Shown here: positions 1 through 64,000 of the stretch, piece by piece | Numbering within the stretch: the stretch's first letter is position 1 | Layout: each line of letters begins with the position of its first letter | From: Akkermansia muciniphila | GTDB lineage: Bacteria; Verrucomicrobiota; Verrucomicrobiia; Limisphaerales; UBA9464 | Assembly: GCA_945893185.1 (NCBI GenBank) | Contig: CAMDDW010000003.1 | Location: forward strand, 43,119-107,118 | Reading direction: 5' to 3' | Length of the DNA: 64,000 nucleotides | Made by a program: the position numbers and the translations under genes | Notes under the pieces: generated by a model | The model's database searches: none | Told to the model about the DNA's origin: nothing | Seen by the model: the letters and a program-made list of their open reading frames with translations, nothing else

Positions 1-1
1 C

Positions 2-457
2 TCATACGCCTCCTTTCCGCTCCCGAGATTTCAGCGATCGAGATCCCAACGACCGGGATCCCGGCGATCGGCATTGCGATCCCACACAGCACTGGTCGGC
101 CGCGTCGCGCAAGGCCAGACGCCGCTCCAGGCGGGCATGATCCCGCCGCAAGCGCGCGTCGGTGGCCAACACCGACAGGAAGACCCCGAAAAAGGCCTCG
201 GTCACCGACTGGCCTAATGGCGTCAGCCGGTGGTAGCTCCATTTGCCCTCCTTGCGGGAGGCGCTCAGCCCGGCGTCGCGCAGCACCCGCAAGTGGGTGG
301 ACAAGGTGGACTGCGTCAGGCCCAGCGCATCGCACAATTCGCACACGCACAACTCGCCCCCGGAGATCGCCCGAAGGATGCGCACCCGATTCCCGTCGGC
401 CAAGGCCGCGGCAGCGCGCACGAGCGGCTTGGCTAGCAGTGTTAAACGCATCGGCAT
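2..457 (-). CDS. arsR: ArsR/SmtB family metalloregulator
   Basis: ALADGNRVRIL...ELCVCELCDALGLTQSTLSTHLRVLRDAGL...RKEGKW winged HTH with CVCEL metal site; C-terminal CC pair. Confidence 0.9.
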   Translation of the reverse strand: MPMRLTLLAKPLVRAAAALADGNRVRILRAISGGELCVCELCDALGLTQSTLSTHLRVLRDAGLSASRKEGKWSYHRLTPLGQSVTEAFFGVFLSVLATDARLRRDHARLERRLALRDAADQCCVGSQCRSPGSRSLGSRSLKSRERKGGV

Positions 458-558
458 TGACCGATATGAAAAGCTGCAGCGCGTGAAGGTACAAGCTCTT
501 TGTGGTCCAGATTTCCTGCAGAGAAAGCGCAGGATTCCGGGCGGGAATCCGGACGGCC

Positions 559-1677
559 TCAGCGCCGTTTAGACCGCAATTTCAAGGCACGCCGCAACTG
601 CGGTTCGAGCCCATTGGCACACCATTGGAAGCCCAGCGAGTTAGGATGCACCCCATCCACCAATCCCGAACCCTGAGAGCGCGACAGCATTTCGAGCCCA
701 TCCACGAACACAATCTCACGGTCTCCCGCTTTCCTCCGAGCGGCCACGAACTCGCGCGCCGACTTGCGCTTGCTCTCTTGTTGGGCATGGAACGAAGCCG
801 ATCCCGCCTCGGCCGGAAACCAAAACGGGCCCGTGACCAAGATCGGCGTGCGCGGATGCCGCCGGCGCACCGTGTCCACGAATCCAGGCAAGGTCTCGCG
901 GTAGACTTCGGGCGACGGGTTGGCCCAGTAGTCGAGCACGAAGGCCTCCGCGTCGATCTCCGCCACCGCCTCCGCCACGGCCGGCTCCCCGAGACCCGCA
1001 CCACTGAAACCCAAGTTGATGAAGTCGAGGTTCAGCGACCGACCCAAGATGGCCGGATAGCTCAGGCCCGAATTCTCGGCACAGCCTCCTTGCGTGATGC
1101 TCGAACCATAAAACACCACCGGTCGGGGCCGAGCCATCGGCGTCGGCGCAGCCAGCGTAGCCCCCGGGTCCAGCATCAGACGCTCAATGCTCACCGCCTT
1201 GTACAACGGCAGATACAACGTCACCTCCCGCATCGGGCGTCCCTCGCCCAGAGCCCACTCTCTCTGGATCAACCCCTTCGCATCAGGCCAGGCGCTGTTG
1301 CGATACTGGCCGTCGACATAGAGGTCGAAGCCGTTTTGGCCGACGCTGGTCATGTGGTGCATCGTCGACGCGTCCGGGTTCTTGGCCACCAGACCGAGAC
1401 GGGTCGAATCGGTCCGGAAGCGCAAACGGGCTCCGGAAGGATGCTGGGCCAAGCCCCACACGGCCGGACTCACCCGGTCCTTCACCCGCTCCGGCAGCCG
1501 GCGCAACACCGGCGCATCTTCTGCGAACCACCCCAGCCCCGCGACTTGGATCGGATCGCTGGGAACCCGCACCGAACGCGCCTCGGGAATCTCCCACAGC
1601 GACGCCCCCAATGCGTCCGAGACACCCCATGCGCTCGTCAGGGCCAGCCACAACGCCATCACCGAAGGCCCGGCCAT
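559..1677 (-). CDS. SGNH/GDSL hydrolase with GxDLY N-terminal domain (start uncertain, 1659-1725)
   Basis: GFDLY, FYGSSITQG, NLGFSG and DGVHPN motifs. Confidence 0.85.
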   Translation of the reverse strand: MAGPSVMALWLALTSAWGVSDALGASLWEIPEARSVRVPSDPIQVAGLGWFAEDAPVLRRLPERVKDRVSPAVWGLAQHPSGARLRFRTDSTRLGLVAKNPDASTMHHMTSVGQNGFDLYVDGQYRNSAWPDAKGLIQREWALGEGRPMREVTLYLPLYKAVSIERLMLDPGATLAAPTPMARPRPVVFYGSSITQGGCAENSGLSYPAILGRSLNLDFINLGFSGAGLGEPAVAEAVAEIDAEAFVLDYWANPSPEVYRETLPGFVDTVRRRHPRTPILVTGPFWFPAEAGSASFHAQQESKRKSAREFVAARRKAGDREIVFVDGLEMLSRSQGSGLVDGVHPNSLGFQWCANGLEPQLRRALKLRSKRR

Positions 1678-1843
1678 CCGCCGCCATACTCGCAATACTC
1701 GACCCACCGCAATCCAGGGAGACATGGCATGAAGCTGATCCCCTCTGGCCCACTGCATCAACCCGGAAGGCGGGCTGCGCTTTCGGCGGAAAGGTCTCAT
1801 CCCCAGGGTTGCCAGAGCGCAATCTTGGCGCACATTGGGGTCC

Positions 1844-2353
1844 GTGAAAGCCGTCCTCCTCGCCATGTCCCTCTCTCTCTTTCCTTTCCTAGGCAACGCC
1901 GCCGAAAAACTCGCCGTCGGCGCCAAGGCTCCGGCCGTCACCTGCAACGATCAGGACGGCAAGCCCGTCGAGTTGGCCAAGGCCGGAGCACAGGGCTACC
2001 TCCTGGTGTACTTCTACCCCAAGGCCAGCACCCCGGGCTGCACCAAGCAGGGCTGCTCACTGCGCGACGCCTGGAGCCAACTGCAGAAACAGGGTGTCAA
2101 AGTCTACGGCGTGAGTACCGACAACGAATCGAACCAGAAGCAATTCAAAGACGAGCAGTCCTTCCCCTTCGCCCTCTTGGCCGACAAGGACAAGGCCGTG
2201 ACCGAGGCCTTCGGCGTGAAGAACCTCATCGGCATGGCCAGCCGCTCGGCCTTCCTCTTCAAAGACGGCGTGTGCGTGTGGGTGGATCCGAAGGGCTCGA
2301 CCTCCGATCAGGCCGAACAGGTGCTAAATTTTATCAAGACTCAGAAGCACTGA
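1844..2353 (+). CDS. bcp: Peroxiredoxin (BCP/PrxQ family) with signal peptide
   Basis: YFYPKASTPGCTKQGC motif. Confidence 0.9.
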   Translation: MKAVLLAMSLSLFPFLGNAAEKLAVGAKAPAVTCNDQDGKPVELAKAGAQGYLLVYFYPKASTPGCTKQGCSLRDAWSQLQKQGVKVYGVSTDNESNQKQFKDEQSFPFALLADKDKAVTEAFGVKNLIGMASRSAFLFKDGVCVWVDPKGSTSDQAEQVLNFIKTQKH

Positions 2354-2404
2354 CGGGAGTTTCGAAACGGGGGCACCCTCAAACACGGAGGTGAATTTTC
2401 AGGC

Positions 2405-2464
2405 CTAGGTGCATTCCTCGGCGCTTTCGGAGAAATCGCCCTACCTCGGAAGTTGCGCCTACCC
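2405..2464. repeat. Degenerate GTAG/CTAC-type REP-like elements between convergent genes
   Basis: TTCGGAGAAATCGCCCTAC and GCGCCTAC; resembles CGGAGATCGGTCCCTAC at 22.8-23.1 kb. Confidence 0.35.
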
Positions 2465-2472
2465 ATCCGGGC

Positions 2473-3432
2473 TCAGCGCGCACGCGGCGTGTCGGAGGTG
2501 GGGTTTGGCAAAGGGCGCACGGACGTCCCGCCTGCCCGCTGGGCCCACAAGTTGTCCACCGAGTAGAGGGCCAGAGCCGCCCAGATGAGCAAAAAGCTGT
2601 AAAGCCGCGTTCGGCTCAACGGCTCATGGTACACCCAGACCCCGAGGGTCAGCTGCAGGGTCGGGGCCACATATTGCATCACGCCCAAGGTGGAGAGGCG
2701 GATGCGTTGGGCCGCGTGAGCGAACAACAGCAGCGGGATGGCCGTGATCACCCCGGAACTCAGGATGAGCGCATGCGTGCCTGCATCGACCCGACCCAGG
2801 GCCCCGGAACCCTCGACGTGCCTCCACACCAAGAACCCCAGCGCCGCGGGAGCCAGCAGCACGGTTTCCACCGCCAAGCCCGGAATGGCCCCCAAGGCCG
2901 ACTGCTTGCGCAAGACGCTGTAACCACTCCAACTCCCCGCCAAGGCCAGCGTGATCCAGGGTACCCGACCCGCTTGGGCCACCATGGAACCCACCCCAAC
3001 CGCCGCCAGACCCAGGGCGATCCACTGCACCCGACGCAGCTGCTCGTGCAGCAAAAACCGACCGGCCAACACACTAAAGAGCGGCACCAGAAAGTAGCCC
3101 AGACTGGTTTCGACAATGTGACCCGTGTTGACGCCCCAGACATACACCAACCAGTTGGTCGTCAGCAGCAGCGAAGCCAGTACCAGCCGAGCAGCACCCC
3201 GGACCGTGGACAACGCCGCCATCGCCGAACCCCACCCTTCTCCCCGAACCATCATCAACAAGGCTAGCAAGGCCAGCGACCACAGATGCCGATGCGCGAT
3301 GAGTTCCAGCGAATCGATGGCCGCCAAGCGTTTCCAATAAAGCGGCACCAGACCCCAGAGCAGGTAGCAACCCAGCGCGGCCAACGCCCCGGAACGAGCC
3401 GAAGCCCCCGATGTCTCAACAGTCCCACGCAC
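2473..3432 (-). CDS. rarD: EamA/RarD family transporter (start approximate)
   Basis: YLLWGLVPLYWK, ETSLGYFLVPL, LSTLGVMQYVAPTLQ; multiple hydrophobic helices. Confidence 0.9.
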   Translation of the reverse strand: MRGTVETSGASARSGALAALGCYLLWGLVPLYWKRLAAIDSLELIAHRHLWSLALLALLMMVRGEGWGSAMAALSTVRGAARLVLASLLLTTNWLVYVWGVNTGHIVETSLGYFLVPLFSVLAGRFLLHEQLRRVQWIALGLAAVGVGSMVAQAGRVPWITLALAGSWSGYSVLRKQSALGAIPGLAVETVLLAPAALGFLVWRHVEGSGALGRVDAGTHALILSSGVITAIPLLLFAHAAQRIRLSTLGVMQYVAPTLQLTLGVWVYHEPLSRTRLYSFLLIWAALALYSVDNLWAQRAGGTSVRPLPNPTSDTPRAR

Positions 3433-3496
3433 CGCCCGACCCTGGGTCCAAGCCCTCGTCGCTGACAACCCCAGTCGCCGACCCCGCTCCGGGCTC

Positions 3497-3625
3497 TCAA
3501 TTCCTTCGACTGGCACCGTCGACTTCCACAGGGGTGAGAAAGACGTACAACCGGTTCTGGTGGATTCTGGAGGATTCAGATCGGAAGAAACGACCCAACA
3601 ACGGGACATCGCCCAGTATGACGCG
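3497..3625 (-). pseudogene. C-terminal fragment of a secretin (GspD/PilQ-like)
   Basis: ILGDVPLLGRFFRSESSRIHQNRLYVFLTP resembles the secretin C-terminal signature; the rest of the gene is absent. Confidence 0.6.
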
Positions 3626-3684
3626 CTGACCGCGATTCCTTTCAAAAGAGACCAGCCGCATCGCCGACCCCAAACGGCTCAATC

Positions 3685-3714
3685 AAATTCAGACATCGTT
3701 CCCTGACTCTATTT
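3685..3714 (+). repeat. Degenerate copy of the RAYT-end repeat
   Basis: AAATTCAGACATCGTTCCCTGACTCTATTT vs consensus AAAATCGGAAATCGTTCCCTGACCCCGTTT. Confidence 0.75.
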
Positions 3715-3744
3715 CCAGTCATACTTGAGACCCAAAAGGTCCAC

Positions 3745-4299
3745 TTACGCAGCGGATTCGTTGCCAAAAACGGATCTCGCGACTCGATCCAGACGGGTCA
3801 ATGAACGGACTTTCCCATCTTTCGCCGTAAAATCGATGGTACTCAAACGCTCACGCAAGATCGCTTCCGAGACCATTCCATGGCGGATCAACGATGCGAC
3901 AAAGCTCAAGTCTTTCTCCCTACCAGCGACGAGCTTGCTCACGGCCAAGTCATGGGGTTCGAGGCACCATCCGATGTTGCCTCTCGTGTTCTCGTTTTCC
4001 ACTCGCACGAGGCGTTCCTGCCAACCAATTGGCAAAACGGCCGTAGTTTCATCCACACCATGGGCGTAGTAGCCGAAGGTTTCATGGAACATCGACCGCT
4101 CTCCAATCGAGCCCTCGATGACGATGGAAAGTTCCGGGCGATCTTTGGGGAACACGTCTGCCTCCATCGATACGAGCAGGTCTTCCGGCGCATTGGGAAA
4201 AGCCCCCAGAATAGACTGGCTGCCAATCACCACGATTTCACGGACATCCGCATTGCCGGCAGCGGCACGGATGAGGTGTTCAAGCTGGTTGCGGTTCAC
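3745..4299 (-). CDS. DUF6036-like nucleotidyltransferase, putative TA component
   Basis: QLEHLIRAA...VVIGSQSILG...SMEADV...HDLAVSKLVAGREKD. Confidence 0.7.
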   Translation of the reverse strand: MNRNQLEHLIRAAAGNADVREIVVIGSQSILGAFPNAPEDLLVSMEADVFPKDRPELSIVIEGSIGERSMFHETFGYYAHGVDETTAVLPIGWQERLVRVENENTRGNIGWCLEPHDLAVSKLVAGREKDLSFVASLIRHGMVSEAILRERLSTIDFTAKDGKVRSLTRLDRVARSVFGNESAA

Positions 4300-4609
4300 G
4301 AGTCGGAAAGCGCTTCAAGATTTCGGTTCGCTCAGACACCGACAAGAGACCGGCAAACGGGCTCGATTGCCTGAGACGGGTAGCCCGCTGATCGGTGCTC
4401 AGCAGTACCGAGATCACTTCGGGCAGCGGCCGCTGGAGCAAGGTCTGCCACTCGATCAATACGGGGCGTACACCGGGGGAACAGGTCTTTAACCACCGAT
4501 CCAGATTCGCCAAACCGCGATCCACCAATGCGGGATTCGCCAAGAGCTTCTCCGCCGTCCTCTGGTCCATGGCAAGACTTCTGAGGTCGATATTTTGATG
4601 GTTACTCAT
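4280..4609 (-). CDS. Small conserved partner of the nucleotidyltransferase (putative antitoxin)
   Basis: 109 aa, overlaps the downstream gene, LRQSSPFAG motif. Confidence 0.6.
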   Translation of the reverse strand: MSNHQNIDLRSLAMDQRTAEKLLANPALVDRGLANLDRWLKTCSPGVRPVLIEWQTLLQRPLPEVISVLLSTDQRATRLRQSSPFAGLLSVSERTEILKRFPTREPQPA

Positions 4610-4857
4610 GGCTGCTCAGTGTGGTTAAACCCTGTTCCGTGGCATGGCAAGCGTCCAAGACTTGCCCCGACTGGAGACCGGCAGGAAACTGAATGCGTCG
4701 AGAGACCTTCCGATTTTTTGTGTCAGCTTCGGTTCTCGGCGACGAACCGCCCGGTTCCAAGCCTGTCCGGAGGCAATGCGGGTCTCCATGGAATCTGCGC
4801 CTACGGCATTTCCAAGCTCCCGCTTGTCGAGGACGGGCATTCCACTCGCGTGAAGAA

Positions 4858-4915
4858 ATGACAACCGTCATGGAGGCCTTATACGAGCAACGTTGGTTCA
4901 AACAACCGGCGTCCA
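4858..4915 (+). pseudogene. Truncated copy of the 7037 antitoxin N-terminus
   Basis: MTTVMEALYEQRWFKQP vs MKTVVEAVHEQGWLKPL, with a shared ~135-bp upstream region. Confidence 0.55.
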
Positions 4916-4992
4916 AGAGGCGAGGCTGGACGATCATGAACTGCTACCCGCCGCTGCCACGCCGAAGCCCGCACGGTTGCACGACGGGTAAA

Positions 4993-5313
4993 TCAGCGTG
5001 CATCCTCCTGAACTGGGTCTCCCAGAGACACGGTGTGGGTTTTCAAATCCAGGTGAAACGTCCTGACGTCGTCATGCTCCAGCCTCAATCGAACCGTGCC
5101 CGTCACTACAGTCCCCACAACCTGATAATTGAGGACTTCCTGACCCACCTTTTTGACACCTCCAGGAGCGATCAAGTAGCGGTGGCCACCTCGCGGAAAG
5201 TAAGTGTCCGTATAGCCCTCAGGTAAGGCGTGTGTCCGGGGCAGCTGCATCACAACAAACAGCACGGCAACGAAAACAACTCCCACTGCGATGCTGAGAG
5301 TCTTCGATTTCAT
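4993..5313 (-). CDS. Hypothetical membrane/secreted protein (cassette gene)
   Basis: N-terminal hydrophobic helix; begins just after the attC core site GTTCGGC. Confidence 0.65.
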   Translation of the reverse strand: MKSKTLSIAVGVVFVAVLFVVMQLPRTHALPEGYTDTYFPRGGHRYLIAPGGVKKVGQEVLNYQVVGTVVTGTVRLRLEHDDVRTFHLDLKTHTVSLGDPVQEDAR

Positions 5314-5328
5314 GGCGCGTGCAAAGTG

Positions 5329-5396
5329 GCCGAACAACCAAACTCAGCGACGGCCTCGGCCGTGGTGGTGGTGCGCACGTTGCGCTCGGGTTAGGC
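5329..5396 (-). other. attC site
   Basis: Minus strand GCCTAAC...GCTGAGTTTGGTT-GTTCGGC, 68 bp, between two co-oriented small ORFs. Confidence 0.65.
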
Positions 5397-5405
5397 GCGC
5401 AGGGC

Positions 5406-5663
5406 TTATCGAACGCTGCGTCTAAAACCCCGCCATACCGTCCTAACCTCTTCTCGCAGGCCACCGACGAACCACCCCATGACGCTACCCAGGGCCGCCG
5501 GCAAATAAAACGCGACGAACAAGGCCAACGAGACCAAACCGACAATGGGAATGAACGCAGCCAGTAGAAAAATTAACGCGACAACCAGCCACGCGACTAG
5601 CCCCGGTCTTCGCCGTCTGCTTTCCAGCGGTCCCCTGAACCGGATTGGATATTGTGTATTCAT
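5406..5663 (-). CDS. Hypothetical small membrane protein (cassette gene)
   Basis: Two hydrophobic segments; lies between an attI-like site and an attC. Confidence 0.6.
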   Translation of the reverse strand: MNTQYPIRFRGPLESRRRRPGLVAWLVVALIFLLAAFIPIVGLVSLALFVAFYLPAALGSVMGWFVGGLREEVRTVWRGFRRSVR

Positions 5664-5677
5664 CAGCGTCTCAAGTC

Positions 5678-5957
5678 GCATCACGTTGTAGGGGCCACCT
5701 CAAAGCAACCTAATTACTTAACTGGTCGAATCTGTCAACGTCCCCGCTGGGCGGCAACAGGAATCTCTCCTCCCTCATCGATGAGCGGGTTAGGCCCGGC
5801 GTTTGGCAAGGCTCTGACAAAACCTCACTAGCCGTCAGGCACCGGAGAAACTACAAGTTCATTGTGTCAGAGTGGGCATCGATCCAGGTCCCACTTACAA
5901 AAAAGGGGTGAATCCAAAATAAAAAATCGTTGCCTGACCCTGTTTCTGACCCCGTTT
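5678..5957 (-). repeat. attI-like site + linker + MITE-like module, copy A
   Basis: ~275-bp direct repeat of 11228-11505; ends in two CTGACCC repeat cores. Confidence 0.8.
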
Positions 5958-6002
5958 ACGATTCGTTGCCAAGAGCGGATCGCGTGACTCGATCCAGAGA
6001 GG

Positions 6003-6437
6003 TCAGCGAGAGGTCTGCCCATCGTAGAGCCTATCACGAAGGTCGGGGGCAAAGGCCGCGAAATGCCGGTAATTGAGAGTGTGGATTCGGTCCGCACCGC
6101 ATTTCCGGGCGGCTGCCAACAAGAGGACATCGTAGATGGCTCCGCCTCTGGCTCCCACGGAAGCGGCGGTCTTGAGCGCGGCCGCAATCTCAGCCGGGGT
6201 CAACGACACCAGTGTCAGCCGCTTAGCCACATTAACGTACACCATCTCCGCCGCGATCGCGGGAGTCAGGCGGGAAGTGATTCGACCGCCCGTCAGGATG
6301 GCAAAACATTCCGCCAAGGAATGGGTCGAGGCATATCCATCCCGGGTAGATGAAAGCGCAGCCAAAGCCGTCTCATGGCCGGATTCATCCTCGACCATCG
6401 CGGCCAGAAGACTGGAGCTGTCGAAAAAGTCTCTCAC
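6003..6437 (-). CDS. vapC: PIN domain toxin
   Basis: FFDSSSLLA...AIYDVLLLAAA...TLNYRHF. Confidence 0.85.
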   Translation of the reverse strand: MRDFFDSSSLLAAMVEDESGHETALAALSSTRDGYASTHSLAECFAILTGGRITSRLTPAIAAEMVYVNVAKRLTLVSLTPAEIAAALKTAASVGARGGAIYDVLLLAAARKCGADRIHTLNYRHFAAFAPDLRDRLYDGQTSR

Positions 6438-6685
6438 GGCCGCAATTCCCTCGTGGCCGCGATCGCTGCTACGGCATCGAAGATTTTGCCTGTGCGCGGC
6501 ACCACCATCAGTCCGGATTTGCGTCGCAGCTCCGGCCCGGGCGGCTCCACCGGGGTCAGTTCCAACCGGTTGCCCACCAGAGCGAATCGCAGTACCGATC
6601 CAGACGAGAGATGCAGCAGCCTGCGGATTTCCTTGGGGATCACCAGCCGGCCACTTCCATCCATAGTAATCATGGTATCAGTCAT
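6434..6685 (-). CDS. AbrB/MazE-family antitoxin (start uncertain)
   Basis: ITMDGSGRLVIPKEIRRLLHL; ATGA overlap with the PIN gene. Confidence 0.85.
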   Translation of the reverse strand: MTDTMITMDGSGRLVIPKEIRRLLHLSSGSVLRFALVGNRLELTPVEPPGPELRRKSGLMVVPRTGKIFDAVAAIAATRELRP

Positions 6686-6784
6686 GGCATCAGTCATGGC
6701 ATTGTTCATGGTATAAACCGTGGCACCGACTATGGCAGGTGGCAATCCTGCTCAATTCGTGAGTTGGAGATAAACCTCTTTATG

Positions 6785-6832
6785 CCCTCCAACGGAGTCT
6801 TCGATGACAATGAAAAGTTCCGGGCGGTTCTG
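6785..6832 (-). pseudogene. Short remnant of a second DUF6036-like gene
   Basis: QNRPELFIVIEDSVG vs KDRPELSIVIEGSIG; DNA similarity to 4101-4147. Confidence 0.5.
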
Positions 6833-7036
6833 CCGGCCATACGACCTGCGGCAGCGCGAGCAACTCCTGCGTCTTGGTCCACGCCTGCACGCTGCACATC
6901 GTCAGCTTCGGTTCTTAGCGAGGATCCGCACGGTTCCGAGCTTGTCTGGCGGCAATGAGGGTCTCCACAGAATCTGCACCCATGGCGTTTTAAAGCTCCC
7001 GCTTGTCGAAGGTGGGCATCCCGTTAACTTGCCTGC

Positions 7037-7252
7037 ATGAAAACCGTCGTGGAGGCCGTACACGAACAGGGTTGGCTCAAGCCATTGAAACCCCTGTTGC
7101 TGCCGGCGCACTCCCGCGTGCAGTTGACGTTGACGGCGGAGGCTGCTGAAGACGGCGGACGTCAAGAATGGCTCATCCAATCGGAGCGCTCGCTGATGCA
7201 GGTGTGGGACAACCCGGCTGACGATGTCTTCAATGTGCTGCTCAAGAAATGA
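7037..7252 (+). CDS. AF2212/DUF104-like antitoxin
   Basis: MKTVVEAVHEQGWLKPLKPLLLP...WDNPADDVFN; overlaps the mazF-like gene. Confidence 0.7.
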   Translation: MKTVVEAVHEQGWLKPLKPLLLPAHSRVQLTLTAEAAEDGGRQEWLIQSERSLMQVWDNPADDVFNVLLKK

Positions 7253-7478
7253 TGTCGTCCTGCTGCCGATCCCATTCACAGACCTCAGCCGCAGCAAGGT
7301 CAGGCCCGCCATCGTTGTGGGATTAGGTTCGTTTCCTGGCGACCTCTTCGTGGTTCCGATCACGTCCCAAGCGTTCAACTGGGATGTTCCCGTCAAGGAA
7401 TGGCAACTGTCCGGGCTCAACGTGCCGAGCGAAGTGAAAGCGCAACTGGCGACAGGACCCCGTTGGCCGGCAACCTGA
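7224..7478 (+). pseudogene. mazF: PemK/MazF toxin, C-terminally truncated by a repeat unit
   Basis: DVVLLPIPFTDLSRSKVRPAIVV...VVPITSQ; the last codons come from the repeat at 7457. Confidence 0.75.
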
Positions 7479-7517
7479 ATCTCTCTTCCCTTATCGATTA
7501 GAGTGAGTCAGGGGTCC
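7457..7517. repeat. ~60-bp GACCCC...GGGGTC linker unit, copy D
   Basis: Closely similar to 10390-10448. Confidence 0.8.
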
Positions 7518-7741
7518 TTTGAGTTGCCAATCCGTCGGGTGTTCATGGATGTCGGCCCGTATCGCGGGATAAACCTCGGTGAAACCGTCGTCTTATCGGC
7601 TGTCGTAGGCGTCCAAGCGTGCCCAAACTGGCTCGAATTCATCGTCCCAAGCATCGCACTGGACGAGAGCATCCATCTCGCGGGCTGCCCGGTTACGGGA
7701 CCTGTCCCGGCATCCATTGCGGTCCATCGACCGCTGTGATC

Positions 7742-7760
7742 AACTAGTCAAAGACTGGTT
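7742..7760. promoter_or_regulatory. Probable TA autoregulatory operator
   Basis: Near-palindrome AACTAGTC-AAA-GACTGGTT just upstream of the phd-like gene. Confidence 0.5.
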
Positions 7761-7778
7761 AATTTAGGAACAAACACC

Positions 7779-8042
7779 ATGGCCACCATCACCGCTTTTG
7801 AAGCCAAGACCCGGTTCGGCGAACTCCTCGACCGCGTCGGCCGCGGCGAGGAAATCGTCATCACCCGGCACGAGAAGCCCGTCGCCCGCATCGTTCCCGA
7901 AGGTCTGCGGAACCTAGAGCATGTTCGTCAGGCGGTATCGGCGCTGCACGAGGTCCGCCGCCGGATCGCCAGCCGGACCAAGGGACGCGGAAAGCTGTCG
8001 GACGCCGATGTCCGGTCCGCCATCGAAGAAGGACGGCCCTGA
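7779..8042 (+). CDS. Phd/YefM family antitoxin
   Basis: ITAFEAKTRFGELLDRVGRGEEIVITRHEKPVARIVP. Confidence 0.92.
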   Translation: MATITAFEAKTRFGELLDRVGRGEEIVITRHEKPVARIVPEGLRNLEHVRQAVSALHEVRRRIASRTKGRGKLSDADVRSAIEEGRP

Positions 8043-8458
8043 TGGACCGCCTGATCGTGGACGCATCAGTGGCCATCGCGTGGGTGCATCCCGGCCAGGC
8101 GACCCCGGAAACGGACGCGTTGCTGGCCGAGATCAACGAGGGTGCCATCTTGGTCGTTCCCGCCCTCTGGCCGGTTGAGACGGCCAATGCACTGGTGGTG
8201 CTCGAACGCCGGAAGAAGCTGACGGCGGAGGAGCGCGACGACGCTCTGGCCGCGCTGCGCGGACTGGCATTCGAAACCGACCATGAAATGTCGGTCCTGG
8301 CCTTCACCAAACTGGCGCAACTGGCCGCCGATAATGCCTTGAGCGTCCATGACGCCGCCTACCTAGAACTGGCCGTGCGCTTGAAGATACCCCTCGCCTG
8401 CAAGGACGGTCCGCTGCGCGAAGCGGCAAAACGCCGCCGGGTTCCATTGCTGCCCTGA
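8042..8458 (+). CDS. vapC: PIN domain toxin
   Basis: LIVDASVAIAW...LSVHDAAYLELA...LACKD. Confidence 0.92.
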   Translation: MDRLIVDASVAIAWVHPGQATPETDALLAEINEGAILVVPALWPVETANALVVLERRKKLTAEERDDALAALRGLAFETDHEMSVLAFTKLAQLAADNALSVHDAAYLELAVRLKIPLACKDGPLREAAKRRRVPLLP

Positions 8459-8822
8459 GGCGGGGCCGGTGGCGTAAGGTTTCAGTTCCGTGGCATACTG
8501 CGCCCCGGAGGACTGTCCATGTCGGTCGAATTTCGGGAGTGGAATGGATTGCGGATGAGGTTCTTAGCAGGCGCGTCCGAACCGGTGTGGCTGATGGCCG
8601 AAATTGCCCGAACTGCCGCAGGTCCCCGAAACAAACTTCAGACCACGATACCGCCGCCGTAGCCGGGAACCGCCGGTCTTCCGTGATTGAACAATTCAAC
8701 CGAGCACGGAGTTCCGGCGACGGTCATCACGGTCCCGAAGAGAAGGTTTGCCCGATGTCGCCCGTTTTCCGTTCCCGTTCGCGCGTTGCGTCCCCACGGC
8801 GAATTCACTCATCCCCGGGCTT

Positions 8823-8888
8823 GTTTAACCAAGGGTGTAGTTGCTGGCTTCGCTCCGCTTCGCAGCAATACACCCTTTATTGTTAGGC
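8823..8888 (-). other. attC site (last of the array)
   Basis: Minus strand GCCTAAC-AATAAAGGGGTGTATTGCTG...CAGCAACTACACCCTTG-GTTAAAC; long imperfect palindrome. Confidence 0.8.
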
Positions 8889-8898
8889 GATGGTCTCA

Positions 8899-9222
8899 TC
8901 ACTTAATGTCCTCAAAGACTCTGCAGCAGCCATAAACTGCAAACACGATGAAAAGCCCGATGAGCGTCAAACCCAGAAAGCCCATGACTCTGTCCAAAAT
9001 CGGTCGCGGCTTCAAAGTCTGTGGGGGGTGAACGTCTGCCACCACTATTGTCTGAAAATCGAAACCTGCCTCACTGCCAATCGTAGCCTGCCCCTTCTCC
9101 AGCGCCTCATCAATCTTGCCTCGTAGATACACCAGCCCGTCGCGACTCGCCGTGAACGACTCCGACGGGTCGCCAAATCTGTCATAGGCTGTTCCCCAAG
9201 CTGGTGGGATGTCTTTCTTCAT
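8899..9222 (-). CDS. Hypothetical protein with C-terminal TM helix (cassette gene)
   Basis: ORF bounded by attC sites. Confidence 0.7.
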   Translation of the reverse strand: MKKDIPPAWGTAYDRFGDPSESFTASRDGLVYLRGKIDEALEKGQATIGSEAGFDFQTIVVADVHPPQTLKPRPILDRVMGFLGLTLIGLFIVFAVYGCCRVFEDIK

Positions 9223-9236
9223 GCGCGTGCGAAGTC

Positions 9237-9309
9237 GCCTAACGCTTGAACTAAGTGGCCACATCAATCGCGAAGCGATTGATTGGTCCGCTTGAGTGAA
9301 CTATTAGGC
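9237..9309 (-). other. attC site
   Basis: Minus strand GCCTAAT...ATCAATCGCTTCGCGATTGAT...GTTAGGC, 73 bp. Confidence 0.85.
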
Positions 9310-9315
9310 CACATG

Positions 9316-9660
9316 TCAGAGCGCATCACACAAGCTCTCCAATCCCTCGGCTCGAAATCGAGCGAGAATTTCTGGGTCAGTGCCGCAGTAGCGGATAGCT
9401 GCGATGCACGAACATCGTGCTGCCTCTATAACAAGAGCAAGCTCGTCTGCCGTCTCTGGTTGCTTCTCGACGCGACAATGCGTCGGGCACGTTTCTCCGC
9501 ACCTGCGCTGAAGCGTTTCCTGACTCCACGTGATATTGGCTGGCGCCAACTCCGGTGGCAGCGCGCAAAGGAGACACTGGTCCTTGATGACGTAAAATGG
9601 ACCGGGCGCGTTGTCCGGTTCTCGCTCGAACTTCGGGCTAACTAGCGGGTAATCGCGCAT
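9316..9660 (-). CDS. Ferredoxin-like protein (cassette gene)
   Basis: NAPGPFYV...CLLC...AP...KQPET..E...SCIAAI pattern. Confidence 0.65.
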   Translation of the reverse strand: MRDYPLVSPKFEREPDNAPGPFYVIKDQCLLCALPPELAPANITWSQETLQRRCGETCPTHCRVEKQPETADELALVIEAARCSCIAAIRYCGTDPEILARFRAEGLESLCDAL

Positions 9661-9673
9661 AGTGCGTAATGTG

Positions 9674-9799
9674 GCCTAACGACAGAGGTGAGCGACCGCC
9701 GCTGGCCGGGAAGGTGGAGCCCACGAGGCGCTCTCGAACTGCCTCCCAGCCTCGAACGGAGAAGCGGGGCAGCGGTTCGTCTCCACCGACTGGTTCGAT
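9674..9799 (-). other. attC site
   Basis: Minus strand ATCGAAC...GCGGTCGCTCACCTCTGTC-GTTAGGC, 126 bp; ATCGAAC is complementary to the cassette start GTTCGAT. Confidence 0.9.
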
Positions 9800-9807
9800 G
9801 TCTTGTT

Positions 9808-10314
9808 TCAGTGCCATGGCGACTTGGTAGGAGAGCCACTCGAACCGGCGTATCCCCATTCTGATTTCCAACCGCGTAGTCCGCCAATCTCGGTCTCGTG
9901 GAAACCTTGAACCCTTCCGTAGTCGGATGCAACCTCGAACACAACTTTTACCGGCTGCTTGCCCTTGTCACGGAGATGAGCAGCCAGCTCGTCTGAATAC
10001 TCTCCGATGTAGTGGCCAGGAAAATCCACAAACGTCAGAACAACCTCCGACTCCTTCATGCCGTTGGAGGAACTCGGTTTGGTCTCCCACGACATCATGT
10101 ATTCGCGAACCTCCTTCTGATCTATGAATGGCCCGACACCAGTCAGGAACAATGTGAAAAGCACTGTAAAGAGCAGCGCGGAAAAGAGAGTCACGTTCCC
10201 TTTCTTGAATCTTGTATTGGCCAACCAACACACGAGCAATGAAAGGCCAATAAACAAGGGCAGGCCTCCGATAAACAAGAACGGGCGGACGTCGATGTAG
10301 GCGAGGAGCGTCAT
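9808..10314 (-). CDS. Hypothetical membrane protein (first cassette)
   Basis: Two N-terminal TM helices; starts about 19 bp after the core site. Confidence 0.75.
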   Translation of the reverse strand: MTLLAYIDVRPFLFIGGLPLFIGLSLLVCWLANTRFKKGNVTLFSALLFTVLFTLFLTGVGPFIDQKEVREYMMSWETKPSSSNGMKESEVVLTFVDFPGHYIGEYSDELAAHLRDKGKQPVKVVFEVASDYGRVQGFHETEIGGLRGWKSEWGYAGSSGSPTKSPWH

Positions 10315-10326
10315 TTTCCGGTCTTC

Positions 10327-10440
10327 ATCGAACGTTGTTTAGACCGCCTAAACGCAGTCTAATTTTCCCATTTTGACGAAATTATCAATGACCCCGTTGG
10401 CCGGCAACCTGAATCTCTCCTCCCTCATTGATGAGCGAGT
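10327..10440 (-). other. attI-like site + linker, copy B
   Basis: Minus strand TTAGACTGCGTTTAGGCGGTCTAAACAAC-GTTCGAT; compare the class 1 attI1 end CTAAAACAAA-GTT. Confidence 0.7.
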
Positions 10441-10601
10441 CAGGGGTCCGGGAACGATTTCCGAATTTGACTCAGGCGGGTGTCAGCAACTTTCGCCCAA
10501 TGCCTGGGCAAGAGCCTGTTTAGGTTGCGGGTCCCTTTACCGAGTTCTGGGCAAAGGGATCTGGTGCTTCCAAAATCGGAAATCGTTCCCTGACCCCGTT
10601 T
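10441..10601 (+). mobile_element. ~160-bp MITE/REPIN-like element with RAYT-type ends
   Basis: Inverted terminal repeats; interior homologous to 54176-54337 and 57932-58093. Confidence 0.8.
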
Positions 10602-10663
10602 GCGGAGCGCGGTCCGTGGCAATTCGATTCATTCGCTGTAGCGCTGAGCCCGGATCAGCGATT

Positions 10664-10921
10664 TTATTCATAATGGTAGCGAACTTGCGCAACCTTAATG
10701 ACATTATCTTCAACTCTGTAAACCAACCGATGTTCGTCCGTAATTCGACGAGACCAAAATCCACTTAAGACATGCTTTAATGGCTCAGGCTTACCGATGC
10801 CTTCGTAGGGATTGCGAGAAATATCCCTCAGTAAATCATTAACCTTTTTGAGAATCCTCTTATCAAAATTCTGCCAATATACGTAATCTTCAAATCCACG
10901 AGATGAAAACTGAATGTTCAT
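10664..10921 (-). CDS. yoeB: Txe/YoeB toxin
   Basis: GIGKPEPLKHVLSGFWSRRITDEHRLVY. Confidence 0.95.
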   Translation of the reverse strand: MNIQFSSRGFEDYVYWQNFDKRILKKVNDLLRDISRNPYEGIGKPEPLKHVLSGFWSRRITDEHRLVYRVEDNVIKVAQVRYHYE

Positions 10922-11178
10922 TTCATGAGTTCGTCGATGGACTTCGTAATACCACCGCTTCCCTTTAAATCCGAAATTGAATCAAGAAGGCGACGGGCGT
11001 TTGCAGGCGAACGAAGAAGATAAGCAGTCTCCTCAAGTGATTCATAATCCTCAAGCGATATCATCACAACGGCTTGATCGCGATTACGAGTGATGATCAC
11101 TGGATCATGATCCAAGCAAACACGATCCATCGTTGACGCAAGGCTTTCCCGTGCAGCGGTGTAGGTGATCGCTTTCAT
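10918..11178 (-). CDS. yefM: YefM antitoxin
   Basis: ITYTAARESLA...SLEDYESLEETAYLLRSPANARRL. Confidence 0.95.
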   Translation of the reverse strand: MKAITYTAARESLASTMDRVCLDHDPVIITRNRDQAVVMISLEDYESLEETAYLLRSPANARRLLDSISDLKGSGGITKSIDELMK

Positions 11179-11179
11179 A

Positions 11180-11197
11180 TGGACAATAACCTGTACA
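11180..11197 (-). promoter_or_regulatory. YefM-YoeB operator
   Basis: TGTACA-GGTTAT-TGTCCA: two TGTACA-type cores 12 bp apart, as in the E. coli yefM operator. Confidence 0.6.
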
Positions 11198-11221
11198 TGC
11201 CGCCACAAATGTCAAGTTTTC

Positions 11222-11505
11222 TTCCAACGATCGTTGTTGAGGCCACCTAAACGCGGCCTCATTTCCCCGGTTTTCGAACGTCTCAACTCCCCGTTGGGCG
11301 GCCACCTGAATCTCTCCTCCCTCATTGATGAGCGGGTCAGGCCCGGCGTTTGGCAAGTCTCTGAGGCAACCTCCCGACCCGTCAGGCACCGGAGAAACTA
11401 CCAGTTCATTGTGTCAGAGTGGGCACCGATCCAGGTCCCGCTGACAAAAAAGGGGTGAATCTAATTCGGAAATGGTTCCCTGAGCCCGTTTTTGACCCAT
11501 TTTTT
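11222..11505 (-). repeat. attI-like site + linker + MITE-like module, copy C
   Basis: Direct repeat of 5678-5957; minus strand TGAGGCCGCGTTTAGGTGGCCTCAACAAC-G. Confidence 0.8.
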
Positions 11506-11575
11506 GTTTTCCTGGGTTTGGGGATAGTTGCTGGCAGCTCTTGATGGAGATCTCCGGGTGGCTACGCTTCGGTTC

Positions 11576-13522
11576 ATGATCCCGAACAGAGTTCCTTCAC
11601 GGTATTCTGTTCCAAGGCGATCTGAGGGACCCACGGCCGGTGCCCTGGCATCGAAGGCCCGCAAGGCCCGATGGACGGAAGGGCTTCTCGCAGTGGTGCT
11701 TGTGGCATCGGTGGTGTCGGTCCGATTCCAATCCAGGCGGGTGGATGGAGCGAACTCTGGTTCGGCCACCCAAGAATCCAAGGTGGACGATTCGAGCGCC
11801 ACCGAACGAAACCAATCTCCGGTGTCCGTCGAATCGGGTTTGGGCACCGAACAGGTCCTTCGGCGGCTCGCGGCCATCGAGTCGATGACACAGGATCCCG
11901 AGGAGCGAGTCCGGCTCATCAAGGAGTTGATCCGAAGCGCCGATCTCAAAGCCTCCGGTTGTGGAGCCGCCTTCTGGGATTTCGCCCTCAGCAAACTGAC
12001 GCCCGAAACAGGCTTGGAGGCCGTCCTGGATACCCTGGGTCGATCGTGGGGCACCGCCGACCGATCCGCAGCCTGGGCCTTCCTGATGAACCCCGAACGC
12101 ACGTCGGTCGATCCTCATGACAATTTGGGTGGCTCCCAATTCGCGGCGCTGAAGGGGCTGCTTTTGGAATGGATGAGTTCGGACCTACCGGGAGCGCTTG
12201 AGCAGGCCCGATCGGTGGCGCAACCGGTGCATCGGATGAGATTACTGATCAATCTCTATATCCAATGGTTGGCGAGCGCACCGGAAGACGCTTTGGCAGG
12301 ATTCTCCACTGAAACCTTCGAAGATGGAGTGGGAGGGCTCAAAACCTGGATCCTCTTCATGGTGCTTGTCGAAGAGAAGCACCCATCGCTCGTGCCGAAA
12401 CTGTTGGATTCAATTCCGCGCGAGGTGTGGACCCATGCCGGTGATACGGAAGAGGGGTCCCGTGAGTTGGATTGGATCTCCCATCGGCCGCGACTGGGGG
12501 CGGCCATCCTCGAGCGACTGCCTGAGCCCATCGCTCGTCCTCTGGTGAGTTCGCTCGTGCGTAGTTGGACGTACGCCGAGCCGCTGGCGGCCCTGGACTG
12601 GTTGTTGGATCATTCGAAGTTGGAGGCGACGGAGCCTCGGGTCCTGGACAACCTGTTCGAACGCTTGGCTCATGTGGACCCGAAGTCTGCAGTCCACCGG
12701 TTCGAGCGGATATCCGCCGAGATCCAAAGCCAATGGGCTCCAACCCTCACGGCCGAATGGGCCGCCCAAGATCCCAGAGCAGCAATGGACTGGGCTCAAG
12801 CGAGATGGCAGCAGGGCCGAGGGATTGAACCTCTCCTCCGAGGGACCGAGGCTTGGGTGAAAACCGATCCCGCCGCAGCCGCAGCGTTCCTCCAAGAGAT
12901 CCTGCCCATAATCACCCAAGCCTCAGAGCGACTCGAACTGGCCCAACTCTGGGTCACCGCCGACCCGTCGGCCGCGTTGGATACCTTCCGTACCCTGGCT
13001 CCAGCTGAGACCCTAAATGCCCGGCTCAACCAAGCCTTGCCGACGGCTGCGGCGGCCGACCCTCTGGCTGCTGCCAGCGCCGCCCTGATGATCAGCGACC
13101 CGGTTGTCCGCGGACAAACCGTGGCCAAGGTGGGATTCCAATGGGGCTCTCGCCGTCCGGAAGAAGCCATAGACTGGGCTGCTTCACTGCCGAAAGGCGG
13201 CGAGCAATCGATGGCGATCCGCAACATCTACCGGGCTTGGGGCATCAACCAGTTCGAGAGTGCGACCGCGTCGCTGGGGCGACTCGAACCCGCCCTGCGA
13301 GTTCAGGCGCTGATCGGTATCATCCATGAGCGCATGAACAACTCACCCAGCGCCGCCGCCAGCCTGGGGCTGCGGGTCAACGATTCCCAGACCCGTGCCG
13401 AGTTGCTCGACTCGGTCTTCCACCGCTGGGGGCGTTCCAATCCGGTCGAGGCCTCCGCGTGGCTGCAGAAGTCAGCCCTCCCTCAGGCCCTTCAAACCCA
13501 ACTCAAAGCACGGATTTCTTAG
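11576..13522 (+). CDS. Hypothetical membrane-anchored helical-repeat protein
   Basis: N-terminal TM segment and recurring W...DPxAAxxW repeats, common in Verrucomicrobia. Confidence 0.7.
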   Translation: MIPNRVPSRYSVPRRSEGPTAGALASKARKARWTEGLLAVVLVASVVSVRFQSRRVDGANSGSATQESKVDDSSATERNQSPVSVESGLGTEQVLRRLAAIESMTQDPEERVRLIKELIRSADLKASGCGAAFWDFALSKLTPETGLEAVLDTLGRSWGTADRSAAWAFLMNPERTSVDPHDNLGGSQFAALKGLLLEWMSSDLPGALEQARSVAQPVHRMRLLINLYIQWLASAPEDALAGFSTETFEDGVGGLKTWILFMVLVEEKHPSLVPKLLDSIPREVWTHAGDTEEGSRELDWISHRPRLGAAILERLPEPIARPLVSSLVRSWTYAEPLAALDWLLDHSKLEATEPRVLDNLFERLAHVDPKSAVHRFERISAEIQSQWAPTLTAEWAAQDPRAAMDWAQARWQQGRGIEPLLRGTEAWVKTDPAAAAAFLQEILPIITQASERLELAQLWVTADPSAALDTFRTLAPAETLNARLNQALPTAAAADPLAAASAALMISDPVVRGQTVAKVGFQWGSRRPEEAIDWAASLPKGGEQSMAIRNIYRAWGINQFESATASLGRLEPALRVQALIGIIHERMNNSPSAAASLGLRVNDSQTRAELLDSVFHRWGRSNPVEASAWLQKSALPQALQTQLKARIS

Positions 13523-13796
13523 AGCCTGTCTGAAAATGGGGAGGGGTTCTGTTTGGGAGAGAAGGGTTCGATTGGCAAGGCGCGCGGAGGAAGCAGACCC
13601 GCAGCGGTCTGTGACCGACAAGCAACGCCGCCAGCGGGCCCTTCCCTCCCAAACCCTCCGGGCGGCGGGGCTTTCCGGCTTGGACTGCGTTGGTTCGGGC
13701 GGAACAGACCGCAGAAGGTCTGCCCCGCCGCTCACCGCCTTGCCCAACCCAGAATTCCCCAGCCGCAGAACCCCTCCCCATTTTCAGACAGGCTCT
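13521..13796. mobile_element. 276-bp MITE with perfect 31-bp terminal inverted repeats
   Basis: AGAGCCTGTCTGAAAATGGGGAGGGGTTCTG (13521-13551) and its reverse complement (13766-13796); no credible gene inside. Confidence 0.85.
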
Positions 13797-13861
13797 TGGC
13801 ATCCCTGGGTCAGTGGTTGAGAGAATGCTCCGAACTGAAGCAGTGGAAAGCATAGGGTCTG

Positions 13862-14035
13862 TCATGCCTGAAGCTCGCACCTGACGATTGGATCCCTGTT
13901 AGCGGCCGGGAGAGCGGTGTCGCCGATGAGATTGGATGCTGGGCAGACAACCGTCTTGTCGTACTGCCTCCACACAGGCGCAGTCGGCTCGTCGGCGAAA
14001 TAGGCGAGCCACGCCGATGAATCCACCACGTTCAT
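13862..14035 (-). pseudogene. vapC: Truncated PIN/VapC toxin
   Basis: MNVVDSSAWLAYFADEP start, then similarity is lost; stops after 57 aa. Confidence 0.7.
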
Positions 14036-14238
14036 ACTCGGTCGCCCTCGCGAACAAATGAAGTATCGATGCCTTTGAGATAACCACGCAACGCTCGCAC
14101 ATCCCGAATGGGGATGACCTCAATGCGATTGCGGAAGGCCAATACGCGTGCTTTTTCTCCAGAGCGAAGTCCCATGGACTCCCTGATCCGCTGAGGGATG
14201 ACGATTTGGAACCTTGGCGAAATGGTCACAGTTTCCAT
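14032..14238 (-). CDS. AbrB/MazE-family antitoxin
   Basis: METVTISPRFQIVIPQRIRESMGL. Confidence 0.9.
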   Translation of the reverse strand: METVTISPRFQIVIPQRIRESMGLRSGEKARVLAFRNRIEVIPIRDVRALRGYLKGIDTSFVREGDRV

Positions 14239-14382
14239 GCGTTTTACGGTATGGCGATCGATGCGTAAATTAAGCCGTACTTCTGCCGAACTCGAGTTGT
14301 GGCGCGCGACTCAACGCCTCCCCCCGCTGGTCCGCCACCCAAATCCTTCCAGACTCCGATAGAGAGTCTGATAGTTCCCGGC

Positions 14383-14797
14383 GGCAGCGGGATCGGGCCG
14401 GAGCGAGCATTGGAACGTCGACACCCTGATCCCCCCTCGCGCGACAGCGCGAAAGCTCCTCCTGTCCCAACGTTCCCTGCGAGCGCAGGACTGATTCCGC
14501 GGAGCCCCCACCCGCGACCCAACTCCATCGCCAGACCGGCACCGCACCCCCCACCCAAAAACCTCAACCCATCAACAAAGCGTAAACCCAAGCGTCAGAT
14601 CCCAAAAGACCGACAGGTAGCCACCCACCACGCACGCACCGGTGGCAGCGGGATCGGGCCGGAGCGAGCATTGGAACGTCGACACCCTGATCCCCCCTCG
14701 CGCGACAGCGCGAAAGCTCCTCCTGTCCCAACGTTCCCTGCGAGCGCAGGACCGATCCCGCGGAGCCACACCCGCGACTCAGCCCCCATCGCCAGAC
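14383..14797. repeat. Two ~125-155-bp direct repeats with internal imperfect inverted symmetry
   Basis: GGCAGCGGGATCGGGCCGGAGCG...CCGATCCCGC at 14383 and 14644. Confidence 0.85.
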
Positions 14798-14884
14798 CAA
14801 CAACACAGCCACACACCCAAAACTCACCCGACCACCCGCTTTAACCCATGACGCGTCCGAACCGCTTCGGGTACTCTGCCGAAA

Positions 14885-17455
14885 GTGATCCCCCGAGTCC
14901 TGACCCAGTTCCTTGCAGGCATCCCCGCCATCGTGCGGACCCTCGCGATCGTGCTGGCCCTCGGCTCGGACTACGCCCGAGTCCACGCTGCCGTCCGGCC
15001 GCCCGACAACGCCCGCGACCATTGGGCCTTCCAGCCCGTGCGTCCCGTCACGATCCCCGACACCGGCACCCCCGGATCGGCTCAGAATCCCATTGACCGC
15101 TTCCTCCTCGCCCAGCTCGAAACCGCTGCAATCCACCCCGCCCCGCCGGCCGACCCGCGCACCCTCATCCGCCGCCTCAGCCTCGATCTCACCGGCCTTC
15201 CCCCCGAACCCGCCGACGTCGACCGCTTCATCACCGACACCGCCCAAGACCGCACCGGCGCGACCGACCGACTCATCGACCGCCTGCTCAACTCCCCCCG
15301 GTACGGCGAACGCTGGGGACGACACTGGCTCGACGTCGCCCGCTACTCCGACACCAAGGGCTACGTCTACGGACGCGAAGAACCCCGCTTTGTTCACGCA
15401 CCCGCCTACCGCGACTGGGTCATCAATGCCCTCAACACCGACCTGCCCTACGACCGATTCCTCCTGCTCCAACTCGCCGCCGACCAGATCGTTCCCGCCC
15501 ACTCCCCCGACCTCGCCGCCTTGGGGTTCGTCACCGGCGGCCGCCGCTTCCTCGGCGTCACCCACGACATCATCGACGACCGCATCGACGTCATCACCCG
15601 CGGCACCCTGGGACTCACCGTCGCCTGCGCCCGGTGCCACGATCACAAATACGACCCCATCCCAACAGCCGACTACTATTCCCTCTACGGCGTGCTCCGG
15701 GGCAATGACGACCAACTGGTTACCTTCAACGAACCGCAAGATTCTCAACTCGCCACCCTCCGAAAGAAATTCAGCGATCAGATGCGCCTGCGCCGTTCCG
15801 AGGCCAACGCCCGACTGCGCGAACGGGCCGGCGACTACCTCGCAGCCCAATTGAACCTCAAGGACTACCCCGAGGAAGGCTTCGACCAACTCCTCTCCCC
15901 CAGAGACATCATCCCCATGTCGGTGCGCCGTTGGCGGGATTTCCTGAACGTGTCGGCCACCCCCGACCACCCGATCTTCGGACCCTGGAGGATCCTCATC
16001 GCAGACCTGCATCACCTGCCCGACGCCGCCTGGCCGTCCGCGGCCGCCCGGGCGCTCGCCGCCTCCCGCCACCTCGCACAGAGCTGGAACCCACGGGTGG
16101 CTACGGCCTTTGCCCAAGCGCCGACCTCCCGGACCGAGGTCCCCCGGCGCTACGGCGATCTCTTCACCCGGGTGGACAACGACTGGAAGGCTCTGATAGA
16201 GGCCTCAAAAAAGGCTACAAAATCGATCGATCCACAGGCCGGTACTCCCGCCCCGACCGCCCCGATCGCCCTGCCCGATCCCCACGCCGAAACCCTGCGG
16301 CAATTCCTCCACGCCGCCTCATCGCCCACCACCGTTCCCGACACCGGCATGGTGAACACCGAGTTCTTCTACCCGACCGATATCACCGTCGAACTCTGGC
16401 AACTCCAGGGTGCGGTAGACCGACGGCTCATCGCCCTCGGTGTCCAAGCCGCACTCGTGCTCGTCGATCGCCCCCCGGAACCACAGCCCGTGGTGTTCCG
16501 CCGCGGTAGCCCCTCGCAGCCGGGGCCCGAGGCCCCACGCCGCTTTCTCGAAGTACTGACTGGTCCCGACCGCCGCCCATTCCAGAAGGGCAACGGCCGC
16601 CTCGAACTCGCCCGAGCCATCGCCTCGCCCGACAACCCGCTCACCGCCCGCGTCCTGGTCAACCGCGTCTGGCAACACCACTTCGGCACCGGCCTGGTCA
16701 AGACCCCCAGCGACTTTGGCCTGCGCGCCGAAGCTCCGAGCCATCCCGAGCTGCTCGACTGGCTGGCCCTGCGCTTCGTCGAATCGGGCTGGAGCCTCAA
16801 GGCACTCCACCGACTCATCGTCTCCAGCGCCGCGTACCAATCGGCTTCCCAGGGACACGATGGGCGCAGTGCGGACGAACGGAACCGAATCCAGAAACTC
16901 GATCCCGAGAACCGCTGGCTCGCGCAGTTCCCGCTGCGCCGATTGGAATTCGAACAACTGCGCGACGCCCTGCTCACCGCCTCCGGCCGACTGGATCCCC
17001 GGATGGCCGGTCCGGCCGTAGGTCTTCTCGAACCCAATAACCACCGACGCTCTGTCTACGGTTTCGTGGACCGACAATTCCTCCCCGGTGTGCTGCGCAC
17101 CTTCGACTTCGCTAACCCAGATTTGCATGTGGCCGTCCGGCACGAAACCACCGTGCCGCAGCAAGGGCTCTATTTCCTCAACGGTACCTTTGCCGCCAAT
17201 CAGGCTCGGTCGCTGGCCAAGTCCGGATCCGCACTGTCTCCCACAGCCCGCATCCACGACTTGCACCGACGCCTTTTCCAACGAGCCGCCCGACCCACTG
17301 AAATCACTGACGGACTCCGATTCGTGGCCGCCGCCGAAACCGCGCCCGACCGACCTGTCCTGCCGCCGATCGGCCCACCCGAGCCACGACTGAGCCCTTG
17401 GGAACAGTACGCCCACGTGCTCCTCCTCACCAACGAGTTCGCCTTCGCCGATTGA
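14885..17455 (+). CDS. DUF1549/DUF1553 (PSD1-type) protein
   Basis: HWAFQP, NPIDRF, YGERWGRHWLDVARY, CARCHDHKYDP, NPLTARVLVNRVWQHHFG. Confidence 0.92.
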   Translation: MIPRVLTQFLAGIPAIVRTLAIVLALGSDYARVHAAVRPPDNARDHWAFQPVRPVTIPDTGTPGSAQNPIDRFLLAQLETAAIHPAPPADPRTLIRRLSLDLTGLPPEPADVDRFITDTAQDRTGATDRLIDRLLNSPRYGERWGRHWLDVARYSDTKGYVYGREEPRFVHAPAYRDWVINALNTDLPYDRFLLLQLAADQIVPAHSPDLAALGFVTGGRRFLGVTHDIIDDRIDVITRGTLGLTVACARCHDHKYDPIPTADYYSLYGVLRGNDDQLVTFNEPQDSQLATLRKKFSDQMRLRRSEANARLRERAGDYLAAQLNLKDYPEEGFDQLLSPRDIIPMSVRRWRDFLNVSATPDHPIFGPWRILIADLHHLPDAAWPSAAARALAASRHLAQSWNPRVATAFAQAPTSRTEVPRRYGDLFTRVDNDWKALIEASKKATKSIDPQAGTPAPTAPIALPDPHAETLRQFLHAASSPTTVPDTGMVNTEFFYPTDITVELWQLQGAVDRRLIALGVQAALVLVDRPPEPQPVVFRRGSPSQPGPEAPRRFLEVLTGPDRRPFQKGNGRLELARAIASPDNPLTARVLVNRVWQHHFGTGLVKTPSDFGLRAEAPSHPELLDWLALRFVESGWSLKALHRLIVSSAAYQSASQGHDGRSADERNRIQKLDPENRWLAQFPLRRLEFEQLRDALLTASGRLDPRMAGPAVGLLEPNNHRRSVYGFVDRQFLPGVLRTFDFANPDLHVAVRHETTVPQQGLYFLNGTFAANQARSLAKSGSALSPTARIHDLHRRLFQRAARPTEITDGLRFVAAAETAPDRPVLPPIGPPEPRLSPWEQYAHVLLLTNEFAFAD

Positions 17456-17474
17456 ACGACCTGCTCCTCCTACC

Positions 17475-18923
17475 ATGCCTTCCAGGTTCTCCCCATTTTC
17501 CAGCCAGAGCTCGCATCGGCCCTCGCTCAGTCGTCGTAATTTCCTCACCCGATCCGGCCTCGGCCTCGGGGCCCTGTCGCTGCAGACCCTCGGAGAACTT
17601 CCCACCGCAACGGCCAGGGGCTCCTCCATTTCCCCGCTGGCCGCCCGTTCACCCCACTTCGCACCGCGGGCCCGCCGCGTCGTGCATTTCTTCCTCAATG
17701 GCGGGCCGTCGCAGGTAGACACTTTCGACCCCAAACCGGCCCTCGCGAAATACGCTGGCCAACCCCTGCCCGGCCAATACCTCCGCACCGAACGCAAAAC
17801 CGGCGCAGCCCTGCCATCGCCCTTCAAGTTCTCGCGCTACGGTCAAAGCGGTTTGGAGATTAGCGAACTGTTCGCCCGCACCGCCGCCCATGCCGACGAC
17901 ATCGCCGTCATCCGCTCCGTGCACGCGCAAGTCCCCAATCATGAGCCGTCGCTCATGCTCATGAATTGCGGCGACAGCGTGCAGCCGCGCCCCAGCTTCG
18001 GATCTTGGGCGCTTTATGGGCTGGGCACCGAGAACCAGAACTTGCCGGGCTTCGTCTCGCTGTGCCCCGGCGGCTTGCCCATCAAGGACTCCGAGAACTG
18101 GCAATCGGCCTTCCTGCCCGGCGTGTTCCAGGGAACCTTCGTCGATCCGCAGCACCGAGAGGTGGAGCGGCTCATCGAGAACATTCGCAGCCCGCACGCC
18201 ACTCCGGGCATGCAACGCCGGCAGCTGGATCTGCTCGCCTCGCTCAACGCCGCCCACCGGAGCGACCACGGATCGGATCCTCGACTCGAGGCGCGCATCG
18301 AGTCCTTCGAGCTGGCCTTCCGCATGCAAATGGAAGCCAGCGATGCCTTCGACCTCTCCCGCGAACCGGCCTCCATCCGGGCCATGTACGGCGACACCGT
18401 GCACGGTCGGCAGACCCTCATCGCCCGGCGACTGCTTGAGCGCGGAGTCCGCGTGGTGCAATTGTGGCACGGAGCTGGGCAACCCTGGGATCATCACGAC
18501 AACATCGAAGCCAATCACCGGAAGAACGCCGCCGAGATCGACGGTCCCATCGCCGCCTTCATGACCGACCTCAAGCAGCGCGGCCTCTTCGACGACACGC
18601 TCATCCTCTGGGGCGGTGAGTTCGGGCGCACGCCCTCGGTGGAACTCGGCGACAGCGGTAAGTCTAAGCTCGGCCGCGACCACAACCACTACGGCTTCAG
18701 CGTCTGGCTAGCGGGCGGTGGTGTCCGAGGCGGCGTGGCTCATGGAGCCACCGACGAGTTCGGCTTCCGCGCGGTCGAGAACCCCGTGAGCGTCCACGAC
18801 TTGCACGCCACGATGCTCCACCTGCTGGGCTTCGACCACGAACGCCTCACCTACCGCCACGCCGGCCGCGACTTCCGCCTCACCGACGTCTCCGGCGAAG
18901 TGGTGCGCCCAGTTTTGGCGTAG
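17475..18923 (+). CDS. DUF1501 protein
   Basis: SRRNFL, GGPSQVDTFDPKP, GEFGRTP, GRDHN. Confidence 0.92.
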   Translation: MPSRFSPFSSQSSHRPSLSRRNFLTRSGLGLGALSLQTLGELPTATARGSSISPLAARSPHFAPRARRVVHFFLNGGPSQVDTFDPKPALAKYAGQPLPGQYLRTERKTGAALPSPFKFSRYGQSGLEISELFARTAAHADDIAVIRSVHAQVPNHEPSLMLMNCGDSVQPRPSFGSWALYGLGTENQNLPGFVSLCPGGLPIKDSENWQSAFLPGVFQGTFVDPQHREVERLIENIRSPHATPGMQRRQLDLLASLNAAHRSDHGSDPRLEARIESFELAFRMQMEASDAFDLSREPASIRAMYGDTVHGRQTLIARRLLERGVRVVQLWHGAGQPWDHHDNIEANHRKNAAEIDGPIAAFMTDLKQRGLFDDTLILWGGEFGRTPSVELGDSGKSKLGRDHNHYGFSVWLAGGGVRGGVAHGATDEFGFRAVENPVSVHDLHATMLHLLGFDHERLTYRHAGRDFRLTDVSGEVVRPVLA

Positions 18924-18996
18924 GCCGGACCTGAAACCCATCGTGCTTTAGCCGATGGAAGTTGCCTCCCGGCGCACAGAGCGTTAGCCAAGGCGG

Positions 18997-20382
18997 ATGA
19001 AGACAGACGTCGGCGTGTGGGGAATGCGAATCGGGCGACGATGGCTGGCTGCTGGCGTTGCCCTGGCACTGACCTTCACGCTGGTGCAAAACGCAGCTGC
19101 CCAGGCCAACTGGCCTCAATTCCGCGGGGCTGAAAGCCGCGGTGTCGGCACCTCGGATCGGCTGCCCTTAGTCTGGGGCCCGGAAACGAATGTTGCCTGG
19201 CGTGCCGAGGTTCCCGGACGCGGGTGGTCTTCGCCGATCGTGTGGGGAAAACGGGTGTTCCTCACCACGGCAGTGAGCGAGGGAGAACTGGAGGCTCCGA
19301 AGAAGGGTCTGTATTTCGGCGGCGACCGCCCGGAACCCCCGAAGCAGCGCCAACGCTGGATGGCCTTATGTCTCGACCGCGACTCGGGCAAGACCCTCTG
19401 GAGCACCGAGCTTCACGGAGCGGTTCCGACCACGCCCATCCACCTCAAGAATAGCTACGCCTCCGAGACACCGGTCACCGACGGCAAGCACGTGTACGTG
19501 CTGTTTGGATCGGTGGGGCTGTTCTGCCTCGATCTCCAGGGTAAGGTGATTTGGTCGCAACCGCTGCAACCCCACAAGATGCGCTACGGATGGGGCACCT
19601 CCGCTTCCCCGGTCTTGCACGAGGGGCGGGTGTATGTGGTGAACGACAACGAAGAGGCTTCGACCTTGAGCGCGTTCGACGCCAAGACAGGCAAGATCCT
19701 GTGGCAAGTCCCGCGCGATGAACCCAGCAACTTCAGCACCCCCTACCTCTGGAAAACCCCCAAGCGCACCGAACTGGTGGTTCCGGGCCGCACTCAAATC
19801 CGCAGCTACGACCTGACAGGCAAGGTGCTGTGGCAACTGCAAGGGCCCTCGACGATCGTCATCCCCACCCCGTTCGAGGCCGAGGGGTTGCTGTATGTCG
19901 GCGCGGGGTACGTCGGTGACAACCTCAAACTCAACAAGCCCGTCTACGCCATTCGCCCCGGCGGAGTCGGCGATCTCACCCTGGCGGAGGGAGCCCGGGA
20001 AAGCGCCACCATCGCCTGGATGGAAGCCAACGCCGCCCCGTACAATCCGTCGCCCTTGGCCTACGACGGCCGATTCTATGTGCTGTGGGATTTCGGTTTC
20101 CTCAGCTGCCGCGATGCTCGAACCGGCCGGGAACTCTACGGCAAGCAGCGAATCAAGGTCGACGGAACAGCCGGCTTCACCGCCTCACCCTGGGCCTACC
20201 GCGGGCGGGTCTTCTGCCTCAGCGAAGACGGCGACACCTATGTAGTCAGCGGCAAGGACCCCTACCAGTTGGAGCGGGTCAATGCCTTGGGCGAATTGTG
20301 CATGGCCACTCCCGCCATCGCCGGGGACCGGCTCTTTATCCGCACCGCCTCGCGCCTCTACTGCCTGCGCGAAAATCGTTAG
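18997..20382 (+). CDS. PQQ-binding-like beta-propeller protein
   Basis: NWPQFRG, GWSSPIVWG, TPVTDG and ASPV repeats. Confidence 0.88.
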   Translation: MKTDVGVWGMRIGRRWLAAGVALALTFTLVQNAAAQANWPQFRGAESRGVGTSDRLPLVWGPETNVAWRAEVPGRGWSSPIVWGKRVFLTTAVSEGELEAPKKGLYFGGDRPEPPKQRQRWMALCLDRDSGKTLWSTELHGAVPTTPIHLKNSYASETPVTDGKHVYVLFGSVGLFCLDLQGKVIWSQPLQPHKMRYGWGTSASPVLHEGRVYVVNDNEEASTLSAFDAKTGKILWQVPRDEPSNFSTPYLWKTPKRTELVVPGRTQIRSYDLTGKVLWQLQGPSTIVIPTPFEAEGLLYVGAGYVGDNLKLNKPVYAIRPGGVGDLTLAEGARESATIAWMEANAAPYNPSPLAYDGRFYVLWDFGFLSCRDARTGRELYGKQRIKVDGTAGFTASPWAYRGRVFCLSEDGDTYVVSGKDPYQLERVNALGELCMATPAIAGDRLFIRTASRLYCLRENR

Positions 20383-20437
20383 TCGGAGCTACAAGATCCC
20401 TCTTTGGCCCCCGGCGTCTCACGGTTAGCCTCAGGCC

Positions 20438-22780
20438 ATGCTACGTCTAGGGCGTTCTCTGTGGCTGGGAGTCTTCCTCCTCGGCGGAATCCTCTCCGGG
20501 TTGGCCCATGACGGCGACCCAACCAAGGCCGCGCCCGACGACGCCATGACGGTGGATCCGGGTCACTCCATGCACGGGCAAATCTTCAACGAGGGACTGC
20601 GCCAACACGCCCGGCTCATGTCGGGAATGCCGGAGATCCACTTCGACATCACCACCACCAACGACGTAGCCCGCAAGTTCTTCCTGCAAGGCGTGGGCCA
20701 GTTGCACGGGTTCTGGTACTTGGAATCCGAGCGTTCCTTCCGCGAGTCGGCCTTCCACGATACGAACTGCGCCATGGCCTACTGGGGTATGGCCATGGCC
20801 AACGCCAACAACGCCACCCGCGCGGCCGGATTCATCAAGGAGGCCGACCGCCGCAAGGGAACCGTCCATCGCCGCGAGAAGCTCTGGATCGAGTCCCTGG
20901 CCGAGTTTCACAAGGACCCGAAGCGCGACGAGAAGGACCGCCGCCGCGACTACACCCGCGCGCTCGAGAACATCATCTTCGAGTTTCCCGATGACGTGGA
21001 GGCCAAGGCCTTCCTCGCAGTTCACGTGTGGGACAGCAGCTACAAGGGTTGGCCCATCGGGAGCGCTCAAGCCGTCGAATCCATTCTCAAGGAGGTCTTC
21101 GCGCAGCAACCCATGCACCCGGCTCACCACTACCGCATCCACCTCTGGGACGGTGAAAAGGATGAGTCGGCCCGCCGGGCGATTCCCTCGGCCTCGAAAT
21201 CCGGCCAGAGCTCCCCGGGCGTGGCCCATCAGTGGCACATGGCTGGGCACACCTTCAACAAGCTCAAGCGCTACCCCGATATGGCGTGGCAACAGGAGGC
21301 TTCGGTGCGCGTAGACAACAGCCAGTTGATGGCCGACCGCTTGTTGCCCGACCACATCCACAACTACGCGCACAACAGCGAGTGGTTGGTACAAACCTAC
21401 AACTACATCGGACAGGTGAGCCGAGCGGTGGATTTGTGCGTCAACTTGATCGAGATGCCTCGACATCCCGGTTTCAACACCCTCGACAAACAGACCAACG
21501 GAATCGCCTACGAAAAGCGGGGCACCGGGTCCCACGGACGCCGACGCCTCATGGAGACACTGCTGCGCTGGGAACTGTGGGACGAAGCCCTGCGACTCAG
21601 TCAGACCCCCTATCTGGAACCAACCGTTCTGGCCGACGAGCAAGGCCGACGGGCGCGCCTGCTCGGGTTGGCACATCTCGGAAAAGGCAACCGCGTGGGC
21701 GTCTCGGAGCAAATTGAATCCATCGAGGCGGCCATCCGAGTGCTGCGCGAAGAACGTCGGGCTCATGTAGATGCCGCCGAGGCCAAGGCCAAGGTCGACA
21801 AGAAAGGCCGCGGCGAAATCGATTCGGCCATCGCGGATGCCGTGAAGCGCACCACAGAACCGATGGAGAACTTGGAAAATTTCATCGAGGAACTGCGCGT
21901 GGGTCTGAATGTGCACGCCGGCGAAACCAACGACCTGCCCAAGCGTCTGGAGGCCCTGAAGACCGTCTCCAAGGAACGCCTCGCCGCGATGTGGTTCCAA
22001 ATCGGGAACACCAATCAGGCCCTGAAGCTGGCCAAAGAGGCCGTGGACGCCGCAGCCAACCAAGTGCACCCGCTGGCCGTGCAAACCGAGCTTCAGTGGA
22101 AGGCCGGCCAAACCAATGAAGCCCTGAAGACCTTCGCGACCTTGCGGGGTCTCAGCGCCCAGATGGACACCCACCTGCCCATCGTGCGCCGTCTGGCCCC
22201 GGTGATTGCCGCCTCCAAGGCTTCGGACACCGGCTCGGACTGGCGACCGGCGGCCACCTATCCTACCGACTCCGGAACCCGGCCCGCGCACGACTCGCTG
22301 GGATCTTTCCGCTGGAACCCGCAGCCGGCCCCGCCGCTTGCGGTCACCGGCTCGGACGGCAAGCCCATCACCTTGGCCGATTTCCGCGGACGCCCGGTGC
22401 TGCTCGTCTTCTACCTGGGCGGCGGATGCCTGCATTGTGTCGAGCAACTTCGCCTGCTTGCTCCCCGGACCGAAGAGTTTAAGAAGGCCGGGATCGATAT
22501 CTTGGCCATTAGCACCGAGACTGTCGAAGGCCTAGCCAAGACGCGGGAAAAGGCCGGCAAGGACGGCCGGATTTCATTCCCTCTGGCGGCCGACCCGACG
22601 CTGGCAGCCTTCAAGAAATGGCATGCTCACGACGACTTCGAGGGCACTGCCTTGCACGGGGTTTTCTTGGTGGATGGCGAGGGCCACGTGCGCTGGCAAG
22701 ACATCGGCTTCGAACCCTTCACCGACTTCCATTTCCTGCTCCCCGAAGCCCGTCGCCTGTTGAGCTTCCTTCAAGAGTGA
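20438..22780 (+). CDS. Secreted TPR-like protein with C-terminal redoxin domain
   Basis: HPAHHYRIHLWD, HQWHMAGH; C-terminal FYLGGGCLHCVEQL. Confidence 0.8.
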   Translation: MLRLGRSLWLGVFLLGGILSGLAHDGDPTKAAPDDAMTVDPGHSMHGQIFNEGLRQHARLMSGMPEIHFDITTTNDVARKFFLQGVGQLHGFWYLESERSFRESAFHDTNCAMAYWGMAMANANNATRAAGFIKEADRRKGTVHRREKLWIESLAEFHKDPKRDEKDRRRDYTRALENIIFEFPDDVEAKAFLAVHVWDSSYKGWPIGSAQAVESILKEVFAQQPMHPAHHYRIHLWDGEKDESARRAIPSASKSGQSSPGVAHQWHMAGHTFNKLKRYPDMAWQQEASVRVDNSQLMADRLLPDHIHNYAHNSEWLVQTYNYIGQVSRAVDLCVNLIEMPRHPGFNTLDKQTNGIAYEKRGTGSHGRRRLMETLLRWELWDEALRLSQTPYLEPTVLADEQGRRARLLGLAHLGKGNRVGVSEQIESIEAAIRVLREERRAHVDAAEAKAKVDKKGRGEIDSAIADAVKRTTEPMENLENFIEELRVGLNVHAGETNDLPKRLEALKTVSKERLAAMWFQIGNTNQALKLAKEAVDAAANQVHPLAVQTELQWKAGQTNEALKTFATLRGLSAQMDTHLPIVRRLAPVIAASKASDTGSDWRPAATYPTDSGTRPAHDSLGSFRWNPQPAPPLAVTGSDGKPITLADFRGRPVLLVFYLGGGCLHCVEQLRLLAPRTEEFKKAGIDILAISTETVEGLAKTREKAGKDGRISFPLAADPTLAAFKKWHAHDDFEGTALHGVFLVDGEGHVRWQDIGFEPFTDFHFLLPEARRLLSFLQE

Positions 22781-22841
22781 GGTGGAAGAATGCGTTTCAG
22801 CGAACCGGACGCACTCAAAGCCTCAACCGGTTCAACAACTT

Positions 22842-23173
22842 CGGAGATCGGTCCCTACCTGGGAGGCCCTTCGGGATAGGATGCTCATCGGGCTGCATCC
22901 CGGATTCACGCCACGAACTCCACCTCACCCACGCACCTCCTTGTAGGCCCGGTGCCCTCACCGGGCGGCCCGCAAGAGCCGGACGCCGGGTCAGGGGACC
23001 CGGCCTACATGGGGCCTCGTCGGTTAGGCGGTGCCTTATAGGGGTAGCTCGGAGATCGGTCCCTACCCAGGTGGCTCACCGGAATAGGCGGCTCATCGGG
23101 CTGCATCCCGGATTCACGCCACGAACTCCACCTCACCCACGCACCTCCTTGTAGGCCCGGTGCCCTCACCGGG
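22842..23173. repeat. GTAG-type REP cluster with 208-bp period
   Basis: 83-bp exact repeat at 22883-22965 and 23091-23173 ending GTAGGCCCGGTGCCCTCACCGGG; inverted ...CCCGGCCTAC copy. Confidence 0.8.
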
Positions 23174-23188
23174 ATCGCTACAGCAACC

Positions 23189-25945
23189 TCACTCACCTCG
23201 GATCCAGGCCAACAGATCGACGAACTCCTGAGGCTTCAATGCGGACTCAAAGCCAGCGGGCATGAGGGAGGCGGACTGGGCGGTGATGCTGCGAATGGCC
23301 GAACGCAGGATGGGTTGCTCGCTGGTGCCGGCATACCGCATCACCAAATTGTTGGCCGTCTCGGCCGCGATGAGGCCGGTGAGGGATTCCCCATCGGTGA
23401 GTTGCAGGGTCCAAGCCCGGTAGCGCGCCTCAATGGCCTGACTGGGGTCCAAGATGGCCATGAGCATCCAATCCAAGGGCTTGCCAGCAACCATGCCGAG
23501 ATCGGGGCCAACCTCCTGGCCTTCGCCCCGCAGTCGATGACATCCGGCACACAGACTTGTGAAAGCACCGTGGCCCCGTTGGGGGTCGCCCTTCAGCGAC
23601 GCGGTGCTGGCGGTGTACTGTGCGATAACCTGCGCTCGATCGGCCGAACTCGGTTTCAGAACAGGGGTCGTCGCCGCGGGCGCGGGTTTCTGGCCCGACT
23701 TTAATGCGGTGAACAGCGCACTGTCCGGTCGCAAGGAGGTCTGGATGGCCGTGAGGATGAGTTCATCGCCGCCATCCCGGGTGGCCAGTTCGCGCAAGAC
23801 CGGTTCGGCCTGCTCCGCGGGCCATTGCCCCAACGTGAAGGCCGCCTGCAATCGCACCGATGCCTCCGGATCCCGCGCCAGCGCAGCCACTGCCGGGAAG
23901 ACCTCTGGGTGAGTGGATGCCAAACGTTCGGATTGCTCCAAGGCTTGGCGTCGGACTCCCGGATGTGGGTCGGCTAGGGCCGTGATTACCGTCGCTGCAT
24001 CGAGACCCCCTTTCAGCAAACCCAAGGTGGCCAAGGCCTGCACCCGAACTTGCGGGCGGTGGTCGGGCGACATGAACCCGCGCAGGCCGGCGGTGGCGCC
24101 TGCCGCGGCACCTCGTTGAACCAGCAGTCTTTGGACTGAGTCCCGCTGCCAGCCATTGGGTGAATCCATGGCCGCGACCAACCCCGCTGTGTCCAGAAGG
24201 CCCAGCTTCGGCACCGGACGCCGCACGGCGCCGCGAGGGGAGATGCGGTAGATGCGGCCACGGTCGTCGCCCGCTCGCTGATTCACCCGAGCCTGCATCT
24301 CCGGGGAAATCCACTCCGGATGCTCGAGGATGAAGCGGTACATGTCGGCGACATACAACGCTCCGTCGGGGCCCACCCGCAGGGTCGTGGGCCGGAACCA
24401 GTTATCAGTGCTGGCCAGGAATTCGGATTGCTCCTCTCCGGCAGCACGCTGGCTGTGCAAGGCGCTGCCCCGGGCACTGAGCACTTCCTGATGGATCACG
24501 TTGTGGACCGGTTCGCTAATAAAGACCGAGTGCGCGTAAGCCGGCCCGAACAAGTCATCGCGATACGGGGTGGGGCTGCACCCACTGGTCACATGATTCA
24601 GCGACCACGGTTGGTTGGGCCGGATCAAGGGCGCGGAGGCCGGGAAGGCCCGGGTAGAATCTTCGCGTTGGGCCAGCATCTGGCTCACCCGCTTCACCGC
24701 CACCTTCGGATTTCGGCGGAGATAATGCTCGGGCAAGGTCACTTGCCACAGCCAGCTGGGGTTGTTGTTGCCGAACCAGTGACCCCAATCATCGCGACGA
24801 CGGCCGAACTGGGTTTGGGCCGAGACGGTCTCCATCTCGCCGGTGTCCGGATTCATCCGCAAATCGCGTCCGCTAATGGACAAGGTCTTGCCGGTCTGGA
24901 GACTTTTCACGGTCCCGCCGCTGTCGCCGTTAGCAAGGTAAAGCCAGCCGTCGAGACCCCATTCGAATCCATTGAAGCGGTGCTGCTGATTGCCCTCGGT
25001 GAAGCCAGTGAAGAGCACGCGTCGCACATCGGCACGCCCGTTGCCATCGGTGTCTTCGGCGTACATCAGTTCGGGAGCCGCCGCGATGAGGGCGCCCTTT
25101 CCGAAGGGCAACACACTCGAGGGAAAGGCGAGGTCGGTGAGGAACGGCACCACGCGATCCATGCGCCCATCGCCATTGTCATCATAGAGAATATTCACCC
25201 GGCCGCCGGGTTTGCCTTTGCCGTCGAGGCCCAGCGGGTAGTCACGCATCTCGACCACCCACAACCGCCCTTGCATGTCCCAGTTGAGGTGAACCGGATC
25301 GATCACTAACGGCTCAGACGCCACCAACTCGATTTGGAAACCTTCCGGCAACCGCATGGACGCCAGCGCCTCTTCCGGGGATTTCGGAGGCGGCATGCGC
25401 ACGGCAATGAGTTCGCGGGCAGAGATCCGCTGGGTTCGGGCAGGCTGCGCACCGATGGCCGGAGTTTCGATGAGTAAGACCCCATCGACCACGCGCGCCG
25501 TCGTACCGACCAGAGACGGTGGCTCGTCATTGGCCCCGGTGCGACGAGCGGACCGGACGAATTGCGACCAACCCTTGGTCCAACCCAGTTCGGCTCGGAC
25601 AGTGCGATTCCAGAGATGAATGGCGTAGCCCTCCGGATGGGACTGAATGAGGTCTGCAAACCCGTCACCGTTGAGGTCTACCCAACGCAGCCCGGAATCC
25701 TTGCCTTGGGCATCGAGCACGGAAACTCCCTCGGGAAACTGAAAGTCGACCGGCTGGCCCTCGGGTTTCTGCAAGACGGTCTTGCCGGGCTGATTGATCA
25801 GCGTCTCCGGCACCCCATCGCGGTTAAAATCGACGGAGTCGGCCGACAGGCCCGGCACACCCATCATGAGGAAGGACAGCAAACCGGCCGCACCGGCCAC
25901 CCCAGCGGCGCGCCGTCGAATGGACCCAAATCGGGACAGGCTCAT
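23189..25945 (-). CDS. PVC-type membrane-bound dehydrogenase / heme-binding protein
   Basis: GFQIELVASEP, GPDGALYVADMYR, HEAT-like repeats, CAGCH heme motif. Confidence 0.88.
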   Translation of the reverse strand: MSLSRFGSIRRRAAGVAGAAGLLSFLMMGVPGLSADSVDFNRDGVPETLINQPGKTVLQKPEGQPVDFQFPEGVSVLDAQGKDSGLRWVDLNGDGFADLIQSHPEGYAIHLWNRTVRAELGWTKGWSQFVRSARRTGANDEPPSLVGTTARVVDGVLLIETPAIGAQPARTQRISARELIAVRMPPPKSPEEALASMRLPEGFQIELVASEPLVIDPVHLNWDMQGRLWVVEMRDYPLGLDGKGKPGGRVNILYDDNGDGRMDRVVPFLTDLAFPSSVLPFGKGALIAAAPELMYAEDTDGNGRADVRRVLFTGFTEGNQQHRFNGFEWGLDGWLYLANGDSGGTVKSLQTGKTLSISGRDLRMNPDTGEMETVSAQTQFGRRRDDWGHWFGNNNPSWLWQVTLPEHYLRRNPKVAVKRVSQMLAQREDSTRAFPASAPLIRPNQPWSLNHVTSGCSPTPYRDDLFGPAYAHSVFISEPVHNVIHQEVLSARGSALHSQRAAGEEQSEFLASTDNWFRPTTLRVGPDGALYVADMYRFILEHPEWISPEMQARVNQRAGDDRGRIYRISPRGAVRRPVPKLGLLDTAGLVAAMDSPNGWQRDSVQRLLVQRGAAAGATAGLRGFMSPDHRPQVRVQALATLGLLKGGLDAATVITALADPHPGVRRQALEQSERLASTHPEVFPAVAALARDPEASVRLQAAFTLGQWPAEQAEPVLRELATRDGGDELILTAIQTSLRPDSALFTALKSGQKPAPAATTPVLKPSSADRAQVIAQYTASTASLKGDPQRGHGAFTSLCAGCHRLRGEGQEVGPDLGMVAGKPLDWMLMAILDPSQAIEARYRAWTLQLTDGESLTGLIAAETANNLVMRYAGTSEQPILRSAIRSITAQSASLMPAGFESALKPQEFVDLLAWIRGE

Positions 25946-27387
25946 TTTCCCAGTCGATCGAGGACGTTGCGAGTGATGCGTTCGACCATCGGATCTCGAC
26001 CGCGCAGCCCGTGGGACCAATCGGTAGAACCACAAGTAAACACCGTGCCTCCCCGCGTGTACGTGCCCAGCACCGCGTGGCCTTTGCGACCCGGCTGCCA
26101 GCGTTCGTACCACTCGCAGTCATCCGGATGCCACTGGGCCGGGGCCGTCGCCAGCACTTCGAAGTTCGCCGGCGTGCCATCGCGATGGGTGGGCTTGGGC
26201 AATCCCTCCTGATACTCCAGTTCACAGCCGTCGCACTCGTAGCCCACGATGGTGTCCTTGGCCCCGAAACTATCACCGGTCTTGAGCGTGGTGCCCTCGA
26301 ACACCCAATGGGTGGGACGATGGACATTGAAAGCGCCCGACGCGTCCATGAGCTGCCCATGGCTCTTGTGGTAGCCGCCCCAGAGAAAGCCCACGCCCGT
26401 GAGCTGGTTCTCCGGACGCTGAACCAAATGATGACCCCACAAGGAGGAGAGCGTGGCCTGGCTGCCCCGCGCCACGAACACCGGATCTTGTTGGACGTTT
26501 TGTTTCCAGCACGTCAGCGCCGAACCGTTGTCCTCGGAACGTACCTGCCAGCAGCACGTGTTGCCGCTGAAGAAGGCCACGTTGCCGCCGTCGCCGATGA
26601 ACTTCTCGAGATTGTCCCGCATGGGGGTCGACCAGTACTCGTCGTGACCCACACTGAGCACCAGCTTGTAGGCTTTGAGGATTTCCGGGTGCGACTCGAG
26701 GTCACTATTGGCGGCGTACTCGAGAACGTATCCGTGCGACTCGGCCCATTCAACGAAGGCCTGCTCCCAGTTCGAGAACTGCGATCCCGGCGGACGCTGG
26801 AAGGACACCCGGTGCCCCTGATTGCCCCCGCGACCATTGAAGGCATAAAGACTGAACCCGCCCCAGTTGTTGTAGGCGTTGTAGGTGTTGGTGGAGAACT
26901 GCAAGAGGATCTTCGAATCCCCTCCCGGTTGCGCCGCTCGCACGATGAAGAAGCAACTGGAATCAGCGACCCGGTGCGTGCGCCGCACGTAGTCACCGCC
27001 ATGATCCTCCACGCGGAACTGAACTTGATAGTAGCCCGACTTCCAATTCGCGGCGATGGGCACCCGAAGACCCACCGGCCAGCCGCATCCGTGCGAGGAG
27101 GCGTTGGCCGGGATGGGCTGGATGGCGCCCGTCTCCGCAGTCCCCTTCCAAACCACCGTGCGCTGAGCACCCATGCGGGCGATTTCTACCGAATACCGCC
27201 GCTGGCTGGAGGAGATATGAAGGGTCAGTTCAGCCCCCTGCGGATAGCTGACTTCTCCGGCATACCCCTCGATGTGCAGTTCCGGAGCGATCTCCGCGGC
27301 ACTCGTGATTCCGCCGGCCGCGGTGGCCAGGCCGACCAAACCGGTCATACGCAAAAAGGGCCGGCGACGAATGGACGTGGATTTCAT
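25942..27387 (-). CDS. N,N-dimethylformamidase beta-subunit-like (DUF6605) protein with Tat-like signal
   Basis: NTYNAYNNWGG, SVGHDEYWS, GNVAFFSGN, VGYECD; RRRPFL. Confidence 0.8.
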   Translation of the reverse strand: MKSTSIRRRPFLRMTGLVGLATAAGGITSAAEIAPELHIEGYAGEVSYPQGAELTLHISSSQRRYSVEIARMGAQRTVVWKGTAETGAIQPIPANASSHGCGWPVGLRVPIAANWKSGYYQVQFRVEDHGGDYVRRTHRVADSSCFFIVRAAQPGGDSKILLQFSTNTYNAYNNWGGFSLYAFNGRGGNQGHRVSFQRPPGSQFSNWEQAFVEWAESHGYVLEYAANSDLESHPEILKAYKLVLSVGHDEYWSTPMRDNLEKFIGDGGNVAFFSGNTCCWQVRSEDNGSALTCWKQNVQQDPVFVARGSQATLSSLWGHHLVQRPENQLTGVGFLWGGYHKSHGQLMDASGAFNVHRPTHWVFEGTTLKTGDSFGAKDTIVGYECDGCELEYQEGLPKPTHRDGTPANFEVLATAPAQWHPDDCEWYERWQPGRKGHAVLGTYTRGGTVFTCGSTDWSHGLRGRDPMVERITRNVLDRLGK

Positions 27388-27422
27388 GGGCTCTTGGAGT
27401 TCCGAATTTTTAGATTCTGAAT

Positions 27423-29768
27423 TTAGGGCTTCGGCCAGTGCAGGTGACGGTGCAAGAAGTCGAAGGTCCCTTTGCCGTGAATGGTGTGTGGCCCGTCGAA
27501 GAATTCGATTTCGGTGCGATCACCCAAGCCCAGCTTGACGTACTGCCGACGGGTCTTAGCAAACTCGTAGGCCACCCACTCATCGGGCCCGACACCGTCA
27601 TCATGGCCGCGCTCCACCATGAAAGGCCGGGGGATCATGAGCCAACTCAACTCGGCGTAGTTGAAGGTGTTGCCCAAGTTGAACTCGGGCATGTCGTACT
27701 CACCCCCATACAAATAGCTGTAGCTTGATCGAGCCGAGACGTTCTTCCAAATCCACTCGTTGTAGTCGGCCGAGCAAATGCTCAGGCAGTAACGGTCGAT
27801 AACCTGCGGAATACGCATGGCCGTCTTGCCGCCGTAGCTCAGCCCGTAGAAAGCCATGCGCGAGGGGTCCACGAAGTCCTGCGAGGCCAACCAATCCAAG
27901 ATAACCTCGTGCTGGCGGTGAATGAACGACCAGAGGGTGAGCTTGAGGGGTTGGGCCTTGCGCAGCACCTGACGGAAGCGGTTCTCGCCGATGTAGCAAT
28001 TTTGCGGTGCGAAGGTCACGAACCCGCGCTCGGCCAATCGCCACGCGTACGTGTGATACGCTCCGGCGTCGATGCGCGGATCGGCCACGTCGGTCGGTCG
28101 GCCCTCGAGCCCGTGTTGGCAAACCACCACCGGACGCTTCTCGCCCGGTTTGAGCCCGCGGGGCACGACGAGGATGCCGTAGGCCACCACATCCGGATGC
28201 ACGTCGAGCATCACCTCGTAGGCGGTGATGCCATTGGTCTCAATGAGTTTCCGGGTCCGCGGCGAGGGCGGCAGCGAAGCCGGCGGAATGGGGCCGATGA
28301 CCTCCTTCAGCAAATAGTCGCGATAGGTTCGGGCACTCTGAGCGAAGGTGTCGGCGTTCTTGCGATCCGCCTTGTTCCAAAATGCAGCACGCGTGAACTC
28401 GGCCTCGCGCATGAGCCACTGGGTGTCTTCCAAAATTTGGGAATACGCACGCAACTGACGCGCCGTGTTGTCTGGGAGCGGTTGGAGAGCAGAAACAGCA
28501 GTGGAAGCAGCGGGGGCCTCTGGCAGCCCCAACCGGTCGCCGAACGCACCCAAGGCCTCATCATTGAACAACTCATCGGGCTGAGCTTCGACGAGCTTCC
28601 ATTGATCTAGCCCGGGCACCCCTTTCAACCAAGCACCGGCCTCTTCGAGGACCTGCCGGGCTACCTCAGGATCGGGACGACCCAGTTTACCGGGAGCGGC
28701 TCCATGGTGGGACTGGCCCGATTTGGCAGGATACTGCGTCTCGGGGAATTTTCCATGCACCCAAACCAATCCGCGGGGTGCGATGAGCCCGGCAATCTCG
28801 CCCGCGCCGAACTGGTCGGTCAGCGACCAGACGTTCCGGTCAATGGGTTCGTTGTGCAGGCGCGGATTCACCTGAAACCCACTGACAGCCGTGACATCGA
28901 TGCGGGGATCCAAGGCTCCAGCAAAGCACGCAACCATACCGCCCTCGCCGTAACCGATCACGCCCACAGGCTTCTTAGACCCTGAAGCTGATTGCTGCGA
29001 ACCGAGCCAATCCACAGCAGCCAACACCTTCTGCACTTCATAGCCCTGCACGGTGCGCCCCATTTCGTAGGAGGCCCGCCACAGCATCTCACGCTGGGAT
29101 TGCTTGAGCTTGCGCGACCCGGGCAGTCCGCTGTGGGTATCCGAGCGATCGACCAGCGCGGGAATGAGCACGCGGCATCCGCGTTCGGCCAACCGGCGGG
29201 CGAACTGATCTGACTCCGGGACGCCCGCCTGAAGACCGGCCAGTTGCTCCGGCGTCTGGTCCGCATCGGCAATGGCCACTACGAAAGCCTTGGCCTCGCC
29301 CTCAGGAACGAGCATTAAGCCATCGGCCTCCACTCCACGAACCACCGACCAACTCACCGAGAAAATCTTAAATCCGCGGCCGCGGCCCACTTCAGCCAGA
29401 TTACCAGTAGAAGCACTCGAGACCGGTGCCGAAATCCGCAGTTGCGCCGGCCCTCGAGTATCCACCACGCCGAGAATGCGGGCCAGTTGCTGGCGGTTGG
29501 TCTCGATGGACTTCACATAGGCCTCCGGTGAGTTGAGATCCCGGTTCCAATGGCGGGCGCGGGTTTGGGGTGAGGCCGCAAGGACCCGGTCCAAATAGCG
29601 GTCGATGCCGCCGACCAGGGCGTGGGCCAAATCACCCGTCTGGGTCAGCGGTTGAGTTCCGGGCAACACGGCCGGTGACGAGTCAGCTGCCTGCACTGCT
29701 GTGGCTAGTAACAGCGGCAACAGGGAGGACTGCAGGCAGCACCGGAGGATCGAGGATCGTAACGTCAT
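27423..29768 (-). CDS. Tandem alpha/beta hydrolase (dienelactone hydrolase-like)
   Basis: GYGEGG, VCQHGLEG, YGLSYGG, FFDGPH. Confidence 0.8.
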   Translation of the reverse strand: MTLRSSILRCCLQSSLLPLLLATAVQAADSSPAVLPGTQPLTQTGDLAHALVGGIDRYLDRVLAASPQTRARHWNRDLNSPEAYVKSIETNRQQLARILGVVDTRGPAQLRISAPVSSASTGNLAEVGRGRGFKIFSVSWSVVRGVEADGLMLVPEGEAKAFVVAIADADQTPEQLAGLQAGVPESDQFARRLAERGCRVLIPALVDRSDTHSGLPGSRKLKQSQREMLWRASYEMGRTVQGYEVQKVLAAVDWLGSQQSASGSKKPVGVIGYGEGGMVACFAGALDPRIDVTAVSGFQVNPRLHNEPIDRNVWSLTDQFGAGEIAGLIAPRGLVWVHGKFPETQYPAKSGQSHHGAAPGKLGRPDPEVARQVLEEAGAWLKGVPGLDQWKLVEAQPDELFNDEALGAFGDRLGLPEAPAASTAVSALQPLPDNTARQLRAYSQILEDTQWLMREAEFTRAAFWNKADRKNADTFAQSARTYRDYLLKEVIGPIPPASLPPSPRTRKLIETNGITAYEVMLDVHPDVVAYGILVVPRGLKPGEKRPVVVCQHGLEGRPTDVADPRIDAGAYHTYAWRLAERGFVTFAPQNCYIGENRFRQVLRKAQPLKLTLWSFIHRQHEVILDWLASQDFVDPSRMAFYGLSYGGKTAMRIPQVIDRYCLSICSADYNEWIWKNVSARSSYSYLYGGEYDMPEFNLGNTFNYAELSWLMIPRPFMVERGHDDGVGPDEWVAYEFAKTRRQYVKLGLGDRTEIEFFDGPHTIHGKGTFDFLHRHLHWPKP

Positions 29769-29988
29769 TTCAGGAAGGGGTTTAACAAACAGCACAGGAA
29801 AACCGGCGAACTTCAGGGAGAATTTGAAGCCAACCTTGACGCTCCCTGAAGAGACTTCAAGCCACGGTTAGCCCAAGAGGCATTATAGACTGCGTCCCCT
29901 CATGCGGACGGATCCGTCTTTCCTCCTCACCTGGGTCCACCATGCAATTGGCGGTTGCGCCGAGCGCCGGTGAGGGTATCGGTGACTC

Positions 29989-30675
29989 ATGCGCCGTTGG
30001 ATTGCCACCGTGTCCCTGTTGGTCGCCTCGCTGGTTCTGTTCCAGACCACCGTCGCCGCTGCGGATGCTCCCCAGAAAACCTCGTCTCCGAAAAAGGCTC
30101 CCATGACCCAACCCACCTCGATCAACGCATCGACCAACCTCGCGTCGTCGCTACCCGCCGTGCCCCCGGCACCACAGCCCGCTCCGGGGCTGGAAACCAT
30201 CTACCTAGCCGGGGGTTGCTTCTGGGGCATGGAGGAAATATTGCGCAAGATTCCTGGCGTTCGAGAAACTCAGTCGGGATACACCGGCGGATGGCTGCCC
30301 AACCCGAAGTACGACGACACCCACGACAGCAAGTCGGGCCATGCCGAGTCGGTCAAAGTCGTCTTTGATCCCAAAACCTTGTCGCTCGAAGAGTTGCTCG
30401 AGAAGTGGTTCTTCCGCATGCACGACCCCACCACGCTGAACCGCCAGGGCAATGACACGGGCAGCCAGTACCGCTCCGCCATCTTTACCTTCAACGAAAC
30501 TCAGAAAACGACGGCCGAGACGGTCAAGGCCCGGGTCAACGCCTCCGGCAAGTGGCGCCGCCCTGTGGTCACCGAGATCGCCACCGCCTCCATCTGGTAT
30601 TCTGCCGAGGGCTACCATCAGAAGTACCTCGTCAAAAACCCCGGCGGCTACACCTGCCACTTCATGCGGGACTGA
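29989..30675 (+). CDS. msrA: Peptide-methionine (S)-S-oxide reductase with signal peptide
   Basis: GGCFWG, HDPTTLNRQGND, QYRSAIF, AEGYHQKY. Confidence 0.96.
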   Translation: MRRWIATVSLLVASLVLFQTTVAAADAPQKTSSPKKAPMTQPTSINASTNLASSLPAVPPAPQPAPGLETIYLAGGCFWGMEEILRKIPGVRETQSGYTGGWLPNPKYDDTHDSKSGHAESVKVVFDPKTLSLEELLEKWFFRMHDPTTLNRQGNDTGSQYRSAIFTFNETQKTTAETVKARVNASGKWRRPVVTEIATASIWYSAEGYHQKYLVKNPGGYTCHFMRD

Positions 30676-30765
30676 GATCGCGACTGAGTTTGCTCAACAA
30701 GCCCGGCCAACGCCGAAGACACACTTTGACAGACCCTGCCGGGTGGGCTGACATGTCAAAGATCC

Positions 30766-31491
30766 ATGAGACCTTTTCCATCATCTAGGGCCGCGCTGTT
30801 CCGCCACGCCTTCACGTTGATCGAATTGCTCGTCGTCATCGCCATCATCGCCATTTTGGCAGGAATGCTCTTGCCGGCACTGGCACGGGCTAAGGCCAAG
30901 GCCCAAACAATTCGCTGCACGAGCAACGAGAAGCAAATTGTCTTGGGCTACTTGCTGTATGCGGGTGACCAAACCGATTTTCTGCCGGTGGCGGGCACCG
31001 AGGCCCCGGTCGGATCCGGGTGGGTGGCCCCGAGTCGATGGTTCGCTGAAATCTCCACGTACATCGCCACCGACAACCGCAACTTCACCAACCTCGTCGC
31101 CAAGGACAAGGTGGTGGCCTGCCCCACGGCCAAGATCGGCACCAACGTCATCCCGGCCAGTGTCCCCGGGTATCAGGGCTACGGTGGCTATGGGCACAAC
31201 TACACCTACCTCGGATACACCCCGGCGGACCGAGTAAAAACCTCCCTCATCACCAAGCCTTCAGACACCGTGATGAACGGCGACGGACTCGATCCCGCCA
31301 AGGGTCTGGAGTGGTGGCACTACGGTTACTTGTACCCGCCCAGCCTCGGGGTCGCATTGTTCCGCTACGTCCGCCACGGTCAGGGCGGCAATTATTCTTG
31401 GGCGGACGGACACACCTCCGTCATGCCCTGGAAGACCCTCTCCAAGGGAGCCAACGGCAAGGTGGATTGGTTTTATCAGCCAGGGCAGTAG
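30766..31491 (+). CDS. Prepilin-type N-terminal cleavage/methylation protein (H-X9-DG type)
   Basis: [25 protein letters not shown]; [14 protein letters not shown]. Confidence 0.9.
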
Positions 31492-31541
31492 CCCTTCGCA
31501 TCGCCCAGACCCTCCCCGGGGAAAGAACGGAATACTGGGCT

Positions 31542-31689
31542 TGGCAACCGGGACGCGTCGGAGTGCGACTGTCGCCGACCGGGGCCTTTGGCGACAGGAG
31601 TGACAGCGATCCCGCGGTAACCTTCAGCCACGCCGCTCGGGAATTGAACCGCTTTGGATTGAGTTTCCTTCACATCATGGAGGCGCTGA
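31542..31689 (+). pseudogene. Internal fragment of an Old Yellow Enzyme / alkene reductase (NemA-like)
   Basis: RVGVRLSPTGAFGDRSDSDPAVTFSHAARELNRFGLSFLHIME. Confidence 0.7.
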
Positions 31690-31712
31690 TCGACCAGCAA
31701 CACTCCGAGCGG

Positions 31713-32906
31713 TTACGCCTGCCCGGAGCCCGCCCGCTGTTCTTCCAGCAATCGCCGGATGAACGCCGTCATGGCCCGCACTGCCGCACCGGCCCGACCG
31801 CTGGCCACCGCCGGGCCTTCGACGTTGGCTCCAATCGATTGAGCAGCCAATGCGGCGGTTCCCGGACGGCGCTTGAGACGATGGGCCGCCACGATACGCA
31901 AATCGATGGGCTCGCACTCGGGATGCCACGATTCCTGCGCCCAAAGTTGGACTGCAAAATCGCCCCAACCCACCAAATGGTCCCCCGGCTTGAGGAAACC
32001 GTTCCAAGCAGAGGTCGCCTCCGCGACGGTTCGGCCGCCCAAAATCATCTCCTGGAGCACTTCCAAGTGTTGGTGAGCCCGAGCCGCCAACGGTCGGCGT
32101 GGAGCCAAAAACACTTCGAACACTTCACCCGTTGCTGGACGCATCGCCACGCACTGGAGGAGTTCGGGAGATCCAGGCACCGGGCTGTCCCGCCGATGGG
32201 CATTGGCTTCGCCAGCCACCACCAAGAGTTTTGGCCAAAGAGCCATGAGGTTGGGCATGGCCGGGCTTTCCCACCACGGATCTGCTCTTTTCAACCGACG
32301 TCGAGGGGGGCCCGTGCGCGCAGCGGTGGCGGCAATTTGACGATCTACCATCGCATCGAAGGCACTGAGCAACGGATAAAACCGCTGCTCGTCTCCCTCC
32401 CAGGCGCTGAGCACTTCGACCACCGCCTCCACGGTGGCGACACAATGAAGGTCGGGTTCTCGGCGAATGCGGTAATTGCCCGGCTTGCGCGGCATGAACC
32501 CGATGCGCGGCACGGCCCGCAGCGCCGGATTGAGCGCCACCATCTTGCGCGCCTGAGGCCACGTGCCGTCGATGATGATCAACGTCTCGGGCGGTCGTTC
32601 GAGAGCATCCGGCGCCACCGCCCCGGGACCGGGAAACAGCAAGGCCGTCCCGGGTCGGGCCAGCAATTCCTCAATGCGTGGGTGACCGGCAAATTCAATC
32701 CCCTCATGGAGTTCACTGCGGGATAAACCCAAGTGCGCGATGCGGGCCGTGCCGATGGCCACCCGGGATTCGCGCGGATGCTGCAAGAACACCACCTGCG
32801 TCGCCGTCTCGACCGGCGTCAACTCGGCGCACCAGCAGGCAGAGGCCGGGCGTCGGCAGCGGACGCAGGAGGGACGGGCCGTAGGGGCTTCAAAGGGCAC
32901 AGGCAT
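31713..32906 (-). CDS. DTW-domain (TapT-like tRNA aminocarboxypropyltransferase) protein with C-terminal extension
   Basis: CVRCRRP..ACWC, LQHPRE, IIDGTWPQARKM, ATVEAV. Confidence 0.85.
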   Translation of the reverse strand: MPVPFEAPTARPSCVRCRRPASACWCAELTPVETATQVVFLQHPRESRVAIGTARIAHLGLSRSELHEGIEFAGHPRIEELLARPGTALLFPGPGAVAPDALERPPETLIIIDGTWPQARKMVALNPALRAVPRIGFMPRKPGNYRIRREPDLHCVATVEAVVEVLSAWEGDEQRFYPLLSAFDAMVDRQIAATAARTGPPRRRLKRADPWWESPAMPNLMALWPKLLVVAGEANAHRRDSPVPGSPELLQCVAMRPATGEVFEVFLAPRRPLAARAHQHLEVLQEMILGGRTVAEATSAWNGFLKPGDHLVGWGDFAVQLWAQESWHPECEPIDLRIVAAHRLKRRPGTAALAAQSIGANVEGPAVASGRAGAAVRAMTAFIRRLLEEQRAGSGQA

Positions 32907-33075
32907 GGCAGCCCGGTGACCTCACGAAAACTGCGTGCCGCACCGGAATCCGAACAGAACCACGCACCGGGGGTCCGGAGCAAGGCGGCGGTCGGGTTGC
33001 CACGCTCGGACCACGGAGAGCCGGCGATCAAACCCTGCTTCCCCCCCCGAAAAAACCCTCTGGGCCGTCACCGCC

Positions 33076-34374
33076 TCACTTCTTGCCAATGCGGTAGAGA
33101 TGCTCGGCTCCCCGCAAATAGAGAGTTCCATCATCGACAGCACTGCTGGCCAGCGTGCGCTCACCCAATTCGTTGCGGGCCAGTAGTTCGAAGGTTTTGC
33201 CTGCCTGCACCACGAAGCCGACGCCTTCTTCGTTCTGGAAATAAATCCGGCCATCGGCGGACACCGGCGAAGCCGAAAATCCACCACCGAGCCGTTCATT
33301 CCAATGCACCTTGCCGCTCTGCGCATCGGCACACGTCGCAATACCGGCATCGGAGACGAAGTAGAGCTCGTCTCCCACGACTAGGGCCGAGGGGGTGCTG
33401 GGGGCCCCACGACCGATTTGCCAAGCCAAGTGGGTCGCAGTGACATCCCCCTCACCGCCGGGGCGGATCGCATAGAGCTTAGGAAAATCGTAGTCGATAT
33501 TCACGTAGAGCAACCCATGCGCGAAGACCGGTCGGGGCACCACCGAGAAGCCAGTGCCCGTGCCCACCTGCCACAGCGGCCGACCGCTGAGCGGATCGTA
33601 GGCGTAGATGCCACCAGCACCCGGACTAATGAGTTCCTGACGACCAGCATGGGTGATGAGCAAGGGCGTGCTGAACGAGAACTTCTTGGTCAACGCATCA
33701 TTCGGCCGCCGGGTCTTCCACCGCACCGCACCCGTCTTACAATCCAGGGCGATCACGAACGGATCCGAAGCCCCATCGCAACTAAAGATCAAATGGTCTC
33801 CCGCCAAAACGGGCGACCCGCCGTTGCCGTGGACCGGCGGGTATTGGACCGACGTCTGTCGCCAAATCACCTGCCCCTTCAGATCGAGGCAGGCCGTTCC
33901 CAAATGTCCGAAATGGGCGTAGAGCCGACCGTCGCGCACCACGGGTGTCGGACTGGCATAACCATTCTTGCGATGGATATTTGCTCCATTGTCCGGCGTG
34001 AAGACGTTGGTGCTCCAGAGAATGGCACCCGACCGCGCATCGAGACACAGCACCGCCAATTCCAAACTGCTCGAGCCAAGCTTAGCACCAGAACCCGTCA
34101 GGTAGAGGCGTTGCTTTACCAAAACCGGTGACGACCACCCGGCCATCGCCAACGGGGTCTTCCAGACCACATTGCTGCTCCCGCTCCAGCGGATGGGAAC
34201 TTGTTTGGCCGGAGAGATTCCCTGCCCAGTTGGGCCGCGGAACTCGGGCCAGTCATGGGCTTGAACCGCGAACATGGGGACGCAAGCAGCCAACACCAGA
34301 GCCGCTAAACGGGTACGCCGCATCAGGCCTGCGATTCCTTGGCGGGAGGGAGACAATGGGGTGAGGGAGCTCAT
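33076..34374 (-). CDS. PQQ-binding-like beta-propeller protein
   Basis: DWPEFRGPTGQG, GWSSPV, ASPTPV, FSASPV. Confidence 0.88.
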   Translation of the reverse strand: MSSLTPLSPSRQGIAGLMRRTRLAALVLAACVPMFAVQAHDWPEFRGPTGQGISPAKQVPIRWSGSSNVVWKTPLAMAGWSSPVLVKQRLYLTGSGAKLGSSSLELAVLCLDARSGAILWSTNVFTPDNGANIHRKNGYASPTPVVRDGRLYAHFGHLGTACLDLKGQVIWRQTSVQYPPVHGNGGSPVLAGDHLIFSCDGASDPFVIALDCKTGAVRWKTRRPNDALTKKFSFSTPLLITHAGRQELISPGAGGIYAYDPLSGRPLWQVGTGTGFSVVPRPVFAHGLLYVNIDYDFPKLYAIRPGGEGDVTATHLAWQIGRGAPSTPSALVVGDELYFVSDAGIATCADAQSGKVHWNERLGGGFSASPVSADGRIYFQNEEGVGFVVQAGKTFELLARNELGERTLASSAVDDGTLYLRGAEHLYRIGKK

Positions 34375-34557
34375 GGGAAACAGGGATTCGGTAAGGGTTC
34401 ACAATTCCTCATCCATCGAAAAACGCACCGAAAAAAACTCCCACACCCAAAGGCTCACCGCCACGGCGAGACCACGCATCCACCCGTTCCAAGGTCGCTC
34501 GCCGGGCCCAGTCTTTTATGACTGGTCAGGGTCTCTTCCCAACGCCAACGTCCGGCC

Positions 34558-35436
34558 ATGATCCAGCGTGTTCTGCTGCTTGCTGTGTGGTTGACGATGT
34601 CCGTGTTCGCCGCGGATTCCGGCCGACTTCGGGTTCTTCTCATTGACGGCCAAAATAACCACGACTGGCGCTCCTCCACGCCGCACCTGAAAAAGGTTCT
34701 CGAGGCTTCCGGACGCTTCGCGGTAGAGGTCGTCACCCTGCCCAGCAAGGGCGGTGACATGGCCGCGGTGAAACCCAAGCTCGACGGCGTGGCGGTGGTG
34801 CTCTCCAACTACAACGGCGACCTCTGGCCCGAGGAACTGCGAACGAACCTGGTCGCCTTCGTTCGCAACGGCGGCGGCTTCGTTTCAGTCCATGCCGCCA
34901 ACAACGCCTTCGCAAAATGGCCCGAGTACAACGAAATGATCGGCGTCGGCGGTTGGGAAGGGCGCAACGAACAATCCGGACCGTGGCTTTATTGGGAAGG
35001 CAAGATCGTGCGGGACACCTCGCCAGGGCCGGGCGGCAGCCATGGCAGCCAGCATGCCTTCCAGATGACCACCCGCGAGCCCAAGCACCCCATCATGGAG
35101 GGACTCCCGCCGCAATGGATGCACGCCAAGGATGAACTCTACGATCGCCTGCGCGGACCGGCCAAGAACCTCACCGTCTTGGCCACGGCGCTGTCGGATC
35201 CGAAGACGCACGGAACTGGCAAGCACGAGCCGCTACTCTTCACCATCGCCTTCGGTCAAGGTCGGGTCTTCCACACGGCCCTCGGCCACAACAATGGCCC
35301 CGACCTGACCTCCCAGAAGTGCGTAGGTTTCATCACCACCCTCCTGCGCGGCACCGAATGGGCGGCCACCGGCCGGGTCACCCTGCCCATCCCGACCGAC
35401 TTCCCCACGGCCAGTGATGTCCACAGCCGGGAGTGA
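34558..35436 (+). CDS. ThuA-like domain protein
   Basis: IDGQNNHDW, GGGFVSVHAAN, DELY, GRVFHTALGH. Confidence 0.88.
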   Translation: MIQRVLLLAVWLTMSVFAADSGRLRVLLIDGQNNHDWRSSTPHLKKVLEASGRFAVEVVTLPSKGGDMAAVKPKLDGVAVVLSNYNGDLWPEELRTNLVAFVRNGGGFVSVHAANNAFAKWPEYNEMIGVGGWEGRNEQSGPWLYWEGKIVRDTSPGPGGSHGSQHAFQMTTREPKHPIMEGLPPQWMHAKDELYDRLRGPAKNLTVLATALSDPKTHGTGKHEPLLFTIAFGQGRVFHTALGHNNGPDLTSQKCVGFITTLLRGTEWAATGRVTLPIPTDFPTASDVHSRE

Positions 35437-35476
35437 GAATTTCTTGCGCTGGATTCGTGCCGACTTACCTCTCTCT

Positions 35477-36436
35477 ATGATTCCAACGCAAGGTCTCCGC
35501 TCGGTGGTGCCTTTGGTGATCGGGTTGGCCGTGGGCGGGCTGGGTGTCGGCCTGTTCCAACACAGCACACCCGGGATGACCGGGACTCCAGAGGCACAAA
35601 TCCAGCACTTGGAGACCGAGTTGCAGCAGGCACGCACCCGCATCGCGGCCCTCGAAGAAACCCGACCTCGTTCGTCACGCACGCCTGCGCAAACCGCCTA
35701 TGACCGGGGCCGTGATATCGCCCAGCGTCTGCGCGAGGGGCGCACGGTTAGTTCCGACGATCTCTTCCGCGCCGCCCAACCCCTGCTCCGCGACATGGCA
35801 CCGCTGTTCGAGCGCATCGCGGATCAGAAGTCCAAACAGCAAGCCGACAGCCTCATCGGAGAACTGGCCCGCAAGTACGACCTAAACCCCAACCAACAAG
35901 AATCCCTTCAGAAGTGGTTCTCCGAAAAATCCCGGGCGGATCGAAAAAAATGGAACGATCTCATTTCCAGCGACGACACCACCTACTTGCAGCTTGTGAA
36001 GTCGATGCGCAATGACCGCACCGATGAAGGACTAGACCCGGTGATGGAAGAGCTGCTCAAGGGCCCTCAACTGGAAGCCTTCAAAACCGAGCGTCTGGAG
36101 GAAAGGTCTCAGCGAGTCCAGCAGTACGCCGACATGCAGGTGCAACGAATTAACAATCTCGTTCAACTCGACCCTGCGCAAACAGATCAACTCTTCGGCA
36201 TCATGGCCCAGTCGTCTCCGGATTATGACGCGTCCATCCGACTCGAGGGGGCGACCGGTGAGATCGCACCCGCCAACCTCCATCCGCGCGATGCTCTTAA
36301 GTCAGTGCTGCGGCCGGATCAACTGGCTAAATACGAGGCGGCTCGCGAACGACGACTCATGGAAGCCTCGCGAGAGATGAACAAGTTGGGCGTGGAACTG
36401 CCTGCTGACTGGAATGAATTCGAATTCGGCCCCTAA
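35477..36436 (+). CDS. Hypothetical membrane-anchored helical protein
   Basis: N-terminal TM segment then coiled coil; first gene of the ABC operon. Confidence 0.7.
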   Translation: MIPTQGLRSVVPLVIGLAVGGLGVGLFQHSTPGMTGTPEAQIQHLETELQQARTRIAALEETRPRSSRTPAQTAYDRGRDIAQRLREGRTVSSDDLFRAAQPLLRDMAPLFERIADQKSKQQADSLIGELARKYDLNPNQQESLQKWFSEKSRADRKKWNDLISSDDTTYLQLVKSMRNDRTDEGLDPVMEELLKGPQLEAFKTERLEERSQRVQQYADMQVQRINNLVQLDPAQTDQLFGIMAQSSPDYDASIRLEGATGEIAPANLHPRDALKSVLRPDQLAKYEAARERRLMEASREMNKLGVELPADWNEFEFGP

Positions 36437-37424
36437 CTCCCCACCGCTGGGCAGCACAGCTGGGGGCCTCGCGCGAGAAAGCCGTGTCGCCGTCGACATC
36501 CGATCTCTGCGAGTCGATTATCGGAATTTCGTCGCCGTCAACGACCTGACTTTGGCAGTACCGCCGGGCGAGATCTTGGGCATCGTGGGACCCAATGGCG
36601 CGGGTAAAACGAGCACCTTCCGGGTGCTGGCCACGCTCATGGAACCCACCCATGGCGATATCTTCTTCGACGGTATCGACATCGCCGAAAACCCCCGCCA
36701 AGCCCGCCGGTTGATGGGCTACATGCCCGATCTGGCTCCAGTTCCTAGCGATCTCAAGGTGTGGGAGTTCCTCGACTTTTACGCCGCCGCCTACGGGCTG
36801 CGCGACGCACAACAGCGGCGCCAACGCACCGACCGATGTCTAGAAACCGTGGGCTTGTCCAACCTGCGAAACAACGGTTGCCGTGAATTGTCGAGAGGTC
36901 AGACCCAGCGAGTGGTCTTGGCCAAGACCCTCCTGCATGAACCCCGCGTGCTCATTCTCGACGAGCCGGCCAGCGGGCTCGACCCGCTAGCCCGCCGGGA
37001 TCTCCGCACCGCTCTGCAAAGCCTCGCGGCCACTGGAGCAACCATCCTCATCAGCTCCCACATCCTCAGCGAGTTGAGCGAGATGTGCACCTCCCTGTGC
37101 GTCCTCAACCGAGGCCGACTGTTGGCCCACGGGAGCGTGAATGAAGTACGGTCCCAACTCGGCAACACACGCCGCCGGCTGACCCTCGGCCTGCTCTCGC
37201 CGCCGTCCGAAGCCGCCGATTGGCTCGCCCAACAGCCCACAATTAGTGAACTGCGCGTCGAATCCGCACGGATCTCCTTCGAGTTCACCGGAGACGACGA
37301 AGCCCAGGCAGAACTGTTGGAAGCATTGGTTCGGCGCCGGGTACGCCTAAGGACCTTCGAGGAACGACGATCCTCGTTGGAGGAGCTCCTCGTCGATATC
37401 GCCACTCCTCCTCCCCTGCCATGA
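36414..37424 (+). CDS. ABC transporter ATP-binding protein
   Basis: GPNGAGKT, LSRGQ, LILDEP, SSH. Confidence 0.95.
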   Translation: MNSNSAPNSPPLGSTAGGLARESRVAVDIRSLRVDYRNFVAVNDLTLAVPPGEILGIVGPNGAGKTSTFRVLATLMEPTHGDIFFDGIDIAENPRQARRLMGYMPDLAPVPSDLKVWEFLDFYAAAYGLRDAQQRRQRTDRCLETVGLSNLRNNGCRELSRGQTQRVVLAKTLLHEPRVLILDEPASGLDPLARRDLRTALQSLAATGATILISSHILSELSEMCTSLCVLNRGRLLAHGSVNEVRSQLGNTRRRLTLGLLSPPSEAADWLAQQPTISELRVESARISFEFTGDDEAQAELLEALVRRRVRLRTFEERRSSLEELLVDIATPPPLP

Positions 37425-39112
37425 ACGCCCCAACAACAGACTCCGACCAAAACGAGGTCTCCGCTTGGCGGCTCTGGGAGAACCCCGTGCTGCGACGCTA
37501 CATCCGCTCCCGGCTTCGATCCCGCGATTTGGGTCTAGGGCTTTGCATCACGCTGGTGCTGTCCGCGTTCATCGTCGGCATTTCCTACTCACTGGGTATT
37601 CGCAGCGAGTCCGATCCGGTCAGCGCCGCCCGCTCGGCCATCATCCCGCTGCTGGTCCTGCAAGCCTTCATCTTGTTTGTCATGGGCACCGCCCAAGTCT
37701 CCGGCGGCATGATCACCGAACGGGACGAAGGGAGCGTCGACTACCAACGGCTCGTCCCCATGGCCCCACTGACCAAGGTATTGGGATACCTCTTCGGCCT
37801 GCCCTTGCGCGAATACCTCTTGGCCGCCTCCATCCTCCCGTTCACCGCCTGGGCCATGGCTCGGGGACATGTTCCCGCTTCGGCCTGGGCTCCGCTGTAC
37901 TGGATCCTCTTCACTACCGCGGTCACTTACCACGCCACCGGGCTCCTGACCGGCACCGTCGTCCGGAACCGCCGATGGGCCTTCCTCATTTCCATTGGAA
38001 TGGTGTTCTCGCTCTACACCGTCATTCCCCAGTTGGCCAAATTCGGTCTCGTTTTCTTCAAGTACCTCACCGTCACTCCGGTCTCCTATGAGAGCCTGCC
38101 CGAACTCCTTCCCGAGAAGGCCGGCGCAGCGCTGCGCATCGGTCAGAATTTCTTTCCAACGCCCCGGTTCTTCAATCTGGGCCTGCCCGAGGTGGTCTTC
38201 ACCACGCTTTCACAAGCCGGGCTGATCGGCCTGTTCGTGATGATGCTCTGCCGCAAGTGGCGGCAGGAAGAAGCCCATTTGCTCAGCCAATTTTGGGCGG
38301 TGGCCACCTTTATTGCGGTGCAAGTGGTGCTGCTCGGGCATGCGCTGCCGCTCATTGATCCTGGAGATTTATTTCCATCCCGAAACTTTCGTTGGTTCAC
38401 AAGTCAAGCCATTGACTGGAAGCCCGACAACACGGAGGCGCTCGCCATGATCGCGGTGTACGGCCTGTTCACCACCGGCCTTGCCTGTGTGCTGACTGGC
38501 ATCGTCACGCCAGACCGTGAGCGGCAAATCCGTGGTTGGCGGCGCGCCTTCAAGAACGGCGAGGATCGTCTTCCCGCCTTCGGTGACACCGATTCGGCCA
38601 CCCTCTGCACCCTGATCATTTCACTCTGCGGCGGCATCGGCTGGTACCTCTTCACCCATGCCCTGCTCGAATCGCGCTGGTTTCCGGGCCATCACGCAGG
38701 ACTTCACATCCTGATTATCCACTGCCTGATCCTTTTCGCGGTGACCGGATCGCTGCAAGCCCTGTTGGATGCCGAAGGGGGCCGAGCCGTTGGCATAGGC
38801 CTGCTCTTCATTGGCGTACTGCCGCTCATGGCCGGAGCAATTATCGCCAGCATCGACAACGACTACTTGCACGTGGGGATTTGGATCGCAGGCATCTCGC
38901 CGTTCTCGTTGCCCGCATCGGCCCCCGTGGCCCTGTTGTCCCTCGCCGATTCCGAGACGATGGCCGTGCGCCCGATCCAGGGCGCGGCCCGATTCGGATG
39001 GATCGTCTGGCCTCTGATTAGCCTCTGGATGATCCACCGCTCGAGAACCCATCGCCAGAGCCTCAAACAGCGCAGTTTGGAAGATCGGTTATCAACACAT
39101 CCCACGCGCTGA
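37421..39112 (+). CDS. ABC-2-like membrane permease
   Basis: Many TM helices, ITERDEGS motif, overlaps the ATPase stop codon. Confidence 0.75.
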   Translation: MNAPTTDSDQNEVSAWRLWENPVLRRYIRSRLRSRDLGLGLCITLVLSAFIVGISYSLGIRSESDPVSAARSAIIPLLVLQAFILFVMGTAQVSGGMITERDEGSVDYQRLVPMAPLTKVLGYLFGLPLREYLLAASILPFTAWAMARGHVPASAWAPLYWILFTTAVTYHATGLLTGTVVRNRRWAFLISIGMVFSLYTVIPQLAKFGLVFFKYLTVTPVSYESLPELLPEKAGAALRIGQNFFPTPRFFNLGLPEVVFTTLSQAGLIGLFVMMLCRKWRQEEAHLLSQFWAVATFIAVQVVLLGHALPLIDPGDLFPSRNFRWFTSQAIDWKPDNTEALAMIAVYGLFTTGLACVLTGIVTPDRERQIRGWRRAFKNGEDRLPAFGDTDSATLCTLIISLCGGIGWYLFTHALLESRWFPGHHAGLHILIIHCLILFAVTGSLQALLDAEGGRAVGIGLLFIGVLPLMAGAIIASIDNDYLHVGIWIAGISPFSLPASAPVALLSLADSETMAVRPIQGAARFGWIVWPLISLWMIHRSRTHRQSLKQRSLEDRLSTHPTR

Positions 39113-39331
39113 CGGGAGCTGACGGGTGGTTCACCTGTGTTTGCCGCTCCCATCGGATATCGCCTCCGGCCAATCGGAATTGCGAGCGATGGTGAGGCGA
39201 AGCTAGTCTAGCCGGTAGCCCACACTCGGCCTTGGCACTCACTCAACCCACTTTTCAAAAACCCCGAAAAAGAGCCACTGCGGCGAAAAACAAGTTGGAT
39301 GTGAGATTCTGGGAGGAACATCCTCGGTTTC

Positions 39332-42121
39332 ATGTTCTCCCCTTGCCCGACCCTGCAGGCATTCTGGCGCTCCTGCGCTCGGATAGCCGTTTTGGCCGTT
39401 GCGGGGTGGGCACTGGCGGACGACGTCGTTGGCGCTCGGCTGTGGGTTCAACCCACTCGAATGAATTTGCGGGGAACTGGTGACGTGCACGGAGTTCTAG
39501 TCTCGGCACCCACCCACTCTCCCACAGGGCTCACCAACCTCTTTCGAGACGTAACACTGGAGGCCCACTTCAGCAGCACGGATGAGCGAATCCTGACAGT
39601 CACTTCCAACGGCCTGGTTCATGCCGTGGGTGATGGCACGGCCCAGGTTCTGGTCCGTTTTGGAGGACAAACCCACCGTGTCGCCGTGGGGGTGCAAGAC
39701 GCCGCCCACCCAATCTCTCCGTCGTTCCGACAGGAGATTGAACCACTGCTCACCCGCTCGGGCTGCAACATGGGCTCATGCCACGGCAAGCTGGCCGGAC
39801 AGAACGGCTTCAAATTGTCGCTGCGAGGTTACGCCCCAGAACACGACTACGGCTGGGTCGTGAATGATGTCAGTGGACGCCGGATCAACCCCGCCTTCCC
39901 TGAAGAATCTCTGTTCATCACCAAGCCACTAGGCCTGGTTCCGCATGAAGGTAAAGTGCGCTTTGCCGAGGGCTCCCGCTACCACCACACGTTGGCGAAG
40001 TGGATCGCCGCCCGAGCACCGGGACCCTTGCCAGCCGATGAGGAAACCGATGCCAACCAATTAGAAATCCTCGCCGGGATTCCCAACCCATCGGCTCCCA
40101 CACAATCGGATCCGCTGGCCGCAAAACGCTCGGTGTTGAGCCGCAGTCTCGCACCCGGCGAAACCCAGCAATTACTAACACGCGCCCACTGGCCCGATGG
40201 GCGCATCCGGGACGTCACCTGGCTTTCTCAGTTTTTTTCCAACGACCAGAACATCGCCACCGTCACTCCGGAAGGGCGGATTCAGGCGGTCCGTCCCGGC
40301 GAGACCGCCATCCGGATTCATTTCCAGGGACTGGTTGAAATCGTCCGAGTGACCATTCCGTTCACCAACGTGGTCGAGGGATGGAAGTTCACCCGCGCTC
40401 AGAATCCGGTGGATGTTCCCGTCTTCGCCAAGTTGCAGTCGTTGAACCTACCCCCATCGCCCCGGTGCGATGACGCGACCTTCTTACGTCGGGCCATGCT
40501 CGACACGCTCGGAACGCTGCCCACACCGGAGGAAGTTCGAGCATTCCAAGCCGACCGTTCACCCGGAAAGCGGGCGACTCTGACCGACTCCCTCTTCCAG
40601 CGCCCCGAGTTTGCCGATTACTGGACACTCCAACTCGCGGATTTATTTCAAAATCGCAAGGAACGCGATCATGACGTCCGCGGTTCAAAGAATGTCCGCG
40701 CCTTCCACGGATGGCTGCGGGATCAAGTGGCCGCTCGTCGCCCGTGGAATGCACTGGTGCGCGATGTCCTGACAGCCAGCGGCGATTCGGTCCAACACCC
40801 GGAAATTGGCTACTACGTGTATTTGGTCGGTGAAAAGCGTTCCACCGAGAGTGAAGCGCCGGATGCCGTCGCGCAGGCGTTCATGGGCACGCGCATCGGT
40901 TGTGCCCGGTGCCACAACCATCCGTTGGAGAAATACACCCAAGACGATTTCTACCATTTTGCCGCCTTCTTCGATCGCGTGACCCTCGACCGAAAGGGAC
41001 CCGCCGACGGGGCCACCACCTTGCTCACCATGAGTCGCGAGGAACGCGAACGCACCCAGCGTTTGCAGGAGGCAGAAACGAAACTAAAGGAAGCGGAGGC
41101 CAAGCTACTGGCATTGGGCTATGACGGCGGAACAGCCAGCCCCGCGACCGGACCTGAATGGGCGAAGCAACTCGAAGGTGCACAAAACGAATTCCGCGAC
41201 CGGAAACGCGAGTTCACTTCCAAGAAACGCGAACTGGCCGAAAGCCGGAACAAAGTCCCCCACGCCTGGCAACCCCGCACCCTGCGCGACCTCGAGGCGC
41301 GCCCACTCGACCGTAAGCCGATGGAGTTCAGCGCCGACACCGATCCGCGGGCCCAGTTGTCCGATTGGCTCACCGCAACCAACAACTCCTACTTCGCCGG
41401 GGCGATGATTAACCGTCTCTGGAAACACTTTTTGGGAACCGGTCTGGTGGAACCTGTGGACGACCTTCGTGCCAGCAACCCGCCTTCGAATCCGGAACTG
41501 TGGGCCTTGCTCAGCCGAGAGTTTGTCGGAAGCGGCTACGACCTGCAGCACGTGATGAAGCTCATCCTCAATTCGCGAACCTACCAACTCAGCGCACGCA
41601 CCGTGCGCGGCAACGAAACCGACACCCGGTTTTACTCGCACTACTACGCACGCCGCCTGCCTGCGGAGGTCATGGCCGATGCCATTAGCTCAGCCACCGG
41701 CGTTCCCGATCGGTTCGATGGCTTCCCGGTGGGAATGCGTGCCGTGCAAGTGCCCGAACCCACCGTCAGCAGCTACTTCCTCACACTCTTCGGCCGCAGC
41801 GAGCGGGTGACGGCGTGCGCCTGCGAACGCAGCGGCGAGGTGACCTTGCCTCAATTGCTGCACCTCCAAAACGGCGAAGAATTGAACAAGAAGATCCAGC
41901 ACCCGGAAGGTCGCCTCAAAGAGTTGATCTCTTCGGCTAAGACCCCCACCGACGGGCCGCGACTGGTCGAAGAACTCTACCTCATCACCGTCGGACGACG
42001 CCCCAATGCCGTGGAGTTAGAACGGGTGCTGACGCAGTTCAACGAGACCCCTGCGGAGGAAGTGCTGCCCGATTTATTTTGGGCCCTGCTCAACACGAAG
42101 GAGTTCGCCTTCAACCACTAA
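39332..42121 (+). CDS. DUF1549/DUF1553 protein with Ig-like domains
   Basis: CNMGSCHG, FLRRAMLD, CARCHNHP, SNPPSNPEL, TACACER. Confidence 0.9.
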   Translation: MFSPCPTLQAFWRSCARIAVLAVAGWALADDVVGARLWVQPTRMNLRGTGDVHGVLVSAPTHSPTGLTNLFRDVTLEAHFSSTDERILTVTSNGLVHAVGDGTAQVLVRFGGQTHRVAVGVQDAAHPISPSFRQEIEPLLTRSGCNMGSCHGKLAGQNGFKLSLRGYAPEHDYGWVVNDVSGRRINPAFPEESLFITKPLGLVPHEGKVRFAEGSRYHHTLAKWIAARAPGPLPADEETDANQLEILAGIPNPSAPTQSDPLAAKRSVLSRSLAPGETQQLLTRAHWPDGRIRDVTWLSQFFSNDQNIATVTPEGRIQAVRPGETAIRIHFQGLVEIVRVTIPFTNVVEGWKFTRAQNPVDVPVFAKLQSLNLPPSPRCDDATFLRRAMLDTLGTLPTPEEVRAFQADRSPGKRATLTDSLFQRPEFADYWTLQLADLFQNRKERDHDVRGSKNVRAFHGWLRDQVAARRPWNALVRDVLTASGDSVQHPEIGYYVYLVGEKRSTESEAPDAVAQAFMGTRIGCARCHNHPLEKYTQDDFYHFAAFFDRVTLDRKGPADGATTLLTMSREERERTQRLQEAETKLKEAEAKLLALGYDGGTASPATGPEWAKQLEGAQNEFRDRKREFTSKKRELAESRNKVPHAWQPRTLRDLEARPLDRKPMEFSADTDPRAQLSDWLTATNNSYFAGAMINRLWKHFLGTGLVEPVDDLRASNPPSNPELWALLSREFVGSGYDLQHVMKLILNSRTYQLSARTVRGNETDTRFYSHYYARRLPAEVMADAISSATGVPDRFDGFPVGMRAVQVPEPTVSSYFLTLFGRSERVTACACERSGEVTLPQLLHLQNGEELNKKIQHPEGRLKELISSAKTPTDGPRLVEELYLITVGRRPNAVELERVLTQFNETPAEEVLPDLFWALLNTKEFAFNH

Positions 42122-42139
42122 CCGGAACCGAGTCACGCC

Positions 42140-43483
42140 ATGATCGACATCTCCCTCGCCTCACGGCATGCAACCCAATGCAATGGCCTCTCGCGACGCG
42201 GCTTCTTGCGCCTGGGGGCACTGGCTCCACTGGGGCTCTCGCTGCCCAGCGTGCTTTCTTGGGAGAGCGCACTGGCTGCTTCCGCCAATGGGTTGGTGCG
42301 CAAGGCTCCCCGAGCCAAGTCGGTGCTGCTGGTCTACCTCGGAGGTGGCCTTTCGCATCACGATTCATTCGACCTGAAGCCCGGAGCCATTGAAGAAATT
42401 CGCGGCAAGTACACCGAGATCCCCACCAACGTCACCGGCCTCAAGGTGGGCAACCTCCTGCCCAAGATGGCGCAGACGATGGACAAGGTGTGCCTGGTCC
42501 GCTCGGGCGCGCATGACAACGACCACCACGAGACGGCGACCAACTGGGTTCTTTCAGGCAAGTTTGGAACACCGTTCGGGGATCATCCGGCGATGGGCGC
42601 TATTGTTGCGCACGAGACGGGATTCGTCGGAAAAGTGCCGCCCTACATCGCGGTCCCCAAGAACCCCAGTTTCACCTGGGAACTCGGTAAGAGCGCGTGG
42701 CTTGGAGGCCGCTACGAGTCCTTCAAGGCCGGGAATCCCAACGACAAATCTTGGAAGGTCCGCGATCTAGCCTGCCCGGCCCAGCTGACACCCAAAATAT
42801 TGGAACGCCGGCGTACCCTGCTTCAGGCGGTGGACACCCTCTCAGCACATATCCGCGGCAACGACCAGATGGCCACCTACGATGAGTTCGCTCAGAAGGC
42901 AACCGACATGATCTTGTCGCCCGACGCCCAGAACGCCTTCGCCCTCGAGAAGGAATCCGAGGCATTGCGCGACACCTATGGTCGGACCGAGTTTGGACAA
43001 AGCTGCCTGCTGGCCCGCCGTCTGGTGGAAAGCGGGGTGCGCTTTGTCACCGTGAACTACGGAGGCTGGGATCATCATGCGAAGATTTTTGAGAGCCTCG
43101 ACAAGAAGCTGCCCGATTTCGACCGGGGCTTGAGTGCGCTGATCAACGACTTGCATCAGCGCGGGACGCTGAAGGAAACGCTCGTCGTGGTGATGGGCGA
43201 ATTCGGTCGCACTCCCAAGATTAATAAAGACGCAGGACGCGATCATTGGGGACAGGCTGCCTCCATGCTCTTCGCCGGTGCCGGAGTGCAAGGCGGCCAC
43301 GTCCTCGGTGCAACCGACAAGAACGGCGCCTTCGTTACCGATCGCCCCGTGCGACCTGCCGATGTGTGCTGGACGGTTTACGATGCACTGGGCATCGATC
43401 CGGATAAGACCATCATCACGCCGGAAGGGCGACCTACCCTGATTCTCGACGAAGGCAGCGTCGTCAAGGAACTCTATGGTTGA
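42140..43483 (+). CDS. DUF1501 protein
   Basis: SRRGFL, GGLSHHDSFDLKP, GEFGRTPKIN, GRDHW. Confidence 0.92.
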   Translation: MIDISLASRHATQCNGLSRRGFLRLGALAPLGLSLPSVLSWESALAASANGLVRKAPRAKSVLLVYLGGGLSHHDSFDLKPGAIEEIRGKYTEIPTNVTGLKVGNLLPKMAQTMDKVCLVRSGAHDNDHHETATNWVLSGKFGTPFGDHPAMGAIVAHETGFVGKVPPYIAVPKNPSFTWELGKSAWLGGRYESFKAGNPNDKSWKVRDLACPAQLTPKILERRRTLLQAVDTLSAHIRGNDQMATYDEFAQKATDMILSPDAQNAFALEKESEALRDTYGRTEFGQSCLLARRLVESGVRFVTVNYGGWDHHAKIFESLDKKLPDFDRGLSALINDLHQRGTLKETLVVVMGEFGRTPKINKDAGRDHWGQAASMLFAGAGVQGGHVLGATDKNGAFVTDRPVRPADVCWTVYDALGIDPDKTIITPEGRPTLILDEGSVVKELYG

Positions 43484-44306
43484 GCCAGAGAACACCGCTG
43501 ACTTTTCACGTCTCTGGAGCACCGGGAAGACTCTTTTGTGCCTCTGTGCCGCGGCTCTTTTGTCTGTTCAAGGCCTGGCTGAGGGTCCGAAACCGGAAGC
43601 AAAAAAACCGACCCCTCCGGCCATCGCCATGGTGCTACCGCTCGGAGTGGAAACGGGCTCCAGGCAGAAGCTGACCTTGCGCGGCTTGAACGTGACCAAT
43701 GCCACGGCCGTCCGACTGACAGGCCTGACTCCGGCCCTGACCGCCGAAATCAAAGACCGTGGAGCGGCCCCAAAAATTGACGGCTTCGACGCCCAACGCG
43801 TCGGAGACCAGCGCTTGGAAATCGAACTGTCGCTGCCAGCGAACACTCCGAGCGGCACGAACATCGCGATGGTGGTGGTTTCGCCCGACGGTGACTCCAA
43901 ACCCTTCCCGCTGCTCGTTGCGACAGCGGGCCAACTCATCGGCGAGCAAGAGCCGAACAATGGGTTTCGCGAAGCGGGGGCCTTAAATTACGGAAAGACG
44001 GTGCGCGGTGCGCTGGAGACCTTGACTGACGTCGACGTGTTCGGCTGCGAACTGAAAGCGGGTCACACTCTCCGTGCCGAAGTGATGGCCGACCGACTCG
44101 GTGCCACGCTCGACGCCACCCTTTCTCTTTACGACGCCAAAGGGCGACTCCTGACCAGCAACGACGACGCCAAGGGCTTCGGGCGGGATTCGCTTCTCGA
44201 ATTCAAAGTCCCTTCGGCAGGACGCTATTTGCTTGCTGTGAGTGGCGTGACCGAGAAGGCCGGAGCGGCCGCCGTTTATTTGCTGACCGTGACCACAGCC
44301 CCCTGA
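43476..44306 (+). CDS. Pre-peptidase C-terminal (PPC) domain protein
   Basis: EQEPNN, DVDVF, LDATLSLYD, SNDD. Confidence 0.75.
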   Translation: MVEPENTADFSRLWSTGKTLLCLCAAALLSVQGLAEGPKPEAKKPTPPAIAMVLPLGVETGSRQKLTLRGLNVTNATAVRLTGLTPALTAEIKDRGAAPKIDGFDAQRVGDQRLEIELSLPANTPSGTNIAMVVVSPDGDSKPFPLLVATAGQLIGEQEPNNGFREAGALNYGKTVRGALETLTDVDVFGCELKAGHTLRAEVMADRLGATLDATLSLYDAKGRLLTSNDDAKGFGRDSLLEFKVPSAGRYLLAVSGVTEKAGAAAVYLLTVTTAP

Positions 44307-44384
44307 TTCCGCCCCAATCTCGACTTTCCATCCCAGCGATCCATCCGCTCAGGCCACCGCACGGCTCACTTCAATCCTTCCAAG

Positions 44385-44834
44385 ATGACACCCTGGAGCC
44401 TCCTGCGCCGGACGGCACTCTTCCAACGGGAGACCGAGCTCACGGACACTGGTCAAATCATCGGCTGGTGGGAGGTGCGACGTGTTCCTTACAACCTCCT
44501 TGTGGGCATCGCTGGAGTCGTCTCCATAGCGGCCTGCTTTTTGGCTGTGGGCGTTGGCGGAGCCTTCTTGAAGGAGCCCCTCCAGCGGCCCGATCCACCG
44601 CTCTTCGGCTTCGTCCTCGTGTACGCCGTCATCGCCAACGTCTTTTACTCCGGCGGCTGGCTTGCCGAACTGATTTGGCTTCGACTGTGGCGCATCCGTC
44701 AGCCCCGCTTGGCCGTACTCTCATTGGGTCTCGGACTTCTGTTTTCCATTTTGCTGACCTTGCTTCCCGCCGTCGCAGCCGTTTCGTGGGTCGCCTACAC
44801 TCTACTCACGCGACAGCCATCTCCTACGCCCTAA
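44385..44834 (+). CDS. Hypothetical membrane protein
   Basis: WWEVRRVPYNL; three TM helices. Confidence 0.7.
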   Translation: MTPWSLLRRTALFQRETELTDTGQIIGWWEVRRVPYNLLVGIAGVVSIAACFLAVGVGGAFLKEPLQRPDPPLFGFVLVYAVIANVFYSGGWLAELIWLRLWRIRQPRLAVLSLGLGLLFSILLTLLPAVAAVSWVAYTLLTRQPSPTP

Positions 44835-44960
44835 GGCTCAACCCGTTTTACGAACCCGTTTTCAGCGAAACCCACGACGTCCACTGCCACCCGGTAGCGA
44901 CGCCAGAAGAGGCCTCCGCAGGTTGGTCATTGGCGTAAACCCACAACCACGATTAAGCTG

Positions 44961-47183
44961 ATGGGCATCAATTATTCCGGTCCAGTTCAAGTCTCAGGCG
45001 CAGGGCCTCGACCCCGACTCGGGGTGCTGTTGGCGTTGATATTCTGCCTCGGACAGCAACTGTGCTGCGCGGCGGAGGTTACCGCTGCCAAGGGCTTGTC
45101 GTGGTGGTCGCTCCAGCCTGTTCAGCGACCGACCGTACCCGGGGGAGACCTCGGGAAAGACAACCCGATCGACCGCTTCCTGTCCGTCTCCCGCGGCGTC
45201 CAACCAAAGCCCCCTGCGGACCGCCTCACCCTCCTCCGGCGAGTGCACCTGGACCTGACGGGCCTCTCCCCAACACCCGAAGAGCAGGAGGCGTTCCTCG
45301 CCGACCTCTCGCCCGATGCCTACCAGAAGGTCGTCGATCGTCTGCTGGTCGATGAGCAGCACGCCGTTCGCTACGCCCGGCACTGGCTGGACGTGCTGCG
45401 GTATGCCGACGCCGACGAGCGCATGACGGCCGCGCCGGGCATCCACCTGTGGCGGGACTGGGTCATCCAGGCCCTGCACGAAGACCTGCCCTACGACCAG
45501 TTCGTGCATGTCCAGCTCACCGGCCGACGCTCCAACGAGCGCACCCAAATGTCGGCGACGGGCCACCGGTCCCAACGCGAGCCCCGCCCGGGCGATGTGT
45601 TTGCCCTCGGGTTTCTGTCGCGAGGGGCTGGGTCTGATCCACAAGAACTGGCCATGAACGCGGTGGACACCATTTCTAGCACGTTCCTGGGCATGACCGT
45701 CGCCTGCGCCAAGTGCCACGACCACATGTTCGACCCGGTGTCGCAGGCCAACTATTACTCCATGAAGGCGCTCTTCGACCCGCTGGTCCTTCGCAAGATG
45801 ACGCTGGCATCGGCGGCCGACCTCATGGCCGCAGGCAAGGCGCAGGCCGAACTCGAGCGTCAGCGGGCCCCGCTCGAACGCGAACGGGACACGTTGCTAG
45901 AGCCCGTTCGTAGCAAACTTTACGACGACCGCGTCGCCATGCTCCCGCCAGAAATTCAGACGGTGATCCGCAAGCCGGAACGCACTCGCAGTATCGAAGA
46001 ACAAAAGATCGCCGACGATTACTTCCCCATCCTCCGAATTGATGGCGACAAGATCGACGAGGTAATCACCGAAGACCTCCGCAAGAAAGACCGCGAATTG
46101 CGACGCCGGATCGACGACCTGACGCAGGCAATTCGGCGCACGAATGCCCCGGTCCTTCCCGTCTTCCACACCGTTGAAGCCGACCCAGATCGGGCCCGTG
46201 AACAGCGCTACATATTGACCAGCGCCGATCCGAGCCGGTCCGAAACAAATCGGCCGGTCAACCCGGGATGGCCTTTCGTGCGCGGCGCCATCGACTTCCG
46301 AGAAGGGCGCGTCGAAGCGTTCGCCGACTGGCTCACCTCGCCCGACAATCCCTTGTTCGCCCGAGTGGCGGTGAACCGACTCTGGCAATGGCACTTCGGC
46401 GAAGGACTCCATCGCCAACCCAGCGATTTCGGCCATCAAACCGGCAAGCCCACACAACCGGAGCTCCTCGACTGGCTGGCCTCGGAGTTCGTCCGCAGCG
46501 GGTTTAGCCTCCGTCGCATCCATCGCCTCATCGTCACGTCGGCCACCTATCAACGGGCGTCGGAGTCTGAAGGGGCGCTGAAGCCGGGATCCACCGAAGC
46601 CGCCAACCACCAGCGCGACCCGGACAACCGCCAACTCTGGCGACATCCGGTGCGTCGCCTCGAAGCCGAGGCCGTCTGGGACAGCGTGCACCGGGCTGCA
46701 GGCCTACTCGACGTGCAAGTCGGCGGACCGTCCTTCGAACCGGGTGAACGCAGTGGCGCCAGCAAAAGCACCCCCTCCGCTGCGACTGCGACCGCGACAA
46801 AACGCCGTCGAGGCGCATACATGACTCGCGGCTTCTCCACGAGCCGCGAGGCTACGCCGGACTTCCTGAGGACCTTTGATGCCGAAGATGGCCGAGACCC
46901 CTGCCCCATGCGCACGCGAACCGTCACGGCCCCACAGGCGTTGTTTCTGATGAACAGCCCGGAAGTCGAACGCGCGGCCGATGCGCTGGCGGGGCGGTTG
47001 CGGTCCGAAGCGGGCACTGACCTCCCGCGGGCGGTCGATCTGGCCTATCGACTGGTTCTTTCGCGCCCGCCGGAAGCGAAGGAACGGGAGCGGTCGTTGA
47101 CCTACCTCGAGAACGATCCCCAGCGACTATCCCGCTTCGCCTGGCTGCTCTTCAACCTCGACGAATTCATCCATGTCCCCTGA
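44961..47183 (+). CDS. DUF1549/DUF1553 protein
   Basis: NPIDRF, RHWLDVLRYAD, CAKCHDH, NPLFARVAVNRLWQWHFG. Confidence 0.9.
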   Translation: MGINYSGPVQVSGAGPRPRLGVLLALIFCLGQQLCCAAEVTAAKGLSWWSLQPVQRPTVPGGDLGKDNPIDRFLSVSRGVQPKPPADRLTLLRRVHLDLTGLSPTPEEQEAFLADLSPDAYQKVVDRLLVDEQHAVRYARHWLDVLRYADADERMTAAPGIHLWRDWVIQALHEDLPYDQFVHVQLTGRRSNERTQMSATGHRSQREPRPGDVFALGFLSRGAGSDPQELAMNAVDTISSTFLGMTVACAKCHDHMFDPVSQANYYSMKALFDPLVLRKMTLASAADLMAAGKAQAELERQRAPLERERDTLLEPVRSKLYDDRVAMLPPEIQTVIRKPERTRSIEEQKIADDYFPILRIDGDKIDEVITEDLRKKDRELRRRIDDLTQAIRRTNAPVLPVFHTVEADPDRAREQRYILTSADPSRSETNRPVNPGWPFVRGAIDFREGRVEAFADWLTSPDNPLFARVAVNRLWQWHFGEGLHRQPSDFGHQTGKPTQPELLDWLASEFVRSGFSLRRIHRLIVTSATYQRASESEGALKPGSTEAANHQRDPDNRQLWRHPVRRLEAEAVWDSVHRAAGLLDVQVGGPSFEPGERSGASKSTPSAATATATKRRRGAYMTRGFSTSREATPDFLRTFDAEDGRDPCPMRTRTVTAPQALFLMNSPEVERAADALAGRLRSEAGTDLPRAVDLAYRLVLSRPPEAKERERSLTYLENDPQRLSRFAWLLFNLDEFIHVP

Positions 47184-48576
47184 CTCGCCGACACAGGTTC
47201 CGCACGACGCCTCGGCCCTCGACCGGCGGCAGTTTTTGTTCCGAGCCGGGGGCGGATTTCTCGGCGTCGCACTCGGAGGCCTGTGGGCCGAGGCCGGCGA
47301 AATCCCCAATGCCATTGTTGGGCCTCACCTCCGACCCAAGGCGCGATCCGTCATCTTCCTGTTCATGGCCGGCGGAGTCAGCCACATCGACACCTTCGAC
47401 CCGAAGGGCAATGCACAGGCCGGCAAGCTAATCGATGCCGTAGGATTCGGAGACAACCTGGCCGCCATGAAGCGCCCGGTGATTCCTTGTCACCGCACCT
47501 TCACCCGACATGGCAAATCCGGCACTCCCGTGTCGGACTGGTTTCCACACGTCGGCGGAGTCATCGACGAGATCGCCGTGGTGCGATCGATGTGGTGCCA
47601 CGAGGGCAACCACTTCCCGGCGGTCATCGAAACGTGCACCGGCCATCGAGGTCGCCAGTTTGATCACCCCTCCTTCGGTGCCTGGGTCTCCTACGCGTTA
47701 GGCTCGGAGAACCGCAACTTGCCGACCTTCGTCAACATCGGCCGCCCCTCCTCACCAGTGCAACTCACCGGCGGATACCTCGGTGCCGGCGTCTCGGCCA
47801 CCCCATTCCAAGCGGGCCCCACACCGGTGCCCAACTTGCATCCGCCCGAAGGACTCAGCGCCCGCGAACGCGACCGGCAAATGGAACTGCTGGAGTCCAT
47901 GAATGGCGAATTTCGGGCACGACACACGCTGCAATCGGGCATCCAGGCCCGCACCCGGGCCTACGAACTGGCCGCCCGCATGCAAATGTCGGCACCCGAA
48001 GCGGTAGACTTCGCATCGGAGCCCGCCCACATCCGCTCGCTGTACGGCCTCGACGATCGGCACACCGAAGAGTTCGGAAAGCAGTTGCTGCTCGCGCGCC
48101 GGCTCTCGGAACGCGGCGTCCGCTTCATCCAAGTTTGCCATGCCGGTGGGGGCAACGGCGGCTGGGACTCCCACGGCGACATGAAGACCCATGAACCCCT
48201 CTGCCGCGCCACCGACCGGCCCATCGCGGGACTCCTCCGAGACCTCAAACAGCGCGGGATGCTCGACGACACCCTGGTGGTTTGGACCAGCGAATTTGGG
48301 CGCACGCCGTGGTCGCAAAACACCACCGGCCGAGACCACAACCCCAAGGGCTACACCTCATGGCTCGCCGGCGGCGGCGTACAAGGCGGCCTCGTGCATG
48401 GCGCTACCGACGACGTCGGCTACCGCGCGGTCGAGAACCCCCACTACTACAGCGACCTCAACGCCACCATCTTGCACCTCCTCGGCCTCGACCACACCCG
48501 CATGGAACTCCCCGCCCTCGGCCCCGTCTCACGCCTGGTCGAGCGCGGCGGCCCGATCCGCGAAATTCTGGCCTGA
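47173..48576 (+). CDS. DUF1501 protein
   Basis: RRQFL, GGVSHIDTFDPK, EFGRTP, GRDHN. Confidence 0.92.
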   Translation: MSPDSPTQVPHDASALDRRQFLFRAGGGFLGVALGGLWAEAGEIPNAIVGPHLRPKARSVIFLFMAGGVSHIDTFDPKGNAQAGKLIDAVGFGDNLAAMKRPVIPCHRTFTRHGKSGTPVSDWFPHVGGVIDEIAVVRSMWCHEGNHFPAVIETCTGHRGRQFDHPSFGAWVSYALGSENRNLPTFVNIGRPSSPVQLTGGYLGAGVSATPFQAGPTPVPNLHPPEGLSARERDRQMELLESMNGEFRARHTLQSGIQARTRAYELAARMQMSAPEAVDFASEPAHIRSLYGLDDRHTEEFGKQLLLARRLSERGVRFIQVCHAGGGNGGWDSHGDMKTHEPLCRATDRPIAGLLRDLKQRGMLDDTLVVWTSEFGRTPWSQNTTGRDHNPKGYTSWLAGGGVQGGLVHGATDDVGYRAVENPHYYSDLNATILHLLGLDHTRMELPALGPVSRLVERGGPIREILA

Positions 48577-48762
48577 ACGGGCGAGATCCTCGTGGGATCT
48601 CCACCGCATGAACCGCATGGGGCATTCGCGCCCCTCAGCCCCCCCAATCGCCCCTCATCCAATCGAACAGCGTCGGGGAAGGCCGGCACTGAAACCACCG
48701 CTTTTAGGCATTGATTATCAAATACGCTCGCGCGTCTGTGAGCTCCGAGTAGCGTCCCAGTC

Positions 48763-49725
48763 ATGATGAATCGAGTCCCTCCAGTGATCGGGGCCCAGTC
48801 CACGCGCTTTCGACTCATCAGGCTCTGGTCCGGCATTCTGATCGGAGACCTCGCCACGGCCGGACTTTTCCTAGCCATCAAACAATGGGTCGCGAGCATC
48901 GACGGGCCAACGGGGCCTTTGCTGTCAGTGCCCAGTTTCTTGCTGTTCCCGGCATTCGGCGGACTCATGGCCTCATGGTTTTGGCGGAGACTCAACCTCA
49001 CGATAGCAGACTGTCTCATCCATTCCGTCTCAATGACAGCGATCGGGATCGGTGGGGCGGCGATGTTGCTAGGTGAAGGGGCCGTCTGCCTCGTCATCGC
49101 CACCCCAGGGCTGTATGTGATGCTCCTGGTGGGAATCCTGTTTGGCCGACTGCTGTTCATGCCTCGAGACAACGGGCTGCGTCTGGTCATGCTGCCACTA
49201 TTGGCCTTCTTCGCGCATGCCGAGACCCAACTCCGCTCTGACGAGCAGGAAGCGGTCACCGACGAAATTCTCATCCACACTTTGCCGGCCAAGGTTTGGC
49301 CTCATGTGCTGACCTTCCCGCGCATTCAAGAGCCACCCGATTACTGGATTTTCCGGCTCGGTCTGCCGTGTCCCATGGAGACGACCAACAGCGGCAATCA
49401 TGTCGGCGCGAACCGTCAGTGCGTGTTCAGTGATGGAGTCGTGATTCAGGAGCACATCTCTGAGTTCATCCCCCAGGAACGCCTGACATTCGAGGTGTCT
49501 GAACAACCGACCCACCCGGAGTCCTACGGTCATGTCACTCTCCATCGGGGCCAGTTCGACTTGCGTGACAACCACGACGGCACGACGACCCTCATCGGCA
49601 CCAGTTGGTACACCCTCCACGTCCGCCCGCTCTGGTATTTCAACCTATGGACCGAGGACATGACCCGGCAAGTCCACCTCCGCGTGATGCGCCACATCCA
49701 GCGCCTCGCTGAATCCTCGCCCTGA
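48763..49725 (+). CDS. Membrane protein with C-terminal SRPBCC-like domain
   Basis: N-terminal TM helices, EGAVCL; FRLGLPCP...GQFDL...HLRVMRHI. Confidence 0.7.
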   Translation: MMNRVPPVIGAQSTRFRLIRLWSGILIGDLATAGLFLAIKQWVASIDGPTGPLLSVPSFLLFPAFGGLMASWFWRRLNLTIADCLIHSVSMTAIGIGGAAMLLGEGAVCLVIATPGLYVMLLVGILFGRLLFMPRDNGLRLVMLPLLAFFAHAETQLRSDEQEAVTDEILIHTLPAKVWPHVLTFPRIQEPPDYWIFRLGLPCPMETTNSGNHVGANRQCVFSDGVVIQEHISEFIPQERLTFEVSEQPTHPESYGHVTLHRGQFDLRDNHDGTTTLIGTSWYTLHVRPLWYFNLWTEDMTRQVHLRVMRHIQRLAESSP

Positions 49726-49726
49726 G

Positions 49727-50155
49727 ATGTTCCGCTTCACCGTCGAGCATCTCGGCTTCCTCGCGAAGGTCCCGGGCCTTCCGCAGGTATTCGATGCCCT
49801 GCTACTGGTGACGACCGCCCTGCGGCGCACTCCCTGCCTAGTGGCCATGGAACAAATCGAGACGCACTTGCGTTCGCTTCCAGAACTGCGACTGCGACCC
49901 CATCGTCTCGGAGGCACCGAATTCGTGTTGGCGGGCCATGAGATCGCCCACCTGCATGGCAATGGATTGCTCGACGTCCGGTTGAGCGAGCCAGAGCGGA
50001 ACCGATGGGTGCACTCGGGACGCGTGCAGCCCCATCATGTGCTTCCGGAATCTACCTGGGTGAGCCTCTGGATCACGGGAGCCGAGGATGTCCCGACGGC
50101 AGTGGAACTGTTGGAGACAGCCGCCTGGCTGCGCGCTTCCGGATTCAGGACCTGA
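49727..50155 (+). CDS. DUF5519/luciferase-like family protein
   Basis: HRLGGTEF, EIAHLHG, HHVLPESTWVS. Confidence 0.7.
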   Translation: MFRFTVEHLGFLAKVPGLPQVFDALLLVTTALRRTPCLVAMEQIETHLRSLPELRLRPHRLGGTEFVLAGHEIAHLHGNGLLDVRLSEPERNRWVHSGRVQPHHVLPESTWVSLWITGAEDVPTAVELLETAAWLRASGFRT

Positions 50156-50228
50156 AGCGGTAGGTCAAGATGTAGACCGACCATCCGATCGAGAGAGAGG
50201 GTTCGAGAGGCCAACGAGGCGGTGGTTG

Positions 50229-50783
50229 TCAGGACGCGCCGGGAGGCGAGGTCGGAGGCGACAGCGGGGGCTGAACCGGCGGGATGGCTCCGGACTTTTC
50301 CTGCTCAAGCTGTTGTCGGGCCAGATCCATGGCGACCAACCGTTCCAAGGTGGCCGATGGAACCCCTCGCGGAGGCGGCTTCACCATTCCGATGAAGTTC
50401 CGGATGACTTGCATCGGCGTCCACACGATCCCCCAAGGGATTCCCCACCAACCGAGGCCGAGACTGAACAGCATCGAGCCCGCCTGTCGTTTGAGGCCAC
50501 AGCGTCGGCATGAAATCACCGGATGGCTGCTCCACGTGGTTACAAACAGTGCCGACCAAACCCGGTGAGCGGTGTGCACGTCAATAGGTCCCGACCTCTC
50601 GCACCGCGGACACGAGCCTTGGTGCACGGCCTGTGTTCGCCTCTGGACGAAGTCTACCGGCAACTGAGACGCAAACCGCACCAAGGCGCCGTTCTGGCGA
50701 CATTGGTCGTTGCAGAAGCGCAACTCTCCGTCGCGGCTCCCACCGAAAAGGATCAAACTATTGCAGTATTTGCAGAGGGTCAT
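50229..50783 (-). CDS. Hypothetical Cys-rich membrane protein
   Basis: Several CxxC pairs; GWWGIPWG TM segment. Confidence 0.7.
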   Translation of the reverse strand: MTLCKYCNSLILFGGSRDGELRFCNDQCRQNGALVRFASQLPVDFVQRRTQAVHQGSCPRCERSGPIDVHTAHRVWSALFVTTWSSHPVISCRRCGLKRQAGSMLFSLGLGWWGIPWGIVWTPMQVIRNFIGMVKPPPRGVPSATLERLVAMDLARQQLEQEKSGAIPPVQPPLSPPTSPPGAS

Positions 50784-50982
50784 GAGTGGTCCGGGGATTC
50801 GGAGGCTGATACGAGGAGTCTAATACGGAGAAACTCGCTGGGAGACGGATTGGTCAATCCATCGCTGTCCTTAGTAGGACGGCGGATTGCGGTTCGGGAA
50901 AGCGCATTCGGAATTGCTGGCAGTGCTGCATCCCCCCCTGTTGGGTCCTCTCACCTAGTCAACCAGTCAACCAGTCACCCGG

Positions 50983-51476
50983 TCACTGTTGCTGGCCTTG
51001 GTGGTCGTGGCAGACCAGGTCGATGATCACCGCGCTGGCCAAGATCACGACGTCGTCCTCGCCGTCTGCAATGTCCACGCCGTAGGTATCCGTCCAGGAG
51101 AACCAGCGCTTGCTCACTTCTGCCACCACGCGCCCGTGACGCCGGAAGGTGTACTCCCGGTCGAGGAGATCGCCGGATGCCTCGAGATCGTCAGGCCCAG
51201 GAACATCGACCGTGAATCGGCACCGGAACAACGTGAACAGGTGCTTACGCACTTCGGCCACCACACGCCCATCCTTCTCGATGTCATACGTGGGCCCCCA
51301 GCTCAGGAGTTTCTGACGAATGAACGCGAGCTCATGGCCGCTCGGATCTCGGAACGAGAGCTTGTCGCCCCAACTGAAGACCTTGCCATCGACGCGATAC
51401 ACCTCGTTCTCCGAAGCGTCGCGGATACGATAGTCGTCGCCCAGCTCCAGAATTTCTGACGCATCACATAACGCAT
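50983..51476 (-). pseudogene. LURP-one-related/scramblase protein with a 1-nt frameshift near 51441
   Basis: MRYVMRQKFWSW continues as GDDYRIRD...SWTDTYGVDI in another frame. Confidence 0.75.
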
Positions 51477-51581
51477 ACCCCCTAAGGCAGCAGAATCGCC
51501 GCACAACTCAAGGCAAAGGGGGGTTACGCAGGTGAGAAACACGAGCGAAGTTTCCGATGGACCGACGACACCCCGGCCAAC

Positions 51582-51711
51582 ATTAAGCGCGACACCCTCC
51601 ATCGATGCATCGACCACCTCTGGCAAGAGCATCTCTACGGGATGGATTGGCTGCGCAACTCCATCGGCCTGCGCGCCCACGGCCAGCCGGATCCGTTCAT
51701 CGAGACAAGAA
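51582..51711 (+). pseudogene. secA: Internal fragment of secA (scaffold/IRA1 region)
   Basis: [32 protein letters not shown] resembles the SecA consensus IDxxWxEHLxxMDxLRxxIGLRxYGQxDPLIEYK. Confidence 0.75.
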
Positions 51712-51782
51712 AAGGGGTCAGGAAAGGGAGGAAAGGCGTCAGTTCTTGATATTGTTACAAAAGGGGTCAGTTCTTGATATTG
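51711..51782. repeat. Second family of GGGGTCAG end repeats (tandem)
   Basis: AAAGGGGTCAGG, AAAGGCGTCAGTTCTTGATATTG, AAAGGGGTCAGTTCTTGATATTG. Confidence 0.75.
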
Positions 51783-51783
51783 G

Positions 51784-51945
51784 TTACTCCCCGCCCAGCT
51801 TCCTCTGGCGATACAAGAAATGGTTCAGATAAGCGCGGGTGCCCATCGTCAGCCGCTCGGCGATCCACCCCACCGTCATCGTCGTCTCCGCCCGCAAGCG
51901 CGCCGCCAAAGCCACCTTCACTGAATCCCCGTTGGAAGCGTGCAG
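51784..51945 (-). pseudogene. C-terminal remnant of a second RAYT-type transposase
   Basis: GDSVKVALAARLRAETTMTVGWIAERLTMGTRAYLNHFLYR; aligns with GDLRRVAVAWAVYRRTSLRQSWIADRLGL of the intact RAYT. Confidence 0.75.
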
Positions 51946-51988
51946 TTTATCCGAGATCGAAGGCCAGGATTTCCAACGGAAGCTTCAG

Positions 51989-52017
51989 AATTCGGAAATC
52001 GTTCCATGACCCCGTTT
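51989..52017 (+). repeat. RAYT-end repeat copy
   Basis: AATTCGGAAATCGTTCCATGACCCCGTTT. Confidence 0.85.
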
Positions 52018-52054
52018 CTGTTTCGATTACGAACTGAGGATCTTACCGCTCGAG

Positions 52055-52479
52055 GTGAAGAAGTCGTTTTATTCTCTCGATGCCGAAAAGTGGCAGATGT
52101 TCAATGACATACCCTATGATAGATGTCCCTGGCTTGTGTGGGGAACTCCCGCCGTGGGCACGGTGAAATCGTCATCCGAAACAGGCGAGCCTATCTTGAG
52201 GGTGAACCAATTTGCTGGCGGCGCGGAGTTTTCGGAAATAATCGAACGTGATGGATTCGACTTCGTAAAGGTTAAGATTTTAATTACTGGGATTCTGATC
52301 TTGGAATTAAATATCTACCAAGCGAAGAAATAGTGATCGAATTGGCCGAAATCGACTTTCCGGGAACTGAAAATGAATGGATAGAATCATTGAATAGATT
52401 CAAAGAAGGAGACAGTGAGTTTATCGAATGGATGATTAGTTTCGCGAAGATTAGATTAACCAGCTCAAGGCGACCCTGA
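52055..52479 (+). pseudogene. AT-rich hypothetical gene, apparently frameshifted near 52280
   Basis: The 92-aa ORF continues in a second frame (NYWDSDLGIKYLPSEEIVIELAEIDF...) to a TGA before the attC. Confidence 0.5.
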
Positions 52480-52509
52480 AGAGTCGATGGGATTTCGAGT
52501 GACATGTAC

Positions 52510-52569
52510 CGCTAACACTCACATCCAGCGGACTTCGCTTTGCTACGCCGCTGATGTGAAGCTTTCGCT
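52510..52569 (+). other. attC site with degenerate core
   Basis: CGCTAAC-ACTCACATCCAGCGG...CCGCTGATGTGAAGC-TTTCGCT. Confidence 0.7.
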
Positions 52570-52585
52570 GAAAAGATTGAGTCTG

Positions 52586-52840
52586 ATGCCACGATTCCTG
52601 CAAAGAGAGTATTTTCGGCACACGCGCCAGCGACCCGACCGGGTCGGAATCAAGGATGAATGGATTGAGCGCGTCATCGAACATCCCGAATCAGAGAAGA
52701 TTTAATCAGATGGACGCATTCGACGATGGGCACGGATTTCTGACTCTTAGATTCGGGCATTACGAGTTATTCTTTTGGGAGACTCCCCAACCGTACACAA
52801 TCCTTTCTTTGACCGTGATTATGAGGATAAAAACAAATGA
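52586..52840 (+). pseudogene. Putative toxin (DUF4258-like) with two in-frame stop codons
   Basis: EWIERVIEHPESEKI*SDGRIRRW...*IRALRVILL...TVHNPFFDR; stops at 52703 and 52748; ATGA overlap with the next gene. Confidence 0.65.
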
Positions 52841-53061
52841 AAATCAAATATTTTGAAGATACCGGCACCGCTCTCCTTGAGTTTGGGGGTGGTACTCCTG
52901 CCGAGACCCGGGAGCTATCGGAGGACATTTATTTGGGCTTAGACGAGTCGGGCCATGTGGTTTCCAACACCGTAGAGCACGCAAGCATCCGAGGTGATTT
53001 ATCTGAATTCAGCTTCAAGAGAATAAACAAAGCGGACGAGGTCGTGGAGCCAACGCGCTAA
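52837..53061 (+). CDS. DUF2283-like putative antitoxin
   Basis: MKIKYFEDT...LDESGHVV..TVEHAS. Confidence 0.7.
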   Translation: MKIKYFEDTGTALLEFGGGTPAETRELSEDIYLGLDESGHVVSNTVEHASIRGDLSEFSFKRINKADEVVEPTR

Positions 53062-53089
53062 CGCGCGCGGTTGACGACTAATGTTGGCC
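53031..53089 (+). other. attC site (59 bp)
   Basis: AGCGGAC-GAGGTCGTGGAGCCAACGCGC...GCGCGCGGTTGACGACTAAT-GTTGGCC. Confidence 0.75.
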
Positions 53090-53158
53090 TCCGAAGTCCC
53101 CCCGGCGAGCCGAAATCACCTGTTGCGGGGGCAGCACGACGTCGGCAAGATCACCTTC

Positions 53159-53365
53159 ATGCGACATGCCATCATCTATCCTGGCGAGGATGGTTTCTGG
53201 GTTGCGGAGTGTCCCAGCTTGCCGGGTTGCATTTCCCAGGGGGAGACCCGCGAGGCTGCGATCAGCAACATCCGTGAGGCCATTGAGGGCTACGTCCGTG
53301 CGCTCCGGGAGGATGGTATCGAGGTTCCTGAGGAGCGATTTGAGGCACTTCTGGTCGCTGTATGA
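53159..53365 (+). CDS. hicB: HicB family antitoxin (short)
   Basis: WVAECPSLPGCISQGETREAAISNIREAI. Confidence 0.92.
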   Translation: MRHAIIYPGEDGFWVAECPSLPGCISQGETREAAISNIREAIEGYVRALREDGIEVPEERFEALLVAV

Positions 53366-53583
53366 GCAAACTTCCTCAGGTGTCAGGCCCCGAGTTGGTC
53401 CTAGCACTTGAGAAGCTTGGGTTTTCGGTCCGTCGTCAGCACGGCAGCCACATCATTATGCGACGAGATGACCCATACGCGCAGACTGTAGTCCCAAACC
53501 ACCGTCAGATCGATCGAGGCACTCTGCGCGCCATCCTCAGGCAGATCGGGATTACTCCTGAGCATCTCACGTCGTTATTGTAG
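53362..53583 (+). CDS. hicA: HicA family toxin
   Basis: LEKLGF..RRQHGSH...VVPNH..IDRGTLRAILRQ. Confidence 0.92.
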   Translation: MSKLPQVSGPELVLALEKLGFSVRRQHGSHIIMRRDDPYAQTVVPNHRQIDRGTLRAILRQIGITPEHLTSLL

Positions 53584-53589
53584 GAAATA

Positions 53590-53677
53590 GTCCAACCATT
53601 GCGTCCTGCGAACGGCGGTTGAGCCCACTGTTCCAGGACTGACCCGATCTCCGTCGTCGCAGACCCAGGGGTTAATC
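53590..53677 (+). other. attC site
   Basis: GTCCAAC...GTCCTGCGAACGGCGG...CCGTCGTCGCAGAC...GTTAATC, 88 bp. Confidence 0.75.
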
Positions 53678-53685
53678 CTTATATT

Positions 53686-54168
53686 ATGCACACACGCTAT
53701 CTAAGAATCTCGATTGCCGCCGCTTTCTTTCTGTCGGTGCTTTATTCCATCCACGGAAGCGAGCCGCCGGCTCAGTGGAAGAAAGTCGATGCGAAGCGGT
53801 TTTCATTTTTTATTCCGCCGGACATGAAACTCGTTCCGACCCGCGGAATCGACTCCTACGTTGAGAGCTACCGCGGAACGAACATCGACTTGAGCTTCGA
53901 CTACGGGCCTTACCCTGATTCCCTGAACCCCTATAAGAACTTCCCTGGCTCCGTCACGAAGACATTGAAAATCGACGGCAAAGAGGCGCTACAAGTGTCA
54001 TTCACCAATTCAAGCACGTCTGGATACCGTTTCGATCAGGTTATCGCAATCCACTTTCGCGACTTGGGTGACGGAGGAAACAAGCAGACGCTGTGGGCGA
54101 CATGCCGCACCAAAGAACATTATTCGGCTGTTGAACAGATATTCTCTACTCTTCGTTTTAACAAGTGA
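53686..54168 (+). CDS. Hypothetical secreted protein (cassette gene)
   Basis: Signal peptide; starts 8 bp after the attC core. Confidence 0.75.
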   Translation: MHTRYLRISIAAAFFLSVLYSIHGSEPPAQWKKVDAKRFSFFIPPDMKLVPTRGIDSYVESYRGTNIDLSFDYGPYPDSLNPYKNFPGSVTKTLKIDGKEALQVSFTNSSTSGYRFDQVIAIHFRDLGDGGNKQTLWATCRTKEHYSAVEQIFSTLRFNK

Positions 54169-54175
54169 CACAGGG

Positions 54176-54337
54176 AACGGGGTTAGGGAACGATTTTCGA
54201 ATTTGACTCAGGTTGGGGGTCAGGTTCTGCCGTTCAATGCCTCGGTGATTGGCTTTTTAGCTTGCGGAGCCCGTTACCGAGCCCGAGCCGAGAGAACCTA
54301 TGGGAGAAAAATCGGAAATCCTTCCTTTCTCCCGTTT
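54176..54337 (+). mobile_element. ~160-bp MITE/REPIN-like element
   Basis: Inverted RAYT-type ends (right end degenerate); homologous to 10441-10601. Confidence 0.8.
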
Positions 54338-54418
54338 CACTAACAAAGCACTGAGCTTAAACGTTGGTCGAAGTGTGTAAGAATGTGTAAACAACAAGAA
54401 AGTAAGAGACCAGAAGCA

Positions 54419-54775
54419 ATGAGAAGTATCTTGGTGATTCTGTGTATATTGGCTGCGTGCGGTTGTACAGCCAACCAGCGGTTGGGCGTGAAGCTCGATC
54501 AGCCTACCTATTGGCGTAGCCCGAACGGAGAGCGATTTGTAGCACGCCACGGATGGCTGTCCGATGACAGTCTCAGTTTTGTCAAAGTAACGATGCCCGA
54601 TGGCCGACAGTGGACGTTACCACGAGCGTCGGCTGCTTCCGGTGTGCGATACACCGATGAACATACATTGGTGTGGTGGGAACATCAGGGCACGGTGCGT
54701 GTGGATGTCCGACGTGACGATGGAGAGTGGGAGGAGGGGCGTTGGGAATTGCGGCCCTATCCGCAGGTACACTAA
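54419..54775 (+). CDS. MliC-family lysozyme-inhibitor-like lipoprotein (cassette gene)
   Basis: Lipobox LAAC; TLPRASAASGVRYTD...WWEH. Confidence 0.7.
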   Translation: MRSILVILCILAACGCTANQRLGVKLDQPTYWRSPNGERFVARHGWLSDDSLSFVKVTMPDGRQWTLPRASAASGVRYTDEHTLVWWEHQGTVRVDVRRDDGEWEEGRWELRPYPQVH

Positions 54776-54778
54776 TCT

Positions 54779-54826
54779 GCCCAACAAGCCGTGGATGGCA
54801 ACTCCCACTAGCTTCTTTTTCCTCTA
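54779..54826 (+). other. Left half of an attC site, cut off by the RAYT element
   Basis: GCCCAAC-AAGCCGTGGATGGCAAC... begins 3 bp after the stop codon; no right arm found. Confidence 0.55.
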
Positions 54827-54856
54827 GGAACGAGACCAAGGAACGATTTCCGAAGG

Positions 54857-56027
54857 AACGGGGTCAGGGAACGATTTCCGATTTTGAATCAGGCGGGATC
54901 TAGCTACTGTTAACCCATGCCTCGACAAGTCCGCATTGAGTTTGAGGGCGCCCTTTACCATGTGATGGCACGTGGCAATCAGCGCAACCGCATCTTTGCC
55001 TCGCCCGACGGGGGCGATGAGAGCCTGTTCTTGGAAACCCTGGGCGAATGCTGCGAGCGTTCCGGCTTCCGAATCTGGGCATGGGTCCTGATGGGCAATC
55101 ATTACCACCTCCTCGTCGAGACACCCTCGGCCAATCTGGTCGCCGGCATGGCTTGGCTCCAAAACACCTACACGCGACGCTTCAACTCCCGCCACCGCCA
55201 ATGGGGACGCCTTTTCGGCGACCGCTACAAGTCGGTCCTCATTGAATCGGGCAGACCCGACGAAACGGGCGGCGACTTATACCTGCAGACCCTTCTCGAC
55301 TACATTCACCTCAATCCAGTTCGAGCCGGGTTGGTGCCGACCGAATCATTCCAGGGGCTGATGGACTATCCTTGGAGCAGCCTCGTCCAGGCCTACGCCG
55401 TGGCACCCGAGGCACGGGCTCCGTGGATGGCGGTGACCGACGGTCTCGCGCTCTTCCGATGCGAGGACAGGGCGGCGGATCGCCGACAGTTTGTCGAACG
55501 TCTCGAAGGCCGATTGAAGGCTGAAGCCGCGGAAGCGTGCGGTTTATCCGAGATCAAAGGCCAGACTCTGCGGAGCACCTTGAGGAAAGGTTGGTATTGG
55601 GGAGGAGAATCCTTCAAGGAGACGCTTCTTCAAAAACTCGAAGGTCTCAAAGGGAGCTCCATGCCTGTGGCGAAGGATTTCCGCAGCAGCGATCAGGCAC
55701 GGGACCATGACCACTGGGACGGTGAACGGATCATCTCCGAGGCAGTGCAACAGTTCGCCCTGAAAAGCGGCCGGCGCGAGGAGTTTACGGCGCTGCCGCG
55801 TGGAGATCTACGGCGGGTCGCGGTGGCTTGGGCCGTATATCGGCGCACCTCGCTGCGGCAATCATGGATCGCAGACCGACTCGGATTGCGCAGCGGTGAC
55901 AACGTCTCGGCGCAGGTCCGGAAACTCTCCACACGGCCAAGCGAGGAACTTTCACCCGAGATCCAAGCGTGGATGAAGGCCTTCGAATGAAGCCAGCCAA
56001 AATCGGAAATCGTTCCCTGACCCCGTT
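54857..56027 (+). mobile_element. RAYT element with perfect 30-bp inverted ends
   Basis: AACGGGGTCAGGGAACGATTTCCGATTTTG (54857-54886) and reverse complement (55998-56027); extra degenerate copy at 54827-54854; no target duplication seen. Confidence 0.85.
54917..55990 (+). CDS. REP-associated tyrosine transposase (Y1 HUH, IS200-like superfamily) with C-terminal HTH-like region
   Basis: MPRQVRIEFEGALYHVMARGN, HUH motif NHYHL, LFGDRYKS, DYIHLNPVRAG, YPWSS. Confidence 0.92.
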   Translation: MPRQVRIEFEGALYHVMARGNQRNRIFASPDGGDESLFLETLGECCERSGFRIWAWVLMGNHYHLLVETPSANLVAGMAWLQNTYTRRFNSRHRQWGRLFGDRYKSVLIESGRPDETGGDLYLQTLLDYIHLNPVRAGLVPTESFQGLMDYPWSSLVQAYAVAPEARAPWMAVTDGLALFRCEDRAADRRQFVERLEGRLKAEAAEACGLSEIKGQTLRSTLRKGWYWGGESFKETLLQKLEGLKGSSMPVAKDFRSSDQARDHDHWDGERIISEAVQQFALKSGRREEFTALPRGDLRRVAVAWAVYRRTSLRQSWIADRLGLRSGDNVSAQVRKLSTRPSEELSPEIQAWMKAFE

Positions 56028-56064
56028 TCATCTTGAGACCAAAATATCCAACCGCTAAATCACC

Positions 56065-57864
56065 ATGAAACCAACTGTCTTTCTGGCTGCAGTGTTGATG
56101 TTCGCCCTCTCAACGCACGCTTCAGTAAAACCCCTTAAGGTGTTTATACTAGCCGGACAATCAAACATGGAGGGGCATGCCGCAATCAGCACCTTTGACT
56201 ATATCGGCAAGGATCCACTCACGGCACCCCTTCTCAAGGAAATGCGTAAATTGGATGGAAGTCCACGCGTCTGTGATCAGGTCTGGATGTCTTATTTGAC
56301 CGGACCTTACGATGGCAGCGCCAATGGCGAAGGGTTGGGAAAATTGACCGCCGGTTTTGGGGCACGTGGGGATCAACCCACCAAGATGTGTGGCAATATT
56401 GGTCCTGAGTTCACCTTCGGAATCTATATTGAAAAAGAGCTCAATGAACCAATTTTGATCATCAAGACCGCCTGGGGCGGCCGGTCGCTCAACACCGAAT
56501 TCCGCCCGCCCAGCGCCGGGCCCTACATGCTGCCCAAGGTGATTCAGGAGGAGTGGGACAGGCATCCTCAGGGCGCACATGGGATTCCCAAACTAGAGGA
56601 CCGCAAGAAATGGAGAGAAGAAAAGGATGCCGCCTCAGGCGTGTTTTACCAAATGATGATTGACCATGTGAAAATGGTCCTGGCAGATCCCAAACGCGTC
56701 TGTCCGGCCTATGACGCGAAGGATGGCTACGAGTTGGCTGGTTTTGTCTGGCTTCAGGGATTTAATGACTTAGTCGATGGGACGACGTATCCCGGCCCCG
56801 ACAAACCCGGAAAATACGACGTCTATTCGGACCTGCTGGCCAAGTTCATTCGCGACGTTCGGAAAGATCTGTCCGCCCCAAAGATGCCGTTTGTCATCGG
56901 CGTACTAGGAGTCGGCGGGATGGGCGATAATCAAGTTTTCCGAAAAGCCATGGCTGCACCGGCAGACATGCCCGAGTTCAGGGGCAATGTCGTTGCGGTT
57001 GAGACGGCCCCCTTCTGGGATCATGCCATCGAGGTCGCGGAATCCAAGCAAGGTAAGTACAACGATATCGTTAGCGTCGCGAAAACACTGAAAACCGACG
57101 GCACGATCAACAGGGATCGGAAATGGGATGGCTACTGGAAGCCTGTCGGCAAGCCTCTGCCAGAAGAACGGATCTGGCGCTTCGCTTCGGTCGATGCCAC
57201 CGAGAAGAAGGACAAACTGAAGAAATATGACGCCAGACGCTTCCGTGACGTGACGCTGCCAGCCGGAATTGAAAATTGGCACCTACCTCAATTTGATGAC
57301 AGCAAATGGGCCGAAGGCAAGGCACCCATCGGGAAGGGCTCATGGAGACACAGCGGCGTTACTCTCAAGAACTTTCCCTCAACCTGGGGAGAGGGCGAGT
57401 TTCTGCTGATGCGTACAACCTTTGAAGTCGAGGACACCCATTACGATTCTTATCGCATCGCGGTTTTGGCAAGACAGGGATTCCATGTTTATTTAAACGG
57501 ACAAAAGATACACACCTACATCTGGTGGCAGGACAAGCCGCAATACAGTTCTGTCGTCCTCGAAAAGGAAATGATCAATCATTTGAAGAGGGGGAAAAAT
57601 GTATTGGCAGTCTACGCCAATGACCAATACGACCTTGATTCCCCGGAACATTACGCCGCGCTGGATGTACAAATTGAGGGTATCACCAAAGCAGACCAAG
57701 AAAAGCTCGACCTCGCCTTGGAGGAAGTCCTTTCCGCCAGAGATCGGGAAGCCCTCAAAGGCGCTTCCAATGGCGGATACCACTATTTTGGTAGCGCAAA
57801 GATCTTCGCCCAAATGGGCAAGGCGTTTGCGGAAGCAATTGCGAATCAGCTTAAATCTAAATAA
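56065..57864 (+). CDS. Sialate O-acetylesterase-like (SASA) protein with an inserted domain
   Basis: FILAGQSNMEG, GPEFTFG, IIKTAWGG, WLQGFND, GYHY. Confidence 0.82.
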   Translation: MKPTVFLAAVLMFALSTHASVKPLKVFILAGQSNMEGHAAISTFDYIGKDPLTAPLLKEMRKLDGSPRVCDQVWMSYLTGPYDGSANGEGLGKLTAGFGARGDQPTKMCGNIGPEFTFGIYIEKELNEPILIIKTAWGGRSLNTEFRPPSAGPYMLPKVIQEEWDRHPQGAHGIPKLEDRKKWREEKDAASGVFYQMMIDHVKMVLADPKRVCPAYDAKDGYELAGFVWLQGFNDLVDGTTYPGPDKPGKYDVYSDLLAKFIRDVRKDLSAPKMPFVIGVLGVGGMGDNQVFRKAMAAPADMPEFRGNVVAVETAPFWDHAIEVAESKQGKYNDIVSVAKTLKTDGTINRDRKWDGYWKPVGKPLPEERIWRFASVDATEKKDKLKKYDARRFRDVTLPAGIENWHLPQFDDSKWAEGKAPIGKGSWRHSGVTLKNFPSTWGEGEFLLMRTTFEVEDTHYDSYRIAVLARQGFHVYLNGQKIHTYIWWQDKPQYSSVVLEKEMINHLKRGKNVLAVYANDQYDLDSPEHYAALDVQIEGITKADQEKLDLALEEVLSARDREALKGASNGGYHYFGSAKIFAQMGKAFAEAIANQLKSK

Positions 57865-57931
57865 CCGCCGTAGAACCATAAAAACACCGTCAATACTTCG
57901 ATAATTTCTGAACCGAATGCAGCCAGTCAAG

Positions 57932-58093
57932 GTACGGAGTCAGGGAACAATTTCCGAATTTGGCCAGACGGGTTCCCTCGACTCGGACTCCGTAAATGGT
58001 TCCGCAACTTGGATGGCCGATTGACGAGACGTTAAGCGGCAAAGCCTGATCCTCAACCTGAGTCAAAATCGGAAATCGTTCCCTGACCCCGTT
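57932..58093 (-). mobile_element. ~160-bp MITE/REPIN-like element, reverse orientation
   Basis: Reverse complement aligns end to end with 54176-54337. Confidence 0.8.
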
Positions 58094-61000
58094 GTCCGGA
58101 AGATCCTGCTGCACGCGATCGTCAAATCCTCCGCCGTCAGCAGGGCGCACGGCACCAGGAACAGCGTGATGATGGTGGTGAACAGGATGCCGAAGCCCAT
58201 CGAGACGGCCATCGGGATCAGGAACTGCGCCTCAATGGAGCGGTCGAAGATCATCGGCGCGAGGCCAACGAAGGTCGTGACCGAGGTGAGCAGGATCGGC
58301 TGGAAACGGCGCAGCCCGGCCTCGCGGGCGGCTTCGATCAGAGACGACCCGGCGGCACGTCGTTGATTCACATAGTCCACCAACACCAGCGAGTTGCTCA
58401 CGGAGATGCCGGCCAGCGCGAGCATGCCGAAGATGGAAAGGAACGATGGGGTCATGTCCAGCGCCATGTGACCGAGGAGCGCGCCGATCGTACCCATCGG
58501 GATGATGAGCATCACGTAGATGGGTTGGGTGAGAGACTGGAGGGGGATGGCCAGCAGCGCATAGATCGCCACCAGCAGCGCGACAGCCCCGAGGATCGTG
58601 CGTTGGCGCGATTCGGCGGCCTCGGCCACGTAGCCCTTGAACTGGAACGACAGTCCCTCGCCCTCAAGGCACAGCTCAAGCAGCCGTGGCTCCAGCTCGC
58701 GGGCGATGCTGATCAGGTTCACCGATTCGTCCGCCGGCTGCGCTCCAATGCGGATCACCTCCGCGCGGTCGTTGCGCTCCACGAACGAAGGTGCCTTGGT
58801 GAACCGCACCTCGGCCACCGTGGCGAGCGGGACTTCCGCTCCGCGGGGCGTTCGGATGCGGAGGTGGTCTAGGGTGTGCAGTCTCTCACGGTCCACACGG
58901 GGCAGTCGGACCATCACGCGGATGTCGTCCACGCCCCGCTGCACGCGCTGGGCTTCCTCCCCATAGAAGGCCTGTCGCACCTGCCGGGCGAGAAGCGCTT
59001 GGGTCACGCCCAGCTCGGCGGCCCGCGGCTTCAGGCTGAGCTCCAGTTCGTCCTGGCCGTAGTTGATCTGCGCCCAAGCGGTGCGGATGCCGCCATAGGA
59101 TTCCAGCAGTGTCTTCATGCGCTGAGCGATCTCCGCCTTCTTCGGCGAAGTCGGCCCGCGCAGTTCGAAATTCAGGTTGCCGTCGGCGTACTCCTGTCCG
59201 CCTTCGAAAGATTGCTCGGAATAGACACGGAAAAACTGCGCCTCCGGGATAGGCCCGATCAGCTCAGTCCACCGGTTGGCAAGGATGCTGTTTCGCGGGC
59301 CGGTGACGCTCCGCTCGGACGGATCGGTGATTTCGACCGTGAGCCGTCCCGCGGACTTGCGGAAACCGCCGCGCGCGTCGGTCCCGCCAACGACGCGCAT
59401 GACGTTGCGGATGAGAGACTCGCCGGTGCCCGGATCCACGAACTCCCGCTTCATCTGCTCCAGCGCGGTGGTGATCCGATCCACGTAGCGCGCGGTCACC
59501 TCGAGAGGCGTGTTCTCCGGGAGCACTATCACGGCGGTGATCCGGCGGGCGTCCACTGAAGGAAAGGATACGAACTTCATCCGACCGCCGATGCAATAGC
59601 CCGCCATGAGCAGCCCCGCCGTGAGGAAGGCGGTCAGCACGGTCGCGCGGTGCCGCAGGGCTGCGTCCAAAGCCGGCCGGTAAACGCGCTCCACAAACCA
59701 TCCCAAGCCGCCCGTGATCCGTGCCTGGAATCGGTCGAAGGCGTTTTCCGAGGCTCCCATGTTTAAATCCTTGAGATGCGTCGGCAGGAACAGCTTGCAG
59801 GCGAGTAACGAGAACAACAGCACGGCCGTGACGACGGGGGGAATCTGCTTCGCATAGTCACCCCAGGTGCCCTGGAAGAACATCATCGGAACGAAAGCGA
59901 CGATCGTCGTGAGCGCACCAAAGGTCACCGGCGTGGACACTTCCCGGGTGCCCTCGATCACCGCCTCGAGCGGCGGCAACGTGCCCGCCCGCAGCTTGTC
60001 GTAGATGTTCTCGCCCGTAACGATGGCATCGTCGCCAACGATGCCGATGACGATGAAGAAAGCGAACAGGCTCATCATGTTGGCCGTGATCCCCAGCCAA
60101 GGCATCACCAGCAAGCCGCCGGCGAGCGCGACCGGAATGCCGGCGGCAATCCAGAACGCCAGTTGCGGCCGCATGGTGAGTCCGAGCAGCACCAGCACCA
60201 GCAGACCGCCCTGCAGCGTGTTCGAAGCGAGGGAACTCAACCGCGCCCGGATCGAGATCGACTCATCGTTCCAGACGGTGAGTCGGATGCCCTCCGGGAA
60301 ACGGGTGGCGGCGGTGCGCACGTATTCGCGGACCTTGTTCGAGATGTCGATGGCGCTCTCGTTGCCGGTGCGCATCACCTGCACGAAGAGGGCCGGCCGG
60401 CCGTTGAACTCCACCCGCTTGTCACCCTCCTCAAAGCCATCGTGAATCGTCGCCACGTCGCCGAGGAGCACTTCCGCCCCGTTGGCGGCCCGGATGGGAA
60501 TCTTCGCGAACTCCGTCTCGGAATAGGCTTGTCCGCGGGTCCGAACGACGAAGGTGCCGCTCTCGCTATCGATGGCGCCGGCGGGCAGATCGATCGAGAA
60601 GCGCCGGATGGCGTCGGCGAGATCCTGAAACGTGAGCTTGTAGGCCAGCAAACGGTCGGCGCGCGCCTCGACGGCGATCTCAACGCGTCGACCGCCCTGC
60701 ACCTCGGAGCGGCTGATGCCCGGTATTTCGAGCAAATCCTCCTGCACGCGCCTGGCGATCTTGCGCAGATCATGGGGACCAACCTCGCCGGTAACCGCCA
60801 CATTCAGGACGGCGAAATAGTTGCCGGACTCAGGAATGAAAATCCGGGGCCGTTCGGTCTCGTTGGGAAACGTCGTGATCGTGTCGACCCGTGCCTTCAC
60901 ATCGTCCATCAAAGCACGAAGGTCGGTGCCGGGCTCGGCGGTGAGGTTGAAGCGCGCCATGCCGCGGTAGCCGTCGGCATCCAAACGCTTGATCCCTTGC

Positions 61001-61218
61001 ACGCCTTCGAGCGCCTCCTCGATGGGGATGAGAATCGCGCGTTCGACATCCTTGGCCGTACCGCCCCGGTAGGGCATCTCGATTATCACCGAGCGCCAGC
61101 TCAAGGCCGGGGTGATCTCGAGCGGCGTGCGGAAGACCGCCATGTATATACCGCCGGCGAGGATCGCCAGCATCAGGAAATTGGCGGCTATGCCGTTATT
61201 GGCGAACCAGCGAATCAT
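58063..61218 (-). CDS. RND efflux permease (AcrB family)
   Basis: MIRWFANNGIAANFLM, GIVGDDAIVTGENI, RFQPILLTSVTT. Confidence 0.93.
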   Translation of the reverse strand: MIRWFANNGIAANFLMLAILAGGIYMAVFRTPLEITPALSWRSVIIEMPYRGGTAKDVERAILIPIEEALEGVQGIKRLDADGYRGMARFNLTAEPGTDLRALMDDVKARVDTITTFPNETERPRIFIPESGNYFAVLNVAVTGEVGPHDLRKIARRVQEDLLEIPGISRSEVQGGRRVEIAVEARADRLLAYKLTFQDLADAIRRFSIDLPAGAIDSESGTFVVRTRGQAYSETEFAKIPIRAANGAEVLLGDVATIHDGFEEGDKRVEFNGRPALFVQVMRTGNESAIDISNKVREYVRTAATRFPEGIRLTVWNDESISIRARLSSLASNTLQGGLLVLVLLGLTMRPQLAFWIAAGIPVALAGGLLVMPWLGITANMMSLFAFFIVIGIVGDDAIVTGENIYDKLRAGTLPPLEAVIEGTREVSTPVTFGALTTIVAFVPMMFFQGTWGDYAKQIPPVVTAVLLFSLLACKLFLPTHLKDLNMGASENAFDRFQARITGGLGWFVERVYRPALDAALRHRATVLTAFLTAGLLMAGYCIGGRMKFVSFPSVDARRITAVIVLPENTPLEVTARYVDRITTALEQMKREFVDPGTGESLIRNVMRVVGGTDARGGFRKSAGRLTVEITDPSERSVTGPRNSILANRWTELIGPIPEAQFFRVYSEQSFEGGQEYADGNLNFELRGPTSPKKAEIAQRMKTLLESYGGIRTAWAQINYGQDELELSLKPRAAELGVTQALLARQVRQAFYGEEAQRVQRGVDDIRVMVRLPRVDRERLHTLDHLRIRTPRGAEVPLATVAEVRFTKAPSFVERNDRAEVIRIGAQPADESVNLISIARELEPRLLELCLEGEGLSFQFKGYVAEAAESRQRTILGAVALLVAIYALLAIPLQSLTQPIYVMLIIPMGTIGALLGHMALDMTPSFLSIFGMLALAGISVSNSLVLVDYVNQRRAAGSSLIEAAREAGLRRFQPILLTSVTTFVGLAPMIFDRSIEAQFLIPMAVSMGFGILFTTIITLFLVPCALLTAEDLTIACSRIFRTTGSGNDFRF

Positions 61219-62507
61219 GGCTTGCTGGGGGCCAGCGTGGGAGGCGTGCGGTGGGTGCCAGGGGGCTCGTTCGTCCTCCCCGCACCACTGACCGGAATGT
61301 CTGGGATCACCTCGACTTTCGTCCCTTCGGGTGCATAGACGAGGTGGGTGGTGGCCACGAGCGCTCCGTTGGTAATGGCCGGGTCGCGCACGAAGATATG
61401 CTCCTCGTCGGACCAAAGCGGCGTGACCCGGAGCGACGACAGGGTCAGTTCCCTCGGATGGACCAGATGAATCAGGTCCAACTCGCGCAAGGCCGCCCGC
61501 GGCAGGGCGACGGCGTTAGACAGAACCTTGCCACGGATCAGCGCTGTGACCGGTTGCCCGATACGAAGTGGCGACCAGCCCGACCGACGACCGAACGGAT
61601 CCTCGATACGCGCGATGACAAACAGCTCGAGCGAATTTTCGTCCAGGATACCCTCGGTGCGGACAATTTGGCCTCGCCAGACGTTGGTGGCTGCGCGGTC
61701 CACGGCGTCGCGCAGTTCGACCGGCACCGGTATGGAAGACCCGGAATCCGGCAATTCCAAAAAGCGGAGTTCCCGGGCGGCGATGGGCAGACGCGCCTCA
61801 ACCCAGTCCACGGAGAACACGGTGCCCAAGGCGATGCCCGGACTCACAAGTTGGCCGAGGCCGGCGGAACGTCGGCGAACGCATCCGGCAAACGGTGCGA
61901 GCACCTTCGTTCGCTCGAGATCGCGCTTCGAACGATCTAACTGCGCTGTGGCGGAATCAAGATCGGCTTCAGCTTGGGCGAGGCTGGCCGCCGTGAAGTC
62001 TCCTTGAGTCTGCGCCAGAAGGCTCTCCTTCAGCAACGCGACGTTGCGCTCGTGATTCAACCGGGCGAGCTGGAGCGCGGCCTTCGCACCCGACTGCCGG
62101 GCCTGTGCCACCGCGACGGCGTTCCGGTAATCCGCGGCCTCGATCTCGACCAGCACTTCGCCGGCGGCGAAGAACGCACCGTCCTCAAAGGACTCGCTCA
62201 ACCTGGCAATGCACCCGGAAACCTGTGCGCTCAACGTGCTCTCCTGATGCGCCCGGATGATGCCGTGGGTCCGGACTTCGACAGGAAAATCCCCCACCCG
62301 CACTTCGATGACCTTGGTGCGAACCGGTTGGGGCTTAGCTGGTGGCAATTTTGGTTTGGCCAGATCCCTCGACAAGAGCGCGTAGCCAAAGACACCGGCC
62401 AAGAACAGGGCGACCGGAAGACCAAAGCGCCTCAGGGCGGAACTGATCCAACGCCGCTGTTCCGACTGCGGGCGGGTTTGATCGCGATTTGAGGCTGGGG
62501 CACTCAT
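61215..62507 (-). CDS. RND periplasmic adaptor (membrane fusion protein)
   Basis: LSAQVSG, LERTKVLAPFAG; overlaps the permease start. Confidence 0.9.
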   Translation of the reverse strand: MSAPASNRDQTRPQSEQRRWISSALRRFGLPVALFLAGVFGYALLSRDLAKPKLPPAKPQPVRTKVIEVRVGDFPVEVRTHGIIRAHQESTLSAQVSGCIARLSESFEDGAFFAAGEVLVEIEAADYRNAVAVAQARQSGAKAALQLARLNHERNVALLKESLLAQTQGDFTAASLAQAEADLDSATAQLDRSKRDLERTKVLAPFAGCVRRRSAGLGQLVSPGIALGTVFSVDWVEARLPIAARELRFLELPDSGSSIPVPVELRDAVDRAATNVWRGQIVRTEGILDENSLELFVIARIEDPFGRRSGWSPLRIGQPVTALIRGKVLSNAVALPRAALRELDLIHLVHPRELTLSSLRVTPLWSDEEHIFVRDPAITNGALVATTHLVYAPEGTKVEVIPDIPVSGAGRTNEPPGTHRTPPTLAPSKP

Positions 62508-63054
62508 GCGGGACGGGTTTCGCTCGAGAGGATCATCGTCGGTGGAGTGCGGCCGCGTCCGCATTGCCGCGGCAGGAGCAACTCGATGTAATTAATCTGC
62601 AAGCCAGTGTTTTCCCCCAACGGTTAGCGCATACAGGGCGGTCAATTCCAATCCCTCCGGTGAAGCGGCCAGAAGTCTGCGAACGGCAATTCCACTTCCC
62701 ACGTCTCGTCAGCAGGCCCAAGTGAGTCTGGAGAGAAGTATAAAACCCCACCCGGTCAGGAACATCCTTGTGGCTCAAGCCGAGACGTTCATTGGCAGTC
62801 GTTAACTGTTTCGCACAAGCTTCCATGGGGGTGGGCATGTGTATTCGACCGCCGAAGTCGTTGCAAGCGCCGAAGCCACCCAATTGGAAGCCCGACCACT
62901 CCCAAAAACCATTAACTAGGCCGCACGGTAGGGCTGGAGCCGCACATCGGTAGCCGCTCGGGCGCTTCAACGAGCCAACTCTCCTGATCGTAGCGTTAAA
63001 AAGGAAAATTCGATCGGTGTGACCGCGGCGCTTGGAAAGCAAATTCCCATCAAC

Positions 63055-63759
63055 TCAATCGCGTTCCTTGCGTCCCTTTCCGACCTGCTCGCGGAGTTCG
63101 TCAATCACGCGAGCCATTTTCGCCATCTGCTCTTGAGTCTCGCGAAATGCGCGCTGGGTTTGCATCTGCATTTCGCGGAGTTCCCGATGCATTTGTTCAT
63201 GCGGCGCTCCGCCTTGCTGACCGGGCTGGCGGTTCGGTTGACCGTGCTGCTCTCGCACCATTTGCGTGAGGCGTTCCGCCTGTTCGTGAAGTCCCGCGGC
63301 GCGCAGGTGTTTTACGGCCTGCTCGATGTGTTGCATCCGCTCATCACCGCCCCTTTCTCCGTCACGCGGCTTGTCGGCGGGGTCCTTGTCGCCGTCGCGG
63401 ATTTTCCCATCCTTGTGTGGCTTGTCCCCATCACGACGCTTTTGTCCGGCATCGCGGACGCGCCGCTCAAGTTGATTGGCTTCCTCGTTTTTTCCGGCTT
63501 TGCGAAGCTCCTCGATCCTACGCTTTGCCGCCTCAAGTTTATCGCCTCCGTGATCGCCATCGAGTGTTTCTCCGCGAAGGCGTTTTACCTTCTCCTTGAT
63601 CGCATTCGCCTCGTCGTGGCGCCCAGCCTCATTGGCGGCGCGCTCCTGCGCTTCGAGTTCCTGGATGCGGGCTTTCTTATCGCCTCCTTCCTGCCCGTGC
63701 AAAGCGGCGACTATTGTTACGGCGGTGAGTAGGATGGAGAGACGTTTGATGAGTTTCAT
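63055..63759 (-). CDS. Hypothetical secreted, highly charged coiled-coil protein
   Basis: Signal peptide; HLRAAGLHEQAE-type helical repeats. Confidence 0.7.
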   Translation of the reverse strand: MKLIKRLSILLTAVTIVAALHGQEGGDKKARIQELEAQERAANEAGRHDEANAIKEKVKRLRGETLDGDHGGDKLEAAKRRIEELRKAGKNEEANQLERRVRDAGQKRRDGDKPHKDGKIRDGDKDPADKPRDGERGGDERMQHIEQAVKHLRAAGLHEQAERLTQMVREQHGQPNRQPGQQGGAPHEQMHRELREMQMQTQRAFRETQEQMAKMARVIDELREQVGKGRKERD

Positions 63760-64000
63760 GGTTCTTGAAATATTCATGATAGACATCACCGCAGCGGCCA
63801 TTTCTATGGAAGCTTCGGCAATTTGATTGAATCGGTACTTTCAGTTCAGAGAGGGCTCTGCCGTCGAGGATCAAGGCATGGTAGGGCTGTTGTGCAGGTG
63901 ACGACATCCGGGAAAACCCAATCCCGTTCAAATCATTCTTTCGTTTCACCGTAATTACGCCCGCTTCAGTTCAAAATATGAAAGGGGAAACGAAATGAAT

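Follow-up and report, generated by a model that had tools for sequence, protein, structure and literature searches.

The window, by which we mean the whole 64,000-nt stretch of DNA that was analysed, contains two hot spots of small genes and short repeats. The cargo of the first (3745–11208) consists of a DUF6036 nucleotidyltransferase pair, of MazE/PIN, AF2212-like/PemK, Phd/PIN and YefM/YoeB modules, and of small ORFs without a family, and that of the second (52055–57864, plus strand) includes HicB/HicA, an MliC-like lipoprotein, a SASA-type esterase and small ORFs. All 12 copies of a 30-nt repeat listed in an earlier note are real and were located within 0–2 nt, at 3684, 5915, 10440, 10571 and 11461 in hot spot 1 and at 51987, 54176, 54307, 54857, 55998, 57933 and 58064 in hot spot 2. 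The same note had the repeat missing from the DNA between the hot spots, which holds inside the window, where no copy with up to 8 mismatches is found from 11.5 to 51.9 kb, but not for the genome, where 17 of the 141 contigs carry it.

The assembly scanned is a 3.3-Mb (3.32-Mb), 72% complete Verrucomicrobiales genome in 141 contigs, and all genomes compared are MAG-grade assemblies. Such assemblies are prone to losing integrase genes and plasmids. Sites of the attC type were called with our own covariance model, built from IntI-adjacent arrays of other genomes only and run with filters off over about 345 kb of the 3.32 Mb, and a CALIN was scored where at least two attC sites lie no more than 4 kb apart with no intI nearby. 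IntI was called at a cut-off of 265 bits (TIGR02249) in 201 genomes of the order and in 24 of the genus, the latter including 16 repeat-bearing congeners that are 61–97% complete. The repeat census allowed up to 8 mismatches to the 30-mer.

Cassettes and attI-like units of hot spot 1

Three canonical cassettes are located on the minus strand at 8.8–10.3 kb. Cassette C1 (9680–10332) contains an ORF at 9808–10314 and an attC at 9674–9799, C2 (9243–9679) an ORF at 9316–9660 and an attC at 9237–9309, and C3 (8829–9242) an ORF at 8899–9223 and an attC-like hairpin at 8823–8888. The attC model matches the minus strand at 9237–9309 with 25.2 bits (E 2e-4; hairpin z −4.0) and at 9674–9796 with 18–21 bits (E 0.016 at 18 bits), and the third site, with only 10.8 bits, is called from its hairpin (z −3.6) and from cassette-boundary logic. 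The 5′ end of C1, (G)TTCGAT, is complementary to the R″ box ATCGAAC of its own attC and that of C3, GTTAGGC, to the R″ box GCCTAAC of its attC-like hairpin; in the four cases read, the first cassette showed such complementarity between its own 5′ end and the R″ box of its attC. The region thus has a feature of complete integrons, imperfect hairpins (R″-L″...L′-R′) that bound cassettes on one strand, and with its attC matches on one strand and no intI it is scored as a CALIN. The attC arrays claimed for both hot spots therefore stand for the first, as a mini-array only. In hot spot 2 no match better than 10 bits (E 2.2) was obtained with a model trained on one long-attC subfamily, from which diverged sites, such as any in that hot spot, may escape.

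A unit of about 125 nt, D3, is found in four places here, all on the minus strand, and conservation of its sequence extends as far as AAC|GTT. In D3a (10334–10449) the conservation runs to ...TCTAAACAAC, and G|TT at 10333/10332 is the crossover point. D3b (11215–11341) is followed by the YefM/YoeB module, the truncated D3c (7456–7517) is cut off by the AF2212-like/PemK module at a synteny break (7455/7456), and D3d (5670–5794) is a diverged copy. This gives 3–4 heads at the locus and 2–3 in congeners; D3 was found nowhere but at the hot spot 1 locus. In all nine a/c-type copies GTT follows right after the junction and the sequences then diverge, and the first cassette at D3a is different in five genomes out of five. 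D3 behaves, as far as sequence comparison can tell, like a putative attI: its left side is conserved, its junction is AAC|GTT, and the cassettes that follow vary.

Every D3, the four here as well as those in six congener loci, abuts an end of the repeat family at one fixed junction. The capping position is taken by two unlike elements, one of MITE type and one that we call X type, a pattern unlike that predicted from random insertion. The attI-like entry sites and integrase-less cassette array of the earlier note are in this sense real in hot spot 1, each site abutting a repeat-family end.

The locus is conserved in the genus: the five congeners examined all have strong attC matches there (24–61 bits), and its flanks are common to congeners at 90–95% identity. 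No tyrosine recombinase is present in the window, in agreement with the earlier note, and the best IntI-model match in the assembly reaches 88.6 bits against the 265 required, in a XerC-like gene on another contig (contig C1). IntI above the cut-off occurs in 68 of the 201 genomes of the order and in 3 of the 24 of the genus, all three without the repeat; none of the 16 repeat-bearing congeners has it, eight of them being 90–97% complete. The integrons of two IntI-bearing congeners do not lie at the hot spot 1 locus, and no intI gene or pseudogene adjoins the array in the six genomes inspected. A tblastn search with a congener's IntI gave one weak match (E 0.003), a 40-aa IntI-like remnant 358–477 nt past the window end. 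Since no IntI is found in the genome or in the repeat-bearing congeners, the array is most naturally read as loaded by an integrase in trans, as proposed in the earlier note, or at some past time. Cassette turnover has gone on without a visible integrase, because the first cassettes differ while the junction of MITE and D3a is shared and no IntI is detected in the 16 congeners.

The RAYT-like element and its derivatives

Hot spot 2 harbours an autonomous element, a TIRtron (54857–56027, plus strand), in which two perfect inverted ends (54857–54886 and 55998–56027; 30/30 nt) flank an intact gene for a RAYT-like Y1 HUH transposase (TIRYT) of 357 aa (54917–55990), as the earlier note had seen. 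The protein matches Pfam Y1_Tnp (PF01797, E 1e-9), and its translation reads H62-Y63-H64 at the HUH motif and places Tyr129 within a DYIHLNPVRAGL motif; Tyr129 is presumably the catalytic residue, a role given by RAYT motifs. The NCBIfam model REP_Tyr_transpos (NF047646) gives 57.9 bits, under its cut-off of 80. An IS200/IS605 identity was considered and rejected, the IS200 model NF033573 giving only 16.6 bits against a cut-off of 55. This is the one intact copy in the assembly and probably an active source copy. Only 1 of the 24 genomes of the genus has an intact enzyme of this family; no full-length close homologue was found in the 23 congeners, one of which has a C-terminal fragment. Homologues with 69–83% identity occur in other Verrucomicrobiales MAGs, and at the 13 loci examined the same repeat core is inverted on both sides of the gene in four and present in at least one copy in nine.

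The 30–37-nt repeat is the terminal inverted repeat of this RAYT-like Y1/HUH tyrosine-transposase element. Its end contains GGGGTCAG at 54860–54867, which fits the published TIR motif GGGGWSAS, and neither GTAG nor CTAC is read in the 30-mer, which on its own does not fold (z +0.2 and +0.5). The genome contains 61 matches with up to 8 mismatches, against 0–1 for each of five shuffled 30-mers. About 60 copies form 17 clusters, and among them are 22 inverted pairs, mostly of 161 bp.

Non-coding derivatives of about 160 bp and about 420–450 bp lie in clusters across the genome. The 161-bp copies, 86–89% alike and present in at least 7 contigs, fold into one long hairpin (z −6.4), and those of 420–450 bp align to the first 400 nt or so of the autonomous element. 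Being short, non-coding, bounded by TIRs, multi-copy and derived from an autonomous element, they are classed as MITEs; what adjoins them is not a clear target-site duplication but additional copies, in tandem, of the outermost 13 nt or so of the end. In the window, a 161-bp MITE or REPIN-like doublet (10440–10600) abuts D3a and is 86–91% identical and in the same place in four congeners, another (54176–54336) has one decayed end, and the right end of a third (57933–58093) overlaps the 3′ end of an AcrB-like ORF (58063–61416, minus strand). The two X-type elements, 86% identical, are old, decayed and MITE-like: one of about 150 nt (5795–5944) ends in the repeat copy 5915–5944 and abuts D3d, and the second (11342–11490) ends in the copy 11461–11490 and abuts D3b. 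Two copies on the plus strand are solitary; that at 3684–3713, decayed to 6 mismatches, lies upstream of an EamA transporter gene and is kept in congeners, and that at 51987–52016 is joined to the 3′ fragment of a second RAYT-like family (51760–51935). Two congeners have extra ORFs between a complete MITE and a repeat copy that is partial or single where the window has a single MITE, which fits a deletion between elements of the repeat family.

Origin of the array

Our preferred reading, to which we give a probability of about 70%, is that two separate entities overlap in the window, an integron relic of the CALIN type and a dispersed TIRYT/MITE family that invaded it. Hot spot 1 would be a sedentary integrase-less array with 3–4 attI-like heads at a conserved chromosomal locus. 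The loader of its cassettes is presumed to be an integron integrase, now out of the genome, which would have inserted them at the AAC|GTT end of D3 and was then either lost or may still work in trans, encoded on DNA that the assemblies lack. The members of the transposon family beside each D3 are found in congeners too and are taken as old residents; they would occupy the usual place of intI and promote local rearrangement, and recombination between MITEs might have contributed to the loss of intI, but they would neither have built nor have spread the array. Against this reading stand the fixed junction and the cassette turnover described above. It is a further point against it that D3 does not resemble the DNA upstream of intI in the two IntI-bearing congeners and that their integrons lie elsewhere, which leaves an ancestral intI at hot spot 1 hypothetical. 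That a transposon end or enzyme replaced intI at the array head, duplicating heads or supplying ssDNA processing for cassette entry, we regard as quite improbable; if true, it would link HUH transposases to integron recombination.

In the earlier note the RAYT-like enzyme itself was proposed to act on folded ssDNA and to copy or move attI-like sites and cassette blocks, or to shuffle the cassettes, giving several mini-integrons that need no resident integrase. The single D3 junction with the repeat family, the multiple heads per locus and the different first cassettes in five genomes without detectable IntI would suit this proposal, as would the action of both IntI and TnpA-REP on folded ssDNA, for which the relevant part of the literature (PMC8266576) draws an analogy only. 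The genomic distribution speaks against it. D3 is confined to one locus whereas the repeat forms 17 clusters; neither attC nor D3 is found in hot spot 2, the home of the gene; and no credible attC was detected in about 280 kb around 15 repeat clusters on other contigs (maximum 18.2 bits) or at the 13 homologue loci of other Verrucomicrobiales genomes (best 13.6 bits). Two 18-bit matches near other clusters lie inside coding DNA and were rejected. Only one of the 17 clusters coincides with an attC/D3 locus (P about 0.08). The repeat is spread genome-wide and, if its clustering is taken into account, is not enriched near attC, the outcome that the earlier note had itself named as contradicting its model. 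Furthermore, arrays vary in congeners that lack the intact enzyme, and the junctions show classical IntI chemistry, namely G|TT and an R″ box complementary to the cassette 5′ end. That the RAYT family builds, copies or moves integron platforms is accordingly very improbable; if true, it would have made for a gene-capture system of a new class.

D3 might also not be an attI at all. It could be a conserved leader associated with cassettes, a regulatory module of that sort, or the 3′ portion of an attC of unusual type; the array would then be an ordinary CALIN fragment split from its integron by rearrangement. It resembles neither the DNA upstream of intI in two IntI-bearing congeners nor any of 19 IntI loci from the order, short ORFs and a strong Shine-Dalgarno-like run can be read in its sequence, and in four of four genomes the TA module after D3b is the same, with a junction that lacks GTT. 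We nevertheless consider this combined reading unlikely, since conservation ends exactly at AAC|GTT in the 9/9 a/c-type copies with unrelated cassettes after it, D3 neither folds like attC (z −0.4 to −1.7) nor matches the attC model, and in the first cassettes R″ is, as the rule requires, complementary to the 5′ end. Somewhat less doubtful, though still improbable, is that the integrase is unassembled rather than lost, in which case a plasmid or a contig left out of the bin would carry a normal intI, and hot spot 1 would belong to a working split integron. The 72% completeness and 141 contigs, the many IntI genes of the order that lie at contig ends, a turnover of first cassettes implying recent integrase activity, and the IntI-like remnant beyond the window end all point this way. 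On the other side, not one of the repeat-bearing congeners passes the IntI cut-off, even at 90–97% completeness, and the remnant, itself weak, is absent from congeners.

Relation to known systems

RAYT and REPIN systems have reportedly been studied by Nunvar in 2010 and by Bertels and Rainey in 2011. The element described here shares with them, by the part of the account of Bertels et al. 2017 (10.1101/119735) that deals with these features, a single-copy Y1 transposase with inverted copies of a short, dispersed repeat on either side; the repeat occurs mostly as inverted doublets folding into a long hairpin. Unlike in that account, the unit here is no palindrome (z about 0) and lacks GTAG, the protein falls short of the NCBIfam RAYT model, and the gene is patchy in the genus rather than vertically kept. 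The TIRYT/TIRtron, in the relevant sections of Di Nocera et al. 2013 (BMC Genomics 14:522, PMC3733652), is a RAYT-like gene flanked by TIRs that are unrelated to REPs and share GGGGWSAS. The present Y1/HUH gene likewise lies within TIRs unrelated to GTAG REPs, with the motif as GGGGTCAG, and these TIRs form a moderately abundant repeat family of singles, dimers and clusters; it fits the TIRYT/TIRtron kind, not the classical palindromic REP. It differs from the elements of those sections in its Verrucomicrobiales host, a C-terminal extension of about 200 aa, the two size classes of deletion derivatives and the rarity of the intact gene in the genus. The family is thereby documented with a probably active source copy and with miniature derivatives.

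The term CALIN denotes attC sites that lie clustered with no integron integrase beside them (Cury et al. 2016, NAR 44:4539); according to the portion of PMC4889954 that reports their frequency, CALINs are common, half of them occur where the genome has no IntI, and an IS lies next to 38%. Hot spot 1 agrees with that description in having two or more attC on the same strand within 4 kb and no intI close to them or elsewhere in the genome, together with a cargo of TA modules and small unknown ORFs and with transposable elements inside and beside the array. It departs from it in keeping several attI-like heads at a genus-conserved locus and in a first cassette that varies from genome to genome. 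It clearly exemplifies an integrase-less cassette array that is genus-wide and keeps recognisable attI-like heads, with species-variable first cassettes, and it makes a long-standing CALIN question testable in Verrucomicrobiales, namely whether the cassettes are still being mobilised and, if so, by which agent. Chromosomal integrons of the sedentary type whose intI has decayed, for instance in Xanthomonas as described in part of 10.1101/2025.06.18.660453, have the same fixed locus and species-variable cassettes, and differ in that here neither an intI gene nor a pseudogene stands beside the array.

The cassette array of hot spot 1

attC sites were searched with a covariance model built on 12 attC sites that adjoin IntI genes, taken from five further genomes of the order, and since the default filters of Infernal missed the best attC site, later scans were run with the filters off. 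The two best matches of the model in the window are located on the minus strand at 9237–9309 (25.2 bits, E 2e-4) and 9674–9796 (18 bits, E 0.016), and all other matches in the 64 kb have E values above 0.3. The 9237–9309 hairpin has a textbook attC fold (z -4.0), and the stretch 8823–8888 also folds (z -3.6) and ends with GCCTAAC...GTTAAAC. A stricter, architecture-based finder returned canonical sites in relatives and one site only in the window, and genome-wide its single credible site is C3:52355–52427 (contig coordinates), which is window 9237–9309. By reading of the sequence there are three consecutive minus-strand cassettes, C1 (10332–9680), C2 (9679–9243) and C3 (9242–8829); every one begins with TT following a G, and in the attC at its end the R'' box is the complement of the 5' end of the same cassette. 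With three cassettes ending in attC sites, hot spot 1 (3.7–11.5 kb) thus contains a small, genuine cassette array. The earlier note had placed attC arrays in both hot spots, which holds for this one but not for hot spot 2 (51.7–58.1 kb), where the best match with filters off scores 10 bits (E above 0.3). The stretch 5337–5401 was ruled out as an attC site as it does not fold (z +0.8). A 180-nt duplication (4722–4901 and 6901–7080, 78% identical) precedes both an AF2212-like antitoxin gene and a decayed copy of this gene (~4860–5010), indicating a segmental duplication inside the array. No Rfam family was found in the window at gathering thresholds.

A homologue of hot spot 1 is present in six congeners (G215, G219, G222, G202, G210 and G206), with flanks that are 90–95% identical and consist of an EamA gene and a DUF6036 pair on one side and the sequence from window position 13979 onward on the other. 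attC matches with E below 1e-3 occur at all five congener loci scanned (61.3, 43.9, 40.9, 33.7, 27.2, 27.2, 24.9, 24.3 and 21.3 bits), and the cassette content varies by genome and is partly shared. Two of the loci, L052 and L049, carry extra ORFs between two repeat-family elements, one a full MITE and the other a partial or single copy, whereas the window has a single MITE at this place, which points to recombination between repeat-family elements having reshaped the array. The ORFs between MITEs in congeners match no recombinase family.

The window is C3:43119–107118 of an assembly of 3.32 Mb in 141 contigs (72% completeness, 60% G+C), in the whole of which no integron integrase was found; the best hit of the IntI model there is a XerC-like gene next to clpC on contig C1 (88.6 bits). 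IntI scores over the cut-off in 68 of 201 genomes of the order and in 3 of 24 genomes of the genus, all three of them free of the repeat. At the place where intI would be expected there is a 664-aa ORF (11528–13522), which was rejected as it matches no family and resembles a helical-repeat membrane protein. A 352-aa recombinase of congener G215 was likewise set aside, being a generic tyrosine recombinase with 25% identity to IntI, and it is absent from the genome of the window. As a weak side observation, a 40-aa fragment at C3:107476–107595 (minus strand), 358–477 nt past the right end of the window (positions 358–477 of the adjoining stretch L038), is 47.5% identical to residues 96–135 of a congener IntI (tblastn E 0.003; TIGR02249 E 2.7e-4). 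It lies between a two-gene module (L038 610–1127), which may be a BrnT/BrnA toxin-antitoxin pair, and a repeat copy accompanied by a C-terminal RAYT fragment; it was not found in 23 congeners.

The D3 units

The D3 unit of ~125 nt is present in four copies in hot spot 1: D3a (10334–10449), D3b (11215–11341), D3d (5670–5794) and a truncated one, D3c (7456–7517). The genome has no further copy; the unit is present in 7 of 23 congeners, and 400 other genomes of the order gave just one match, with 3 mismatches. Read in the cassette sense, conservation extends to ...TCTAAACAAC, and all nine a/c-type copies, which come from the window and from five congener loci out of six, continue with GTT and then unrelated sequence. 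The first cassette at the D3a position is different in each of five genomes and that at D3c in each of four, and D3b is followed by YefM/YoeB in 4/4 genomes. In the four first cassettes that were read, the attC R'' box is complementary to GTTNNNN at the D3 junction. Because of the conserved side, the GTT junction, the changing first cassettes and this complementarity, D3 appears from its sequence to behave like an attI site and is called attI-like.

No similarity was found between D3 and the DNA that precedes intI in two IntI-bearing congeners, whose integrons are at loci other than that of hot spot 1, or between D3 and 19 IntI loci of the order. As an attC site the unit was ruled out, since it has no fold (z -0.4 to -1.7) and no match to the covariance model. 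An attC split by a MITE, composed of D3a and the DNA past the MITE, was also ruled out, the outer flank not being conserved in congeners. A promoter within D3, suggested by eye, was dropped after a promoter scan of the unit gave no sigma-70-like site.

The repeat family and its RAYT-like gene

The twelve repeat positions listed by the earlier note were correct, all carrying one ~30-nt sequence. In the whole assembly 61 copies with at most 8 mismatches are found on 17 of the 141 contigs, 11 of them without any difference from the reference copy, against 0–1 matches for five shuffled 30-mers. The copies can be grouped into 22 inverted pairs, most spanning 161 bp and some 255–624 bp, with one pair enclosing a gene-bearing element of 1171 bp, and 18 copies are solitary. 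The 161-bp units (MITEs) are one family, 86–89% alike by blastn, on at least 7 contigs, and units of ~420–450 bp match the initial ~400 nt of the element that carries the gene (blastn), indicating that they are internal-deletion derivatives. A single repeat unit shows no fold (z +0.2 and +0.5), and a 161-nt unit is folded over its whole length (z -6.4, reached by 0/200 shuffles). In about half of the ends the outer ~13 nt is repeated in tandem once or twice more, and inspection of the flanks gave no clear target duplication. The repeat is present in 16 of 23 congeners, and 17 genomes from other genera lack it. A 1117-aa AcrB-family ORF has its stop codon and its final ~10 codons within an inverted end (58063–58093) of the MITE at 57933–58093, so that the insertion supplies the 3' end of the gene.

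The RAYT-like ORF (54917–55990, 357 aa) matches Pfam Y1_Tnp with E 1e-9; its score with the NCBIfam RAYT model is 57.9 bits, under the cut-off of 80, and with the IS200 model just 16.6 bits. The translation contains H62-Y63-H64 and, within the motif DYIHLNPVRAGL, a Y129 that is probably the catalytic tyrosine known from RAYTs, and no matching chain was found in a PDB sequence search. tblastn gave 26 matches in the genome, of which this copy is the sole close one and the next is 40% identical, indicating that several diverged families coexist. A full-length close homologue is missing from all 23 congeners, one of which carries a 130-aa C-terminal fragment; the full-length relatives are from Verrucomicrobiales or Akkermansiaceae MAGs, for which reason the organism is taken to belong to Verrucomicrobiales. 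Homologues with 69–83% identity, from other Verrucomicrobiales MAGs, have the repeat core ~60 nt before the start codon and, inverted, ~10 nt past the stop. The inverted core is found on both sides of the gene at all four homologue loci with both flanks present, and at least one core copy at 9 of 13 homologue loci; it is missing from the four loci with 46–57% identity. In two other Verrucomicrobiales MAGs (L069 1538–1721, L070 4073–4182), 3–5 tandem direct copies of the core are located downstream of the RAYT homologues with a spacing of 26–54 nt, a BIME-like cluster of a kind not seen in the genome of the window.

Other repeats are also present. The 3' part of a second RAYT-like family is found at 51760–51935, joined to a piece of the first family; its full-length (176-nt) matches, of 92–93% identity, are on contigs C4, C8, C44, C80 and C88, and a partial one is on C6. 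A second MITE family, at 13521–13796 (276 bp, perfect 31-nt inverted ends), has at least 5 full-length copies of 95–100% identity and 26 blast hits on 9 contigs; the copy in the window is missing from the homologous place in one congener (L050), indicating an insertion polymorphism. A 129-nt repeat (14378–14506 and 14639–14767, 98% identical) is a member of a large dispersed family, for which blast gave 65 hits on 26 contigs, and two 125-nt direct repeats, 93% identical and 208 nt apart (22841–22965 and 23049–23173), have partial matches in 15 other contigs. Paralogous gene pairs (repeat families D8, D9, D13, D17 and D18; 14885–17455, 39332–42121 and 44961–47183, and 17475–18923 and 47173–48576) with DNA stretches of 62–79% identity are outside the finding.

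Relation of the repeat family to the array

The neighbourhoods of repeat clusters on other contigs (about 280 kb, filters off) gave no attC match above 18.2 bits. Two 18-bit matches there are within coding DNA and lack AAC/GTT boxes, so that 18 bits alone is weak evidence; the best score at the 13 RAYT-homologue loci of other genomes (61 kb) is 13.6 bits. Five of 60 repeat copies lie at most 5 kb from the attC/D3 locus (0.47% of the assembly), giving P about 1e-5 if copies are taken as independent, but this ignores clustering, and by cluster only 1 of 17 coincides with the locus (P about 0.08). The observation of the earlier note is confirmed in part; a general co-localisation with attC sites was not upheld, and integron platforms built by the RAYT, as the earlier note proposed, are not supported, with the repeat scattered in 17 clusters and hot spot 2 devoid of attC.

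Of the idea in the earlier note a single part is borne out, as an observation: at one fixed junction, a repeat-family element comes before every D3. Next to D3a this is a 161-bp MITE common to four congeners at 86–91% identity, next to D3b and D3d an old decayed element of ~150 nt with a terminal repeat copy, and next to D3c a tip of ~10 nt. One ancient insertion beside an ancestral head, with head and tip then duplicated, could account for the adjacency; alternatively, elements might prefer to land beside existing ends, as suggested by nested end copies genome-wide. From the adjacency it does not follow that D3 is moved by the enzyme. The intact RAYT-like copy, the source of the family, is 45 kb from hot spot 1. 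With a probability of about 0.7, hot spot 1 is a CALIN-type integron relic with attI-like heads that was long ago invaded by a dispersed TIRYT/MITE family.

Among the results returned by a literature search no paper joins RAYT/TIRYT elements to integron arrays, and the text of Corneloup et al. 2021 (PMC8266576), in the parts consulted, brings in integrons solely by analogy, in connection with proteins that act on folded ssDNA. According to excerpts from Cury et al. 2016 (PMC4889954), CALINs abound, half of them occurring in genomes that lack IntI, a nearby intI pseudogene is found in only 5% and a neighbouring IS in 38%, and one proposed origin is IS-mediated rearrangement. The TIRYTs, as outlined in excerpts from Di Nocera et al. 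2013 (PMC3733652), are RAYT-like genes with TIRs on both sides that have no relation to GTAG REPs; GGGGWSAS is common to many of these TIRs, and some are repeat families in dimers and clusters. The element described here, the end of which contains GGGGTCAG, fits that outline exactly and is therefore filed as a TIRtron with MITE derivatives, in preference to a classical REP/RAYT system. It differs from the RAYTs of Bertels et al. 2017 (10.1101/119735), which in the portion of that work consulted are single-copy and vertically kept, unlike the RAYT-like gene here.

Follow-up and report, generated by a model that had tools for sequence, protein, structure and literature searches.

What are the three similar sites, A, B and C, that lie on the minus strand of the 64,000-nucleotide stretch of DNA analysed here (the window), and which recombination system, if any, do they belong to? 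The original prediction took them for solo attI-like sites, each heading cargo and joined upstream to a mobile repeat.

Three sites with a common hairpin and junction

All three sites were confirmed on the minus strand where they had first been placed (Table 1). They have in common a hairpin with a 9-bp stem, the motif ACAAC, and a G at which comparison of the copies showed the similarity to stop, as predicted. Read on the minus strand, with a bar after the junction G, site B is TTAGACTGC-GTTTAG-GCGGTCTAA-ACAAC-G|TTCGAT, site C is TGAGGCCGC-GTTTAG-GTGGCCTCA-ACAAC-G|ATCGTT, and site A is TTAGGTTGC-TTTGAG-GTGGCCCCT-ACAAC-G|TGATGC. A 27-nt linker sequence occurs three times in the window (at most 3 mismatches; 0.00 expected, 0/100 shuffles), and the 23-nt core pattern twice (0.00 expected). 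Chance does not explain the A, B and C sites.

A covariance model trained on 27 sites scored B at 66.6 bits (E 7e-17), C at 62.6 bits (1e-15) and A at 41.5 bits (7e-9); the broken stem and lowest score of A agree with its description as the more degenerate copy, and an orthologue with the same cargo (G006:C199) is even more decayed. The arms of B and C were said to differ yet remain complementary, and indeed they show two fully compensated pair changes (T-A to G-C and A-T to G-C). Over the 27 sites the hairpin positions pair in 91.8% of cells, versus 20-46% with the partner column slid, and double changes occur in two pairs (13 cells). The covariation score of this alignment was reached by 0/500 shuffles, a control that overstates the case because the 27 sites are kin. 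Around the junction, the arms match each other as inverted repeats in 71.6% of cells, versus 10-47% when slid.

Table 1 Features of the island and of the RAYT-like locus (window positions).
Feature	Position	Strand	Remarks
Site A	5678-5723	-	degenerate, stem broken; junction G 5684; 92-aa ORF behind
Site B	10327-10372	-	arms 10354-10362 and 10339-10347; ACAAC 10334-10338; junction G 10333; R' remainder TTCGAT
Site C	11226-11271	-	arms 11253-11261 and 11238-11246; ACAAC 11233-11237; junction G 11232, then ATCGTT; purine leader GGGGAAA; hairpin loop GTTTAG
Linker of A	5724-5794	-	
Linker of B	10373-10442	-	about 70 nt, common to types A-D
Linker of C	11272-11340	-	
Linker of D	7456-7513	-	cut off at 7456, hairpin and core gone
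REPIN	10443-10601	.	159 bp, 27-nt inverted REP arms GGGGTCAGGGAACGATTTCCGA
Segment upstream of A	5795-5945	-	125-nt segment and REP-like arm 5917-5945
Segment upstream of C	11341-11491	-	125-nt segment and single REP arm 11466-11487
Canonical attC	8823-8888	-	GCCTAAC...G|GTTAAAC; folds end to end, z -3.2 and -3.6
Canonical attC	9237-9312	-	GGCCTAAT...GC|GTTAGGC; end-to-end fold with R''/R' paired
Probable long attC	9674-9800	-	R' GTTAGGC 9674-9680; end-to-end fold no better than shuffles (z -1.05)
attC-like site	5337-5405	-	by eye, GCCTAAC...GTTCGGC; fold unsupported (z -0.26)
92-aa ORF	5406-5684	-	begins directly behind site A
D cassette	7514-8828	-	starts TTAAAC behind attC 8823-8888, ends in D linker and site
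Further cassette ORFs	8899-9660	-	114 aa 9316-9660, 122 aa 8899-9267; no Pfam family for either
First cassette ORF behind B	9808-10314	-	168 aa, no Pfam family
YefM-YoeB toxin-antitoxin pair	10664-11208	-	between C and B; PF02604 9e-24, PF06769 1.5e-38
RAYT-like gene	54917-55990 (54860-56024 with arms)	+	Y1_Tnp domain

The surrounding island

The host is a freshwater Verrucomicrobium. The island around the three sites is low in GC and variable, with toxin-antitoxin genes, small ORFs and canonical attC sites, of which that at 9237-9312 has the best-supported fold (z -4.85, 0/200 shuffles). Each site does head cargo as proposed: the 92-aa ORF behind A, the 168-aa ORF behind B, and YefM-YoeB between C and B. 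Across the units, the ORF begins 10-53 nt past the junction G. Such cargo is what cassettes usually carry: YefM, PIN, GNAT, immunity proteins and numerous small ORFs of no assigned function. The D cassette, 94-95% alike in four relatives, carries YefM/PIN (7779-8458, plus strand); its linker is a fourth copy beyond the three first noticed, abutting and truncating a MazF-like ORF (7224-7478, plus strand), and full-length D sites occur in genomes G022, G015, G019 and G006.

PMC4889954 describes a CALIN as a cluster of attC sites without an integron integrase, holding attC only. The island resembles one in having at least two canonical attCs less than 4 kb apart and no intI in the window or assembly, but differs in also having attI-type sites at several cassette boundaries.

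Cargo changes at the junction G

In seven related genomes, the orthologues of sites B and D have constant upstream DNA but different cargo, beginning GTTCGAT, GTTAGGC, GTTAGAC, GTTCGAC, GTTGGGC or GTTAGAG; B orthologues with different cargo are found in G022, G002, G010 and G006. Two cassettes have each been joined to more than one site family, and the breaks fall precisely at G|TT. In other lake populations, contigs fuse site C at its G to the 122-aa or 114-aa cassette, with joints at 11232 and 11235 (runs X6 and X15), each on one contig with a short side of 25-28 nt, below our 30-nt caution line. Run X15 also has a joint at 9681, beside the probable long attC, and many joints in other populations fall within REP copies or a 180-nt direct repeat. 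The proposal that the G is an integration point is borne out by the cargo changes, the cassettes shared across families and the X6 and X15 contigs; these comparisons support the junction G as the recombination point at which small cassettes were swapped.

The family comprises at least 102 distinct sites, confined to related Verrucomicrobiota MAGs and lake metagenomes. The junction reads GTT in 83 of 102, with GAT or GCT instead in C-type sites and in the first site of the second locus. Three upstream-module families are each joined to 16-19 downstream sequences (56 in total), and the far-upstream context varies too (7 vs 11, 7 vs 13 and 13 vs 13 clusters, upstream vs downstream). Genomes hold 1-6 copies, several per array, which recur in tandem at a spacing of 460-4472 nt, each as the 3' end of a cassette-like unit. 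One such unit, a 103-aa ORF with module and site, follows a canonical attC in locus L081 and another site in L091, and its downstream flank differs between the two.

Comparison with attI, attC and attG

The core GYCTAAAC-AAC-G|TTRRRY matches the simple site of attI; according to PMC3146285, an attI has a single simple site, either alone or accompanied by direct repeats. In plasmid records, attI1 has the simple site CCCTAAAACAAAG|TT (fuller, ...GCCCTAAAACAAAG|TTAAAC, with GTTATGG and GTTACGC upstream) and attI3 has GATAAACCACAAG|TT (fuller, ...CAGATAAACCACAAG|TTAGGC); the sites here read GGCCTAAACAACG|TT, continuing |TTAGGC, with inverted boxes round the G|TT crossover as in both. They also resemble attI in their same-sense GTT-type boxes upstream, in taking attC-bearing cassettes and in heading cassette runs. 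They differ in number (1-6 per genome, several per array) and in lacking a neighbouring intI, in moving with cassette-like units as their 3' end, and in that the 5' box and inverted box form a co-varying hairpin. By eye, attI sites at real intI genes in relatives have a small hairpin just ahead of GTTAGGC, but the covariance model misses the attI of IntI-bearing relatives (best 9.9 bits, E 1.5, in the G032 attI region).

According to 10.1101/2022.09.11.507474, attG sites are double-stranded genomic sites outside the platform that take IntI-inserted cassettes, and are numerous and barely conserved (GWT). The C-type GAT here fits the consensus, whereas the sites themselves differ in being a 36-nt structure that is conserved and tied to a few fixed loci.

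Like attC, the sites follow a cassette ORF, have the junction at G|TTRRRY, stand as direct repeats along arrays and form genus-specific sequence families, as do the Vibrio VCRs among attC sites. Unlike attC, they lack both a second simple site and an imperfect inverted repeat over their whole length, and they are preceded by 110-250 nt of conserved, non-palindromic sequence. It is possible, if unlikely, that they are the 3' ends of non-canonical, very long attC sites recombining as folded single-stranded DNA, with an R''-L''-like half after the ORF, a long variable middle (often REPIN-invaded) and the hairpin and core as L' and R'. Consistent with this, the sites end ORF-bearing units with G|TT at both ends, such as the 103-aa unit; the arms co-vary and the upstream context varies as well; and the non-coding part of two units opens GGTCTAAC-TTTGC-GCTCCATCGAAC or GGTTAAAC-CATAC-GCTGCATCGAAC, resembling the 5' half of the local attC family, GGCTAAC-CATGC-GCTCAAGCGAAC. 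The folding argues otherwise: the 120-nt site elements have no end-to-end fold (z -0.2 to -2.0), whereas local attCs fold (z -3.2 to -4.85), and no family-wide end-to-end structure was found in three family alignments on either strand. The 309-nt L091 unit has 0 end-to-end pairs on the top strand and 10 on the bottom strand in a minimum-free-energy fold without shuffle control. In addition, an R'' would read GCCTAAC, but the box on the 5' side of the hairpin is TTAGGC, which is the wrong polarity, and G-T wobbles favour the cassette-sense strand, with A-C mismatches on the bottom strand, which is the one attC uses.

Search for an integrase

As first observed, no intI lies upstream: none was found in the window or in the assembly (72% complete). 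The expectation that homologues elsewhere would adjoin intI failed, since no homologous site had intI beside it in 61 relatives and 81 family genomes, nor in 38 genomic loci (235 kb) or 118 metagenomic loci (278 kb), and the upstream modules and intI loci shared no similarity. Of the 61 relatives, 20 encode an IntI that scores above the curated cut-off. The three genomes of the genus that have it (G007, G009 and G018) have no site, and the 13 with strong model matches, five of them at least 92% complete, have 0 IntI above cut-off. A solo attI where an integron platform would be is not supported: as recurrent 3' ends of cassette-like units, never beside intI, the sites are attI-like in structure and attC-like in placement.

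These 13 genomes would suit double-stranded core sites of some non-IntI tyrosine recombinase, such as a Xer-like enzyme, with 7-bp inverted arms GCCTAA/TTAGGC around a 6-bp ACAACG overlap, a reading we consider improbable. Xer-like genes are present in every one of these genomes (G000:C1 is 33-35% identical to IntI), the junction arms are inverted repeats as given above, and attG is described as nearer to dif-like core sites in 10.1101/2022.09.11.507474. Against it, no recombinase gene linked to the site arrays was found; the tyrosine recombinase of L096, which by eye from the translation adjoins an IS91-like transposase, is unlinked to a site. The incoming cassettes, moreover, carry folded attCs that belong to one family with those of a complete integron from the genus: canonical attCs share arrays with the sites, and the L081 attC beside a site-bound cassette is identical at 77/94 positions to the first attC of that integron. 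To our knowledge, recombination of folded attC sites is known for IntI only.

Upstream linkers and REP elements

The B linker includes CTCATCRATGAG, GGGAGGAGAGATTC, GGTTGCNGGCCAAC and GTTGAGA. The conserved linker was predicted to lead into a MITE; the linker stood, whereas the MITE is a REPIN at B, with one arm only at A and C, whose 125-nt segments are 90% alike and differ from the REPIN of B. The proposed tie to a RAYT held: the reported MITE consists of two REP arms of 22-30 nt in inverted orientation, and matching arms (54860-54881 and 56003-56024) flank the RAYT-like gene with its Y1-transposase domain, which lies outside the island and is the source of the REP family. RAYT is usually described as a single copy per genome; the 13 Y1-transposase matches here are more than that. 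REP with RAYT accounts for the neighbour of the sites only, not for the sites.

Very improbably, the hairpin with ACAACG forms the right end of a single-strand transposable unit of the RAYT or IS200/IS605 type, with REP as its other end and the cargo as mere flank of each insertion. At IS200/IS605 ends a sharp boundary lies within a few bases of a hairpin, an arrangement that the site hairpin resembles; the Y1 matches, the REP within 300 nt upstream of 52/96 sites and downstream of 0/98, and the REP outer flank AAAC or GAAC in 37/63 copies would also fit. Yet the L041-type family has REP at 0/27 sites with identical junction behaviour, orthologous sites keep the upstream flank and vary downstream only, the flank opens with the integron consensus TTRRRY as a cassette with its own attC, and the hairpins of REP (GGAACGATTTCC) and of the site are dissimilar.

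That the element serves regulation as a conserved leader (a 5' UTR, an operator or a terminator) in an island varying by homologous recombination and deletion, with no site-specific recombination, is hardly credible: the nearby ORF starts, a perfect 12-bp linker palindrome (CTCATCGATGAG) and the joints in repeats favour it, but one cassette stands behind unrelated upstream modules with breakpoints base-exact at G|TT, GTT prevails at the junctions, no Rfam family matched, and the Pc-like promoter sought in the linker did not appear, no sigma-70-like promoter being found there.

Probable attI-like sites that travel with cassettes

We lean towards regarding the sites as integron-type site-specific recombination sites built like attI, with cassette exchange at the G, that travel in the manner of cassettes, and consider this moderately probable. 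Several observations sit uneasily with this reading: the sites stand in tandem at the 3' end of cassette-like units, which is attC behaviour; arm co-variation is unexpected in a purely double-stranded protein-binding site; no intI lies beside any site, the far-upstream context varies and some junctions are GAT or GCT; the model misses the attI of IntI-bearing relatives and the upstream modules are unlike intI loci; and the site-bearing and IntI-bearing genomes of the genus do not overlap (13 vs 3).

Each site would be one simple site, with the inverted integrase-binding box GYCTAAAC, the spacer AAC, the crossover G|TT and an incoming TTRRRY, preceded by two same-sense boxes (TTAGRC and GTTTAGG), the TTAGRC pairing with the inverted box into the 9-bp hairpin. 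As the comparisons show, circular cassettes with an ordinary folded attC have been inserted or deleted at the G, so that the sites would be heads of short cassette runs in a CALIN-like array with canonical attCs and no intI. REP/REPIN would be a separate RAYT-linked repeat that invaded the non-coding module on a few occasions and was then carried along. The recombinase, we infer, is IntI, probably like those of other species of the genus and either acts in trans or has since been lost. In contrast to an ordinary attI, the site would move with its upstream DNA, a toxin-antitoxin pair or small ORF with a 70-215-nt non-coding module, as a cassette-like unit with G|TT at both ends, which would account for its recurrence within arrays.

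Architecture and distribution of the sites

The three sites of the original prediction (A, B and C; see table) were found exactly at the predicted positions on the minus strand, and are homologous repeats, not chance matches. In each, a purine leader (GGGAAA) precedes a hairpin (9-bp stem, loop GTTTAG), which is followed by ACAAC and then the junction G. A linker of ~70 nt upstream is common to A, B, C and a fourth, truncated copy, D (7456–7513), which shortens a MazF-like gene. Similarity had been predicted to end at the G, and the sequence past this base indeed differs among the copies; the predicted complementarity of the arms is borne out by two compensated base pairs between B and C. Over 27 aligned sites, stem positions paired in 91.8% of cells vs 20–46% in slid controls. 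The hairpin is weaker on the strand opposite to the cassette sense, because two of its stem pairs are G-T wobbles when read in cassette sense.

Positions of the sites and associated features in the window
Feature	Position	Strand	Remarks
Site A	5678–5723	minus	junction G at 5684
Site B	10327–10372	minus	junction G at 10333
Site C	11226–11271	minus	junction G at 11232
Canonical attC	8823–8888	minus	end-to-end fold much stronger than in shuffled sequence
Canonical attC	9237–9312	minus	end-to-end fold much stronger than in shuffled sequence
Weaker attC	9674–9800	minus	weaker fold
Weaker attC	5337–5405	minus	weaker fold
Toxin-antitoxin module PIN/MazE	6003–6745		
Toxin-antitoxin module AF2212-like/MazF	7037–7478		
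Toxin-antitoxin module YefM/PIN	7779–8458		
Toxin-antitoxin module YefM/YoeB	10664–11208		
Y1-transposase ORF	54917–55990		357 aa, N-terminal Y1 (IS200-like) domain, PF01797

A 30-nt pattern, scanned against one genome per species, returned 16 stretches, all in MAGs labelled Verrucomicrobiota (the label as given was Akkermansia for 3 of the 16), and a metagenome scan returned 119 stretches. Combining the window, relatives' loci and those scanned stretches with enough flank yielded 102 distinct sites, joined to 56 different downstream sequences. By upstream module they fall into a linker type (33), "fam2" (34) and an "L041 type" (29), plus six singletons or pairs. Sites of this kind were not found described in the open-access literature searched.

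A small ORF in the linker was discarded as an explanation, its frame not being kept between site types. A promoter scan of 5300–11600 gave a single promoter-like site, outside the linkers. Rfam at gathering scores produced no matches in the whole window, and at E up to 1 its sole match in seven site loci was a spurious microRNA.

A cassette island with ordinary attCs

The sites lie in a low-GC island at 3.7–14 kb (GC 0.47–0.60 vs 0.61 for the window), bounded by an EamA transporter gene on one side and a vapB/truncated-vapC pair on the other, and showing synteny with 7 other species of the genus. Its genes include four toxin-antitoxin modules, a nucleotidyltransferase of the DUF6036 family and several small ORFs that match no Pfam family. 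With attCs 8823–8888 and 9237–9312 and no intI, it is a CALIN as that class is defined in PMC4889954; the attC calls are this analysis's own, not IntegronFinder's. A strict RYYYAAC...GTTRRRY scan recovered only attC 8823–8888 and one coding-region match, and only GCCTAAC-type ends were used from a looser finder because it was too noisy in GC-rich DNA.

Ordinary attCs are also carried by the cassettes behind the sites, one of which shares 77 of 94 positions with the first attC in a complete same-genus integron; the chemistry is therefore that of integrons. One cassette ORF, encoding a small membrane protein (MKHER...), was seen at three site loci (L096 67–417, L081 2031–2411, and L143 on the reverse strand) with three different attC interiors that diverge straight after R'' GGCTAAC. 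The attC interior is also swapped at a joint of 8889 to 9304 in X15, a run whose contigs come from another lake population. These interior swaps suggest that R'', and not R' alone, can be a point of exchange.

Several rearrangements were observed in and beside the island. The adjoining vapC (PIN; 13960–14123) has lost its middle part between two GAGCCGACTGCG copies, and is kept at full length in two relatives (G022 and G010, compared at L014 7950–8350 and L017 9600–10000). A 180-nt direct repeat (4722–4901 and 6901–7080, 78% alike) brackets a 2.2-kb segment with PIN/MazE, site A and two cassettes; this segment is missing from contigs of runs X5 and X15 (joint 4765 to 6970), and the modules of the region are arranged in another order in G022. 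The X15 contigs stem from an RNA library and cover the island; transcript ends are not readable from contigs. The MazE-like ORF at 6434–6745 has six tandem 12-nt units (TCATGGCATCAG-like) at its 5' end (6658–6737).

Cassettes change at the junction G

We compared orthologous loci across the junction. The DNA upstream of B-type sites is constant, comprising a REPIN with vapBC in two relatives (G022, G010) and a REPIN with YefM-YoeB in the window and G002, and is followed by five different sequences, each starting from the G with GTTCGAT, GTTAGGC, GTTAGAC or GTTCGAC. D-type sites are preceded by a 1.4-kb unit that is 94–95% conserved and are followed by four different sequences; this unit starts at TTAAAC directly behind an 8823–8888-type attC in G022 and G006, and in G015 and G019 similarity begins ~10 nt further in, with no attC before it. 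The most telling case is that of two cassettes, each of which is shared by sites from more than one family and breaks off precisely at G/TT (slash, junction). At site C, the G is joined to a 122-aa cassette in X6, a run whose contigs also come from another lake population, and to a 114-aa cassette in X15, instead of YefM-YoeB; each joint is seen on one contig, its shorter side measuring 28 nt in X6 and 25 nt in X15.

GTT stands at the junction in 83 of the 102 distinct sites. It is replaced by GATCGKT in C-type sites (12) and by GCTRGCA in the site that opens a second locus (6), and site A is also an exception. An ORF opens within 70 nt of the G in all 56 downstream sequences (median 20 nt), a weak test in GC-rich DNA. 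On this comparative evidence, the sites appear to have received attC-bearing cassettes at G/TT, as an attI does.

Built like attI, placed like attC

In passages of PMC3146285, attI is described as a single simple site, two integrase-binding boxes of opposite orientation with the crossover G/TT between them, with direct repeats present or absent. A single simple site, GYCTAAAC-AAC-G/TTRRRY, was found in the 27 aligned sites, and the inverted arms around the crossover paired in 71.6% of cells vs 10–47% when slid. The sites read TTAGGC-TGC-GTTTAGG-TGG-CCTAAAC-AAC-G/TTAGGC, compared with GTTATGG...GTTACGC...GCCCTAAAACAAAG/TTAAAC for attI1 (NC_009838.1) and ...CAGATAAACCACAAG/TTAGGC for attI3 (LC778123.1); the order of boxes is the same, and the sites here are more compact. 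An attI may have accessory direct-repeat boxes upstream, which differ among classes; candidates here are TTAGRC and GTTTAGG, in the same sense as R', and, in the linker family, GTTGAGA ~56 nt upstream. By eye, attI regions next to real intI genes (G036, G018, G032, G035) also have a small hairpin directly before GTTRRRY. Sequence similarity of the sites to relatives' attI regions was not significant: the best score of a covariance model on 16 intI loci, run unfiltered, was 9.9 bits, and when the 150-nt upstream modules were compared with intI loci by blastn, the matches were no more than chance words of 12–14 nt.

The attI region of a complete same-genus integron (L035, contig C206 of G018, ~500–720, reverse strand) has three direct repeats of ATAGGCGAAACCCA, then a small hairpin and GTTAGGC; these repeats are candidate IntI-binding repeats.

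The original prediction called the sites attI-like, which holds for the single simple site and fails for the placement, which is that of an attC with no adjoining intI. Three sites occur within 6 kb in the window, and tandem sites elsewhere enclose 21 distinct inter-site segments of 460–4472 nt. A site ends the cassette at its 3' side, with G/TT on both sides, in the D cassette of four relatives and in a unit shared by two site loci (L081 and L091). This unit (103-aa ORF, 215-nt module and site) stands behind a canonical attC in L081 and behind another site in L091, with different downstream flanks; the site therefore travels as a cassette 3' end. The context 350–750 nt upstream of the sites is also variable.

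Such placement could also arise if the sites were the 3' ends of a "giant split attC", and an attC-like R''-L'' half directly after the ORF in some units keeps this alternative alive. Against it, the sites have one simple site where an attC has two, R''-L'' and L'-R', and neither an overall inverted repeat nor an end-to-end fold: z was −0.2 to −2.0 with no end pairing, compared with −3.2 to −4.85 for attCs 8823–8888 and 9237–9312, and alifold consensus structures of three families on both strands retained only the terminal hairpin. The 309-nt L091 unit formed no end-to-end pairs on the top strand and 10 on the bottom strand (MFE fold, no shuffle comparison), which was not convincing. We consider the split attC unlikely; the sites are attI in structure and attC in placement.

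No integrase is linked to the sites

Each integron has a single attI, located directly upstream of its intI; this arrangement was not found here. The original prediction asked whether homologues of the sites adjoin intI elsewhere; none does in 235 kb of genomic and 278 kb of metagenomic site loci. The source assembly (G000, 72% complete) has no IntI above the curated cut-off, tblastn with three IntI proteins from relatives found only Xer-like genes elsewhere in it, and the window holds no intI remnant (every tblastn match E >0.6). Of the 24 genomes of the genus, 13 have strong site matches and none of these 13 has IntI; the IntI-bearing genomes G007, G009 and G018 have no site. Pfam searches of ORFs upstream of second-locus sites returned an ECF sigma factor and PIN, and no recombinase.

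Two further candidates were rejected. The integron of G007 does not explain the island because it is located at another chromosomal locus, homologous to contig C60 of the source assembly. A tblastn match in L096 proved to be a tyrosine recombinase of generic type, encoded next to an IS91-like transposase (the latter by eye from translation); on this metagenome contig, the two adjacent genes form an insertion at 727–2066, just within the start of the "D cassette".

REP elements upstream of the sites

A MITE had been predicted upstream of the sites; a repeat is present there, and its identity is a REPIN with inverted REP arms. The source assembly contains 63 matches to REP-like arms, with 159-bp inverted pairs on several contigs, and the Y1 ORF (54857–56028 with flanks) has perfect REP arms on either side in inverted orientation. 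A repeated palindrome in inverted pairs, also flanking a Y1 (HUH) transposase gene, identifies a REP/REPIN-RAYT system. The assembly has 13 Y1 matches, a number unusual for RAYTs.

REP occurs within 300 nt upstream in 52 of 96 sites and downstream in none of 98 (linker type, 26/33; fam2, 26/31; L041 type, 0/27). The association is real, and may trace back to no more than three insertions with later inheritance. The L041 family, which is without REP, shows that the junction behaves in this way independently of REP. The sites are very unlikely to be ends of an IS200/IS605-type element: such a unit moves whole, with a change of both flanks, and orthologous sites keep their upstream flank and only the downstream flank changes.

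A second low-GC variable region (51500–58100), with small ORFs, a MliC-like gene and a SASA esterase, contains at least 7 REP arms and no hairpin-core site.

Discussion

Comparison of loci shows exchange of attC-bearing cassettes at the G, units that carry the site themselves, and no linked intI. These exchanges would be the work of an IntI like that of other species of the genus, acting in trans or before its loss; the site would be used as double-stranded DNA, the form in which IntI recombines an attI, and in-array copies would derive from circles with such a site recombining with attCs. Site A and its G006 orthologue have decayed, which is consistent with a family in which not every site is still maintained. 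Related background includes recombination between attI1 sites, an ancestral activity of IntI on double strands, pdif modules, and elements of the IS1111-attC and group IIC-attC kinds. The attG sites are described in a preprint (10.1101/2022.09.11.507474).

It is conceivable, if rather doubtful, that a freshwater Verrucomicrobiota lineage has a cassette system in which many cassettes carry a double-stranded attI-type simple site, not a folded attC. Its arrays would be built and reshuffled by attI-type x attC or attI-type x attI-type exchange, with an integrase encoded elsewhere or lost, or with a Xer-like enzyme acting. Such a system, if true, would be an extant stage on the way from classical core-type sites to the single-stranded attC chemistry of integrons.

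According to PMC4889954, the attI of most integrons is unknown, with no way to search for it. CALINs are regarded as attC-only arrays. Here, a conserved attI-type site family was defined by comparison alone. Its members give the position of cassette junctions with single-base precision, are present in several copies per array and are retained in integrase-less genomes. The family provides defined material for studying the origin of attI and attC from classical core sites. If the sites are active, double-stranded sites can organise cassette arrays, a docking site can be part of the cassette unit itself, and the intI-less arrays of uncultured lake bacteria join the cassette traffic.
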